Part shown: positions 1 through 64,000 of the stretch, one piece after another
Numbering within the stretch: the first letter of the stretch is position 1
How the letters are laid out: each line of letters begins with the position of its first letter
Assembly: GCA_976226885.1 (NCBI GenBank)
Contig: OZ320315.1
Coordinates: 18,662,001-18,726,000 of the forward strand
Direction: 5' to 3'
Source of the DNA: Iphione sp. A-MEVVRFRX5
Taxonomy: Eukaryota
DNA length: 64,000 nucleotides
The notes under the pieces: model-generated
Databases searched by the model: none
Seen by the model: only the letters and a program-made list of their open reading frames with translations
What the model was told of the DNA's origin: nothing
Position numbers and translations under genes: made by a program

Positions 1-414
1 CCCCTGGACTCCGAAGCATTCTTGGCAGAGTCTTAGTCATCCTTTGCTGGAAGCTAGGGTAACTATACAATTTAAGTAACTGTGAATGTCTAACCTTATA
101 ACTGTCATAAGTTACAAAGCCTGCATTTAACTTACTCACAAAATAATAAAGGTGCATGAGGTAAACAATTACTTTAATGAAGGTGGCACTACCAAGTCAG
201 AACATAGTGTAGAGGGGCTCTGTAGTGACAGACAGAGAGGTAGATCCAGAAGAGAAGAGGTAGAGAAAGTGAGAGTGAGATCAGGAACGGCAGGAGAGCA
301 GGAGGAAAGAAAGAGAGACAGTGACCGGCAAAGAAGTGCAAGTACAATGATGAAAATCAGAAAAGGAAAGGAGAAAAGAAAGAGACAGGCAGAGAGGAAG
401 GCGCAAAAAGGGCG

Positions 415-482
415 AGACAGACTCTGAGAGAAAGAGAAAGAGAGAGACAGAGACAGAGACAGAGAGGGGGGAGAGCGAGCAG
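415..482. repeat. (GA)n/(GACA)n microsatellite in a purine-rich tract
   Basis: gagagaaagagaaagagagagacagagacagagacagagaggggggagag; it explains the spurious ORFs at 152-544. Confidence 0.85.
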
Positions 483-836
483 TAGAGAAATTTTTGTGCA
501 GCTTTCTGAATACATTTCGTAGATAGAAGGACAGAAGCACACACCGCCAGAATCCTACCTAAAATAACCGAGTACTTTAGAAAACTGGTGACCCGTGGCT
601 ATTCCACTTTGATAAATAGCACACGGGCGTTTTACAGTTCCTCCTTTTATTTGACTTTGTACTTACCTTATTCTTAATGTGCCTGCCTAGTCAGTCTGTT
701 AGAGGCATTACTATATAGCTATACCACCACATAATTGTATGCATATATTCCCGATAGGTCATAGGGATTCCCTGATAAGGGGGTAATTTTATTTACATGT
801 ATACAAGTATACATGTATATACATGTAGTTTGAGAA

Positions 837-891
837 TGAGACATGAGTCACCCGCATCCTCCCCCAATTTTGCCAACTCATTCCCGTGCAC
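837..891 (+). repeat. 55-bp direct repeat, copy 1 (copy 2 at 1406-1460)
   Basis: tgagacatgagtcacccgcatcctcccccaattttgccaactcattcccgtgcac occurs identically at both positions. Confidence 0.9.
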
Positions 892-1469
892 AACTTATAC
901 CATTGTTTTGTGTAGCATTTGAGGTTTCAAAAAATATAAGTTTTAAAATTATCATTCAATTTAAAATAATTTTTTAGTGAAGTTAAAGTTTTAGAGCAAA
1001 TTTTCCTCTGGAATCCTATGAGGAAGATATATGGGCCATATACCAAAATGAAGCTGAAAATGTGAGCTAACTCACTGTACTTCTTTTGTAGTTCTAAATC
1101 GAATGGTGTAATGCACAATTGATGATTAAAGAAGGGAGTCAATTAAGAGTCATTAATGGGGAGTGGTCACTGACCTAATTACACACTAATTACATAGTTT
1201 TAAATTGCACACTTATGGCAAATCTCTTAATTGTTTTTAAAATGTAAATACATAGTTGACTAGAGCTTACACTAAACATTTGTTCAGTGTCTTTTTTCTT
1301 AGCATACAGCATTGCAAACCCCTTTTATCATGCTAATGAAAAACCTCCTTTGTCTATGGTCACTCAAGTGGTCAGTCACTGGGGGCTGCCTACTGGTATA
1401 CCTATTGAGACATGAGTCACCCGCATCCTCCCCCAATTTTGCCAACTCATTCCCGTGCACCACTATAGG

Positions 1470-1814
1470 GTGGGGAGTAAGCTCAGTGGTAGAGCAATGG
1501 TGCACTGACTGAGAGGTCGCAGGTTCAATCCCGGGCCTGGGACTCCTGATCATAACCAGACAGATTTACTGTAGCCCCAACCCAGAGTGGTCCACAACTC
1601 GTAAAAAGGCCGTGGGTGTATAGTATTTTGTCCCCTATGCAAAAAAGACCCCAGAAACCTATTCAAAATAAGAGTAGGGGACAACCCCGGGTATTCTGGT
1701 CTCTCAATTCTCAACAATAGATAGTAGTATGCTACCCCAGGAGGATATGGAAGATCCCTGTCATATGATAGGTGAATATATTCCTGGTAAAAGATACAAT
1801 GAAATGAAATGAAA
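1470..1814 (+). mobile_element. tRNA-derived SINE, possibly MetaSINE-like
   Basis: tRNA-like head with A box (agctcagtggtagagc) and B box (ggttcaatccc), a body containing gtggtccacaactcgtaaaaaggccgtgg, and a (TGAAA)n tail at about 1797-1814. The Meta-domain resemblance is from memory only. Confidence 0.8.
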
Positions 1815-3329
1815 ATCAGTGTCCCTGCAAACTGGTATCACTGCCTTCCAGCAAGGTAACATTACCAAGTCATACACTCCCTCACCTGTATCCTTATCAA
1901 CCCTTTACTTAACCCATGCATAGCCTTACTAAGCGCGACCCATGTAAACTGGTATTCTCATCAGCCAGAATCCTGAGGCCTACTATTTAAAGAAATCCAC
2001 CATGGCATGCCGGGGTAGGTTACATTGCAAGTTTCTGACTGTTTTTTCTCCAAATTCGACCTTGTGGTCTTGTTCACGGGAAAAAACAAATTATAGTGTC
2101 ATGTGATGGATATTCAGTCAACATATGGTTAATTGAAAGATTGTTATGGTATAATATATCCACTTGTAATGTAGGTCAATTATTACTGATATATATATAT
2201 GGTGTCTATAGCATTATTTCTTTAATAAGTTCTGACTGAATATAAAGTATGATAAATGATATCTGTCCATTGTGGACAATTGTGTCTATTACTCATCATT
2301 AGGGATAATACAAGATTGTACGTTTTGTAATTAACATTAACAATAGTGGTACTATCTATTTTGACATACAGGAGAAGCCCACCATGCGACCAGTCGCCTA
2401 GGGCGACCAGTCGGCCAGTGCGACCAGTTTTGGCCAGAACCGACTGAAATTTAGTACATTTGCTATATGATACAATTCGCCCAGGGCGACCAGTGGCTTG
2501 GGCGACCATTCGCCCATTAAGACTGCCATTTTAAGAACAAAAACTATGATTTTAATGTGTTTAGGGTGACCACCGGCCTTAGAGGAACTCCTGTCGCGCT
2601 TGTCTGAGGGGAACCGAGGCGACCATCAGCCCTGATACCCGAGAAACACTATGAAAACGAGCTTTTAGTGTAAAGGACGAGGCCTGTAGTGGGGAGTTTG
2701 TGGTAGACTTCAGTATAGGATTTAAGGTAGGATTAAGAGCAGCCTCTGGCAGATAATAGGTAGGGAAACTTTTAACAAGCAACGACATGTGGCTAGCTAG
2801 AGCTCTGCTGTGAATCAATATAGAATCAATATCATGTATGAGTCTCGTTTTACTTGGAGGTGAAGCATGGGTCATGAGCATTTAGCCATGCTGGTTCAAT
2901 AAGGATATGCTGGTTCTAGTTACCAGCTTGTATAATCTAGAACTGATTGACGTCAGCAAGGTTTGGTTAAGATCACGTTGTTGGAAAGTGCCTGTATGTA
3001 GCTGTATATGCAAATATGATGATTTGATGAAATAAAACTAAGAGCAGACTGACACTGACAGCATTCACAGAGACAGAGACTGGCTGAGCAGACCCCCTGA
3101 TACGACAAGACATGGAAAGACCAGGACTGAGGCTCATATTGCTATGACATAGGTGTTGAGTGAAATTATTGGTGGGACTTCCCACTAGTATGTGATTAAG
3201 GAGAAGACAGGTAGGTCCTTCTACTTCATCTGTAGGTGTGGATTAGCAACCCACAGGCAGCCTCTGGTGATGGAGATGCGTCCTGCCCCTGTGAGGAAAC
3301 CTGGAGGAGGAACTGGTGTCCTTACATTA

Positions 3330-3991
3330 GGAACTCCTGTCATGCTTGTTTGAGGGTAACCGGGGCGACCGTCGGCGACCACCGGCCCTGATACCCCAAA
3401 ATCACTATGAAAACGAGCTTTGAGGAACTCCTGTCATGCTTGTTTGAGGGTAACCGGGGCGACCGTCGGCGACCACCGGCCCTGATACCCGCCAATCTGA
3501 GTGGAAACGACCCTAGAGGAACTCCTGTCGTGCTTGTCTGAGGGTAACCGGGGTGACCGTCGGCGACCACCGGCCCTGATACCCGCCAATCTGAGTGGAA
3601 ACGACCCTAGAGGAACTCCTGTCGTGCTTGTCTGAGGGTATCCGAGGCGACCATCGGCTCTGATACCCCAAAATCACTATGAAAACAACTCTAGAGGAAC
3701 TCCTGTCACGCTTCTTAGGGTAACCGGGGCGACCGTCGGCGACCACCGGCCCTGATACCCGCCAATTTGAGTGGAAACGACCCTAGAGGAACTCCTGTCG
3801 TGCTTGTCTGAGGGTATCCGAGGCGACCATCGGCTCTGATACCCGCCAATTTGAGTGGAAACGACCCTAGAGGAACTCCTGTCGTGCTTGTCTGAGGGTA
3901 TCCGAGGCGACCATCGGCCCTGATACCCGCCAATTTGAGTGGAAACGACCCTAGAGGAACTCCTGTCGTGCTTGTCTGAGGGGCGACCACG
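3330..3991 (+). repeat. Tandem array of about 8 units of 84-94 bp inside the Tigger element
   Basis: Units start ggaactcctgt at 3330, 3424, 3518, 3612, 3696, 3788, 3872 and 3956, with an isolated unit at 2584. Most contain the gcgacc motif also present in the TIRs. Confidence 0.92.
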
Positions 3992-4040
3992 GGTGGATAT
4001 AAGCGTCCATGGCTAACCCTCTCATTCATTCACCTCGATC

Positions 4041-4320
4041 GACCACTTCAGAGCTTCTGCCGACCACTGCAGCCCTTCTGCCGACCACTGCAGCCCTTCT
4101 GCCGACCACTGCAGCCCTTCTGCCGACCACTGCAGCACTTCTACCCACCACTCCAGCACTTCTACCCACCACTCAAGCACTTCTGCCGACCACTGCAGCC
4201 CTTCTGCCCAACACTCCAGCACTTCTGCCGACCACTGCAGCCCTTCTGCCCACCACTCCAGCACTTCTACCCACCACTCCAGCACTTCTGCCGACCACTG
4301 CAGCCCTTCTACCCACAAGA
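4041..4320 (+). repeat. 21-bp minisatellite (about 13 units) abutting the transposase ATG
   Basis: Unit ccgaccactgcagcccttctg with variants; it translates as LLPTTAA repeats. Confidence 0.92.
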
Positions 4321-5915
4321 TGTCTTCACCCAAGAGAAGAGAACTGTGTCTTGCAGAGAAGGTGAAACTCATCCAGGCTAGTGAGGGTAAAAGTCAGAGG
4401 ACTCTTGCCAGCCAATTCAACATAGGCAAGACACAAGTTCACAACATCTTGAAGAGGAAGGCATCCATCATGGAGGACTTTGATAGGTCCTTCAACCCTC
4501 AGGCCAAGAGAAGACATCTATCCCCTGACCTCACCCTCATGGATGAGACAGTCTTCACCTGGTTTCAGACAGCCAGGGATTCCCAGGTCCCTGTCTCAGG
4601 ACCATTGATCAGGGAGAGAGCCCAGCATATCAGCAAGGAACTGGGGATAGACAACTTCTCTGCCTCTGAGGGATGGCTCCACAGATTCAAGAAGAGGCAC
4701 TGCATCTCAGGGGTCAAGTTGTCTGGAGAGAGGGCCAGTGTCCCTGAGGGGGCAGTAGAGCAGTGGCATGAGAGGCTGCCCACCCTCCTTGAGGGATACA
4801 AGGAAGAAGACATCTTCAACATGGATGAGACTGGTATCTTCTTCCGGGTCCTCCCAGACAGAACCCTTGCTGTGAAGGGCAGTGACACAGCTGGGGGTAA
4901 GAAGAGTAAGGAGAGGTTGACTCTTGCCCTCTGTGTATCAATGGCTGGACACTTTGAGAAGCCCCTGGTCATTGGGAAGGCTGCAAGACCCAGGGCCTTC
5001 AGGAATTTGGACCTCAATGATTTACCAGTGACATGGAGGTCCAACAAGAAGGCCTGGATGGTCTCTTCAATCTTTGAGGAGTGGCTCCAGGCCTTCAACA
5101 AGAAGATGAAGGCCCAGGGCAGGAAAGTGGCATTGATCTTGGACAATGCCCCTTCACATCCACATCATCTGAAGGTGTCCAATGTGAAGTTGGTCTTCCT
5201 CCCTGCCAACACCACTTCCCTGCTGCAGCCCCTTGACCAGGGGATCATCAAATGTGTGAAGAGCCACTATCAGAAAGCAGTCCTCAGACATGTGCTGGCC
5301 AAGTTGGACAGTGGAGCAGACTCCCAGCAGATCATCAAAAGTGTTGATGTCCACATGGCCATCACCTGGATGAAGGCAGCTGTGAAGGCTGTGCCAGCCA
5401 GCACAGTCTTCAAGTGCTTCAAGAAGGCAGGAGTATCCCCTGACCCAGGTGATGCTGACCTCAGCCAGTCACAGCCTGAGGAGGAAGATGAGGAGGAGAT
5501 CCCCCTGGCAGAGCTCCTCAGAAGGACACATGAAGGACTTCACCTCCCAGGGACAGCTCTGACCAGGGAGGACTATGAGGAGATGACCAGCTGCCCATCT
5601 CATGATCCCCAGGACATGGGGTGGGAACAACATATCATTGAGGAGGCCAAGGAGAAGGCTGGTCTACAGGTACCAGATGAGGAATCCAGGGATGGTGATG
5701 ATGATGATGATGCTGATGATGATCCCATCTCAGGAAGCCAGCACAATCATCATGAGATCCTCAACATGCTGGATCATGTTAGGGTGTATTGCCTGTCCAA
5801 GGGTATTGCCCCTGCATTGGACCCTGTCATGGACATTATTAACATTCTTGAGAAAAACCAGGCCCAAAGGATCAGGGTGCAGCCAACACTCCACCAGTTT
5901 TTTAAGAAGGAGTAA
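4320..5915 (+). CDS. Tigger/pogo (TIGD-like) transposase, intact, 531 aa: HTH_psq, CENP-B HTH, DDE_1 (DD30D)
   Basis: LCLAEKVKLI, FSASEGWLHRFKKRH, FNMDETG, LILDNAPSH, 30 residues to LQPLDQGII, acidic tail; AATAAA at about 5995. Confidence 0.95.
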   Translation: MSSPKRRELCLAEKVKLIQASEGKSQRTLASQFNIGKTQVHNILKRKASIMEDFDRSFNPQAKRRHLSPDLTLMDETVFTWFQTARDSQVPVSGPLIRERAQHISKELGIDNFSASEGWLHRFKKRHCISGVKLSGERASVPEGAVEQWHERLPTLLEGYKEEDIFNMDETGIFFRVLPDRTLAVKGSDTAGGKKSKERLTLALCVSMAGHFEKPLVIGKAARPRAFRNLDLNDLPVTWRSNKKAWMVSSIFEEWLQAFNKKMKAQGRKVALILDNAPSHPHHLKVSNVKLVFLPANTTSLLQPLDQGIIKCVKSHYQKAVLRHVLAKLDSGADSQQIIKSVDVHMAITWMKAAVKAVPASTVFKCFKKAGVSPDPGDADLSQSQPEEEDEEEIPLAELLRRTHEGLHLPGTALTREDYEEMTSCPSHDPQDMGWEQHIIEEAKEKAGLQVPDEESRDGDDDDDADDDPISGSQHNHHEILNMLDHVRVYCLSKGIAPALDPVMDIINILEKNQAQRIRVQPTLHQFFKKE

Positions 5916-6049
5916 CTACAAATGTAATCCACATGGACTATGATATAGGACTGTCTATAAAATTTATTTATTCAGCATATCCATTTCTCATTGCAATAAA
6001 TGTATGTAAATGTTATTCTTGAAGTCAGTTGTATTTCTTCATTTTACAT

Positions 6050-6268
6050 TCAGTTAATGTACACTTCTTTTCCCCATAATATTCAGTTAATTTTGACTTC
6101 TTTTCCCCATAATATTCAGTTAATTTGGACTTTTCCCCCATAATATTCAGTTAATTTGGACTTTTTCCCCATAATATTCAGTTAATTTGGACTTTTCCCC
6201 CATAATATTCAGTTAATTTGGACTTTTCCCCCATAATATTCAGTTAAACTTCTTTACCCCATAATATT
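6050..6268 (+). repeat. About 30-bp minisatellite (about 7 units) in the Tigger 3' region
   Basis: Repeated ttcagttaatttggacttttccccataata. Confidence 0.9.
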
Positions 6269-6599
6269 CCCCATAGAGAAGGACACATAGAGAGGTACAT
6301 AGAGAGAGAGAGGGAGACAGAGAGAGGGACAGAGAGGGAGAGGGGGAGTCATCCAAGGGGGAACCAATGCCTTAAGAGACCACCTGCCTAATGCGACCAC
6401 TTAGGCTCAGTCCCTTAGGTGGTCGCAATAGGCGGGTTCGCCTGTAGTTTTGATTAGTAGTGCTCTATAGAATAATAGTATGTGTATACATATAGACATA
6501 CATATGACCTATATATATATAAGGTGGAACCTCACCAAATTGAGTCTATATCCAGATTTTATGATTGAATTTTCCTTATGATCTATTTCCTAAAATCAT

Positions 6600-9370
6600 C
6601 AACGGATTCATAATCATTTGGGAACAATTTCTCTTTGTTCCAGTAATCTATTATGGTGTAGACAGTTGTACACCTAGTGTGTCTTTTGATATTTGGTGGA
6701 TAGTTAAATAATGTATATTCTTTTCTTCTAAGGTCATAATTGGTTTCTCGCTCTATAAAAAAAATTCTTGAAAGAAAATTGGACGAATCCTTATTGCAGC
6801 TTTATACCCAGCTATCAAATAATGTAATTTAAGTCAATCTTGGACAGTCATAATGGAGTTTTCTTTGTGTAGCCGTATAGTGTTCTATCTTGCTTGTAAT
6901 TTGCATGCTTTCTTTAAAATGCCATTTTGTATCCTTTGTAATTGTTTTAAATACCTATTTGGTTCCCTCGACCATACTAGATCACAGTAATCTAAGTGTG
7001 GTCGAAAAAGTGCTTTGAAGAGCATTAGATTTGTTCTCATATCCAAATAGTGATAGGCTTTCCTGAGTTGATGGCTAACTCTGCAAAGTTTGTTTATCAT
7101 ATTCTCTATGTGTAGGTTGAAAGTCAGGTTTTCATCTACAATAACCCCTAAATATTTATAATGATCTACCTCATGTATTTGTTTTCTATTTATCATTATC
7201 TGGTAATTTATTTGTAAAATTTCATTCTTCGTGTTCCTAGTGGGCAAGAAAAGCATATATTTGGTTTTATCTATATTCATTGATAGTCTATTGTAATCCA
7301 TCCAACCTTTGATTTTCGACAGTTCTCTATTGGTTTCTTTGAATATCTCTTCAATGTTGTTCCCATTTATGCATAGTGCAGTATCATCTGCATAGGTCAA
7401 CAAATTACTCCTTGTGGTTAAACTCATAGAATTTATATATAATATGAATAAGATAGGGCCTAACACAGATCCTTGTGGTACCCCTATGTTTATTGGTAGG
7501 GTGCTCGATATGCTGTCATTTACTTTAGTTGTTGTGTCCTTCCAGAAAGGTGATTGGTGAATAATTTCAAGAAGTTACCTGTTAATCCTTTTGCTTCCAA
7601 TTTCTTTATTAATCTATCATGATCTACAGTATCGAATGCCATTAAAACATCTAAAAAAGTTACTATGCTTTAATTTCCCTTATCCTTCTCTATTTTGATC
7701 CTCCCATGTAGATATTGAACTGTCAACTGTGTACTATAACCCGGGTGATATCCCACTTGTTAATAATATAACAATTTTTGTTTGTTTAAGTATTTCAGTG
7801 TAGGGTATTATATGATTTGCTCTAGTATTTTATGTGGGAAAGGTAATACTGATATAGGTCTGTAATCTCCTAGGGTTACTTTACTCCCTCCTTTATATAA
7901 AGGTGTTACTGTTGCGAGTTTCCACTTGTCCAGTATTGATGAGGTTACTGTAACATTTACAATGGTCTAATACAAATATTATCCAACTGTTTCAGTATGA
8001 TTTTTGATATTTCTCATAGGTATCCCACTTATTCCTGAAGGTTTGCTTTGTTTCAATTGTTTAAGTAGTTTCATTACCTCGGTCTTAGTTGGTATATCTA
8101 TGGTCACCAAGGTAGGATTTACTCTCAATCTCTGGGTATGAATTAACAGAATTTGGAATCTTTCTCGCAGTTCTTTCTCCAATTGTACAGAAATGTTTAT
8201 TTAGTCTATCTGCAAAATCTTCAGGTGTAGTATATTCTCTGTGTTCATGTATTATCCTCAGAATATTGTTATCTACTTGTTTAGCATTAGGTATCACCTG
8301 TCTTATAGATTTTCATAACTTGTATGAGTCCTGACTGTTACTTTGTATGTTTAATTTTACATGATCAACTTTGCTCTTCCTTATCAGGGCATTATATTAT
8401 TTTCTTACTATTTTATATTACTTTAATACTGTCTCTTGCTTCGTTTTCCTCGATTCTAATTGTAATTGCTCTTTTCTTTTCTTTAACTCAACTCTTCAGT
8501 AAACCATTTTGGCTCATTAGTCTGTACATTTACGTATTTATATGGTAAATTCTTGTCTATTGTCGTCTTCAGTATTCCTTCCATAGTGTCCCATGCATCT
8601 GTTGGTTTTTTGTTCTTGATGTCTACTTCGCTTTCCCCTAGTTTTGAATCTAGCTCTTTGTTAAAATCACTTATATCGTATTTAGTATAATCCCGTATCT
8701 TCACTTTCTTAAACTCTTTCCTGGATTTAATTCCTCAACGTTTGATACATATATCCAATCATGGTCACTGTATGAGCAGGGTATTAATTTAAATAACTGA
8801 TTTGATATAGATTTTTCCTAATCACTAGCAATACATCTATGAGTGTACTTGTTTCGTTAGTAGTTCTCGTTGGGTGAGTTATTACATTTGTTAAACTTAA
8901 TTTTGAAACAATCATCTTCAATTTCTTAGTAATTCCATTTTTATCCTTCGTCATGTCTATATTAATATCACCAATCATTACATGTTATTAGTTAGGATTA
9001 CTGTGGAGGCATTTTCTATATAACTAATAAATTGTCCAATATTGCCTGATGGAGGTCTGTAAATCACTCGAAGGTTTATTGTTTTAATATGTGGTCTATC
9101 TATAGTAAATGATATTAATTCAATATCACTGTTCATGTAATACTGATCTTCTTGCAAGGTAACATACTGATCTAATTTCTTTTTCACATAGACAATCACC
9201 CCTCCCCTTTTCCTGTTGTCCCGATCTTTTCGATACATACTGTATGCAGGAATTCTTACCGAAATGTCTGGTATACATTTAGTTAATCATGTTTTGGTGA
9301 TACAAATAATGTCCATATTATTTCCGACTAAATCCAGTTAAAGTTAAAGTCTTTAAAGGGCAATGATTAG
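6600..9370 (-). pseudogene. Decayed CR1/L2-group LINE ORF2 (APE endonuclease + RT)
   Basis: Fragments DIICITKT*L, YRKDRDNRKRGGV, IGDINID, LGPILFILYIN, YADDT, YKYLGVIVDENLTF, broken by many stops and frameshifts. The 3' boundary is approximate. Confidence 0.9.
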
Positions 9371-9636
9371 TTACCCTTCTGATTGGAATTGCATGGTTTG
9401 GTTAAACTTACCTGGTAAGTTGACAGCAAACCCTGGTTAGTACCATGTGAGCCGTGTAGTGAGGAGGAAGGGAGATAGTAGCGCCACCATCCAGGATAGT
9501 CAGTCAATAACAGTGAGTGAGAGCCTCGAGTGAGCAGACTGCAAGGTCTAAATGGATCCCAAAAAACGCCTGGGTGTAAAGGTAGTGAGGAGATTATGTA
9601 GGCCTCCATAATGCCCTCATGGGCGGGTGGGAGGGC

Positions 9637-9758
9637 CCTTCCTCCTCACTACGCGGCTCACATGGTACTAACCAGGGTTTGCTGTCAACTTACCACGTAA
9701 GTTTAACCAAACCATGCAATTAGTACCATTCTGAGCCGCTGCGTGGTCGAAAGGGAGA
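9637..9758. repeat. DIRS internal complementary region (ICR)
   Basis: 9637-9721 is the near-perfect reverse complement of 9388-9473, and 9721-9758 is the reverse complement of about 14299-14336. Together they give the circle-junction sequence. Confidence 0.92.
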
Positions 9759-10061
9759 CTTCAAAGAGAGTCTGCTCACTCTGCGTGAAAAATCAATGAA
9801 ATAACACATGAGGCAAACATGTAGGTAGGACAAAGCAGGATGATTTATTCCTGACTGGTTCCCTAACATACACAAAGGCTAGTAACCCAAATGGTTAACA
9901 TATAACCAAAGTTTCTTCCACGGAAAGAAAAAGGTTGGTAAGAGGAAGAGGCTTCCTTCATCCTGCACATGTAGCTTCGGATGATATTATTAAGGCTAGA
10001 AAAACTGATTAACTCTTGGTGAGTTAGAACTCTTCAGAATGGAGTCTTGCGACATGGACCA

Positions 10062-10919
10062 TTACTTCTTAAGCACCGGTGCGATTGGCTTACAATAGTG
10101 TTTCATGAAACTCGTTTGTGATTTCCACATACCTTTGTCTAAGATAACGTTCAGGGGAACACCTGAATGAACTAACTTGGACGCAGAAGCGCCTCTAGAA
10201 CTGTGAACAGTAAACAGCTTAGTGTCTACCCCTGCTAACTCCATGGTTTGCTTAACCCACCGAACCAAGGTGGCCTGGGTCGCCGACCCGTACGGTGGAA
10301 TGGTACAGATGAAAAGTCTGCTCTCCTCTCCGGCCAGTTCTGAAGTGCGCTTTAGATAGGCTTTGATCGTTCGTACAGGGCAGACCGCACGGTCTTCCGG
10401 TAGAGGGGTGAGGACAATCTTGTCCACGCGACGTCCTGGTCGGGTGTGCTTAAGGACCGAGTCATATGTAATGACTAGTGAACCTTTGGAGGAGAACATC
10501 ACATTTTTACGCTTTACCTTATAGATGGTCTGAGAGCGGCCACAGGTGGCTAGGAGCAGCAGGGTTGCTGCCTTCCAAGAAAGCTGCTTAAGTGATAATG
10601 CATCGTTACTGGTCCAATCCCTCAACAACTGGAGAACTAGCTCGATATCCCACGTTTCCGTGTAACGAGCTTTTGGCGGCCTGACGTTAAACATCCCCTT
10701 TAAAACCCTCAATGTGGTCGGGTGATTCCCGAACGTGTGGTTGCCGCAACTAGATATGAACCTAGGTAGAACACAAGACAAGGCCAAACGTGCTACGTTA
10801 AGTGCATTATAACGCAACCCCTGATTGAACAACATAACCAAAAACTTATGTCCTTGATGTAAAGACGGGTTGCGAGGATCAATGTGATGCTCCACACAAA
10901 ACAAATGCCATTTGTTCAA
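10062..10919 (-). CDS. DIRS tyrosine recombinase; the N-terminal part continues in frame to about 11040 across a premature TGA at 10935-10937
   Basis: LLLLATCGRSQ (R), FTVHSSRGASAS (HxxR), GMWKSQTSFMKHY (W, Y). Confidence 0.9.
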   Translation of the reverse strand: MNKWHLFCVEHHIDPRNPSLHQGHKFLVMLFNQGLRYNALNVARLALSCVLPRFISSCGNHTFGNHPTTLRVLKGMFNVRPPKARYTETWDIELVLQLLRDWTSNDALSLKQLSWKAATLLLLATCGRSQTIYKVKRKNVMFSSKGSLVITYDSVLKHTRPGRRVDKIVLTPLPEDRAVCPVRTIKAYLKRTSELAGEESRLFICTIPPYGSATQATLVRWVKQTMELAGVDTKLFTVHSSRGASASKLVHSGVPLNVILDKGMWKSQTSFMKHYCKPIAPVLKK

Positions 10920-11011
10920 ATAAGTTCTGTAGACTCATCTAGTCTTAGGTCTCCACGAACGTAAGATGTGCTTACGTACTTCGTCATGTGGAGACATGTC
11001 ATCAACTGCTT

Positions 11012-12888
11012 TCAGTAGGAGCGGACTACAATTAGTCCTGTACTTGCGATTGCTGGAGAGCGCGCATCCCTTGGACCCTTGAGGTTGCCCACTGCCGGCG
11101 GAATAATGAGGGGCGGCGTCGGTGACAGTCTGGACAATAGTGGGAACCACCACTGCCCTGCCCAATGCGGGGCCACAACGATGATCCGGGCTTTGTCGTT
11201 GATCGCTTTTCGCACCACTCTTCCCACGAGACTGAAAGGTGGGAAAGCATATGCACATTCAAATTCGGACCAGTCTAATAGAAAGGCATCAATGAAGAAG
11301 GCTCCGGGATCCGGTAACCAACTGACATATTTGTCTACTTTTTTGTTAATCCTGGTTGCAAAAAGATCAACTGATGGCATACCCCAATTCTCAGTGATAT
11401 AATGAAAAATTTCTTCACTCAGTTCCCATTCCGTGTTGGTTAGTGCGTGTCTGGACAGCCTGTCTGCCTGATCATTAGTTTTCCCTGGGATGTGAGTGGC
11501 TGAAATTATCACATGTTTTTCTTCGCCCCAACAGCCTATTTCGTAGGCCACTCTGGCACACGGCTCAGACCTCGTACCCCCTTGGAAGTTGATGTGTGCG
11601 ACCGTGGTGGCATTGTCTGAGAAGACTAGGACATGTGTGTTGGTGATGTTGGGTAGCAATGACATTAACCTCAATTGGACCGCCTTTAGTTCCAGAACGT
11701 TAATGTGCATGGTCGCCTCTGTTTTTGACCAGAGTCCCTGTGTCTGTTCATCCCCGCACCACGCCCCCCAGCCTGAACCAGAAGCGTCAGTGTAAAGATG
11801 GTGTGTGGGGGTAATCCGCTTGATCGGCTTGTAAATGTGCGCTACATTGTTATACCACCACTGTAAGTCTGTGGAGGTGTCCTGTGTAATGGTTGTGCGG
11901 GCTTCGTAACCCAGTGGTCCTGCCTCTCTGAGGGCTTGGATTTTTGCCCTTTCCGCTGCCTTGAGGTGCAGCCACCCAAAATCGGTTGCCTTAGTGAGGT
12001 CCCCTAACACTCCTATAACTGAGGCTAGTTGGCGAATTTTAGGTTGATGTGTTTGGCAAAGGTGTTGGATACAGGCTTTGGTTTTTTGCACTTTGGTCGG
12101 TGTGGGGGTGACAGTACCATTGTCAGTGTCAATAACATACCCGAGGAAGCTGAGAGTTGTTGTAGGCCGTAGGCTAGATTTACGATGATTGATCGAATAA
12201 CCCAACTCCGACAGCGCAGCCATCGTACAACATAGAGCTTCATCGCAGCTTCCCTCGTCTTCTGCTACAACGAGAAGATCGTCTATGTAGGCTGCCACTG
12301 TGATTCCCTTTTCCCTTAGTGAGGTTAGCAAGGGCTTCATAAGTTTCGTGAAAATGCGCGGGGCAGAGGCCAAGCCAAAGGGTAAAACAGTGTACTGGTA
12401 GTAATTTTGTTCCCACTGGAACCCCAGGTATGGTTGAAAATCCCTGTGAACAGCAATAGCGTGGTACGCGTCTTTCAGGTCAATGGAACCTAACCAGGCC
12501 TTATCATGAATCAGTGGTAAGATAGTTTCAAAATTCTCCATTTTGAAATGTTCGTATTTGACGAATACATTGAGTTGTGATAGGTCCAGTATCATTCGGA
12601 AAGACCCGTCTGGCTTAGGCCTCAAAAACACGTTCGACACCCATTTAAGTTCTGATAGTTTGACAGGGATCACCGTGTGTTTTACGATCATATCAGAAAT
12701 GATAGTGCTGGCTGCTTCCTTTTGTTCCTGACTAAACACGTACTGTCTAGGAATTTGTGCCTGTACTGGCTGGCTCGTGAAATCAACTTAACTCCTTGTA
12801 CCATACTCAAGATAGTATCATTGGAGGCGAGCTTTTGCCACTGTGTGACATGCCGTTTAATTTTCCCGGAAAGGAAAGGTGTACTCAC
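11012..12888 (-). CDS. DIRS RT-RNase H-DNA adenine methyltransferase-like ORF (frameshift near 12790)
   Basis: IDLKDAY, LPFGLASAPRIF, YIDDLL, LYTDASGSGWGA, HINVLELKA, SDNATTV, PSVDLFA, AYAFPPF. Confidence 0.95.
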
Positions 12889-12893
12889 CTCTT

Positions 12894-14082
12894 CTAATTC
12901 TTCATTTGTTTCTGGGGTCCGGTCTTGTTGGACCCTGCTGCCCCGTTTTTTGACGGTTCCAGGGCTTCGAGTGGGCTCCTGTACGTGGTGCCTCGGTTGT
13001 CCGCACGTGTGTATCTCTTGTTGAATCTGCCTCTGCCACCTTTCCCCTCAGGTTTGCGGTATGGCCCGTGTCTGTTCTTAGCGTGGAGCTTTCCTCCTGC
13101 TTTCCCTTTATCCATCTTTTTGGCCCATCTCTCGTCGTCTTCCATGTTCTTGCAGTGCTGACGTAATTCGTCCCCAAGCAGCCATCTTTGCGACGGATGC
13201 GCTTCTTCCACCAGTCGTTTAAAAACCCGGGCTAAGGTCATTCTTAACTTCTGCTCTCCTGAATTTAAGTACCTCTTCTCTCACTGAGGTCTCCAGAGAG
13301 ATGACGTCTGATGTGAGCTGTAGGGCTTCCTTGGTCCACCCCGCTTCTTTCTCGTGTTCAATAATGAGCTCTGTGAGCCGGATAGTTGCTGTGATGGAAG
13401 GTACCATGGCGTGCATAATGCGCTGTAAAATTTTGTTGCGGTTTCTTCCAAATTGGTTCATGTGTTGCCATAGGGCGCCATTAAGTTTGGGAGGCTGTAG
13501 CTCTGGGACATTGCCTGGTCTGTTATACTTTTGTCTGAGTTTCTTCAGGCAATCTGCCTCGAGGGGCTTCTGGATTCGACCTCCTGTGTAGCGCGCCACA
13601 CGCTGGTGTGCATCTTTGCCCACATCCTTATCCTCGTCAAGCGAGGCTACCAATTCGTCATAGAAACTTGTTTCTTCGTTAATTTCTCCTTCGGACAGCT
13701 CAGGTTCGCCCTGTCTGTTAGAGACCAGGTTTTCGTCCGGACCAATTGAGGATCGTGATTCTCCTATATCCGAATAGCACTGAAGATCTGCGCCTTCCGA
13801 CTGTGAACCATGCGTGCTTGAAGATGGCGGTTGGTCCAGTCTCGCTTGAAGGCGGACCTCCATGTTGGTCAATTTCTCACTGATAACCCTCGGCATATCA
13901 GTAATAGCATCCAGCAGCTGAGTGAAAACCTCGCCTTTAGAGCTGGTTGAGGCAACACTGTTCGCCGGAACTTGCACCTCAGCATTGTCGTCGGGCACAT
14001 TTTCGGGTTTGTCCCTGTCCGATTTGCCTCTTCTCGACATGACAAGATGGCGGCCCGAGTGATCACCACGTGGCTCGCTCAA
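12894..14082 (-). CDS. DIRS gag-like ORF1 (frameshift near 13230)
   Basis: YNRPGNVPELQPPKLNGALW, then LLGDELRQHCK and a basic Arg/Gly-rich tail; first ORF of the DIRS element. Confidence 0.8.
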
Positions 14083-15012
14083 ATTTCACTCACACAGGTG
14101 AACCGTTCTGGTTATAGGTCCAGTAACCGCGACAACTTTGTGCTACAAAGTTCCACAAAACCGAAGAATCGGTCGAAATGATGAAAACAAGGTGGAATCA
14201 GCGCCGAAAATCGAAAAAGCTTCTGCTGATGTAGGCGTGCGACTATCCCTGGGCGGAAACGAACTGTGACTGACTATCCCGGATGGTGGTGCTACTATCT
14301 CCCTTTCGACCACGCAGCGGCTCAGAATGGTACTAACCCTGGTTAAACTACTGTCTGTGTGATTTCTAAGGATTTACTCCACCACAAGATATTTTCCTGC
14401 TACATGTGTATAACCTCAGTCTTGTGTGAACACTGCAGTGGGGAATCCGCCCTGTTAACTGTTAAGTCATCACGCTACTAAGGATGACTGCCACCATGCC
14501 ATTTTATATCATGTTCTCACCAGGCAGCATGGCCTGCTCCCTCTAGCTTATGTCACGAATTGTCCATTCATTCAATATTCATGGAGTAGTACGCTATAGT
14601 ACACCTAGCCTAAGGCCCTTATCACATGTGTGCGTATTTGTATGTACATGGCCATGGATCCGTAGACATATTTTATCCAGCCCATACTTAATCTTATGAG
14701 CATTCAGATGTAAACATATATGTATTTGTCTACGTCTACACATTCACATGCATAGATGCCCAACCTATCCAACCCAATAGTACACTCAGCAGGAAGTATC
14801 CCATGTCTCTGCACCCGTAGATGTAGCCAGGTTGTCCAGAAGTCATACGCACACAGGGATGGAATGAGTATTAAAACAAACGAGTATTAAAACTGCACAT
14901 TTTTTGTGTACTGATCACAGAGAATTATGTCCAGTTCTGCGTGTTTTGTGATGGTCACCTCTAGCAAAGGCTCTGTACACATTTTGTACTGGTACAAAAA
15001 ACAAAATAACTT

Positions 15013-15070
15013 CATGCCTGACGAAGGGTCAGTATAGACCCATAAACTTGCTACATATATCTGCATTCAG
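15013..15070 (+). ncRNA. Degenerate hammerhead-ribozyme-like core
   Basis: CTGACGA a gggtc agtata gaccc ATAAAC: a perfect 5-bp stem II, but the GAAA core is mutated. Confidence 0.4.
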
Positions 15071-15196
15071 CAACATTAAACAAGAACTTTGTTGCTGAAT
15101 TCTGAGTTGTGGTTTTCATTCACTTGCAATAACTTCAGTCCTAAGACTCCTAAAAGGATGAGACTTGAACCAAAATACTGCAGGCCAGGTGACAAT

Positions 15197-15378
15197 AGGG
15201 GGGGTCAACTATTCTCGTGAAGCGTTATTGAATTAAGCGTTAAATGTTATTCAGTATTTAATGATGAAGCGCCATCAAGGAATCAATTCTTGGTGAAGCG
15301 TTATTTGTCCTGTCTTTAAACGTTACAGTTAGTTTCAATTCTTGGTGAAGCGTTATTGGGTACCCCCTGACCCCCCCT
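15197..15378. mobile_element. Small MITE-like element with 11-bp TIRs
   Basis: agggggggtca ... tgaccccccct, with gtgaagcgttatt repeated three times inside. Confidence 0.45.
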
Positions 15379-15755
15379 GTGTGAGTAAAACAGAAAAGGT
15401 ATTAGAACTTAAGAATTATTGCACCTAGAAGGACGGGATGTCCAGGGAGGCCTTTGGCGCTCTCCAGTGGTTCTCAAGCAAATTTGTGTGCAGAATGCCA
15501 ACTTCTAAGGAGGTCTGGGCCACTCTCTGATCATGGGATGCTCCAAGCACATGCTCTGTTGCTTGCAATAGCACCTTACACCACAACTACAACATATGTC
15601 TATAAAAGAGACTTCATCAAACTTGGATGACTTTCGTTAAATTCTGTTGGTATTATTGGTTGATGTTTGGACTAAATTGTTGATGTCCAGACCAGCTGGC
15701 ATTTAGACTATAAAACCCATAATTTTCTACACTAAAGTAAGGCCCCTGGGGGCTT

Positions 15756-15886
15756 ACCCCTTCAATATGGTTTTTGAATGTCAGATCTGTATATCCAGGC
15801 ACGAACACCTGAGACATTTGGGGCTGTATTGTGAAGCAAGTGCTCAGATTTACAGATCTAACATATGAAAACCATATTTAAGGGGT
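15756..15886. mobile_element. MITE-like element with about 39-bp imperfect TIRs
   Basis: accccttcaatatggtttttgaatgtcagatctgtatat versus the reverse complement of the right end, accccttaaatatggttttcatatgttagatctgtaaat. Confidence 0.6.
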
Positions 15887-17750
15887 GTTCTATTGACAAT
15901 AATTCATACAAAAAAGACCATATGGAAGCATTTTGGGGAGAAATTCGTAGCTTCTGTGACTAGGGATGGCATATACCGGTACACAAAATGTAAGTGTTGT
16001 GCACATACTGTGTGACCTAATTGATAGATAGATAGAAAGATCGGCAGGAGTGTTAGAACCTGTTTCCATACAGAAGTTGTTTTTCATTGCATCTGTGGTG
16101 CAGTGTGCTTCTACCAACAGGTGATAAGCCATGAATATGTTTCCACACCTGCATTGGATTACTGCATATTTGTGTTGTTCATTATCAGATTGTAGCGGTT
16201 TGGTCTCAAACCTGGAATAATGGGGTTTCAAAACTTAAGAACTGTATCTTGATGTAGACTGTAACCTTCGGTGTTGCAAAGATTTAGAGATGTTAATAAC
16301 ACAAGAGGGAGCATTGTCTGACTGTTATCAGAGTAAGTAGGCCACCAACAGCAAGAGTGGGTGCATTGTTTGATTGGTTAGGAAACAATAACATCATATT
16401 AAAATTTTAAAATGATAGAATTACATGTATTCTGGCAGGTGATTTCAACATAGATTGTATTGATAAAGCACCATGAAGGGATATCCATCAATTGCAACTG
16501 TTTCTAATGAATATGGGCTATGCCAAAAAGAAAGAAAAGCAGCAAGGGTCTCGGCAAGTTTGAACTCATTGATGATTTTGTGCTATCTTGAGTACATTAT
16601 GTTGCTTTATATATGCGTGAGGACAAAAACGTATATGTATTTAAAACCTCAGCGAATATTCAATGCAAATTATTCGACCAAGTAACATATTACCCACCCC
16701 AAAAAAATCTCGAGGACACACTTAACAACTAACCATATTTCCAGTTGACTTTGTCAGAGCAGATGGATGAACGATGATGGGACTGTCACTGAATCTTCGC
16801 GACGAAACCTTTTGAATTTCCTGTGACTAGCTTTGAAAACCTTTCACTGACGTACTTCTCCTACTCCAAGATGTTGTTGTGAATTGCGCAAGCTAGGAAA
16901 TCCCTCAAATTTATACAACCTCCGAACAGATGACTAACCATTTTGGGAGAAACGACACACTCCCTCCTGTTTACATTGCGAAATAGTTCCTCTCTAGTCT
17001 ATGTAGGTCACTGGAAAGTACATTCGCGATCCATTTTAACATAGTAACAGCTCATATTCACACAATAAGGAACTTTACTCACATTCTATGATTTACTGAA
17101 AATGTGATAATCCGTAACTTTACCTTGCAGACACGGTTAACTCCACCTTTGTGGCTGGAATTGCCCCAACCCCTGGCTGAAAGCGATTCATTTTGGCCAA
17201 GCACTGATCCAGGAAAACTAGGTTATCATAACCTAATTGGGGGAACTATCGCCGTTCGGTAAAAACGTACAAAAAATATGTACTGAAGGAATATTCATCT
17301 TGAAATATATATTTCTTTAAAATAATTATAAAATTTGAGACCATGCTGAAAGAGTGAAAGAGCGTCATACTAGTAAGAGGCTCTTTGCCGGGTGAGATTA
17401 TATTGGTTCGAGGCTCTTTGTTATCGGCACGTAGTCTACGTGTGGATAAGAGTGAATGCTTATCGGTATATCGATTAGTTCCCAAGACTTTTTTTTTTTA
17501 AACAAGCGCCTTCGGCACTTGCACTCATAGTTTATACAGACACATTAAACCAAAAATCTTTCATCTCTCTCTTTCTCTTTCTCTAACAGAGTGAGCTCTC
17601 TGTTTACATTCAAAGGTCAAGGTCACAGGTGTATTACTACACCCAGCTCAAGAAAGTAGTGCATACACATCTATGTGCATTCAAGGATAGTCTATTTCAA
17701 GGGGCAAAATATGCCTTTTCCCTCATCTTTCTGAATAATTTAGGCTACAA

Positions 17751-18015
17751 TGCACTTCAGCGGCCTACCCTAAAATCCAAAATGGCGGCCATGACGTAAC
17801 CAGGGGGGTTTGGGGGCAAAGCCCCCAAAATTTAGGGGAATATATTAGAAATTAGGGTTAGTGTAGGCCTTATATGATCAAAAAAAGGGTTAGGGTTAGG
17901 GATAGGGTTAGCATTAATACATAAAATGAGTTTAAAATGGATTTGACTGCCTGTTGTCATTGTCAACGTCATTGTGACGTCATTCAAAATGGCGGGGGTA
18001 GGCCGCTATACTGCA
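17751..18015. mobile_element. MITE-like element with about 20-bp TIRs, an internal hairpin and (TTAGGG)-like repeats
   Basis: tgcacttcagcggcctaccc ... gggtaggccgctatactgca; gggggcaaagccccc hairpin; gggttagggttagggatagggtta. Confidence 0.55.
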
Positions 18016-19369
18016 GTCGCTCCATAATTTACACATATATACCATTGAATCAAATAAATACTGTTTTTTTCTGAAGTCACATCAGTATGAGGTGAGATTT
18101 CATGGGGACGGACTACTTTCAGGCAACGTTTTTAATAGGTAGTGTAACAAGCGCCTACGGCGCCTGCCTTATCAGGCGGAGGGATACTGTTTGACAACCT
18201 GCCGTTATGCTTGACTGCACACAGAGGTGTACTGATACTAAATCTCTTAAAACCACAGGGCCACATATGTCAGCCTCCATGGCCGGACTACTTTCGGGCA
18301 ACGTTTTATATATGTAGTGTAATTAGGCACTTGCCTGCATTTATTTCTGAGGACAGTATTACAATCGTTGATGTTGACATGCCTTTTGTTTTTGATTTTT
18401 TTTTAAAGGAGGATAAAGGAATAGAGTGGTGTAACCAACGTCTTATACATCTAGATAGTTTCTAGAAGATGGAGAGGAGGCTGCCCTAGATGAAGGAGCC
18501 GATTTCCTTAGAGTATACGTATTGTGTGTAGTCCAAGTTACTTGAAGGATGATAAACGTTGGGGCGGTGTACCCTACAGTCAAGAAGATAAAGACGCGTT
18601 AACCTTATCTACTAAGGTCCCTTGGGTACCAATTGTATCTTCGATGAGAGGGATAAGATAATTAAAATCGTACATCAAGATATCAGTGATTCAAAACCCA
18701 AAAATACCCACAGGGAGGTGTAGTGATATCCACCCAATGCAGTGCTGCCACCTTAGGGCAAATTTAGAGCTACTCAGTTTTACTCACTGGATGTTTTACC
18801 TCACTGCTACTTCCTGTTTCCAGCCATGTGCCTAGGTTGAAATAAAAGCTACCAAAATAAAACACTCATCTCCACTCTATATGTAACTGCAGTACCACTT
18901 CAGGAGGGGTGAGAAGAGTAATAATTTGGCCTTAAGGGCAAAATAGAACGTGAACGCTTTATGTATTTAAGTAACATCTTAGAGCCTAGGGTTACTCCTT
19001 TACATCAAGGTACCTGTCTTTTTTCTCTATTATAAAAGGCAGAGTTTTGGATATCTGTACCTTAGGGCTGGTTGGAGACCTCACAAGAGACAATCTTATT
19101 GTTTCTGTTTTACCCCCGTTGCACAAAGTGGTGACCTCTGTTAAGGATAAGTGATAAACATCGTTGGAATGTGGTATAGGCTAATCTGTCTAAGTGATAC
19201 ATGTTGTGGACGACTGACTAAGCTGCTGCCTTGGAGTGCTACCGAGTTGTGGGCCTGCCAGCTTTCTTTCAGGGCTTAAGTATGCTATTGTTGCTAGGGG
19301 TTACCTTGCTTAAGGTCTCACTGTGTGGAATTACAATGAGTTTTATTTCTGATCAATGCTGCAGTATTT

Positions 19370-21800
19370 CTGACCACTATAACACGGTTTCGACGGTTAG
19401 TCTCATCAGGCACTTTTGTTTAGGGGAGTGTGGATTTTTTCACAGGGTGATGATTAATAACTGAAGTAGTAAATCAAAGTGTAAACCATTTTTTCTTTCC
19501 ATATGGGGGAAAGAATGGGGTTTTTTTGTGACGAGGTTTGATCAACCCTGTGTGTATTCCCCATCCAGGATATTCATTCCATTCGGTGATAATGTTCGTA
19601 GTCTATGTATCCATTTCTGTTCTAATTTGTTTCTTAGATTTTTTTATTCTTCGCTGTTAGGGGGGGCGTGGATGAACTCTACTATGCTTATTATAGCATT
19701 GTCTATTCCCCCTTTGCAGATTTTATTGAAGTGTTCTGTTATAAGTTTTTTTCCAGTCTTTTTAGTGATGTCATAGAAGTGGTTCTTGAACCTCTCTTTA
19801 AGGGTTAGTTTGGTTTGTCCCACATATGCTACCTTGCAGGTCTTGCAGGTTATGGCATATATAATGTTGCTACTTGTGCAACAGACATTCTTTTTAGATT
19901 CATATTCTCTCTTTGTGTTGATGCTTTGTATTCTCCCAGTCTTATTCAATCTTGGGCAATATCTGCAGTGTTTTGTCTTACATGTGTTAATGCTCTTCTT
20001 ATTTTTCTGATTCTCTTCATTGTCACAAAATCTTGCTCTCACTAGGAGATCACGTAGGTTTTTGGGGCGTTTGTAGGCTATGAGGAAACCTGCATCTACT
20101 ATCGTTTTTGTTGTGTTAGATTTTTTTAGGATATCCCAATTCTTTCTTAGGTTTGACTCTAATTGCTGGTTATTGGGTTGGAATTCGGTAATGAATATGG
20201 TTTTCTCTTGATTTTTATTGTTTTTGGTTTTTGGCTTCTTAATGAGTTCTGAGCGTTGTTTCTTGCCTGCTTCGTGAAGGGCTCTGGCTACTACTTCAAT
20301 TGGGTAGTTGCGATATAATAGGAGTCTGGCTTTATCCAGACTGTTCTTGATGAAATCTGAGGTTTCGCTGCAGATTCATCGTATACATAGAAATTGACTA
20401 TACGGGATGTTGTTTTTCATTTTCTTAGGGTGGGCTGAGTTGTAATGTAAGAGTGTGTTGCTATCAGTTGGTTTTGTGTACAGGTTTGTGACCAGTGTTC
20501 CATCTCTGTGTAGTGAGATGATTGTGTCTAGGAAGTTGACCTTGTTTGGTGAGATTTCACTGGTGAAGTTGATATTATTGTCTCTTGTTTGTAGGTGACT
20601 GATAAAACAATCTAACTCCTTTCTCCCGTGGGGCCAGATGAAGAAAATATCGTCAATGAATCTTATATAGATCGACGGTTGTAGGGGATATTCATAGACA
20701 TATTTCTCTTCGAAGAGGCCCATAAAGATGTTTGCATATGAAGGGGCTACTCTGGTGCCCATTGCTGTTCCACCTATTTGTAGGTAGTGTTAATCGTTAA
20801 ATATGAAATTGTTTCTTTCGAGGACCATTTCTAGTAACTTAATTATAGTTTCGTTGCTTGGTTTTTGATTGCCCTTATCCCTCCATGTTTCCAAGTTTTG
20901 TTTTACTGCTTCGATCCCCTCTTTGTTCGGTATGTTAGTGTATAACGACGTGACATCTAGCGTCACTAGGAGGTCCTGATTACTGGTGACGGTGTTGTCC
21001 AGTTTGTTCAGCAGATCAGTCGTGTCTTTGATGTATGATCTTTGTGCTGCTGCTATCGGTTGTAGGTACTGATCTATATAGGCTGATATTCGTTCTGTTG
21101 GACATCCGTTTCCGGATATCACAGGGCGTCCTGGTGGAGGGTTTTGGTTTTTATGAATTTTGGGCAATAAATACAGCTCTGGGGTCCTTGGATTTTTTTC
21201 AATTAGTAGTATGCCCGTTTGAGGTGTAATTTCCTCGTTGTATACTAGGTTTTCTACCAGATCTATTATGTATGTTTGGTTGATATTCGTCGTTTCAGGA
21301 GTGCATTCTGTGTAGAATTTCTTGTTGGATAATTGTGATTCTGCTTCCGCTCTGTAGTCTTCCTTGTTTTGTATCACAATCGCTCCACCTTTGTCAGCTT
21401 TCTTTATTACAATGTCACGATTGCTTCTCAACGTTTTTATTGAAGCCTTTTCTCCTTTGGTTGTGTTTATAAAACCTGGGTTCATAATTTTTATAGTGTC
21501 TAGTTCAATATCATTGAGATTAATCATGGTTTCAAGATACGGGGGTCCGGTTGGACCTCGTTTGATCTTACTCGATTTCCTCTCTATTCTCCTAAGTGAT
21601 TAATTTTCCATCGCATTTGATAAATTCTTGTCTTTAAAGTGGTGTTTGAATCTTAGTTTGTTATGGAATCTGTCAAGGTCTTCTTTCTTATTGCCCAAGT
21701 TAATTTCACCCGGTGTAGGGCAAAAGGTGAGACCTTTATTGAGAAGTGATTCTTCACTTTCTGAAAGGTTATACCTGGAAGTGATACAGTAGCCTGAACG
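19370..21800 (-). mobile_element. Penelope-like element (RT + GIY-YIG), disrupted and 5'-interrupted
   Basis: LLNKGLTFCPT, LYLLPKIHK..PPGRPVISG, LDVTSLYTNIP, MGTRVAPSYANIFMG, RFIDDIF, IIYAITCKTCKVAYVGQT, KWIHRLRTLSPNGMN. Confidence 0.95.
19371..19415 (-). ncRNA. Hammerhead-ribozyme-like core at the Penelope 3' end
   Basis: Minus strand CTGATGA gac taacc gtc GAAAC cg..tgg TC. The core and stem II are intact; stem I could not be closed by eye. Confidence 0.55.
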
Positions 21801-22134
21801 TTTTTTGTTTTTGGTTAAGCCCTAAGGGCCTAAAGGGGTCCTACTTTGGACTCATGTTTAAGATAAAACCCATCTTATTGCTATGAACAAGAATAAGGCC
21901 AATCAGAAGGCCTGGGAAAGAAGTTAACAAACACGTTGCTTATGTAAGGAGAATGGATGAAGTAGAATCAAGAATATCCAAGTTTGTCATTCATGGAGCT
22001 TTAATAACATCACGATCAGGCTCGAAGTTGGCCTCATAGGCAACATGCTTATTTCTACTGAACAACATAAGAGCTGGATAGATATAATGTCATATGAAAT
22101 GAAAGTGAGCTAAGATCAAGGGTGCCCAAGTTTG

Positions 22135-25100
22135 TTATTCAGGAGACATTAAGGACATCGTGATTACTTGCTCAAGAAAAATCCGTCTTTTACTTCGAGA
22201 TGAGGAGGCTTGTAGCCTAAGAAGTTGCAACAAGTCATTTTTCCATGCTTGGAAATTAAGATCCCCCTCGTAGAAAGAGTTACGCTTTATAATGTAGAAC
22301 CGAACAGTTATCAAAATTAAGTTTAGGAACCAGACATTAGGAACTGGGGTCGTCACACCGAAAATATATTCATACCTCTGAAGTCCCTGTTCTGGGATTG
22401 TAGTATAAGCTGAACACCATTGTAGAACTGCGGCCCAGAGGTCTTTTACCCTAGGGCATTCGAGGAGGTAGTGTACTATATCGTCAACAGCATTACAGAA
22501 TGAGCATTGGATGGAGTTGACAATTTTCAGTGTATAGAGGTACCTATTACATGGAAGTAAATGATTGATGACTTTATACTGAAACGACTGGAGCTTCGTG
22601 GAGGTCGTGGCACAGAAAGGGATTTTATAAATTAATTCCCAAGAGATTACATCTGGTATTTGTACTCTTTCCTTAGTGATCCAAGATCTAACTGCGATCG
22701 GGACGTGGCCTTTTTGTTGTATTAGTAGCCAGTATAGATTAGCGGCTGAGGCTTGTGTAACATCGATATCTTTACCTCCTAATGTTAGGGTCAGGGCCTC
22801 ATTTGAGGTATGATTGGGAATCGTGATCACTAGGTTCTGGAGGGATTGGGGGATATAATTCTTTAAATCTTCATACTGGGGAGGGGTGAGATCAAGGTTA
22901 TAGGTGGTGCGGATTTGATCTTTAGTATAGAAAGCACTGTTGTCCTAGAGAAGATTATCAATTGTTACTATATTTGCTCTATTACACTTTCTTCTTAAAC
23001 TGGGGGGAGGTGGGGGCTTGTTCAAATGCGGGCTCGACCAAATAGGGATTGCTCTGACTCCTGCCTCGGATACCGGGGGGTGTTTGGAATGGGCTTTCCA
23101 TATTTTGGAGATTTCAAGGTAAAAAGGGTGTCTTATACGTCTACCCTGTGCTCTGTTTATCTTAAAGAGGGTTGTGGGGTCAGTCCCTAGTAGTGAGTAT
23201 TGGACTAGTTCTCTCCCCAAATATTCTGGTCTAGACAGTTCAGCAGCAGTTTTTATTCTATTTGCAATGGTCCGGGTTCTGAGAGATGCAAGCTTTAAGC
23301 CTCCCTCTATTATTGGGTTCTCTAGGGTGTCTCTAGAGATCTTAGGTGACTTTTTATCCCAAAGAAAGGAGCGGGTGATTTTATCAAATTCTTTGTAGAC
23401 TTTATCTGGGACGTGGTGATTGAAGGTGAGGAATTACATAATGGATGTAATTAAGGTGTTAATAACTGTGACTTTTCCTTTAAGGGATAAAGTCCTGTGT
23501 CCCCATCTCCGAGCGATGTCTTGACAGGCTGAGAGTTTGGGGGTGAAATTAAGGTGATAGTCTAGGTGCTCATCCTTCCTATTAGTATACCATATTCCTA
23601 ATATTTTAATGTGATTACGCCATTGGATTGGTATGGGAGAGTCTTCCCCCTTGAAGTTAGCTATTGGCAGACCTATACTCTTCTGAGTGTTAATTTTGAT
23701 GCCAGCGGCTCTTCCAAAAGTGAGGAGGATATCCATTAATGATTCAATTTCTGATGGACATTGGACAAAACAGGTCAAGTCATCCGCATATTGGAGGTTA
23801 AAAAGTCTTTCTCTGTGCACCATTACCCCTGGTATGTTTGGGTGATTTTTAATGAGCACTGACAATATTTCCACTACCATATTAAACAGGAGGGGTGACA
23901 CGGGGCATCCTTGGTGTACCCCCTGGCCGAGTGTGAAATATTGTGTTGTAGTCCCATTGTTAATAACACATGCTTCAGAGTCATTATATAAGAGTTTTAC
24001 CAGGTTAGTGAAGGTGGGCCCGATCCCGAATAAATGGAGGATGTGGAGTAAGAAGTCCCATGAGACCCTGTCAAATGCTTGAGCAAAGTCTAAAGCTAGT
24101 ATGGCCCCAGGAATTTTTTCAGATTGCCAGAACCATATGACATCCCGTAATATCCTATGTATAGAGGATATATTCCTTTTAGGCATGAAACCAATCTGGG
24201 TATGTGCAATGTATTTGGGAAGGTATTTTCTAAGTCGTTGGGCAATAACGGTGGAAAGGATTTTGTAATCCACATTCAGGAGGGCTATGGGGCACCAGTT
24301 TCCCGCCTGGAGTGGGTCTTTCCCTGCCTTTGGTATTAATGTAATTACTGTTTGTCTTTGGGAGGGGGATAGGGTGCCTTCTCTTTCTGCATACTGGAAG
24401 GTTTGAAATAGTAATGGGAGTAAGGTCTTCCAGAAGACTGTATAGAATTCAACCGGTAGTCCATCGTTCCCCGGGGTCTTTTTTAAGTTTAACTGCTTGA
24501 GGGCTCTTGTAAGTTTGGGTTTTGTCAGGGGGTATTCTAGAGAGTCATGGTCTTCTTGGGTAAAAGGGTGGAGAAAATGATCCCAGTTGCGGGACCCCAA
24601 GAAAGAAAAATCAGGGGGTAGGGGGGAAAAACCTTGACCTTGGTATCTAAGGGCGAAGTGATGAAACAGATGAACATTAATTTCTGCCTGATCGGTCAGT
24701 AGTACCTGGTTGGTGGAATATATTTAGGTAATCGACCTTTTTTGTGAGCGAACTTGCTCTAACCTTAAGAAATATCTGGAGGGTCTTTCACCCTGAGTGT
24801 ACCATCTTTCCTTGGATCTGGCAAGGGAAGCACTGGCTTTTTGAAGCTCTATATCTTTGAGGGTGTTTTGAATATTTTCTAAGCGATGTATTATAACATC
24901 TGACTCCGGATCATTATAGTTTAATCGTTGAATTTTCTCGTCATATTCTCATTGTAGGTTGTGAACTAATCTTTTAGACCACATCGTCTTCGATTTTAGG
25001 TACTTTCTTGTGAACAAACCGACTGAAAATTTAACAAAGTCCCAAGCGCCAGTGGGTTTCAAGTTTTTGTCCAGTGCTTCCTGATACCATTGTGACAATA

Positions 25101-25930
25101 AAGGTTTTAACTGCATACAGTAATTTTCATCCTCAAGTAAAGACAGTTTGAGCTTCCATAGCCCCTTACCTTTAGGGGGAATGGACAAATCTAACCGACA
25201 CAGGAGACCATCATGGTCAGATAAATGACACCTTATTAACTCGACCTTCATTATACATAGTTGGATTTCAGCGGAGAGAAGAACATAATCAATTCTCGAG
25301 GCACAGGTAAATAATCTGTTATACCAAGTGTAACCAGGTTTGTTGGGATGGAGGTGTCTCCATGAGTCCAAGAGGTCAAGGCTACTTGTGAAGTTAAAAA
25401 GTCTTTTATCAAGCCTATACCTTGACTGGGGGTCAGAGCCTGAGCCAGACTGTGTGCTACGAAGATGATCAGTTTTGTCATTTATTGTCATGTTAAGGTC
25501 CCCTAGCAGGATCCAGGGGGCTGGAGTCTGTTGAATAATATACCTCTGCACATCTCTCAGTATATCAGTCTGATTCACGATTGATGACTGGGGGGGGGAT
25601 GTACAAAGACATAACATGATAGGTTGTGTCGTTGATGGCTAGTTCAGCATGTACAAAAAGTCCCTGTGGGTCTGCAAAAGAGGAAAGTACCTTAATGTTG
25701 TTATTAATTTTTAGAAGAAGAGATGTGCCCGCTTGGCGGGGAGTTCCATGAGAGAAGAGCCATTGGCCTCTCCACTGACTAGTCCAGATGACTTCATCAG
25801 ATGGGGTGCTGTGCGTCTCTTGGAGACCAATAATGTCAAAGTCTGTAATAGAGGACAGTATCGCTTTGCGTTTACCACTTTCACGAAGTCCTCTTACGTT
25901 CAGGGTATAGAAAGAAACGTTAGGTGACAT
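22135..25930 (-). pseudogene. L1/Tx1 ORF2 (APE-RT-zf-RVT), several frameshifts and stops
   Basis: TLNVRGL, LQETHS, LGDLN, RIDY, LSDHD, LDFAQAFD, GCPVSPLLF, YADDL, CSFC..HYLLECP. Confidence 0.95.
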
Positions 25931-26116
25931 TTGAGGAATGTAAAATACAAGGACGGAACAGGAGTCTGAAAGAAAAGTAAATATATTAAGGAAAAAACAA
26001 TAAACCACCCTTGAGTGGGGAGAGGGGGATTAGGATCCCCTCCAATGCGAGGTGATTGAGGGGGGTCGGGCTCCCTCTGGCGTCGGGGTCTGTGTGAGTA
26101 GATTCAGGCATCTTGT

Positions 26117-27871
26117 CTACCCCTGTTGTTGTGGTGATTGTGGAGCTGTCGTCTGCTGGACGGCAGGCTGTGTTTGCTGCGGTGGAGGTTGAGCGTTGGG
26201 TTGGTTCTCCTCAGCGGCAGGGTCGTTGAGTGGGAGATTCTCGCGAAGATCCATGAGGACTCGTCCATACCAGTTGTCCCCGGTCCAGGTCGTCGGGGAC
26301 GCTGTGTCCTGATGAGAGAATGGGAGTCCAGTCCCCCATTTTCTGTTGGTTGTAGCCCAGCCGATCCTTCTTCTGCCGGTCTGTCGAAGGCGTCGATGTG
26401 TGTTGATGTCGGATTGGAATCTGTGTTTGATGGCTGGTAGGAGAATTTTCTTTTCGAGGTTGTCATCGGGAACTGTCGTTCTCAGGATGTGGAGTTGTTG
26501 GAAGAGCTGCCTGTGGCTTTCGGGTCGGACAGCTTTGTTGACTACACCGTGCTGCTTTTTCTCAAGGGCGTAAGTGATCACCAAGTTTTGGAGCAGTGAC
26601 TGGAAATTGCCATGCATCATCATCAAATTATATGAGTGTTCAAGGGCAAAAGGGTGTTCAGGCCCTGCAAAGACGTATGTGTTCCTCGTCTCTATGGTTG
26701 CAAGAGTGGCTGGTCTGAGGAAGCGTGGCAACTCATTCCAATTTTGGTGATCATATTGAACATTGCCTAAATACAACGTGCAGTCCTTAATGTGTACACT
26801 GGAGAACTGGTCTGATTTACGTGCTATACGTGCTATGCGTTTAAGAATTTCGAGTCGGTCTTGATGCTCAGTGGGGAGGTCCTCTCTTATCCAGACCGTC
26901 TCCCTTCTATAGTCTTTTAACATAGAACGTCTGAACCAGACTTCATTTCTCTCTCTCAGGGAGCGAAATCGACCTATAGCCGCCCTATTTTTACCCCTAG
27001 GTGAACCAAGCCTGTGTGCTACATCTAGTTGCACGTGGGATAGGTTGAGGGCTTCCCCAAATAGACGTTCGAGCCGTTTTCTGGGAGCATCTGCTGTTTC
27101 CTCTCTATCCTCAGCTAAACCATCAAAGATAAGGTTTAAGCGCCTGTCATATTTCTCTTGTACCAGCACCAATTCTCTATGGACATCGACTCTTCTATTT
27201 AGGGTCTGAATTTCGCAGTTAGTACTGAAGATCTGACGGTCATGTTCATCTATGAACTCTTCACAAATTTCAATCTTGGCTTCACATTGAGCTAATGATG
27301 AGGAAACTTTATTAATACTTGCCGAGTGTTCAGTGGATTGCTGCCACAGTGCAGAAATCTTGGAGGTAATGGCCGCCATGTCGACGTCCATATCCTCGTA
27401 GTCCTGCTGGTTGTCTGTTTCGGTGTCCTGTTCATTCGTAGGTTGGGTCGGTATTTCCTCCACATCTTGATTCTGTTTGTTTTTTTTGGGCTTGACTGGA
27501 GTTTTGTCCTCGTTGTGGAAGTTGAGTGCCTTCTTGGCGTGTTGGTTGGTAGGCGTGTTGGGTGAGCTGGCTTGGTCACGGGTCCTTTTGAGCGTTTGGG
27601 ACTGGTGATCCATCGGTTCCTCAAATTCGTCTTCTTCTTCAATGTCATTGTAATGTCTTTCCTTCAACATCGAGTAGGCATGATCAGAAGGGTATTGTCT
27701 TCTGGAAACACTATGTCTTGGGGCAGGATCCCCTCTCGTTTGGCATGGAGAACGTAAGTTTCCAAGCATCTTGTCAGCACGTGTAGTCTCCTCTTGATGT
27801 ACGATCGAGCAGGGCAGAAGTGATGCAATATATCTCAATGCGCAGGCGTCGCCTGAAACCGGAAACGGCAC
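26117..27871 (-). CDS. LINE ORF1p (coiled coil, L1-type RRM/CTD) with C-terminal NADAR-like domain at about 26232-26680; likely ATG at 27769
   Basis: RLNLIFDGLAE, AHRLG, VWIREDLP, then FAGPEHPF...AIKHRFQSD...LRQTGRRRIGWATTNRKWGTG...WTGDNWYGRVLMDLRENL, matching the NADAR C-terminal consensus (AKF-QN, LL-TG, D-xWG-G, G-N-LG-xLM-xR). Confidence 0.85.
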   Translation of the reverse strand: MPFPVSGDACALRYIASLLPCSIVHQEETTRADKMLGNLRSPCQTRGDPAPRHSVSRRQYPSDHAYSMLKERHYNDIEEEDEFEEPMDHQSQTLKRTRDQASSPNTPTNQHAKKALNFHNEDKTPVKPKKNKQNQDVEEIPTQPTNEQDTETDNQQDYEDMDVDMAAITSKISALWQQSTEHSASINKVSSSLAQCEAKIEICEEFIDEHDRQIFSTNCEIQTLNRRVDVHRELVLVQEKYDRRLNLIFDGLAEDREETADAPRKRLERLFGEALNLSHVQLDVAHRLGSPRGKNRAAIGRFRSLRERNEVWFRRSMLKDYRRETVWIREDLPTEHQDRLEILKRIARIARKSDQFSSVHIKDCTLYLGNVQYDHQNWNELPRFLRPATLATIETRNTYVFAGPEHPFALEHSYNLMMMHGNFQSLLQNLVITYALEKKQHGVVNKAVRPESHRQLFQQLHILRTTVPDDNLEKKILLPAIKHRFQSDINTHRRLRQTGRRRIGWATTNRKWGTGLPFSHQDTASPTTWTGDNWYGRVLMDLRENLPLNDPAAEENQPNAQPPPQQTQPAVQQTTAPQSPQQQG

Positions 27872-30752
27872 CCCAGGTGCGAAGAAAGTCGACTGTAAAG
27901 TAGTGATTTTGCATCTTAAATTCTTGGTTCTCTGGCATAATTATGTTGGTTTCTAGTTCTTGAGCCTTTCTTGTTGAATCTCCCCATTTTGTATCGTCTT
28001 ACGTGTTGTGATGCCCGCTGAGGAGGTCCTTTTAATCAGCCAAGTTTTCGGGCTGCCATGGCAGTAGGAGGCCGGAACCGTAACCCCTAGTTCCCAAGAC
28101 TGCCACTGGGGCAGCACCCATACAAGGTCCTTTGGCACTGTGTGCATGAATGTGAGTAGGTGTGTATTCCCGGTCCCTGCACTACTCTGTGACAGGGAGG
28201 ACAAACGCTTGTTCTTCAGTATCCAAACTAACCCCCTTTCACTGATATTTAGCTGTAAAAAACAACCCCTTTCTCCATGAAAAATAGCAAGGGCTAATGG
28301 AAAAACACCACTTTCTCTGTGACGAGTCTAAGAACTGAGAAAACTAACCCTTTTTTATCAAGGATCAAGGACATACAAAGTTTATACCTGAATATGACCC
28401 CCTATTTTGGTGAAAAATGGAACTATCATGCGGTCCCTCTTCACCTTAAGTGCGGGGACCGGGTGGTTGTCTGAAGGATTATCGCCCAATGACAGTTATA
28501 ACAATCGAGGGCCGATAGGCCCCAGGCAGAGGGGCTTAGTCCTGCTTACATTCATCAGAAAATACACGTAACCTTCGTTCTAACAACGAAATTTTTATTT
28601 TTTTTTTTACCAATTTTAGCATGTAATGGAACTAAAATACTAAACTGCCGCCGGTCATTAGTCCCGAGACTAACGCCATCCTTTGGTACACGGTGCTCTA
28701 TCGGCGACGTCTGTCCCCAGAAGACGTCACGCCCAAATGTTAGAACAGAATGTTTTTTGATCCCAGAGACAGAGTAATCTCCCTTGCCATGTATTGTCAT
28801 CGAGCGTCAGAACAGTGGGCTCAAGGAAATATGTAATTTGATTGGTTAATAGGAAGGTCTCCAGGATAGAGCCATAAATTCCATTCTCTCTTCATGTGGA
28901 TTTGGGTCTCGAGACGCACGCCTGCAACATTCTGGGCGTGAAACCGGGGGCGTGAAACTTTACCAGAGCCAATGAAATCCATTCTCTCGTGGATACCTAT
29001 GTCACAGTATGTGCTGCTTGAGTCCACTGTCTATATAAAAGAGTATCACGGCTAGAGTGGTGGAACCTGTCGCCAGAGTCTACAGGGAGATCCACTGAAT
29101 CTTGTACCCAAACCAATATCTTCAAGAATTCGAGAACACCATATCCATAATGCTTGTAGAGGTAAGTTGACTTACTGTCCATTGAAACCGGCGAAGGATT
29201 ATCGACAGAAACAAGTTATATCATCTTTCCTCAGACAAGTTGTTTCTAGGTTTGACAGCCTCTTCTCTCTCAGTCTCTGCTGCATCTTAGGTAAGTTATC
29301 TGAACCTGAGGATATACTGTCATCGCCGTCAACATGAATGACTAGAATGTAAGCATTTTGAGAGTATGAGTGTGAGTAAGAATATAACTAAGAATAAGAG
29401 TGAGAACATGAGTGTCAGTAAGAACATGAAAAGAGCATAAATATGACTGAGAACATGAGTGTGAGTGAGAATATATTGGAGAGTATGAAGCTAGAGTGAG
29501 CCAGTGCAAAGGTGGGTAAAGAGAAAAACTGTCATAACTTGTCAACTATTGCACTTAGAAGGACATGACTTGAACCAAAATGCTACCAACCAAATGATAC
29601 AGGTGATAGAGGCAGCATCAGGTGACCTAGTCAAGAGGTGGGTAAAGAAATAAAACTGTGATAACTTAGAAACTATTGTACATAGAAGGATGGGACTTCA
29701 ACCAAAATGCTCCAGAGCAATGGACGCAGGTGATAGGGGATTGTCAGGATGACCCGGTGTATGCGCGTGGAAAGAGAAAAGCTACGATATCTTGGCAACT
29801 TTTAACTCACATGTACTATTTCAACATTATAGAGGAAGAATATGACCTCCATTTGCAGCCCTGGCTGCACCTGTACCTTGTTGATTGAAACTGCTGACAA
29901 ACTGGTTGAACTGCTATTACCACTACTATTGCAATATTGGTTGAAACTGCTGGACATTTTGGTGAAGTGCTTGTTTATGACTGACTATATTTCTCCTGCC
30001 AGGCTACATATTTGCTAAACTACTGGTGTATCACATTGACTTTGGTGACTCTGCCACACTGTATATACTACTGCTGTCAGAAGGGAGGTAGTCACCCCTT
30101 GTGTGCTGTTCTCCAATAAATATATTACAGTTTAAATGCACCAATCTACTGGCCTTTATATACACCTCCAAGAACTGAACATTTTGATATTCTATGAGAT
30201 ATAAGCTTATTCAGTTAAAAGAAGAAGGACTCAACACTGATAAGAGTATATTTATCCCTCACCTAGCCAATGCAAAATATCTCTGAAATACCGAATGTCA
30301 AGACTCAGTTCTTAATACATCAAGAAAGACTTCATTAGATGAGCCAGAAAGAAGACAACATCATTTTGACACCTGAAACAGGTAGATCTCATGAGATCAT
30401 TGGACAGGTAAAAGCCCAGCAAACACAAAACGTTTTCGCAACGTTGCCAGAATGTTGTGGTTTGGTTTGGTCTAGACATGACGTTTTCACGTTTCAGCAA
30501 CATTGAAAGAGTTAATTTTCCCCATGGATTGTTATAGCCCCCCCCTCCTGCATTATACTGGTGTTGAACATTTTTTTCATGCAGTCAATATTGATAAAAA
30601 ATAATTTCCTCAGATCGACTATACTTTTGGCCCTTTTCTGATGCTCTAATTGTGTTGGATAAACTGGAAAAACAATATGTGTCCTTCACTAAAATACACT
30701 GTGATTACTGACCATTTGACTGTACGGACATGCCTCTGGTTAGCTCCTGCAA

Positions 30753-32086
30753 TTGTTGGTTAACATGACACGATCAAAATCAAGAAAACGCAAAAACAGT
30801 GTGAATAATACACAAGGAGTATACATTAACCTGCGGAGTACCACGGGAAGTCGGAATTTCAGTATCTTAAGCAGCTCTGCATCGGAAAGCGAGGACATAT
30901 GTGAACTAGCGAGCGACGGTACAGGTGAGTCCGGGCAGGTCACTCAAACATCGCCACTAGCCAGCAGTGGTCAGGTAGTGACGCCCGGCAAGTCGGGAGA
31001 TTCTACTGGCATACCCGATACCCCACAGGGGCAAGACAAAAATGACTGTTCCTCAACACTAGTTCCCACTATGGATAATAAGGCACAAATTCTACAAGAG
31101 CTGAGAGAACTATGGAAAAAGTCCGATGATCAGTCCGCTAATCATGAGTCAATTATTGAACGGTTGGTCAATGACAATTTAAACTTAACGAATCTGCTCA
31201 GGGACATGATGGCAAGAGTAGCGAGTCTCGAAGATAGGGTTAAGGCACTAGAAGGTGGAGAGAAGGAAACAGAGAAGGGCCAGGAGGATGATACACAGAG
31301 GCAGTTGAGGGAGGAAGTATATGAAAGGAGGTGGAATCTGTTGTTTCGAGGGTCCCTGACCATGAAGAGGTGAACCTGAATGAGCTGATTACTGACATTA
31401 TTCTCATATTAGACCAGGAAATGTCTGAAGTTAATATCAACAATATCGAGAGACTGGGTCAATACAGGGAGGCCTACGAGCGTGCGGTGCTTGTTAGTTT
31501 CAATTCTGTTAAGGCAAGAAATCGTGTGTACAGTAAAAGATCCATGTTAAAAAACATTGATGAATATAATTACATATTTGTGCATGAGGATATCCCTAAG
31601 GCAGCCAAAGGGATATACCAAGACCTACAAGCTATCGCTGGTGAGGCGAGGAGAAGGGGATAACATGCAGGAGTGAGGGGACTGTCCCTCATTCTTGATG
31701 GTATCGCCTATGGCCATGAGAGCCTGGGTGATTTGCCGAATGGCCTATCGCTTGAGGAGGCAAACAAGCATGAAACAAATGAAGTGTATGCATTCAAGGG
31801 TGCACATTGCCCGCTATCAGGTGGTTACCATTGTAATCTGCTGCATGGTGGAAATAACTTCGCTTCGGTTGAACAAGCATTTCAATATACAAAGGCCATT
31901 GAGTGTAACGAACCAGAACTAACTGGGCAAATTCTGGAAGAGAGTTGTCCCTTTAGATTGAGACAATTAGGCAGCCGCGTGAATGTAACCAATGTTTTTT
32001 TGAGATGGAAAACTAGTGTACTGTTGATGCAGTGTGGTTGTATAGTCCTGAAGCTAACAAAAATGAATGATATGTTATGTAGGTAA
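30753..32086 (+). pseudogene. LINE ORF1p with NADAR-like domain (frameshift near 31350, stop at 31661-31663)
   Basis: RWNLLFRG, IERLG, VLVSF, FVHEDIP, then YAFKGAHCPLSGGY..FASVEQAFQYTKA..ILEESCPFRLRQLG (NADAR N-terminal SxEHxxQxxKA motif). Confidence 0.85.
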
Positions 32087-32088
32087 GA

Positions 32089-32709
32089 ATGCGGTTGAGT
32101 CTACGTTACATCTCAGACGAGAGGGGCTTCCAACCAGGACATAGCCTATATGCAAGACTAAACAATCTGCTGGACTGGGAGTCAATTCTGACAGTTGGTA
32201 CATCACTCCAAACAATCGTGGATCTCCTGGATGATATGGAAAATCAGGACTATCATGTGTCAATAGTGCATCTTGGTCTTCACTCACTAGTACGCTGTGA
32301 GGGTGGTATTGATCGTCTGCTGTACAATTCACGCTATGAACTGATACATGCGGTCTGGGGGCAACTGTCAACTCTATCAAATGTATTACATGTTCAGGGA
32401 CGCTCTGCACTACTGCTTGTACCAATATATGGGAAACTGTTGTTCCCTCTCTGTGCGTTTTGTCAATCTGAATTAAATTCTCAGGTGGAAATCATAAATG
32501 GGATGTATACTGAAATGAATAAACGGAATGGATTCTACACACCTGAGACAGCCTGGCCTATACATGAGAATCAAGGTGGCAGGTACATATTTCAATCAGA
32601 ACTGCTTGTTGACAATGTGTCATTCCTCATGTTCTGCAGAACTGGGAGGGTGAATTATCGGAGTTCATTGTACTACTTTCCTCTACTGAGGGTGTGTCTG
32701 GTTAACTAG
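32089..32709 (+). CDS. SGNH/GDSL esterase-like ORF between ORF1 and ORF2, 206 aa
   Basis: Block-like motifs YISDERG, VGTSLQ, IVHLGLHSL, INGMYTEMNKRNGFYTP, LLVDNVS; the catalytic Ser and His are not clearly retained. Confidence 0.6.
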   Translation: MRLSLRYISDERGFQPGHSLYARLNNLLDWESILTVGTSLQTIVDLLDDMENQDYHVSIVHLGLHSLVRCEGGIDRLLYNSRYELIHAVWGQLSTLSNVLHVQGRSALLLVPIYGKLLFPLCAFCQSELNSQVEIINGMYTEMNKRNGFYTPETAWPIHENQGGRYIFQSELLVDNVSFLMFCRTGRVNYRSSLYYFPLLRVCLVN

Positions 32710-33145
32710 ACTGACGTTCTATCATATATGCACGGGGAAGTGTTAGCACTTAATAATCATGATGAGATTGCTAAACGCTATGTGTATCTGTTGAATGTAC
32801 ATCGATGTGTCAGATGGTGTTGGTGTTGGTATTTGAACATTCCTGAACTCAAAGGCAATAAAATTGCTGGAACCGTTTTTTGGTATTTACTTGGTCCAGT
32901 TGCTATGTTGCATGATGTGATTGAAGTAAATGGTACTTAAGGCGATATTAGCCACATATAGTTAATATACGGTTGTTCTTAACCTGGACTTGAGAATCCA
33001 CTGCGTTCGTGTATCAATTAACTTAGCTTTGAGATTTTTTTTTTTATGAAGGTCTTTATCAGCACAGACCATTAAATTCTTTGTTACATATAGCTGTACG
33101 CATTAACTCTGTATACGATTAATTGGGAACAAATAGAGGTCCAAC

Positions 33146-35727
33146 ATGAAAGGTAGACAAATAATATTTTGGAATGCACGCTGTATTTTGTCGAAAATGG
33201 ATGAAATTAAGAATATTCTTAGAACCCGTAGGCCACTGGTATTAAGTATTAGCGAGACCTGGCTAACTGGTAATGTAGAGAACAACATACTTGAAATTAA
33301 GGGTTATCAAATCTTCAGACAGGACAGAGAGGGGCTTCTGAATAAGAACAGAGGAGGGGGGCTATTGGTATATGTGGACAACTCTGTGATGGTTGAAGAA
33401 CAAAAAGACATGAACATAGTACATGAAAGTGTAGATGGGATGTGGGTAAAAATACTGTGTAAGAATAGGAAACCAATGTATGTTGGATCGATTTATGCCC
33501 CTCCGAACGGAGATATTAATGTACTATCGACTCATCTGTCAAATAATGTATGCTTAGCTATGTGTAAAGGCCATCCTGACATTGTTGTGGGAGGAGACTT
33601 AAACACAAACTGGTCAAGCTCGGGCAAAAATAGGAAAATTCTACAATCGGTATTAGACAGATTCAAGCTTAGACAACTAATTAGTGAGCCCACCTTGATA
33701 CATAAAAGAAGCAAGTCTATCCTAGACCTAATCTGCACGAACATGAAGTATGTAAGTGAGTGTGGAACAATAGATATGCATGTAAGTGATCACTTGCTGG
33801 TCTACTTGGTGAATAAGAAGGAGAGGGAGAGAAACTTAGTAAGGGGATATCAAGGTAGATCGTGGAAGAACTATGACCACTGGGCCCTGAAGGATCGCCT
33901 GGAGGCAACAATCGATGCCTTAAAAGGGAACAAGGGTGTTGAGCCAGGGTCCAGATGGACTGAACTAGAGGATAACATTAGGGAAGCAGGTACGATCTTA
34001 TATCCTGAGGTTAAAAAAAGGAGAAAAGAAGATACAGACTTCAATAACCAATTGTATTGGTGCAACCTAAACAGACTTATCCATCGTGAACGTACCAGGT
34101 GTAGTGACATATGGCTAAGAGAGGGTGATGTTGTAGTGGAACAGAAGGAGTCCGCGACCTTGCTAAATGAATTTTTCGTGAAGCAAGCAGAAAGCCTGGC
34201 CAGGATGCTTGACCTTGACATGCCTAAGAGTGCTGCCACCTGGGATTTGGTAACAGTATCACAATCTGAAATGCTAGACATAGTCAGGAAAATAGATACA
34301 AGGAAACCGAGTGGTGTTGAGCGGATCCCTACCAGGCTGATGAAAGACTCACTAATATTGGCCATAGAGCCGCTGACTGAAATTATGAATGACATGATTG
34401 AGCAAGGTATAGTTCTGAATGACTGGAAAGTGGCGTGAATTGCACCAATCCATAAGAAAGGATCAAAACTGGAGAAGGGGAACTACCGTCCAGTGGCGAT
34501 ACTCCCTATAGTTGGGAAGTTAATGTAACGAGTTGTCCATAAGCAAGTATCAGAAGCTCTGGAATGGAGGGACTACTTTGCCAATGAGCAGCATGGCTTT
34601 CGTGCAGAACGGAGTACGCAGACAGCTGTGGCAAGTATGCTTAGGGACCTCTACACTGCAGAGGATGATGGTAAATATACTGCATGCATTTATTTTGATA
34701 TGTCAAAGGTGTTTGACGTCATGAACCACAAGTTGGTGCAAAAATGTCTGGTTGAGGCAGGAGCAGGTGAAATGTGTCTCCGATGCGTATAAAACTATCT
34801 GGATGGTAGGTGTCAATATGTCAGGTGCAATGGTCAAAAGTCAAAATGTCTCATGGTGCGACAGGGAGTACCGCAAGGGAGCCTAATGGGTCCCTTGATG
34901 TTCTCAATGGTGATCAACTCCCTCCCCAAATCACTGGCAATAACAAAAAGTATACTATATGCTGACTGTATACTGTGATGCCACAAGTGCTATGACCCTA
35001 CGACTTATGTTGCAGCGGTATTAGGGATGTTGAGAGTTGGGCTAATAGGCATGGCCTATGTTTAAATAAGGCAAAAACCCAGTACATGACCTTTGGGCAT
35101 GCAAGAGACTATGATCTGGATCTGAAACTAGATGGTGCAGGAATAACCAAGGTAGACAATTGTAATTTCTTGGTCTACAAGCTGGACAGTGCGCTAACCT
35201 GGAGACTGCTGATAGCAGAGGTAACCAAGAAAATCAGGCAACGAGCATTCAGTTTATCAAGGGTTAGTAGATCACTACCGTTTGATGCATGTGTAGAAGT
35301 ATTCAATGCTTTTGTAATGCCAGTTCTTGACTATGGTCTTTCATTGGTGATCAGTTCCAGTAAGATGCTACGGAACCAATTGCAGATAGCAGTCAACAGG
35401 GCCTTAAAGATGGTACTGGATGGTACAACCAGGTGTGAACAGTCTGCGCTGAAATTACGAAAATTAGCCAAAATGCAAATGGTGGAAGAGAGGGGTGAGC
35501 AACTTCTTGTCCTCCTAATTCATAAGCTACTTAGTCTTTCGAAGAAATCAGTAGTGCCTAACAGGACAAGAATGAGATGTAGCTCTCTGGGTGTAATGAA
35601 CAAGAAGAAACCAAACAAATCACTGTATTGTAAGTCATTCTGGCATAATGGCCAGATACTGTGGGACAAGCTGGAAATTCCCTGCAAGGTAAACCTAAGT
35701 GTGAAGGAATTGAGGAGATACCTCTAA
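33146..35727 (+). pseudogene. CR1-group LINE ORF2 (APE + RT), with stops
   Basis: WNARC, SISETWL, GDLN, ILDL, SDH, APIHKKG..NYRPVAILP, QHGFR, DMSKVFD, GVPQGSLMGPLMF, LYAD. Confidence 0.93.
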
Positions 35728-36490
35728 AGTGGAAGGTAGTTATGATGATGGGAAGAAATCACCGAGGTAATGTGAACCATCAGTGACAGATGCACTAGGC
35801 TATAATATATGGCTATGTGCTGCCTAGAGAGGTATTCGCTAAGATATTGGCAAATGTTGTTGTGGTGGGCCAATGTATGAAAGACAATCGCTAATTGGAA
35901 TGCTGGAAGTCACAATCAGCAATGTAGGCGTGCAGAATAGTTTGTACAGGACACTCTGCAACATCTTTTGTGCTGGTAAAAGTGAGTCCGGTAATAATCG
36001 CCTGACAGCGTGTTTGAACTGTACATAGGAGTAGTATATACGTTGATTCTACACCGCTCCGAATTACTATGAAATAAAGAGGGATTTCGAAATTTAGTGC
36101 TTGACTTCCGGTACAAACCGGAAGTTGTGGTGTCAAATTACTTAATGCTGATTGGTTGAGAAATTTAGGCCAAGGTCAAGGTCGTTATGTATGATCATGT
36201 GATCACAGACTTAATTTATCGTGATGATGTCATTTTTTCAAACGATACTCTGCACTAGTTTTATTTGGCGGAGGGATATAACTTTTTGTTATGTTGTTAG
36301 GTAATAGGTGTAATGATACATAATCGATGGACGGACTACTTTCAGGCGACATGTTGAAAAATTAATTAACCTAACTAAGCTAGCTATGAGGCCTCGATTT
36401 ATTTTATTATATTTAGAATGACAGGTTTATTTGTGGAACGATTGGGAATCGAACCCGTCATCTATAAGACCAGAATGAAGTGTTTATTTG

Positions 36491-36565
36491 TGGAACGATC
36501 CGGAATCGAACCTGCCATCTATAAGGCCAGATGCAAGTATCTTGCCAAGTGAGCTATCGAGGCCT
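36491..36565 (-). pseudogene. tRNA-like relic or SINE head, with a partial duplication at about 36425-36480
   Basis: ggcctcgatagctcacttggcaag...ggttcgattccggatcgttcca has A and B boxes, but the anticodon arm does not fold. Confidence 0.55.
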
Positions 36566-36786
36566 CAGTTAATTATAGTAAAAATAGGTATAGTGATTCT
36601 TTTGGTTCATTATTGCACCATTATAAAATGAAAAGCCAGACATGAATTTTATGATATGTAATTTTATTGAACAACAGCGGAATATGTTTGATGAACTCCT
36701 TGTCCTCTTACATCGATGTAATTTTATTGAACATATCGATAATTGTTTATGTACAGCAGCAGCAGAATATGTTTGATGAACTCCTC

Positions 36787-36975
36787 TTATATTGGAATTG
36801 TTTGACAGTCAGAACATATGAACATGTTGAAAGAATTGCCTGGGTGTTTACAGATATAGCATGTGTTGTGTGGATGATTTTGATTGTGTTGTTGCAGTTT
36901 TTGTATGCTCCATGTGTATAGATGACATGTGTTGTCATCACCATGTAATTTCTTTTTGTTGAAGAGTGGTGCCAT
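36787..36975 (-). CDS. Small CxxC-CxxC zinc-ribbon-like ORF (62 aa), probable Polinton accessory gene
   Basis: CYICKH...ICSDCQ; it starts 15 bp after the stop of the Pro-rich ORF. Confidence 0.4.
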   Translation of the reverse strand: MAPLFNKKKLHGDDNTCHLYTWSIQKLQQHNQNHPHNTCYICKHPGNSFNMFICSDCQTIPI

Positions 36976-36990
36976 GAATAGTGAGCTTCC

Positions 36991-38136
36991 TCAGAAGACT
37001 GTTTCATCCAGGAATGTGTTTGGTGCGAACTTCATTAAGACTTTGTAACTGTAATGTATTTGAGAAGAGAAAAGTGTTGCGATAGACTTGAGTCTGAATA
37101 TTTTGAAGTCGAGTTGTGCCTGCAAACATGTGAAACATATGTCGCATAGACAGGATGCGTCGTTTTTGGATGTGGCTATGGAGTTGAGAATGTGATATGG
37201 CATTTGTTTACAATGACAGAACGTGGGGACGTTTTCACTGTTTTTTGTGCGGTCGAGATATTGGAAGAATTGTTTGATACTGTGAAGCGTGTAGCCAGCA
37301 CAGTTTTTGTAGCATAGTGGATTGTGTTGTTGGTAGACAGCGAGGCACGCATCTGGATTGTTTTGTGGATATGGGCAACCAGTGATGTCTGTACAGTATT
37401 GTTTGATACCTGCCCAGAATGCTTGTGAGAATGTGGGAAATTCTATTTCCGAATAAATGATTTGGGAAATAGAATCAGGTTTTTTGCGAAGGTAGAATTG
37501 AAGATTTGTGGTTGGAATGAGTTCCCATGTGAAACGGTTTGTGCATGAGTATGAGAAGGCTTGTGTGTCTGAGCGAGTCTGAATGTCGAGTGTAGGGTAG
37601 AGATTTTCTTTGTTTGGTTTTGTAGCTTTTTGAGTTTTGGGATGTGCTGATTGTTTTGAGTGTTTGGATGAATTGGTTATTGATTTGGCAGTGCTTGTTT
37701 TGTTAGATGGCTCTGGTGTTGGTGTTGGTACTGGTGTTGGTACTGGTATTGGTATTGGTGAAGTTGGTGGTGGTGGTGGTGCTGGTAGTGGTGATGGTGG
37801 TGTTGGTGATTTTGGTCGTGGTGGTGGTGGTAGTGATGGTGATAGTGTTGGTGTTGGGTCACTGTTTGCGGTGCATTGTATCGGTGTGATGTATGCGGTT
37901 GTGGGATTTGGGGTGTTTGTGATTCGAGGGGGAGAAGGAGCGATGCTGTATGTACTTTCGAACGTGATGATTTCATCATCGTCACTGTTGTTGTGGTCAT
38001 TGTTGGAGGTGATGAGGTTGGACACATCATTTTGTTATTTTGATGTTTCTGGAGGAGGAATGTCCATTGGGGGACAGACGTCTTTTCCATCCTCAAAGAG
38101 GAGTTCATGTAGTTCATTGAGTGAGTCGGTAAGCAT
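36991..38136 (-). CDS. Pro-rich protein with Cys-rich C-terminal domain, probable Polinton accessory gene (one in-frame TAA at about 38035)
   Basis: MLTDSLNELHELL..PPPETSK*QNDVSNL.., poly-Pro, ENLYPTLD, then a Cys-rich region ending CHC..CLCDICFTC; co-oriented with pPolB. Confidence 0.55.
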
Positions 38137-38451
38137 TGTTACAAATGTTAGATTTTGTTAATGAATACACGAGATAACGATAACGATAGATACAATGTAA
38201 TAATATATGATAAATTTGATACAATAGTAGTAGTAGCAGTGGTGGTGATAAATAGTTTTTTGTACAGTTCTCAGGAAAGTATCACTTGACCAGATTCGCA
38301 GACCTCGTACGTAAAACTCAGTCGATTGGCTCGGTGCTCCTCTGAGCAAGATTTTTTTTTGGTTTTTTGTTTTTTGATTTTTTTGGGTTATTAATTATTT
38401 TTTCTTAATTGCTATCACCATCACTAACATCATATACAGTGTGCTCGTTTC

Positions 38452-39680
38452 TTACAATGTGAGAGAGAGAGAGAGAAGAGAGACAACCTTAAATACTTTG
38501 CGTTTGATATATTGATAACCAAGACCCTTTTTGGGTTGTTTAAATGTGACTACATGATGATTGATAACTCGGAAGGAGGTATTGCAGACATCATGACTCT
38601 TTTTAGATTCAAGAACTTCATTATAGATAGCGGGTGTTAGATTATTCTGTTTTTGAATACTTCCCTTACAACTAATTTTTGTTTTTTCTCCTTGCTGTAC
38701 TATGTAACATTTCGAGTTGAGAGAAGTCATTTGATCTCCTTCCCACTCGATTTTGAAAAGACCTGGGGTGCGTTGATCATATTTTAATCGTTCTTGGCAG
38801 CAAGGGGGTGGTATCCATGGTAAGTCAAATGTTCGAGCTGCCTCATAATTTTTTCGGTGGTGAAAAATATCACAGGATTCTGATGGAAACCATAAGTGCC
38901 TTTCTTTGAAGTATTCTGCTTTGAGATGAGGCTTAACTAAATTATCTAATTTTGTATCACTTAGAGCTATGTAGAAACTGTCTGTATCCATTTCACAGAG
39001 CTCAAATTTTTTTAGATCAAAGAACTTGAGTAAGAAATCATAAAAGAAAGATAACATTTTTAATTTAGCATATTGATATACCATGAATCCTATTTGAATA
39101 GGAAGATCATGAATAATTTTGGTGGGGAGTGATGTAATTTCTATTGTGTTATCACTTATATCTTCCACATGTTGAACAGACCAGTGAAGTAATAAACGTC
39201 TAGCTTTCTGTGGTGAGACATAACGTGTCAGAGTAAAATTTTGTTTATTCGTGATTGTTTTTCCATAGGAGCTGTTACCTAATAGTTTATAGAGATCAGA
39301 CAGAATTTTACAACTCGTGTCTTTGTCACCCATGCGTCGAACTTTTGTAACTTCATTAACAAAATTGCTGAATGTACATTCTGGAAGATATTCAACTACT
39401 AGGTGAACTTTGCTGACTACTAATCCCTTATTAAGATACCATTGCAATAAGGGAGTGCCTAGTAGAATTTTTTCACCGAAATAACTCCCTATTAGTTGAC
39501 GTTGTGGTCTTTTCAATTTTTCGTTATCTTCTAGGTAGGTTTTCATATGTGCTCATACATCATTTCGACTGACTTAAACATTTTTAAAAATAGGAGTCAT
39601 TTCGGAAAAGGTTTCACGTAGTTCTTCAGGTGTATGAATATCAACTTGTGCTAGACTGGTAATATATCATACATCTTTAA
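38452..39680 (-). pseudogene. Polinton/Maverick (adintovirus-like) protein-primed DNA polymerase B, C-terminal half
   Basis: VDIHTPEELRETFSEMTPIFKN, LIGSYFG, KLLGNSSYGK, EMDTDSFY, TPGLFKIEW, LNSKCY. Confidence 0.92.
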
Positions 39681-39967
39681 GAGTATTTGCTACCAGTATG
39701 TCCTTGTGTAAGTCAATCTTATAAGTAACAAATAAACAACAAATCAATAGATCAATATAGTCAGTAACACTATCAGACTTTGTGGAGGGTGTCAGCTTAA
39801 GATGAAAAAGATGGCATCTTAATATTAATCATATTCACTTCAGAATAGATCATAAAACGAACTTTCAATCATATACGTTCAACAGCATATTATGGCTATC
39901 ATCTTTCTTACACATCATTACAATTAAAATTGCGAAGCAGATACATTAGTATGTTATCACATCGTAT

Positions 39968-40599
39968 GGATCTCATCCAACATCCGATGTGAGTAAATAC
40001 AAATATATATAGAATATCCTATCACATGATATGGATCTCATCCAACATCCAATGTGAACGTAGATACATATAAAGACATATTACAGTACTGCTTAGCTTT
40101 TGTTTCAATAAATCTATAAACACTGAAATATGTTTCAATGAGGGTCAGATTTTGTTTTAGCAGATTGATAAAGAGCCGTTAGAAAAGGATCAAATCCCAT
40201 TTCTAGCATATTGTATTATATTACATCTTGGTAAGTTGCATGTAAGAGGTAGGTTATAGTAATAGAGCAAAAATGGATCACATCCCAGTTGCGTATCATA
40301 GAGTCAAACTTATAAGTGTGCAAATACCGGTATTTCAAGATCGGTGCATAATGGTATTTATAAATAATTCTACAATTAATTGGATCACATCCCTTTAATT
40401 GTATCTAAAGTTATTTCTATATATTTATATATAGGGATCAAATCCCCAAACCAGGATACAAGTAGTGTCTATTCTGGGTATTTTGTCATTCATTAATACA
40501 TTTAAATAATTAAGAGTAGTTGTTCATTTAATAGGATCACATCCTTTTTGTATCTAGTGTTATATCATACGTAAGTCTTGAAGTTTTAGGATCAAATCC
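39968..40599 (+). repeat. Dispersed array of 8 co-oriented GGATC(A/T)(A/C)ATCC motifs in AT-rich DNA
   Basis: Copies at about 39968, 40033, 40187, 40275, 40382, 40435, 40534 and 40589. Confidence 0.85.
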
Positions 40600-40626
40600 A
40601 CAAAGCTCATAGCATGCATTCAAGGA

Positions 40627-41290
40627 ACATCGTAATTCATTACTATTCATTTACTACGACACATTCTTTTCCATAGAGCTTTCATGGCAGTATCAGAATA
40701 GTTTGACTGTTCCACAGTCAGCGTATTCCAAATACATTGGAAACGATACAGTAACGACTGGCGATATTTTTCTTTTTTTGGCCAAATATTCAGGATTTGT
40801 CTTCTCGCACTAGATCTAGTTCTAATATACATGTTCATTTCATTGGCTTGCCCATGCGCTGCTGTGGTTACCAACACCTCTGTTTAGGTTATTGAAACTG
40901 CTTCTAAAAATTGTAGAATCACATATACCTTCTAATTCTTTTCGTACATCTGCGTGCGTTGGGTACATCCTATTCTGATAAGTTATTTTGTAGTACTGTC
41001 TTCTGAGGCTAATTAGTTTATCAACCATGCTGCCAGTGAGATTCACCCGCACAAAAATGCCATATTCTACCAAGGGTAATAATATTGAGTTTAATATTCG
41101 CCAGCTGCATTTGAAATCCAGGTATTTTCTAAGATATTTATAAAATTTCAGTTTCGATCTACCTTTGCAGATTATATCCCAAATAAAACTGTCCCATTTT
41201 AATCTATTATCAATGATAATGCCTAAATATTTAAATTTATCTACATTTTCCAAGATTGTTGCTCCAAGTTTAATTTTTACTTTATGTTTC
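40627..41290 (-). pseudogene. CR1/L2-group LINE ORF2 C-terminal fragment
   Basis: ENVDKFKYLGIIIDNRLKW, ILLPLVEYG. Confidence 0.85.
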
Positions 41291-42430
41291 ACATGTCCAG
41301 AGTTGGCGTAGGCCCGGACCCTGACAAGATCCGAGCAATACAGGCTTGGCCCCAACCCCGTTGTCTGACGGAGTTTTATTGGCCTCTGTTCATACTACCG
41401 CAGTTTCGTACGGGCCTTCGCTACCATCACTGTGCCTTTGAACACGTTGTTGATGAAGGATGCAGAGTTCCGGTGGGACGACCAATGCGATGAGGCCTTC
41501 CAAGAGCTCAAGAAGCGGATGACCAGCGCACCAGTGCTAGGGTACCCTCGGCCTGAGGGGCAACTTCACCTCGATACGGACGCATCAGCAGGAGGGATAG
41601 GAGCTGTTCTCTCCCAGGACCAAGATGGACAGGAACAAGTCCTAGCCTATGCAAGCCGGACATTGACTAAAGCCGAAAGGAATTACTGCATCACCCGCAA
41701 GGAACTATTGGCAGTGGTGTTTGGACTGCGGAAGTTTCGGCCCTATTTGGGGGATCAGAATATGTGCATCCGTACTGATCATAACTCTCTTCGGTGGCTC
41801 TGCAACTTCAAGGAACCGGAAGGACAGCTAGCTCGGTGGTTAGAAGAAGTCTACACCTATAACTTAGAGATCATGCATCGTCCAGGGCAGCTACATGGGA
41901 ATGCCGATGGACTGTCGAGGAAAGTCTGTCTTCAGTGTGGCCGGCATGAGGAAGAGGAAGACAGAACGTCCGAAGAGGTGTGTGCTGTTAGGATGGTGCC
42001 AGTGGGTGAGGGGGCACTCCGGGCGGCCCAGCGGCGGGAGGCGCTATAGGGAAGAATCATCTCGGCAATAGAGCAGGGCCGCGTGCCAGAACAGGATGGT
42101 TCGATCACCCCTGGAAATCGAGAAGAGAGATGTCTCTATGGGGAATCCCCTCGGTTGACCCTAAAAGACGGTATTCTTGACCGGCAGTTTGACAGGGAGG
42201 ATGGCAGCAAGACCCCCCAAGCTTATGTCCCCACGGAGTTACGACGAGAAATCTGGGAGCAGGTACACTCCGGAGCTCTGGGCGGACACTTAGGTGCTAA
42301 GAAGACTGAAGGCGCCCTGCGGATCAAGTATTTCTGGCCAGGCCTAGGACGCGATGTGGAGCGATGGGGACAGCAGTGTTTGACTTGCTAGCAGACCAAG
42401 GACCCGGGGGAGAAGAAGCGGAGCCCGCTT

Positions 42431-45400
42431 ATGGCCAGGCCCATCGCTGGACCTTGGGAGTTCGTGGCAGTAGACATAAGCGGCCCCTTTCCAGAGACCT
42501 TGCGAGGGAACCGCTATGTCCTCGTGGTGGCTGACCATTTCACTAAATGGGTGGAGGCTTTCCCGGTACCAGATTTTACGGCAGAGACAACAGCCCGCGT
42601 GCTACTCAAGGAGGTAGTGTGCAGATATGGCCCTTCCCGGATAGTTCACTCTGACCAAGGGAGGAACTTTGAGTCAGCACTTTTCCGTGAGCTGCTGAAG
42701 ATGTTAGGCATAGAGAAATCACGGACCACTCCTTACCATCCTCAGAGTGATGGGGTGGTGGAAAGGTTCAACTGTACGTTGAACCGCATGTTGGCAGCTC
42801 TGGTAGAGGAAGGACAGGGGGATTGGGACGAGAAAATCCCCTTCGCACTGGCTGCTTATCGGGCCACCCCCCACAGTGGAACGGGTCTGACTCCCAATCG
42901 CTTGTTGCTGGGGCATGAGACAACCTTGCCGGCAGAGTTGATGTTTGGGCAGCCTCCAGAAGAATCAGAACCTCGAGAAGAATTCCTTAACCGGCAGCAG
43001 GGAGAGTTGGTCCAAGCCCACAGTCTCGCCTGGGAGAAGCTCAAGAGGTGTGCCGAGCGACAAAAGGATTGGTACGATCACCGTGTGCGGGAGCACGTAT
43101 ATCAGGAACAAGCTCCAGTTTGGCTATTAGACCCCACGAAGAAAATCGGACGTTCCCCTAAATTGCAGCGACACTGGCACGGGCCATGGGTAATTGAAAG
43201 TTGTTTGTCCAAGGTCGTCTATCACATCGTGCACGGAAGGAAGCGACGAGTGGTCCACGCTGACCTACTAAAGCCAGCAATAGCCACCCCAAGTGATAAC
43301 GTCATAGGGGTGGTCCATGCAGTTTGGGGAGAGGAGATGGAAGAGTCAGAGGCGCCACGTTGGGGGACCAGTGGTGGGGGCTGGTCGGGAGGAGGGACCA
43401 CGACGGGTTCAGCGGGGAAGCAGGGAGGACAGAAGGACCTCCGGCATCCCCCCCCTGAATCGGCCTTTAGGGGTCCGGAGCAAGCCCTGACACTCCGGCC
43501 GGGACACTACCCCCCTCCGCGGTGGTACAGACCTCCTGGAGAGAAGAAGGGTCCCCTCGCCCCGAAGATGGACAAGAGATGGAAGCCGCAGAACATCAAG
43601 GAGGGGGCTTGGGCTAAACTGGTAGCCCCCCTACTGAGCAAGGCGTACTTGGCAGGAGTCATGTCTCTCAATGATAAGGGTGCTAGATATCGCTTGGGCC
43701 ATTTAATGTGGAAAATCAAGGGAGTCCGCCGCAAAATGGAAGAGAGAATTGGAAAGTCCACCACTACTGCCATTTTCCAGGAGTTAAACCAACTGAATGA
43801 GGAGCGTCATCGCCGGTCTCAGGAGTTCAAGTACTCGCACCAAGAGCAGGGAGAGCGGCTGCAAACATTGACAAAGACGAGGTCTCCGCAAGGAAGAACG
43901 ACGAAGTCCGAGACTCCGCATCGAGCAACAACGGCAAAGTCCAGGTACCCCCACCAAGAGCAGGGAGAGCGGCTGCGAACATCGACAAAGAGGAGGTCTC
44001 CACAAGGAAGAACGATGAAGTCCACGACTCCGCACCAAGTGACAGTGGCAAAGTCCAGGTACCCGCACCACGAGCGGAGCAACGTCGTCTCGTCCTGCAC
44101 GAGAGTTGAAGTGGCCAATCAGAATCGACTGTGGGGACATCGCGACCTATATAAGGAAAGGCGTGCGTGGGGACTGCCACTTGAGTTGAGACGCTATAAG
44201 GATGACAATCGAGCTGCGCCCAGACAACTGAGAACAAGAACTAAGCGGGAATCGGAGAGAGGAGGTTCTGTGCGGGGAACCTTGGTTGCCTCAAGCAGGA
44301 GCATTCTTGTCGGAGTGGAGTGTGCGTCCCCGGGCGGGGATAATCTTAGTGCTCCTGTCGAAGCCCCGAGTGGAGTGGCCTGTCTCCATACACCCAGAGT
44401 GAACTCGGTGCAGGGTACCTCAAGCGGGAACGTCGTCATGTCCCCGGGTGGGGATAACCATAGTGTTCCCGCTGAAGCCCCGGGTGGGGTGTCCTATCCT
44501 CGTGTGGAGTACGTTACCCCGGGTGGGGTGGCTCAACCCCACACTGCACTTTCCCCGCGCGGAGAAGATATTGCCTGCCCAGCGTGTTGCAGTCTGCGGA
44601 GAAGGATGCCTTCGAGGAAGCCATCACCCCGCTGTAGCCAGTGCCAGAAGGTGTTTAGGCGGAAAGCCCACCTGATCCGCCATTACCACATGCACAAAGC
44701 GGAGGGTTTCGCCCGGTGCTGCCCCATGCCGCGGTGCAAGGGGAAGATTTTCAAGTGCCAGGACGACTTCCAGCGCCATCTCCAAGGAGTCCACCAGGAC
44801 TTCCAGCCCCATTACCTCCAGATCGGGCAGAATGTGGAGGTGGAATTCAAGAAGTTTTCATCAGAGGCCGGGCCGGTGACAGGCACAGTGGTGCCAGTCC
44901 CTCCACTCCGGCAAGCGGAATACGAGCAGGCAAAAGAACTCGAGGCATTTGAAAGGAAGAAGGAACTGGCCATGATTTGTGGGGAGAAGGTACCCAGTAA
45001 GAAGCGAGCCAAGGGGGCCACGTCGGCGTCGACATTGGAGGAGGAGAACTCAGAGGAGGAGGGCGAGGACGTGGATGAGGAGCTGACCTCGTCAGACGAT
45101 GGCCAGTTACAATTGGTGACGTCGGGATCCAGCAGCAGGGCGGCGTCCCCCCAGCCTTCAACCTCGGGGTTGCAACAAATGGCGGGGCGACGGAAGATGA
45201 CTTCAACACCCCGAGACTCAGAGAGTGATTCGGCCAGCCCTCCTCCCTGGAAGCGCCTGCCGCGACGAGCGTCCACTGCCCGAGGGCGACCGGCCACCCC
45301 CTCGCTGGAGCGGGACGACAGCCGGACCACCCCCGACCCCGGACAGGCAGTGAGTAAGGTGTCACAGAAACCTGTAGTATTGAGCACCGGCAGCCCGGCA

Positions 45401-46837
45401 GTCAGCCTCCCTGAGGGACAGAGGAGTACGGGTAGCCCAGGGCTGTCGCCGGGACCAGGGATGCATGTTCAGCTGTGGGGCCTAGACTCTAGTAGCCGGG
45501 CCTCCACACCCAGTCTTACACCTCAACTGATCGCGGCAGCCCAGCTCAGTGACGCTTGTCACCGCCAGCAGGAGGTTGCCCCAGGAGGGGCCGGAGGAAT
45601 GTCCACCACCACCTCCCCCCGAGTGTCCCTACCAGGGAGTTCGCCCCCGACCCCGGGGAGAGGGTGGCTCCTTCCCGGTGACTGCGGCGCGCCGAAGGGG
45701 AGGGGGCTGGGGCTCGGGTTCCGGTACCGAGCGTCACCCCGTGCCGGGAGCCAGCCCCCCTCATCCCTACCCTCCCCCTCATCAGCTGTTACGGACTGGA
45801 GTGAGGAAGCTGCGGAGGTCAACCGACAGGCTGGTTTAGGCCAGTCTGAGCAACCGGAGGAACCTACAGACTCTGCACTGACAGGGAGGGTCTTTGCTGT
45901 GACCCTCTCGGAGAGAGACCTCCCACCCTCGCTGCCCACTACCCCAGCCGGGGGGGCAGGGACACCGGCCATCATCCATGAGGAGGCCACAAGTAAGGGC
46001 AATGTGGCTGATGAGCGCGGCAATCAGCATGGCAGCCAACCGACGGGAGCAGCCAGGGACGAGGCAGTTGCCACACTGCTGGGTCTCGGAGAGACGGAGG
46101 CCGGGGCTGACGACGCACTGGACGCTGGACCGCCAGAAGAGGGTGGCGACAACAAGGAGGTCCCCCCGGGACCTGGACCGACCACCCTTTCCCCTTCGAC
46201 CGGCGCCCACGGGTCGGAGGAGGAAGGGGGGGAGGGTGATCCACCCGCCCGCCAGTCTCCCGAGCGGGACCCGGCTGGCAACATACACCGACAGTCCCCC
46301 CAGCGGGACGCAGCGAGACGAGGGGCAGAACCACGTCGCGAGCAGGTGGATGTCCTTTGCAAGCTTCGCCCACGTGCTGACCCTCCAGGCCCGGGTGAGG
46401 GAGGGGCTGGCCCACGTGGGGCCAGTCCTCTTCGGGCAGCGACGGCCCCGACGCCATGGCCGGTACTGTCCGCAGCTGAGGAAGAGGAGTTGATTGAGTG
46501 GGCCTACGGTCGGGCCCTCACCCTCGATGAGGCGCCGCCGGCTGGCTGGCACCTCATGACAGCCGAAACCCGGGTCCGGTTCCACCTCCACTCAGCAAGG
46601 CCCCAGGTCCACTTCGACCACTCTGCAGAACTGAGCCCCCAAGTGGACGTGGCCCAGGCCAGTGTGTGGACCTGGTGGCGGGGGAGGCGAGCAAGGGAGG
46701 GAGCCCACATGAGGCTCTCCTACCAAGACGTCATGGTGACCAACGGGGAGGACGGGGTGGCCTCCTTGTCCTCTGAAGAGACCTTTATCGGGGATCAGGG
46801 CCCAACTGCTCCCATAAGGGGCGGGTTGGAGGATTAG
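42431..46837 (+). CDS. Integrase core fused in frame to an extension of about 1150 aa with two C2H2 zinc fingers (1468 aa open)
   Basis: After HWHGPW (GPY/F motif): a 38-aa repeat twice, CSQCQKVFRRKAHLIRHYHMH, CPMPRCKGKIFKCQDDFQRHLQGVH, long acidic and Ser/Pro-rich tracts, and a hydrophobic C-terminal segment. Confidence 0.8.
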   Translation: MARPIAGPWEFVAVDISGPFPETLRGNRYVLVVADHFTKWVEAFPVPDFTAETTARVLLKEVVCRYGPSRIVHSDQGRNFESALFRELLKMLGIEKSRTTPYHPQSDGVVERFNCTLNRMLAALVEEGQGDWDEKIPFALAAYRATPHSGTGLTPNRLLLGHETTLPAELMFGQPPEESEPREEFLNRQQGELVQAHSLAWEKLKRCAERQKDWYDHRVREHVYQEQAPVWLLDPTKKIGRSPKLQRHWHGPWVIESCLSKVVYHIVHGRKRRVVHADLLKPAIATPSDNVIGVVHAVWGEEMEESEAPRWGTSGGGWSGGGTTTGSAGKQGGQKDLRHPPPESAFRGPEQALTLRPGHYPPPRWYRPPGEKKGPLAPKMDKRWKPQNIKEGAWAKLVAPLLSKAYLAGVMSLNDKGARYRLGHLMWKIKGVRRKMEERIGKSTTTAIFQELNQLNEERHRRSQEFKYSHQEQGERLQTLTKTRSPQGRTTKSETPHRATTAKSRYPHQEQGERLRTSTKRRSPQGRTMKSTTPHQVTVAKSRYPHHERSNVVSSCTRVEVANQNRLWGHRDLYKERRAWGLPLELRRYKDDNRAAPRQLRTRTKRESERGGSVRGTLVASSRSILVGVECASPGGDNLSAPVEAPSGVACLHTPRVNSVQGTSSGNVVMSPGGDNHSVPAEAPGGVSYPRVEYVTPGGVAQPHTALSPRGEDIACPACCSLRRRMPSRKPSPRCSQCQKVFRRKAHLIRHYHMHKAEGFARCCPMPRCKGKIFKCQDDFQRHLQGVHQDFQPHYLQIGQNVEVEFKKFSSEAGPVTGTVVPVPPLRQAEYEQAKELEAFERKKELAMICGEKVPSKKRAKGATSASTLEEENSEEEGEDVDEELTSSDDGQLQLVTSGSSSRAASPQPSTSGLQQMAGRRKMTSTPRDSESDSASPPPWKRLPRRASTARGRPATPSLERDDSRTTPDPGQAVSKVSQKPVVLSTGSPAVSLPEGQRSTGSPGLSPGPGMHVQLWGLDSSSRASTPSLTPQLIAAAQLSDACHRQQEVAPGGAGGMSTTTSPRVSLPGSSPPTPGRGWLLPGDCGAPKGRGLGLGFRYRASPRAGSQPPSSLPSPSSAVTDWSEEAAEVNRQAGLGQSEQPEEPTDSALTGRVFAVTLSERDLPPSLPTTPAGGAGTPAIIHEEATSKGNVADERGNQHGSQPTGAARDEAVATLLGLGETEAGADDALDAGPPEEGGDNKEVPPGPGPTTLSPSTGAHGSEEEGGEGDPPARQSPERDPAGNIHRQSPQRDAARRGAEPRREQVDVLCKLRPRADPPGPGEGGAGPRGASPLRAATAPTPWPVLSAAEEEELIEWAYGRALTLDEAPPAGWHLMTAETRVRFHLHSARPQVHFDHSAELSPQVDVAQASVWTWWRGRRAREGAHMRLSYQDVMVTNGEDGVASLSSEETFIGDQGPTAPIRGGLED

Positions 46838-47272
46838 GAATGAGACCGGCTGTGTTTGGACTTTGGGATAGGTGAACGGACGATAACTGAGACGATGCGG
46901 ATGTCCCAGGATCACGGACTGTGCCCTATGGGCACCCTATGTAAATAAGTTTTATCACCGTGGTTGCCTTCAAAGACATGAGTTCCAGTTCCGTGAGTTA
47001 CTTCAGAGACTTGGACCATAAGTCCCCCTTTTCTTTCATAAGCTGGCTAGGGATGTACTTCCCTAAGATGATCGTGACTTTTCCTAGACTAGGTACTTGT
47101 TGGGATTTCCTTGGGATGGAGGGGAGTGCATATCTATCACATTACAGAACAGGATGCCTTTAGGGATGTATTTCCCTATGTTCACTGATACTTACCCTTT
47201 AGTTCAGGATGTACTTCCTGAGGAGTTGTTTAATGGTGACTCGGGGACCGAGTCTTTTAAGAGGAGGAGCAG

Positions 47273-47483
47273 TGTTGTGCGGGGATGTACTTCCCCACAG
47301 TTCATGCTGAGTAACTTGTTCTCCGCGATTTTTGAGGAGTGAATGTCTCCGCATTTAGCTACCCCGCATGTTATGGTTGATGTATAAATATGACTGCGTG
47401 CGGGGACCAGTTCAGTTCACGGTTTGCTCTTGAATAAACAACATGTCTATTTTATTCCTGTGTGGACATCAGCTTATTTGACA
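47273..47483 (+). repeat. Gypsy 3' LTR (TG...CA, about 211 bp) preceded by a polypurine tract
   Basis: aagaggaggagcag|tgttgtgcgg...aataaa (47433)...tttgaca. Confidence 0.75.
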
Positions 47484-48090
47484 TGCTTAGATCGGGTCGT
47501 AACAATATTCAAAATTTCCCTACTATCACACGGTTCCCATCGATCCAGTCTAGTATTATATTTATTTTCCGGAAATATAGCATCTATTTTCGGTATTGTC
47601 TCACTCATCTTAATCCCGATTTGACTAAATTGTTTATTCAATGCATTTGCAATTTCACTATCATTTGTATATAATTTTCCTTCTTTTTCTAATTTGGTTA
47701 TCTTTGAAATATCTTGTTTTTTACTAGGTAATATCTCTCAAAACTTTCCAAAAGGCAGATGGTTGATCTCTATATTCTGATAATTTACTAGCAACAAATT
47801 TTGCTTTAGATTGTTTCAATAGTTTGTTATAGTAATTTCTCGCTTTCTTATATTCCAGTAAATTTATTTCAGAATGCTTCTTTCTCAAATTCATATGCTT
47901 CTTTTCTTTTTCTTTTCTGGCTTTTAATACAGTTGGAGTAATCCATTTTGGCATATTGACTGGAATCTTTTTAATTTTAATTGGTATATTATTTTCAATT
48001 GCATCCGTAATAATAGTGTCAATCTGTCTCCATTGGTCTTCTACTGAATAATGTTTTAAATTATGTTCTTGAAATTTTGCTAATATAAAA
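47484..48090 (-). pseudogene. CR1/L2-group LINE ORF2 tether-region fragment
   Basis: PKWITPTV..YKKARNYYNKLLKQSK..FWKVL; same strand as the 40627-41290 fragment. Confidence 0.8.
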
Positions 48091-48469
48091 CTAATGGACT
48101 ATAGAACATGGACTTGTCCACACACGTTGTTGAGGAAGAGGCATTCTCACTAGAGTTTGTCACAGGACAATCAGTCATTGCTTCAAGGCACAACTGTGGA
48201 AGAGCATGTGCTAAGATGTTTGTATGTGTGTGTGCACGTACACACACAAGACATATAGAGAGAAAGAGAGATTTAATCTAAATGTCCACATGTGTGTGTA
48301 ACAGAAGCCATAATTTCTACATGAATTGTGATCAATTTGTGACCAAATGCGCCAATACGACCACTTGAGGTGTGACCAAAGGGATGGTGGTAAATAGGTG
48401 TTTCACTGTATGCCCTAATGGTTAGGTTCAGTGTGTTCCTGTATTTAGTTGGCTTTCTTTCCTTTCCAG

Positions 48470-48684
48470 ATGGATAGAGCTGTGCAGGTGTACAGAGAGT
48501 ACAGCCGAATCCCTGCCATCAATAGTGCATATGTCGTGAATGCCGACACCGCTGGTAACTTCAGGGTCTACTCTAAGTGGCTCATGCATGACCTTCAGCT
48601 TCAGGCCAAGGTCAAGTTCGCACGTTACCACATCAGTCAGCCTGGCATTGTCTTCACCACATCACCCACTGACATCACATCAGA
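48470..48684 (+). CDS. APEH: Host coding exon resembling the N-terminus of acylamino-acid-releasing enzyme
   Basis: Polypyrimidine tract ttctttcctttccAG|ATG and donor GA|GTAGGT. MDRAVQVYREYSRIPAINSAYV..VYSKWLMHDLQLQAKVKFARYHI aligns by eye with vertebrate APEH EEAAALYRGLSRQPALSAACL..VHTEWTQRDLERMENIRFCRQYL. Confidence 0.75.
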
Positions 48685-49639
48685 GTAGGTATTAAGACAT
48701 GTTGTCAAGGCAAAAGTTCAAGTTAATCTGCTTAAAGGTACGAAATAGAAGTCCCTGTCTTGGGAATAAGGTCACACTTGCTCTAGCCATATTTCCTTAA
48801 GGTAGTTAGGTAATTGTTCCTTTTAGCGAATGGTGTCAGTAGAACACATGGTCACATTAGTGAAAGAAACAGCCCCTTCAATTAGGTTCTCCGTGCCAAT
48901 GGAATGTAGCCGTCAGGCTGACATGACCTCATATTTATTGCTGGTTGGCATGACCTATTTGACAACTGCAGATTTTATGGATAATGTAAGTGGAAGTACC
49001 ATAGCCTCGTCCAAATTTATATTTTCACTCTGTACTACCCATACATTACCATTTAATCCCAATAGAGGAAAACAAAATAATTGGAAATACTTATTGGTAT
49101 ACATAATATTCCCAAGCTGATACTAGATGTTATCTCCCCTTGTGGAGAATGGGCAGAGATGAATCCATTCCAAAGATTAATTGAGCCATTGATTAGATTT
49201 AATTTCCCAGACTCAACAAAGTTATTCACAAATTGATAACAACGTGCAAACTTTTTAACTACTGTCTGGAAATGGAAATTTCGAAACCATGCTATTGATA
49301 ACCATTTGATGGAATATCAAAACCTAACTTGCCAATCTCAAGATACAACATCTTGTTATGGAAATATAATCAACACGTGATGCCATAATCATATACTCAT
49401 ATGCCTCCAGGACAAAGTCTTTATCATTTGGAAGGATTAAACATGATACCTCCAGTTGGTTCACAGTTGCATCACTGAGTGGTTCATTGGCCTCGTTTCA
49501 TAGAAAACTGCCAAAAAACAAGGCTTTCACACCTATTTTGTTGCAATGGATACAATATAAATATCTGTGTAGGTTACTACTCAGTCCTAATGTTTGTAAT
49601 CACCACACATTGCCATAGTCAGACACTCATTATACAAGT

Positions 49640-50600
49640 ATACCTCTGTAAATAAAAGACCCAACGACTTCCTAGTCACAATTGATGTTTCAGCCCAGTA
49701 GACTAACACACTAACAACACATTGCAGTTCGATGGCCATTACCACCACCAGGTATCAGGAACTGCCATGGATGCCAAAGATGGCCCTGACATTTGCTAAC
49801 TTGTTCATGGGATGCCTAGAAACCAAGCTTCTTGACAACACAAACATGAAACCGATCGTGTGGCTCTGCCACATTGATAACATGTTTGCCATCTACCGGG
49901 GCAGTAAAGAAGGCGTAAGAGCATTCTTGAACTATCACAAAAACCAACATGACACAATCAAATTCTCTTATGAATACAGTCGAGATGAGGTCAACTACCT
50001 GGACACCACTGTGTACAAGAGCACCAATTAACTTGCCACATGTTTGTATAGAAATCCCACATATGCACACATCTATCCCCATTATGACAGCTACCACCCT
50101 CCAAACGAGCATAGTTCAATCCTGTACAGCCAGCTACCATGTATCAGAACAATTTGCACAAACATAGGTGACTATGACAGGGCAGCCAAGAGCATGTTGA
50201 CATTCTTCCTACAACCAGTTAGAAAAACCAACTGACATGAGCTTCTCCAGCCAAAAGTGAAAACAGAGTCCAAGTCATCTCATATGTCAGAGACTATCAC
50301 CAAGAGACTACTCTTTTGTCACCAACTTCTCAAGGGCACACATGATATTAAAACAATCAGACAGAAACAAACCTCTTACAGAAGCAGTTCATTATTGCAT
50401 ACAGGAGAGGACGCAAACAGAATTTTTCATCAAGTATTCGTGTTCTTAGAATCAGCTCTCAGTGGAAGCTGTTTCTAGCTATAACTCACCAAAATGAGAG
50501 AACATATAGAGACAATCACTTGGTATGCACACCTAGATGACGCCATCAGTTCACATTTATAGAAACGTACAAACATTGATGGCTGTTTTGCGAGGTGGCT
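49640..50600 (+). pseudogene. Decayed Penelope-like RT/GIY-YIG fragment
   Basis: LVTIDVS, ALTFANLFMGCLE, WLCHIDNMF, VNYLDTTV, SILYSQL; heavily disrupted. Confidence 0.8.
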
Positions 50601-52960
50601 TGGGTGAGATTGAACTAAATTCTTAGATTATTGTCTTTCTTTGAGTAGAAAAGACTATGAATGTTGTTCTTTGACCCAACAGGAAGTGCATACATAAGTT
50701 AGATACATAGTTTCGGTTCTGCTTCATTCTTATATGACTTTTAAACTATCGTGTGATTCCCGCACTTTCTATGCACTTTTCTTTTCTCACCCGGAAAGTT
50801 TTCTCATTTGCCATGTTTTTTTTAAACTGACCCTCATACATCAAAATTTGTCATTTATTTGTCTGGTCCAACCCAAATATGTCATAAATTGTTGAAAAAC
50901 TAACCCAAGGTTTGTTTAAAACTGACACACATGTCATAACTTTGTCAAAAACTGACCCAGATAGGTCACAATTCTGGGCTAATTCATCTCAATTGTTGAA
51001 AACTGCCTACAAAGAGCTTTACTGTTTAAACTTTGTCTAAAACCGATACACATATGTCTACAATTTGTCTTCTTTGTTGAAAAACTGACCTTCATACATT
51101 AGTATTGTTTAGGCTTTGGTTGAAAAGTTGGGTTGGTAGTGGCTAAACCTGTGGTGGAAATGTTCCAACAGGATGGCTTTATGGCAGTATCCCTTCATGT
51201 ACACTGCCAGTCACACACAGTCCGGACAGGGTAATCAGACAGGTCCTTACCTGTTAACCTGGACCTATATGAACTGGATAAGTCCATGTTCGTTCTGTCT
51301 TTTATTAATGGGATGCTACGTGACACAAGAACTGTCTTCAGTGGAGTCCAAAATAGCAGGCTTACCATTCTGGTACCCCTTATCATTGGAGGTACCTGGC
51401 TTTCTCATGGAACAGCCAGTCATACCAATTTGTAGTCAGGCCCTTTAGGTTTTCTTGACATCCAAGGCATTTCACTAAATTACCTTAGTGGCAGCTGGTT
51501 GTACTGCATGAGCAGAGACAATGCATTAAACCTATTTGGTTATATACTAATCTTCAACCTGTCAGTGAAGACATAGTTCTGCCTTAGGTCAAACTATTTT
51601 GGTCTTAATCAGAATCTGAGTTTGACACCAATGGGACTAAATCTCTCCTGTTCCAATGCAGCATCAAATTTTTCTGTGCTATTACTTGGACTCAGACTCC
51701 ATGATAATCACACCCCCCCTGCTCTAAATTGGACTAGGTCAGTTTACATATGAATAATCTTGTAAAGGGGTTCCATTCGTGTTAAGCATTTAACACCCTT
51801 TATGAGAACTCTGGATGACCTAACAAATTGACCCAACTTTGATGAGTCCTACAAGGGGGTAGAAACGAACACCTGGAGGAGACATGACAAGGTCTCAAGA
51901 CTCTGATCCTTGTTTTTTTTTCTCACTCAGCTGATATGCTTTATTTACATGCCTTGCCAAGCTAAGCCATTTCAGGCCTATGAGATTTCTATGCATACAG
52001 ATGCATGCTTTTGCTTACAGATGCATGAAAGTTGACTTGGGGAACAATAACCAGGTCAGGTTTAACACCAGAAAAATGGTTGCCTAGTGAATGATGTCAA
52101 TTTATCAGTATATTTGTGTTGGAAGCTTCTTGGCTAGGCCTTAGAATTTCATTTCTGTTTTTGGCTGATGCAACTAAGACTAGCATATGCCAAAAAGCAA
52201 AGTGGAATCCAAGTATCTAAGAAGTGTTAAATTCCCAGGGTAACCAGGGGTTCTTGGTTGACTGTCAGCCTTAACCTACTATAACACCTTTCCGAGGCAT
52301 ACAAAATCTGAAGCTGTTGGTAGTCATGGGGCTGTTATGAAGAGACTGAATGAGAACTCCTTCACTCACACTTTAAGGATATCACAGAGGCTTCAGGATT
52401 ATGGATATAATTCTTTCTCCAAACCTGACCCTCCTTCGGGTCTAAGAATATTGCATGAGTTGAGTTCTTCACCAGTTGGGAGACCAGCTCTGAATGTAAA
52501 GTTTGTAAAGACTGTCTCCTGTGATAGGAGGTATTTCTAATTAATGCGCCTCTTTCCCTTTGTTGTTAAGATCAAGGATCATTGAGAAGCCAAAATAGTA
52601 ACCAGGGAAGGCGATACTGGTGGGACCACAATCACAAGCATAGTGATGACATATGGGACTTTGTATAGATGGTTCTCAAGCCATGATCCAGTTCCCGCTC
52701 ACAGGTCACAGATAAATGCAACTCAAATTCAACCAATGTCCTTGAAATATGGGTAGCTCTTTGTAGATCAACTTCTAGACTCCTTAGAAATTCAATAGAA
52801 TAGGGAAGTTGGCTAGTTGCTCTGGCCTAAGCAGCTCAGGAGCTGCTCATTTATTGGTTGAGCACTTTTGCATTCGTTTCTGTCCTACCATTAATTGCTT
52901 AATTAATTTCTCTTAATGAACTAATTAATGATATTTTCTGTAAAGGATTCTGCAGTATGA

Positions 52961-53209
52961 GTGTATTTACAGTTCATGTTTATTGAGCATTGGCAGTATC
53001 CAAGCTTCTTCTTTGTAACATGCAGGGACTGTGGCATACAATATGTACGCCAAATGCAAAACTCGTTAGAATGCTTTGCAAACCGCAAGTCCGACATTAA
53101 ACACCAGACAGACACAACAGTAGTGAGACACTTTTCTAGCACTGCATCACACCCTGCTGGGGGCTGGTGTCGCCTCAACATTTTCAGTGCATGGGAGGGT
53201 GTTAAGTGA
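52961..53209 (+). pseudogene. Penelope-type GIY-YIG fragment
   Basis: FVTCRDCGIQYVRQ..HQTDTTVVRHF. Confidence 0.65.
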
Positions 53210-54105
53210 TCAAATCCCTCAAATATTTAAACAATGTATATGTTTCCTAATCATAGATCCATATATGTGTAGTGGTATGTACTCTAAGTATTGAAATAAC
53301 ATTAGACTACAAGTTTGATTATATGAAGAATGTATTTGAAGTATTGCGATAGGTTAGACTGGGTGATCCTACCTCTCTATATAGACATATGTAAGGACTA
53401 CAAACTTCCTATAAAATTCCTATCAACAAACTCACAAATATCTATACTTTGGATAAAATTCTCAACAAGTTCAAAAGTATGTAGTAATGTGTACTTGAGA
53501 AGTTGAAATAATTATAGAATGAATTTGGACATAGAGGGTTAGGGTGATCTTCACCCTCATATAGGAAATGTATGGACTAAGGCTTTGGTCACAGAGGGGG
53601 GGGGGGGTGACCCTCACCCTCATATAGGAAATGTATGGACTGGGTTTTGGCCAATCAGAAGGCAGCTTTCTATATAAGCAGCCAGCTCCTAGCCACTGGG
53701 AGACATTCAGATAGAAGGAGCAGACCAGTGCAGATCTACATACACCAGAGCAGTTCCTATATCAGGATTGGCCATATTGAATGTATTATTCTATAGGCCT
53801 TGCTATATTACACTTTATTGACACTGCCTTTAGACATTCACAGAAACTGTAAGGTAACATTCTGCACAAAACTTTCTGGTCTGACTCCTCTCCCTCCATT
53901 TATATTTGGTATTCTGCCATATCACACTGTTCGGGCAATTGTAAAGCTATCTGGTGATCGCTAGGTATTGCATGAGCCTCCCACGCCCTCTGTTGTTTCG
54001 GCCGGGCATTGGCTATATATATAGCGACCCAGAGCTAATAATAGGCCAGTGTACGATTGTTGCTTGCTTGGTGTGCTTGGTATATAGTAGCCGCAGAGCC
54101 TCAAT

Positions 54106-55131
54106 ATGCCTGAAACGGTCCCAGACGTGAACTCCAAAGAAGGAAACGACCTGTTAATTATGATTATCGACAAAATCAAGTCGTTGGAGGAGAAAGTCGA
54201 TAGCATGAATCTACAGGAGGGGACAAGGAAAGGCAAGAAGACTCAAACGGTGTCGGCAGTTACCACGCGGGCTGCCGCTGCCAAAATGGCCGCTCAGTCC
54301 ACGCCATCCACCAGCGCCGGTGACCAGTCCACTCAACCAGCGTCTCAGACGATTCAGGACCAGGGCATCGACCAAACATCTGACGATCCTACTTCACAGG
54401 ATGCAAGCCCTCCACCTGCCCCACAGGTCCTTAAGGCTGAGGCAGCTGACCAGATTCAGAAAATCTTCACCCAGATGTACCCTGAAGCGTTGCAAAATAT
54501 AGGTAAGAAAATTGCCAGACCCCACCCCAGTTCCTATGTTGTGTCAGGCCAATCAGACAAGATTGATGTAAGAAAATTTAGCTTCCCTCAATATGTGTCT
54601 GCCATATGTTCAATGTTGCTTGACAAATCAATTGTATACCCAGCTGACCTGTTCACTCTCATAAAACATCTCAGGGATAGTGCTGAAGAGGTCCAAGCAA
54701 GCAGCTGGCCTCCTGTTAAAGACTGGGTGGTGGAGGTCTGGCAACTTACCTCCAACGACAGACTGTCCTGGGAAGATTCACAAAGAATAGAGACTATTAA
54801 GCAAAGGGCTATCAATGCTTACTCTCGTGCTAATACAGACTCTTCACCAACATCCAGAGACAATCCAGTCCCATGCCCCAAGTGGGCACAGGGAAAATGT
54901 ACTGAACCTTCAACTCATGCTGTTGCTGATTTCTATGTTTCACATATATGTCCATTTTGCCTAATTTTGCACAACAAGACCCTCGAGCACAAGCTCGACC
55001 AGTGTCGATCACGACGACGATCACTCCAGACGATACAAGGCCAGCCCACGCAGGACAGGACGATCAACAAGACGTGGAGCCACCCGCAGAAGGACCAGCG
55101 CCAGCAGAGGAACGACACCAACGACTGGTAG
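54106..55131 (+). CDS. Ngaro gag-like ORF1 with C-terminal Cys/His finger
   Basis: FSFPQYV, WPPVKDW, CPKWAQGKC..H..HICPFC..H..C. Confidence 0.85.
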   Translation: MPETVPDVNSKEGNDLLIMIIDKIKSLEEKVDSMNLQEGTRKGKKTQTVSAVTTRAAAAKMAAQSTPSTSAGDQSTQPASQTIQDQGIDQTSDDPTSQDASPPPAPQVLKAEAADQIQKIFTQMYPEALQNIGKKIARPHPSSYVVSGQSDKIDVRKFSFPQYVSAICSMLLDKSIVYPADLFTLIKHLRDSAEEVQASSWPPVKDWVVEVWQLTSNDRLSWEDSQRIETIKQRAINAYSRANTDSSPTSRDNPVPCPKWAQGKCTEPSTHAVADFYVSHICPFCLILHNKTLEHKLDQCRSRRRSLQTIQGQPTQDRTINKTWSHPQKDQRQQRNDTNDW

Positions 55132-56963
55132 ACAACCCCCGTCTGCCACAACTAACACACGATGAATATGCTGACGATATCACGATTTTTGAATGTGCTA
55201 ATAATATGTCACATTTCCAATGTACCAATAACAGATCCCATTACCAGATGCTGTCCCACCATGTTCTGTCTTGGCCGGACCCCTCAAGCACTTGTCCCCC
55301 TCAGTTGGCTCTAATTTACAGAGCAGTCAAAGCCTCTGGCCTCCCCAACTCTCTAGAGACTCGTCTTCCCCTCCCCACTCAGTTAAATTTACATGCATGG
55401 CACCAGGTCTTCTCCCCCAATAATACCAAATCTACCATTTTTCTAGATTTTTTAGAATTCGGCTTCCCCTTAGGATACGTTGCACAGACTCTCCCACAGC
55501 CTACTCCTGTTTATCCGATTTCCCCCACTGATGAACCACACATAGAAAAATACATATGTACAGAATTAGCTTGTGGCGCCATTACTGGTCCCCTTCCAGA
55601 ACATCCCTTCCCCACCTCTCCCATATTGAACCCCATAATGACACGACCCAAGAAAAATTCGAGCGATCGCAGAGTAATATTCGACCTGTCACATTCCAAA
55701 GTTAATATAGGTATTCCCCAAAATGATTATTTCACTGTTCCCATCAAAGTCCATCTCCCTACTCCATTTGTCATTGCTGACCTAATATCCTCAAATAAAC
55801 GAGACATCTACCTAGCATCCCTCGATCTTAAAAGAGCCTACAGGTACTTCAACGTGGACCCCCTGGATTGGCCATTATTAACATTTCAGTTCAAACAGGA
55901 TATATACATGGACCTATGCCTACCCTTTGGAACCCGCTACTCCTCCCTTTTACTCCAAGAAATTTCCCAGCATATCCTCCACTGTGTCCAATTAAAATTC
56001 CCCAACGTCCACACATGGCCCTACCTGGATGACTATATACTAGCGTCCACCTCCTTTGAAGAGCTAGATCAAGCCTTTCGTTTCCTGAAGCTATTAATAT
56101 CCTCCCTTGGTCTCCAATTAGCCCACGAGAAATCTCAACCCCCGACAACTTCCTTAGTATGGTTAGGTGTTAAATTCGACACCAGCGCCCGTACTATGTC
56201 CATTCCCAAAGAAAAAGTCTCAGAATTAATCCAAACATTAACCACTATCTCATCCCAGACCTCCATCCCACTAAAAAAGGCCCAGTCATTAGTAGGGCAC
56301 ATTAACCACATTGTAAAATGCGCTCCCCCAGCCAGATACTTCATCAATTCCCTATTGGACCAGATCAGAAAGGCCACAGCCTATTCCTCCAAAACCGTCC
56401 TCCTAACTCCGCAAGTTAAGAAGGACCTAAGATGGTATTACACCTTCCTCCCCTATTTCAATGGCCTAAGGCTCATTCCACCAGTTGAGATCAAAGAACA
56501 TATATATGCGGATGCATGCTTCTCAGGAATGGGTGCTTATAGTGCCCATTATTACTACTCACAGCCAGTTCCACCCTCTTTGACCCACCTCCCTATCAGC
56601 CAGTTGGAAGCCTTTAACACAGCAGTTGCCATTTACTTATTTACCTCCCACCACAACGCTAACTTCAGAATAGAAGTACATTGCGACAACCTGGCCACTG
56701 TGTATGTCCTATCGACTGGTAGGACTAGAGATGAATTCCTAGCCAAAATATTGAGGGCTGTATGGTATAGGGCCGCCAAGCTGAATATATCTCTCTTATT
56801 TACTCACCTTCCAGGCCACCAGATGTTAATCGCAGATGCCCTGTCCCGCGCTTCAGTAGCCCCCAAGTACAAGGCAATAATGGCCAAGTTCCTCCACGAC
56901 CATCCATTCCTTCAGCCCAAATCAGTTTCCTCATCCTTAGTAGCTCATATCAATTCCTTCTGA
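54948..56963 (+). CDS. Ngaro RT-RNase H ORF (overlaps gag)
   Basis: RRVIFDLS, LDLKRAYR, LPFGTR, YLDDYI, YADACFSG, ISQLEA, HCDNLATV, ADALSR. Confidence 0.93.
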   Translation: MSILPNFAQQDPRAQARPVSITTTITPDDTRPAHAGQDDQQDVEPPAEGPAPAEERHQRLVDNPRLPQLTHDEYADDITIFECANNMSHFQCTNNRSHYQMLSHHVLSWPDPSSTCPPQLALIYRAVKASGLPNSLETRLPLPTQLNLHAWHQVFSPNNTKSTIFLDFLEFGFPLGYVAQTLPQPTPVYPISPTDEPHIEKYICTELACGAITGPLPEHPFPTSPILNPIMTRPKKNSSDRRVIFDLSHSKVNIGIPQNDYFTVPIKVHLPTPFVIADLISSNKRDIYLASLDLKRAYRYFNVDPLDWPLLTFQFKQDIYMDLCLPFGTRYSSLLLQEISQHILHCVQLKFPNVHTWPYLDDYILASTSFEELDQAFRFLKLLISSLGLQLAHEKSQPPTTSLVWLGVKFDTSARTMSIPKEKVSELIQTLTTISSQTSIPLKKAQSLVGHINHIVKCAPPARYFINSLLDQIRKATAYSSKTVLLTPQVKKDLRWYYTFLPYFNGLRLIPPVEIKEHIYADACFSGMGAYSAHYYYSQPVPPSLTHLPISQLEAFNTAVAIYLFTSHHNANFRIEVHCDNLATVYVLSTGRTRDEFLAKILRAVWYRAAKLNISLLFTHLPGHQMLIADALSRASVAPKYKAIMAKFLHDHPFLQPKSVSSSLVAHINSF

Positions 56964-57053
56964 TTCATTACAGATCCCACACTCAACGCATGCTTCAATA
57001 GGGCGGTCAAACGTCAGTTCCAGGCTGTCACCCCCAAGACTCATAAGAGAAGA

Positions 57054-57959
57054 ATGTCCCAAGCAGCCCTAGGCATTGCATTCTGTCATCACTACGAATT
57101 CCCACTTGAAAATCTCCTACCACTTCATTTGCAGATATACATAGAATATCTGGTACAACTCAGCCTCACTCCAGCAGTAATAGCGCAATACATCTCCGCC
57201 CTAAGGTTCGTCTTCCAACAGGCCCAGTTAGATTTAACCGCCATTAATTCACCCCAGGTCAAGACAGCACTCAAAGCAGTCGCCACCTCCTCCCACCACG
57301 TACCGAAACCTAAGGCCCCAATTACCATTCAGATATTAACAAATATACTGAATTATTCCCTCCAGCTCGGCCCCCTAGGCATATGTCTCAGGGCCCTGTT
57401 CTCCTTTTTATATTTTTCCCTCCTGAGGCAGAATAACATCTGCTCAGACACCCCCCAAACCTTCAACCCTCAAAGGCAGGTCACTAGGGGGGACATTATA
57501 TTTAAATCAGAGGGAATCGAACTCACCCTCAAGTCTTCCAAAACCATTAAGAGGGCCTGTCCTCGAAAAATAACCATACCCCGCCTCTCCTGTCAGATCT
57601 GCCCCGTCACCCTCATAGAGCAAATGTTGCATCTAATCCCTACCCTACACCAAGAACAGCCACTGTTTGTGGATCCACTGCATAGGAATCCATTCTCTGC
57701 ATCTAGACTTACTAACGTCTTGAGGACAATTCTGTCGAATATGTCTTTGCCGGCTCACGAATATTCGCTTCATAGCTTTAGGAGGGGTGGGGCACAGCAA
57801 CTGCAGCTAGCAGATGCCTCCGAAATGCAGATCCTAGCCCAGGGAACATGGGCTTCATTGCCCAGTGCGCTTGTATATTCAAGTCGCGCCATAGCCAGCA
57901 GACAGGCTGCACAGAAGTTTAAACAGTATTTACAACCACTCCAGACAGGGTCTGCGTAA
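57054..57959 (+). CDS. Ngaro tyrosine recombinase (frame open from 56964)
   Basis: FSLLRQNN (R), KSSKT (K), YSLHSFRRGGA (HxxR), GTWAS (W), LVY (Y). Confidence 0.93.
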   Translation: MSQAALGIAFCHHYEFPLENLLPLHLQIYIEYLVQLSLTPAVIAQYISALRFVFQQAQLDLTAINSPQVKTALKAVATSSHHVPKPKAPITIQILTNILNYSLQLGPLGICLRALFSFLYFSLLRQNNICSDTPQTFNPQRQVTRGDIIFKSEGIELTLKSSKTIKRACPRKITIPRLSCQICPVTLIEQMLHLIPTLHQEQPLFVDPLHRNPFSASRLTNVLRTILSNMSLPAHEYSLHSFRRGGAQQLQLADASEMQILAQGTWASLPSALVYSSRAIASRQAAQKFKQYLQPLQTGSA

Positions 57960-60776
57960 CACCAATACTGGCATGGTATTATTATCTTTGTATATCCTTG
58001 TGCGCTTTCAGTCTCCAGAGACTATATGTTATGCTCAGTAATGCTATCTCAAGAGATATAGGTACCAAAGGGCATGGTCACCCTTATTTGTGAATAAACA
58101 TGTATGCCATTATATGCTATTCGTTTATTGTTTCCTGTATTATTCCTTAGTTAGGGTAGGGAGCGTTAAGAGCAATAGTAAAGCTATCTGGTGATCGCTA
58201 GGTATTGCATGAGCCTCCCACGCCCTCTGTTGTTTCGGCCGGGCATTGGCTATATATATAGCGACCCAGAGCTAATAATAGGCCAGTGTACGATTGTTGC
58301 TTGCTTGGTGTGCCTTTTACCATCCCTCCCTCCCCACACATTGTATTTTGCTAGCAATCTACATTAAGGTTAATGTTTGATGTGATACTTCTTACATACA
58401 TCGTTTCATGACTCGGTCTCAAGAGATTATCCTGTGTTCCTTGTAATATTTGAATTCTTCTGTTGTTTCATGTAACAGTCTCAAGAGACTTTGTGTATTA
58501 TTGTATTATTATCTTTGTATATCCTTGTGCGCTTTCAGTCTCCAGAGACTATATGTTATGCTCAGTAATGCTATCTCAAGAGATATAGGTACCAAAGGGC
58601 ATGGTCACCCTTATTTGTGAATAAACATGTATGCCATTATATGCTATTCGTTTATTGTTTCCTGTATTATTCCTTAGTTAGGGTAGGGAGCGTTAAGAGC
58701 AATACTTGCCTTTATTCAAAACTTAGCCACTGTCAGGTGGAGACAATCACCCCTCTGGTGTTGTCTCCAATAAAACTCCATATACATTTATTCAGTTGTT
58801 CCACCTCAGTCATATTTCATATACTTAATTGGCACAAAAGAAGTCCTTTTAAGAATATATCAAGACTAGTTTATATTATTATATCTACAAGAGCAAACTA
58901 TATATATGTGACTGATTCCACCAATAGATGTACTAAAATGTATTCTCCAGGATAGGGTTTTGGTGGTGTAAATTAAATTTCAATAAATATTTTACTTCTT
59001 TTTTGCTATGGCTTGGTCTAGGGGGTATGAGGAAGGTGGCACAATATTTTTAGCACTATAAAAGTATTTCTTCCTGTAGTTTTTAATAGTCCCAGAGAAT
59101 ACCGCTGGTACATCTATCGGTGGAATTAATCATATATATCTGTAAAATAAAAGGACACAGACTACAAAAACTACATCAAGGCTAATATAATAGCTACATA
59201 GTGCAGAGACTTTGAATATACATAAAAGACTGAGAGAAGGAAACCAGGAGCTCCCACATCGTTGATCCCAGGCAAGATCTGAGGACTCCCACTTACAAGG
59301 ACACTTCCCCTCAAGTAAGTCCCTCAGGGAGCCTTCAATCGTAAATTATCCCAAGTGGCCTGAATCTGATGGCCTAATCCAGGTGGCCCTTGTGAACTCG
59401 CCATCCATATAAAAATGTCATCATAAATGGATTTACAAGAAATATCAATGGCCCCCAGGTCTGTGTACGAGCTATAGTGCATCACCACACTCTATTGCCT
59501 ATCCCCTTCCCAGACATTACTAAGTCTGGAGGTGGATACTTTTACCGCTGGTGAAATATAGACACAAACATCTATTAATCTGACTATTGTGACACCTATC
59601 ACGCTCTGTGGCTGTCACAATATGGCAGAGGTACAAACTACACCTGTACCATCAAAAAACGTAGCGCCTGATGAGACCCAATCTGCTTAAAGCCGTTAAA
59701 GGGAAAAGACACTCAGGTGTCATGTGAATTTTGGACACACTGACTCTGCTGGACCTTTCAAGTGCAGGGTATGTGGCAATGTTTAAAATCATGACTATAT
59801 ACTTCATTGTCATGTATTAAAGAGACATTCTGCCTGGGTCTAATGCTATTCCAGGTATTGTGGCACATGAGGGTATCAATAGCAAAACCTTGATGCAAAT
59901 CAAGTCAGCAGAGCTGATGCCTAGCCAACAACCATCTAAGCAACCTGCCCAGACCACGAAAGCACCAGCAACCACCACCCAGGTGCCGTCCAAAGCCCCA
60001 ACTGAGACAGCCAATGTGACAACCAAACTAAGCCAAATTATGAACAGCCTTCTAAATGTAACTAGAGTCCGGATAAAGGTGATAGTGTGTCATTAGAAAA
60101 GGTGTTCTTAAAAGGGTGAATATTGTGTAGTGTACGGATAGAAATACTTGAAGTAAAGCCTTACTATGAAATACTTTAAGTGGTGAAAACAAATTTTTGT
60201 CTGGTAAATACTCATGTTCTTCGTATCAGTGTTAAGCAGAACTTGTCTTATAAAACAGTGCAAAGCCATTGTATTTCGTGTCGAGTCACTCTGTGAACAA
60301 CAAAAATGTTATCAGTGAGCCCTTACAAGGCCCTGGATGCCAGGCACTTGTGACAGCATGATATCTAAGTCACAATGACCTATTGTGAAGTTGACATGTA
60401 ATTAATGACTATGTCCAGTTGACGTGTGGCAACTGCATTGTCACTGTAGGCAAGTAGAGAATTTAAGAGAGTAGAACCGACACTCTTATCAGACTCGCCT
60501 TCCTGTTGCTGTGTAACACAGTTGCTAATAGGCGAACGTTGTAGTGGGACTGCTTATATGGGGGGTTCAGTAGTTAAAATAGGGATATGAGACTACTGTG
60601 TGTAAAGTTTCACTGCAAATAGGATGTGATTTTTCGTGAGCTCCATAGTTCTTCATATCAGCAGTAACGGTAATCGGACCTTATGGTCATTACGAGTCTA
60701 CTTGTTTCACACAGTGTCTTAGCATGTAAACAAGATAAGGAGTATTCTATCCCTAAGCCCAACCCTGGACACGAGG

Positions 60777-61034
60777 TGTTAGTGACGTCAATATCATGAA
60801 TGTTTAAAGACTCATTGTGTACGGATGTAAGTTGAACATCTGATTAATGACCACATCCGGTCCAGTCGAGTATATAAGGTTGGCGGTCTAACGTAGCTAG
60901 CTGGACTCGCCCCAGTTGCTGTTGAAGACACTGAAGCTGTATTGTTGCTGATGAAGAATAAAGGCTGACTTGAACCTGACTTGCGGTGTTGCAATTTGTG
61001 CTACACCCATCTCTTTTGGTGCCGTGACCAGGAT
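60777..61034 (+). mobile_element. 5' LTR (about 60777-61005) and tRNA-His primer-binding site (61017-61034) of a second LTR element
   Basis: TGTT...tatataag...aataaa...ctaca. The PBS tggtgccgtgaccaggat is complementary to the 3' end of animal tRNA-His. Confidence 0.75.
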
Positions 61035-61873
61035 CAGCTGAAAAGTAACAAGACTTCATGTGGGCAATCACGCAGCAAACCTTCGTAAGTGAGGTTGCAG
61101 AGGCTGCAAACCGGCACGTCGTGTATTCGTCGTACTTTGTCAGAGGACGGAGGCCGCTTCATTCGCGCTTCTGAGGATGACGAGGCTGACTGAGGGTCAT
61201 CACTGGCGTGCTGGGCTGACCCGCAGGATTGTTGTTCATTGTGCAAGAACAGCGACTACCACAATGTATCATCGAGTGGGATCTGTGGAGAGGGGTACGC
61301 CGTGTCAACGACGACCAACCCTTAGACCTGTCGGGCCTGTCGTTGAAGGAGCGACTCGAGAGGCAAAGGGAACTGCAGCTACTAAGGCAGAAAGAGCCGG
61401 TGGCATCCGAGGGCACAAGGTGAGTGTCCCCCGACCCCTGGTGGGGACGGTCGGCTATGTCAGCTACCAATAGGGAACTCGGAGGGCCAGGTTGCCTGCA
61501 GCTACCCCCTGCCGAGGTGGGCAGGATGCCAAGCCCACCCACGGACCTGCATCCCCAAGACCTGAGGTACGCCATCACGAAACGATGCAAGGCGAGGGCT
61601 GAGTCGGTCAACAAACAGATGCACCAGCTACTGCGGTCAATGCAGGATGGGGAAATCTCCCATCACGAGGCCCTTCTATGGTGGAATGTGGGTTGCGGGC
61701 AGGTGGTGAAGAAAGTGGTGGTGGCAGCTGGGCTGCAGCGACCTGGACAAGCAACGAGCGCATGAGACCCGATTGATCACAACCAACCATGAAGATGAAA
61801 GGTGAGCAGGGTTTCTGAACGTCCTCTGCCAAGATCTTGAGGGAAGGGACCTTAGAAGGTAGGGTCCCTTAAG

Positions 61874-62700
61874 ACGCAAAGATTGGATTTGACCACCTTA
61901 CAATTTGATTCCCGGTCCGTTGGGTATATCATTGTTATGCTCCTCATCGTGTCCATACTAATGGGGGCTTTAGGCTACCTAGCATGTAAATTGATCCCTG
62001 GATGTGGGACCTCTGAACTAGTGATAATGGGAATGGAGTCCTAGCCCTATGATCTACCTAGTTCCCAGTGAGATTCTCCCATGGCGGAATCCCAGGGTCC
62101 AGCTCCCATGGAGGTAGGACCCAATGTACAGCGTTGTTTTAGGGGAATAGATCAACATTTAGCCAAGGTAACCGAGAATTTGAGCAAACAAGGGGCAAAA
62201 CAGTCTGTTCCCAGTTTCGATGGGAAGCCAAAGAACTTCAAGCCCTGGATGAAAGCAGTTGAGCATGCAACTATAGGGTATATTGTACAGCCGGATGGTG
62301 AAGTATGCTTCAAGCAGCGTTTGGCCCAGTTAACAACTGAGGGTCCTGTGGCAGACTATTATCCGCTACATTGAGGAACAGGACAATCGGTTACGAGGAA
62401 ACGACCCCCAGATAATAGAGCCCGTGTTGACGGTGGTTGAATGGGAGTGGTTCACAGAGCAGTTATCACACCAGTTTGGGGAGGTGATAGATCTGGTCCA
62501 CGCAAAGGGACTATTGAGGAAGTGCAAACAATGCTCTGATGAAACAATTTATGTATACTCTGAGTGGTTGCTTGACTTGGCCCGAGACGCTTTTCACTGC
62601 AGAGAATGGCATTATGGCCGCCGTCGAGTAGAGACGTGTCCACGGGGGAGAGCGGTGCGGTTGTTATTTTATTGTTGTTACCACCCATGTATGACAACGT
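61874..62700 (+). pseudogene. Gypsy-like gag remnant with an in-frame upstream hydrophobic helix
   Basis: VPSFDGKPKNFKPWMKAVE, ETIYVYSEWLLDLA; upstream in frame GYIIVMLLIVSILMGALGYLAC across two stops. Confidence 0.6.
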
Positions 62701-62764
62701 AAATCCACCGAAGGTGAAAATAGTGACTTGCTATACACAGTAGGAGTACTAAAAGACAAAAACA

Positions 62765-64000
62765 ATGGGAAGGAAGCAGATTATTACCTCCAACAATGAT
62801 AAACCTCGCCAACGGACATCTGATCGTTTGAAATCGAGCCAGAGCAACGGGTCTGAGGGCCGGAGTGGTCCTAACAAACAAGGGTCACTAACTAGGACAG
62901 CCAGCCGGGACTCAACAACACAGCATATTAAGTCATTTTCAAATCCCTCTTGCTCTTCTACCTCTCCTAACAAATTTGCCATGCTTTCTGATGAAATGTC
63001 TAGTCAAGTTGCAGCTATCCTTAATGGAGACAATGACAATACCATCCATAGTGATACTAACACAGTAACTGACGACACTACAGTGGTTCTGACAAACTTG
63101 AATAATAGCATTGAGTCAGTACACACTACAGTAAATAATATGGTATTAAAGGAAGTCAGGGATCAACAAAACTCCCTCAAAAACGAAATAAAACTACTAA
63201 GAGGCGAAGTCAGTAACTCCAAGTCTATAATTGACGCCCTGAAGTATGAGAACATGCTGTTAAAAAGGGATGTGGACGAGTTGAAAGCTGACAAAATTAT
63301 CTATGAGGTGAGATCAAGGAGGAATAATATTGTACTAAGAGGGGCGAAGAGAATTCATCAAAATGAGAGTGACATTGATATTGTGGGAAGGCATCTGAAG
63401 GCTATTTCTCCCAAATACAACGAGGATATGATCAACAGTATTCGAAACATATCCCCCTAAGCATATGCTAACATTAGCACGTACATCATCAAATTTGTTG
63501 AAACCAGTGACAGGGATCACTTCTATAAGAACAGGGCGAATCTAAGCAAAACTGAGCACTACAGCGATATCTGGTTGAATGAGGATATTCCTAGCTGTGC
63601 ACAGAAAATATATTTTGATCTAAAAAAATTAGCTAAGCTAGCTATCAGCTGAGGCCACAAAGCCACTGCATATGGTCTGTACATCATTATAGACGGAAAA
63701 AAGCTCAGTTTTCAAGAACTACATTTGATTCCTAAAGGCATTACACTCGAAAATGCACATTCAGTAGCAACAAAGAGCCATTACTATTTCGAAGAACGGG
63801 GTCACCCGCTAGCAACAGATTATGTAATGCCCTTCAAGCACAACGAGAACACTGTTGCAACGGTTGAGCAGGCCCTCACACTTGACATTGCGAAAGTGGG
63901 GAAGAGAGACGATTTGAAAAAACATATTCTTGAAACAACTGACTCACAGAAATTGAAGGAGATCCAAATCACCATCAAGAAATCTCTACCAAAAGAGATT
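62765..64000 (+). pseudogene. Third LINE-type ORF1p with NADAR-like domain from about 63780, cut by the window end
   Basis: Coiled coil, RRNNIVLRGAK, YIIKF, IWLNEDIP, IIIDGKK, then YYFEERGHPLATDYVMPFKHNENTVATVEQALTLDIAK..ILETTDSQKLK; two in-frame stops. Confidence 0.75.

Follow-up and report, generated by a model that had tools for sequence, protein, structure and literature searches.

We hold with moderate confidence, taking its parts jointly, that one ORF1-NADAR module occurs in two unrelated LINE backbones, and that its NADAR domain is a hydrolase in the canonical lineages and non-catalytic in the lineages of copies 1 and 3. Three copies were found in the window, i.e. the whole stretch of 64 000 nucleotides of Iphione DNA that was analysed (Table 1). 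The module is found in an L1/Tx1-type element (copy 1) and in a three-ORF CR1-like family (copies 2 and 3). LINE ORF1 proteins are usually viewed as RNA chaperones, and to our knowledge an esterase is the sole enzymatic accessory domain of LINE ORF1. Nucleic-acid ADP-ribosylation is known mainly from bacterial toxin-antitoxin systems, phage conflicts and the toxins of clams and butterflies. That two LINE backbones have kept a NADAR domain for a very long time, in thousands of copies, suggests an undescribed link between retrotransposons and nucleic-acid ADP-ribose chemistry, and a single genome contrasts intact sites (three-ORF family) with a rebuilt and strongly conserved site (L1/Tx1 family). 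The significance is tempered by two facts: the fusion is already in print, and the function is a proposed one.

Table 1. Position of the ORF1-NADAR copies and of the associated ORFs in the window.
Feature	Coordinates	Strand	Remarks
Element 1 ORF2, L1/Tx1-type (APE, RT, zf-RVT/CCHC)	22138..26029	-	One frameshift and several in-frame stops
Copy 1 (element 1 ORF1)	26117..27769	-	Intact open frame; coiled coil, RRM, CTD, C-terminal pseudo-NADAR
Copy 1 NADAR-fold domain	26231..26713	-	Active site replaced
Copy 1 RRM + CTD	26720..27184	-	Homologous to the L1 ORF1p core
Copy 2 (element 2 ORF1)	30753..32083	+	Split over three frames: 30753-31373, 31331-31663, 31664-32083
Remnant of the copy 2 NADAR (N-terminal half)	31775..31995	+	E43 and K50 kept (SVEQAFQYTKA)
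Element 2 middle ORF, decayed, SGNH/GDSL-fold esterase-like	32083..32706	+	Alignable to its counterparts in 14 related elements
Element 2 ORF2, CR1-like APE-RT	33137..35724	+	RT decayed; Exo_endo_phos_2 match
Copy 3 (element 3 ORF1)	62765..64000	+	Runs on 222 nt beyond the window
Copy 3 NADAR, N-terminal part	63776..64000	+	Truncated by the window end

The same order of motifs was found in all three copies: coiled coil, RxN(L)xxxG RRM, (W/F)xxEDxP, (L/I)xG and NADAR. The preliminary description had reported three collinear ORF1-like genes, very divergent, distributed over two LINE groups and each with a coiled coil and an RRM followed by a NADAR-like domain. Motifs, profiles and folds bear out the three genes at the coordinates of Table 1, and the divergence and the two groups were recovered as well. 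Elements resembling copy 1 (L1/Tx1) are called type A and the three-ORF CR1-like elements type B. Broken ORFs were searched one piece at a time. With the Pfam NADAR model (PF08719, curated cut-off 35.1 bits), copy 1 alone scored 33.1 bits (E 8e-8), slightly below the cut-off, and the fragment of copy 2 scored 20 bits (E 8.9e-4, profile positions 32-90). The full NADAR piece of copy 3 (L038:1153-1722) passed the cut-off with 36.2 bits, as did the intact type A relative L042 (40.3 bits) and the intact type B ORF1s (94-101 bits).

Copy 1 starts at an ATG at 27769 and ends with a stop at 26117-26119, within an open stretch from 26117 to 27871. A profile of its family matched the solved NADARs 8bau (the Phytophthora nicotianae NADAR with bound ADP-ribose, E 1.5e-24) and 2b3w (E 1.7e-15), and also L1 ORF1p (2ykp/2yko, E 6e-6; 2ldy, E 7e-5). 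The AlphaFold model of copy 1 (pLDDT 92.8) was compared with known structures using Foldseek. The best match was the human L1 ORF1p trimer 2yko (E 9e-7, 164 columns), and the NADAR part matched 8bau (E 3e-6, TM 0.63 by target) and 2b3w (TM 0.64). Pfam Transposase_22 gave no match to copy 1 at E up to 1; the kinship to L1 ORF1p is visible at the profile and fold level only. The RRM + CTD core and the upstream coiled coil are like those of human and mouse L1 ORF1p (type II; 2yko, 2ykp, 2ldy) but, unlike these, the ORF1-NADAR protein has a NADAR-fold domain of about 160 aa after the CTD, and identity is about 19%. The three copies are LINE ORF1 genes, and their product is an L1-type ORF1 protein that trimerises through the coiled coil, binds RNA through RRM and CTD and has NADAR as a C-terminal extension.

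Pieces of element 1 ORF2 matched Exo_endo_phos, RVT_1 and, just below its cut-off of 27.5 bits, zf-RVT (26.9 bits). The RT piece was far closer to human L1 ORF2p (E 5.6e-60) than to R2 (1e-22), and the ORF2 of L042 matched human L1 ORF2p with E 1.4e-89 and zf-RVT with 29.7 bits. Judged by these matches, element 1 falls in the L1/Tx1 group, an assignment that does not separate Tx1 from L1 proper. In this element ORF2 is broken and ORF1 is whole. The ORF2 rate predicts about 2.3 disruptions for ORF1 (P ~0.1, own estimate), so no claim of selective retention of ORF1 is made for this locus.

Copy 2 has two frameshifts. Alignment to its relative L039, which has a full NADAR with E125 present, revealed a deletion of about 260 nt that fuses copy 2 to the following ORF, and it is because of this deletion that the C-terminal half of its NADAR is missing. 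The RT of L039 clusters with those of the three-ORF elements, apart from the L1-type ORF2. Copy 3 is interrupted by in-frame stops at 63458-63460 and 63650-63652, and the ORF2 of element 3, of CR1-like type, lies beyond the window. Elements 2 and 3 have a common layout of three ORFs: ORF1-NADAR, an SGNH esterase encoded separately, and a CR1-like APE-RT. Type B ORF2 contains Exo_endo_phos_2 and RVT_1, without zf-RVT. It gave no match to human L1 ORF2p and matched R2 only (1e-13), and it is clearly distinct from the L1-type ORF2 group. Elements 2 and 3 are accordingly named CR1-like, a label given by domain content, RT motifs and esterase and not by a reference RT phylogeny.

The middle ORF is esterase-like (SGNH/GDSL) in motifs and fold. 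SDSxG, GxND and DGxH (SGNH blocks I, III and V) were found in the middle ORFs of three-ORF elements, and the model of one relative (pLDDT 90.2) matched GDSL lipases and sialate O-acetylesterases in Foldseek (E 3e-7 to 1e-5). Pfam gave no match on the middle ORFs of the Iphione genome copies; a public relative had a weak match to Lipase_GDSL_2. Kapitonov and Jurka reportedly described in 2003 an SGNH esterase domain in the ORF1 of CR1/L2-type LINEs, and zebrafish ZfL2-1 is said to have one likewise. Elements 2 and 3 share with CR1/L2-type LINEs the esterase, and their ORF2 is made of Exo_endo_phos_2 and RVT_1 without a zinc knuckle. They differ from CR1/L2-type LINEs in that the esterase forms an ORF of its own (220-255 aa), downstream of an L1-like ORF1-NADAR.

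The fusion is widespread in the Iphione genome. Among 4416 candidates, at least 150 scored NADAR matches were above the Pfam cut-off, mostly inside open frames of 450-710 aa, i.e. the size of an ORF1, and 114 relatives of copy 1 were scored. A chance association is excluded by this number of matches. An annotation artefact was likewise ruled out, the collinear fusion being present in hundreds of intact frames and in independent public contigs. The nearest genome relatives of copies 2 and 3 are about 70% identical at the DNA level, and copy 1 and type B ORF1 have 26% identity over 368 residues (E 3e-17); on these values the three copies are old and diverged. A word-indexed protein search with aa 230-584 of copy 1 found nothing. 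An exhaustive HMMER search of public data yielded 1419 cluster representatives, nearly all of them covering both RRM and NADAR. In some independent public contigs (e.g. L013) the NADAR-ORF1 is followed by APE/RT/zf-RVT, and in others by a GDSL-like ORF and then Exo_endo_phos_2/RVT_1. Annelida was the commonest phylum recorded for the nearest public clusters (Atlas; only 1-3 records). There is also a host-like NADAR gene apart from the LINEs (L053). The presence of this distinct gene speaks against another explanation, in which the domain would be a chance passenger with no role in retrotransposition, a metabolic N-glycosidase comparable to YbiA of E. coli (an enzyme that clears intermediates of the riboflavin pathway). 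YbiA (2b3w) is related by structure and sequence, and the NCBIfam riboflavin N-glycosidase model gave a weak match. Such a passenger is hardly credible for a long-standing fusion to an RNA-binding protein found in thousands of copies and two LINE groups.

The residues E43, K50, W89 and E125 (P. nicotianae numbering, PMC11543638) were scored in the NADAR domains, whose canonical motifs in LINEs are LSN, SxEQ...K, LxEAS, WGxG and WxGxN. The catalytic set is retained in most three-ORF elements and in the lineage of copy 2, whose relative L039 has all four residues. In the main type B group E43, K50 and W89 were present in 12/12 and E125 in 11/12; E43, W89 and E125 were present in 59/59 diverse public sequences. 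None of the four was kept in the type A lineage (0/23 sampled). In copy 1 itself the site table gives L for E43, Y for K50, W for E125 and a deletion of W89. The lineage of copy 3 is degenerate at the active site: copy 3 keeps E43 but has I for K50, and in the part past the window it has Y for E125 and a deletion of W89. For the copy 1 lineage, omega of the NADAR domain was 0.03-0.07 (three unsaturated pairs only), which indicates strong purifying selection. Between copy 1 and L002, 3.7, 3.4 and 32.4% of the first, second and third codon positions differ. On this evidence the copy 1 lineage is a conserved pseudo-enzyme, since the four site residues are lost yet purifying selection is strong. 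Its ADP-ribose site has been swapped wholesale for conserved hydrophobic residues in a strongly constrained fold.

The dead clade branches from within the catalytically intact LINE NADARs in a tree of the domain. The NADAR of copy 3 was placed beside the type A clade (SH-aLRT 94) on a very long branch, a placement that long-branch attraction could possibly explain. In BLAST, neither the RRM-CTD part nor the NADAR of copy 3 had a particular affinity to type A. In view of the long branch and of this BLAST result, a module swap is not claimed. The net charge of the NADAR domains did not separate the dead from the canonical groups. The catalytic site was dropped independently in two lineages that still thrive; at least some elements can therefore do without hydrolysis. 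In the lineages of copies 1 and 3, NADAR probably contributes to the ORF1p particle by structure or binding and not by catalysis. The same could be supposed of all lineages, NADAR being an extra lobe of ORF1p that binds nucleic acids or a partner and the catalytic residues being leftovers. Type A (23/23) and the group of copy 3 have indeed lost the site and are nevertheless intact and constrained. This generalization is unlikely because leftover residues would not persist as E43, W89 and E125 do, in 59/59 public and 11-12/12 type B sequences, at about 25% identity.

Known NADARs hydrolyse guanine-ADPr on ssDNA (PMC11543638), act on guanine-ADPr in RNA (PMC11833690) and also hydrolyse cytidine-ADPr (PMC12945103). 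The equivalents of E43, K50 and E125 are required for activity (PMC11543638). In the lineages with the catalytic set, that of copy 2 included, N-glycosidic ADP-ribosyl hydrolysis is the most likely activity of the domain. Through its RNA binding, ORF1p would keep the domain on LINE RNA or cDNA, where it could strip ADP-ribose off guanine or cytosine bases. A hydrolase role is possible for the lineage of copy 2 and the other canonical families only; in copies 1 and 3 the residues that binding and cleavage of ADP-ribose require are missing. Invertebrate LINEs may even bear on their ORF1p coat their own eraser of base-linked ADP-ribose, an extension that we consider doubtful. It would imply that hosts or their microbes restrict retrotransposons by guanine or cytosine ADP-ribosylation (by CARP-1/pierisin-like or other transferases), and that each of the repeated conversions to a pseudo-enzyme marks a shift from erasure of the mark to another use of the fold. 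The DarT, Enterotoxin_a and ADPrib_exo_Tox models detected no homologue in the genome; this is a weak blank, as control genomes were likewise without match. A search with PF01129 detected one ARTC-type gene and no other transferase.

The preliminary description had drawn on viral macrodomains to propose a counter-defence, directed at PARP-type ADP-ribosylation of TPRT intermediates. ADP-ribose hydrolases of selfish elements are an established theme (viral macrodomains; phage NADARs, PMC11825919), but the tested NADARs leave in place phosphate-end ADPr and the uracil-ADPr made by PARP10 (PMC11833690, PMC13036486). Activity on protein ADPr is not reported for NADARs, and copies 1 and 3 are devoid of an active site. 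The link to PARP and TPRT is weak, and we regard this role as very improbable. NADAR might also process RNA ends, acting on groups of the LINE transcript derived from NAD or ADP-ribose (NAD caps, ADP-ribose phosphate by-products) and not on base marks set by the host. The family was originally predicted to act in RNA processing involving NAD or ADP-ribose, ORF1p binds RNA, and this role has been suggested for the transposable element NADARs in the Ectocarpus paper (PMC12477816). In the nematode protein SNA-3, NADAR domains work within an snRNP (PMC9303266). We judge RNA-end processing unlikely: the tested NADARs are inactive on 5'- and 3'-phosphate-linked ADP-ribose in RNA and DNA (PMC11833690), and such activity is reported for no NADAR. 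C. elegans SNA-3, an SL1 snRNP factor with three NADAR domains, resembles the LINE proteins in that animal NADARs take part in an RNP, and one of its NADARs lacks the conserved catalytic residues, as in copies 1 and 3; unlike them, it is a nematode-specific host gene and not a mobile element (PMC9303266).

The fold and motifs of the LINE domains are those of the NADAR hydrolases (8bau, YbiA 2b3w, DarG1 antitoxins, phage T4 NADAR). Known NADARs are mostly free-standing single domains (PMC11543638), whereas those of LINEs are fused to a retrotransposon RNA-binding protein. The fusion had been thought uncharacterised. Nobody has characterised it, but it is already in print: a YbiA-family NADAR is mentioned, in one sentence based on Repbase, in ORF1 of several Tx1 LINE families of Crassostrea gigas (PMC12477816, Genome Biol 2025). 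These share with copy 1 and L013 an L1/Tx1-type LINE ORF1 joined to NADAR, on which the paper offers no analysis. The Gypsy element of Ectocarpus is also a retrotransposon with an acquired YbiA-family NADAR (PMC12477816). There it is an LTR element, and the domain is N-terminal in Pol and apparently of recent bacterial origin, in contrast to the LINE NADAR, which is at the C-terminus of ORF1 and old within animals. New here are the loss of the active site in the copy 1 lineage and the occurrence of ORF1-NADAR in a CR1-like three-ORF family as well.

The three ORF1-like genes of the preliminary description were present at all three places, and the order of motifs listed there was common to copies 1, 2 and 3. 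Fetching 9 kb of contig sequence beyond the window (L038) supplied the end of the copy 3 ORF1, which lies 222 nt past the window end. Among relatives (80-sequence alignment), the N of RxN, the D of ED, one P and one W were invariant. The proposed NADAR-like C-terminal domains were recognized in all three copies by the Pfam NADAR model (PF08719; cut-off 35.1 bits): copy 1 scored 33.1 bits (E 8e-8), slightly below the cut-off, the copy 2 fragment gave E 9e-4 and the full copy 3 piece scored 36.2 bits. Broken frames were searched in pieces, with no repair or consensus of the sequence. For copy 1, profile and fold agreed. A profile from its family (alignment A1) matched two solved NADAR structures, 8bau of Phytophthora nicotianae (E 1.5e-24) and YbiA of E. 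coli (2b3w, E 1.7e-15); its N-terminal part matched human L1 ORF1p 2ykp/2yko (E 6e-6), and 2ldy, also an L1 ORF1p structure, was hit at E 7e-5. Residues 230-584 were modelled by AlphaFold with a mean pLDDT of 92.8, and the best Foldseek matches were the human L1 ORF1p trimer 2yko (E 9e-7, 164 columns), 8bau with ADP-ribose (E 3e-6, TM 0.63) and YbiA. From these profile and Foldseek matches, the copy 1 protein is an L1-type ORF1p (coiled coil, RRM, CTD) with a C-terminal NADAR-fold domain.

Features in the window and in fetched stretches (L-numbers) of the same genome (G000) or public contigs
Feature	Position	Strand	State
Reverse-transcriptase-like ORF set	window 20502-21821	minus	adjoins 3' side of element 1
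Element 1 ORF2	window 22138-26029, downstream of copy 1	minus	broken: one frameshift, several in-frame stops
Copy 1 ORF1	window 26117-27871, ATG at 27769	minus	frame open throughout
Copy 2 ORF1	window 30753-32086	plus	three frames: 30753-31373, 31331-31663, 31664-32083
Tandem stretches	window 36400-36560		two, downstream of element 2
Copy 3 ORF1	window 62765-64000	plus	in-frame stops 63458 and 63650; extends past window end
Gypsy-like LTR retrotransposon	L038:6374-9000		directly after element 3 ORF2
ORF1/SGNH junctions	L050:2516-2545; L049:2560-2589		ORF1 stop TAG
Stand-alone NADAR	G000:C22:27636416-27636865 (L053:3276-4262)	minus (L053)	329-aa open frame
ARTC-type transferase	G000:C22:19330202-19330666 (L058)
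P0051	L017:1734-4961 (public ENA contig)		1075 aa

The claim that two LINE clades are involved was borne out, copy 1 lying in an L1/Tx1-type element and copies 2 and 3 in a distinct three-ORF, CR1-like family. The ORF2 of element 1 contains Exo_endo_phos, RVT_1 and zf-RVT domains; its RT piece matched human L1 ORF2p at E 5.6e-60 versus 1e-22 for R2, and two intact relatives (L042, L043; ORF2 of 1261-1264 aa) matched L1 ORF2p at E 1.4e-89. By sequence, element 1 and these relatives belong to the L1/Tx1 group (type A). The reverse-transcriptase-like ORF set beside element 1 carries the motifs LPKIHK and GRPVIS, which resemble those of Penelope-like elements.

The three-ORF elements (type B) consist of an ORF1 of 500-710 aa with NADAR at its end, a separate middle ORF of 220-255 aa and, last, an ORF2 (about 950-975 aa) that has Exo_endo_phos_2 and RVT_1, lacks a zinc knuckle and shows no detectable similarity to L1 ORF2p. 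All-against-all BLAST of ORF2 gave a clean split (150-1140 bits inside groups, at most 95 bits between groups), the relatives of copies 2 and 3 both falling in the three-ORF group. The middle ORF carries the SGNH motifs SDSxG, GxND and DGxH, and its model (pLDDT 90.2) matched GDSL lipases and sialate O-acetylesterases at E 3e-7 to 1e-5. Since an esterase is the known accessory domain of CR1/L2-type LINEs, the label 'CR1-like' is reasonable for type B, although the evidence behind the clade names is indirect. Across 368 residues, beginning where the coiled coil stops and running on through NADAR, the ORF1 of copy 1 aligned collinearly with that of a type B element (L050; 26% identity, E 3e-17), so the whole ORF1 module is common to both backbones.

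The active site was mapped on 97 aligned NADAR domains via the host-like stand-alone NADAR (L053). In the P. nicotianae enzyme, whose numbering is used here, the distal ribose is held by two catalytic glutamates, E43 and E125, the phosphates are bound by the essential K50, and W89, R93 and W133 touch the pyrophosphate (Schuller et al., PMC11543638).

Residues at four NADAR active-site positions, with counts where available
Group	E43	K50	W89	E125
Public LINE NADARs (n=59)	E 59	R 36, K 21	W 59	E 59
Type B, this genome (n=12)	E 12	K 12	W 12	E 11
Type A, this genome, incl. copy 1 (n=23)	L/T/I	Y/L/F/M	deleted	W 23
Copy 3's group (n=2)	E or N	I	deleted	Y

The catalytic set is conserved in some LINE lineages and replaced in others. 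Copy 2 retains E43 and K50 (SVEQAFQYTKA) and lost the remainder of the domain when about 260 nt were deleted; in L039, the relative nearest to copy 2, the domain is complete and includes the second glutamate. As the site residues are replaced in the groups of copies 1 and 3, only the lineage of copy 2 looks like an enzyme among the three in the window.

L002, the relative closest to copy 1, is 94% identical to it in amino acids, and the two differ at codon positions 1, 2 and 3 by 3.7%, 3.4% and 32.4%. The dN/dS measurement on NADAR suggested in the preliminary description was run for this lineage on the three pairs with unsaturated synonymous sites; Nei-Gojobori omega was 0.03-0.07 for NADAR and 0.02-0.04 for RRM-CTD. 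Given these similarly low values, the dead domain is, as judged by substitutions, constrained as strongly as the RNA-binding core, and this reading is conservative because neutral decay after insertion raises omega. In a tree of NADAR domains rooted on the same host-like gene, type A of this genome formed a single group (SH-aLRT 88) inside a well-supported clade (96) of otherwise catalytically intact public LINE NADARs, the two checked public members being in L1/Tx1-type elements. This nesting indicates that the loss of the site in type A is secondary. Type B formed a separate clade (95) including two public sequences. The group of copy 3 adjoined type A on a very long branch (2.8 substitutions per site), and BLAST showed it to have no special affinity to type A; this placement is not taken as a module swap.

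The Pfam model gave at least 150 scored matches (4416 candidates) in the 1.18-Gb genome, all of these scored matches being above the cut-off (93-176 bits) and mostly in open frames of 450-710 aa. Relatives of the copy 1 ORF1 numbered at least 114 scored (2987 candidates), with 33-100% identity and mostly stop-free. When 1.84 billion cluster representatives were searched exhaustively with HMMER, 1419 hits were obtained (454 at E <=1e-10), nearly all covering RRM and NADAR together. In independent public contigs, NADAR-ORF1 was followed by Exo_endo_phos/RVT_1/zf-RVT (L013) or by a GDSL-like ORF and then Exo_endo_phos_2/RVT_1 (L059, L060). The analysis as a whole establishes the ORF1-NADAR architecture, its age and its spread. 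The stand-alone NADAR (174 bits, full catalytic residues) is probably the host's own gene.

A full-text literature search for the fusion found one earlier mention only, in an Ectocarpus TE paper that describes NADAR in Gypsy Pol (PMC12477816, Genome Biol 2025) and in which several Crassostrea gigas Tx1 families (Repbase) have ORF1 proteins apparently with a YbiA-family NADAR, without further analysis. The reservation that the fusion might already be catalogued as a standard ORF1 type thus applies weakly: it had been noted, yet was uncharacterised. The window shows three NADAR states on two LINE backbones side by side. In the L1/Tx1 element the domain is a conserved pseudo-enzyme (copy 1); in a CR1-like three-ORF element it is canonical yet truncated (copy 2); and copy 3, which belongs to that three-ORF family too, represents a second degenerate lineage.

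NADARs take ADP-ribose off guanine N2 in both ssDNA (PMC11543638) and RNA (PMC11833690), and also off cytidine (PMC12945103); phosphate-end ADP-ribose (PMC11833690) and PARP10 uracil-ADPr (PMC13036486) are not removed. Guanine transferases of the CARP-1 type are found chiefly in bivalves but are also known from Cnidaria, Porifera and other Bilateria (PMC12945103). In canonical lineages, ORF1p would tether a base-ADP-ribose hydrolase to LINE RNA or cDNA; in those of copies 1 and 3, the NADAR fold would have a non-catalytic role. The preliminary description proposed, by analogy with viral macrodomains, that ORF1-NADAR could serve LINEs in counter-defence. Two observations speak against this. Models of DarT, Enterotoxin_a and ADPrib_exo_Tox found no homologue in the genome, a weak negative since control genomes gave no match either; the sole ARTC-type ADP-ribosyltransferase found scored 67 bits (Pfam ART). 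Moreover, successful lineages have lost the site, so not all elements need hydrolysis.

Some further arrangements were recorded. P0051 and a second public protein, P0070 (870 aa), appear to carry tandem NADAR domains (5 and 4 separate query-matching stretches, respectively). In two young three-ORF elements on other contigs of the genome (L050, L049), the SGNH ATG lies 12 nt after the ORF1 TAG in an unchanged frame, a spacing that allows termination-reinitiation or stop-codon readthrough to an ORF1-NADAR-SGNH fusion; elsewhere among the three-ORF subfamilies, ORF1 and the SGNH ORF overlap, by 7-38 nt. One three-ORF subfamily of this genome (L044, L051, L052, L055) has a long charged low-complexity linker from RRM to NADAR, and its SGNH ORF reads SDGRG and DGxR/K, the block I serine and block V histidine being apparently gone; it may be a pseudo-esterase lineage. 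The LTR retrotransposon after element 3 encodes a CCHC gag, protease, RT/RNase H and integrase. The tandem stretches downstream of element 2, with GGAATCGAACC...CATCTATAAG, look like a tRNA-derived (SINE-like) sequence in reverse complement.
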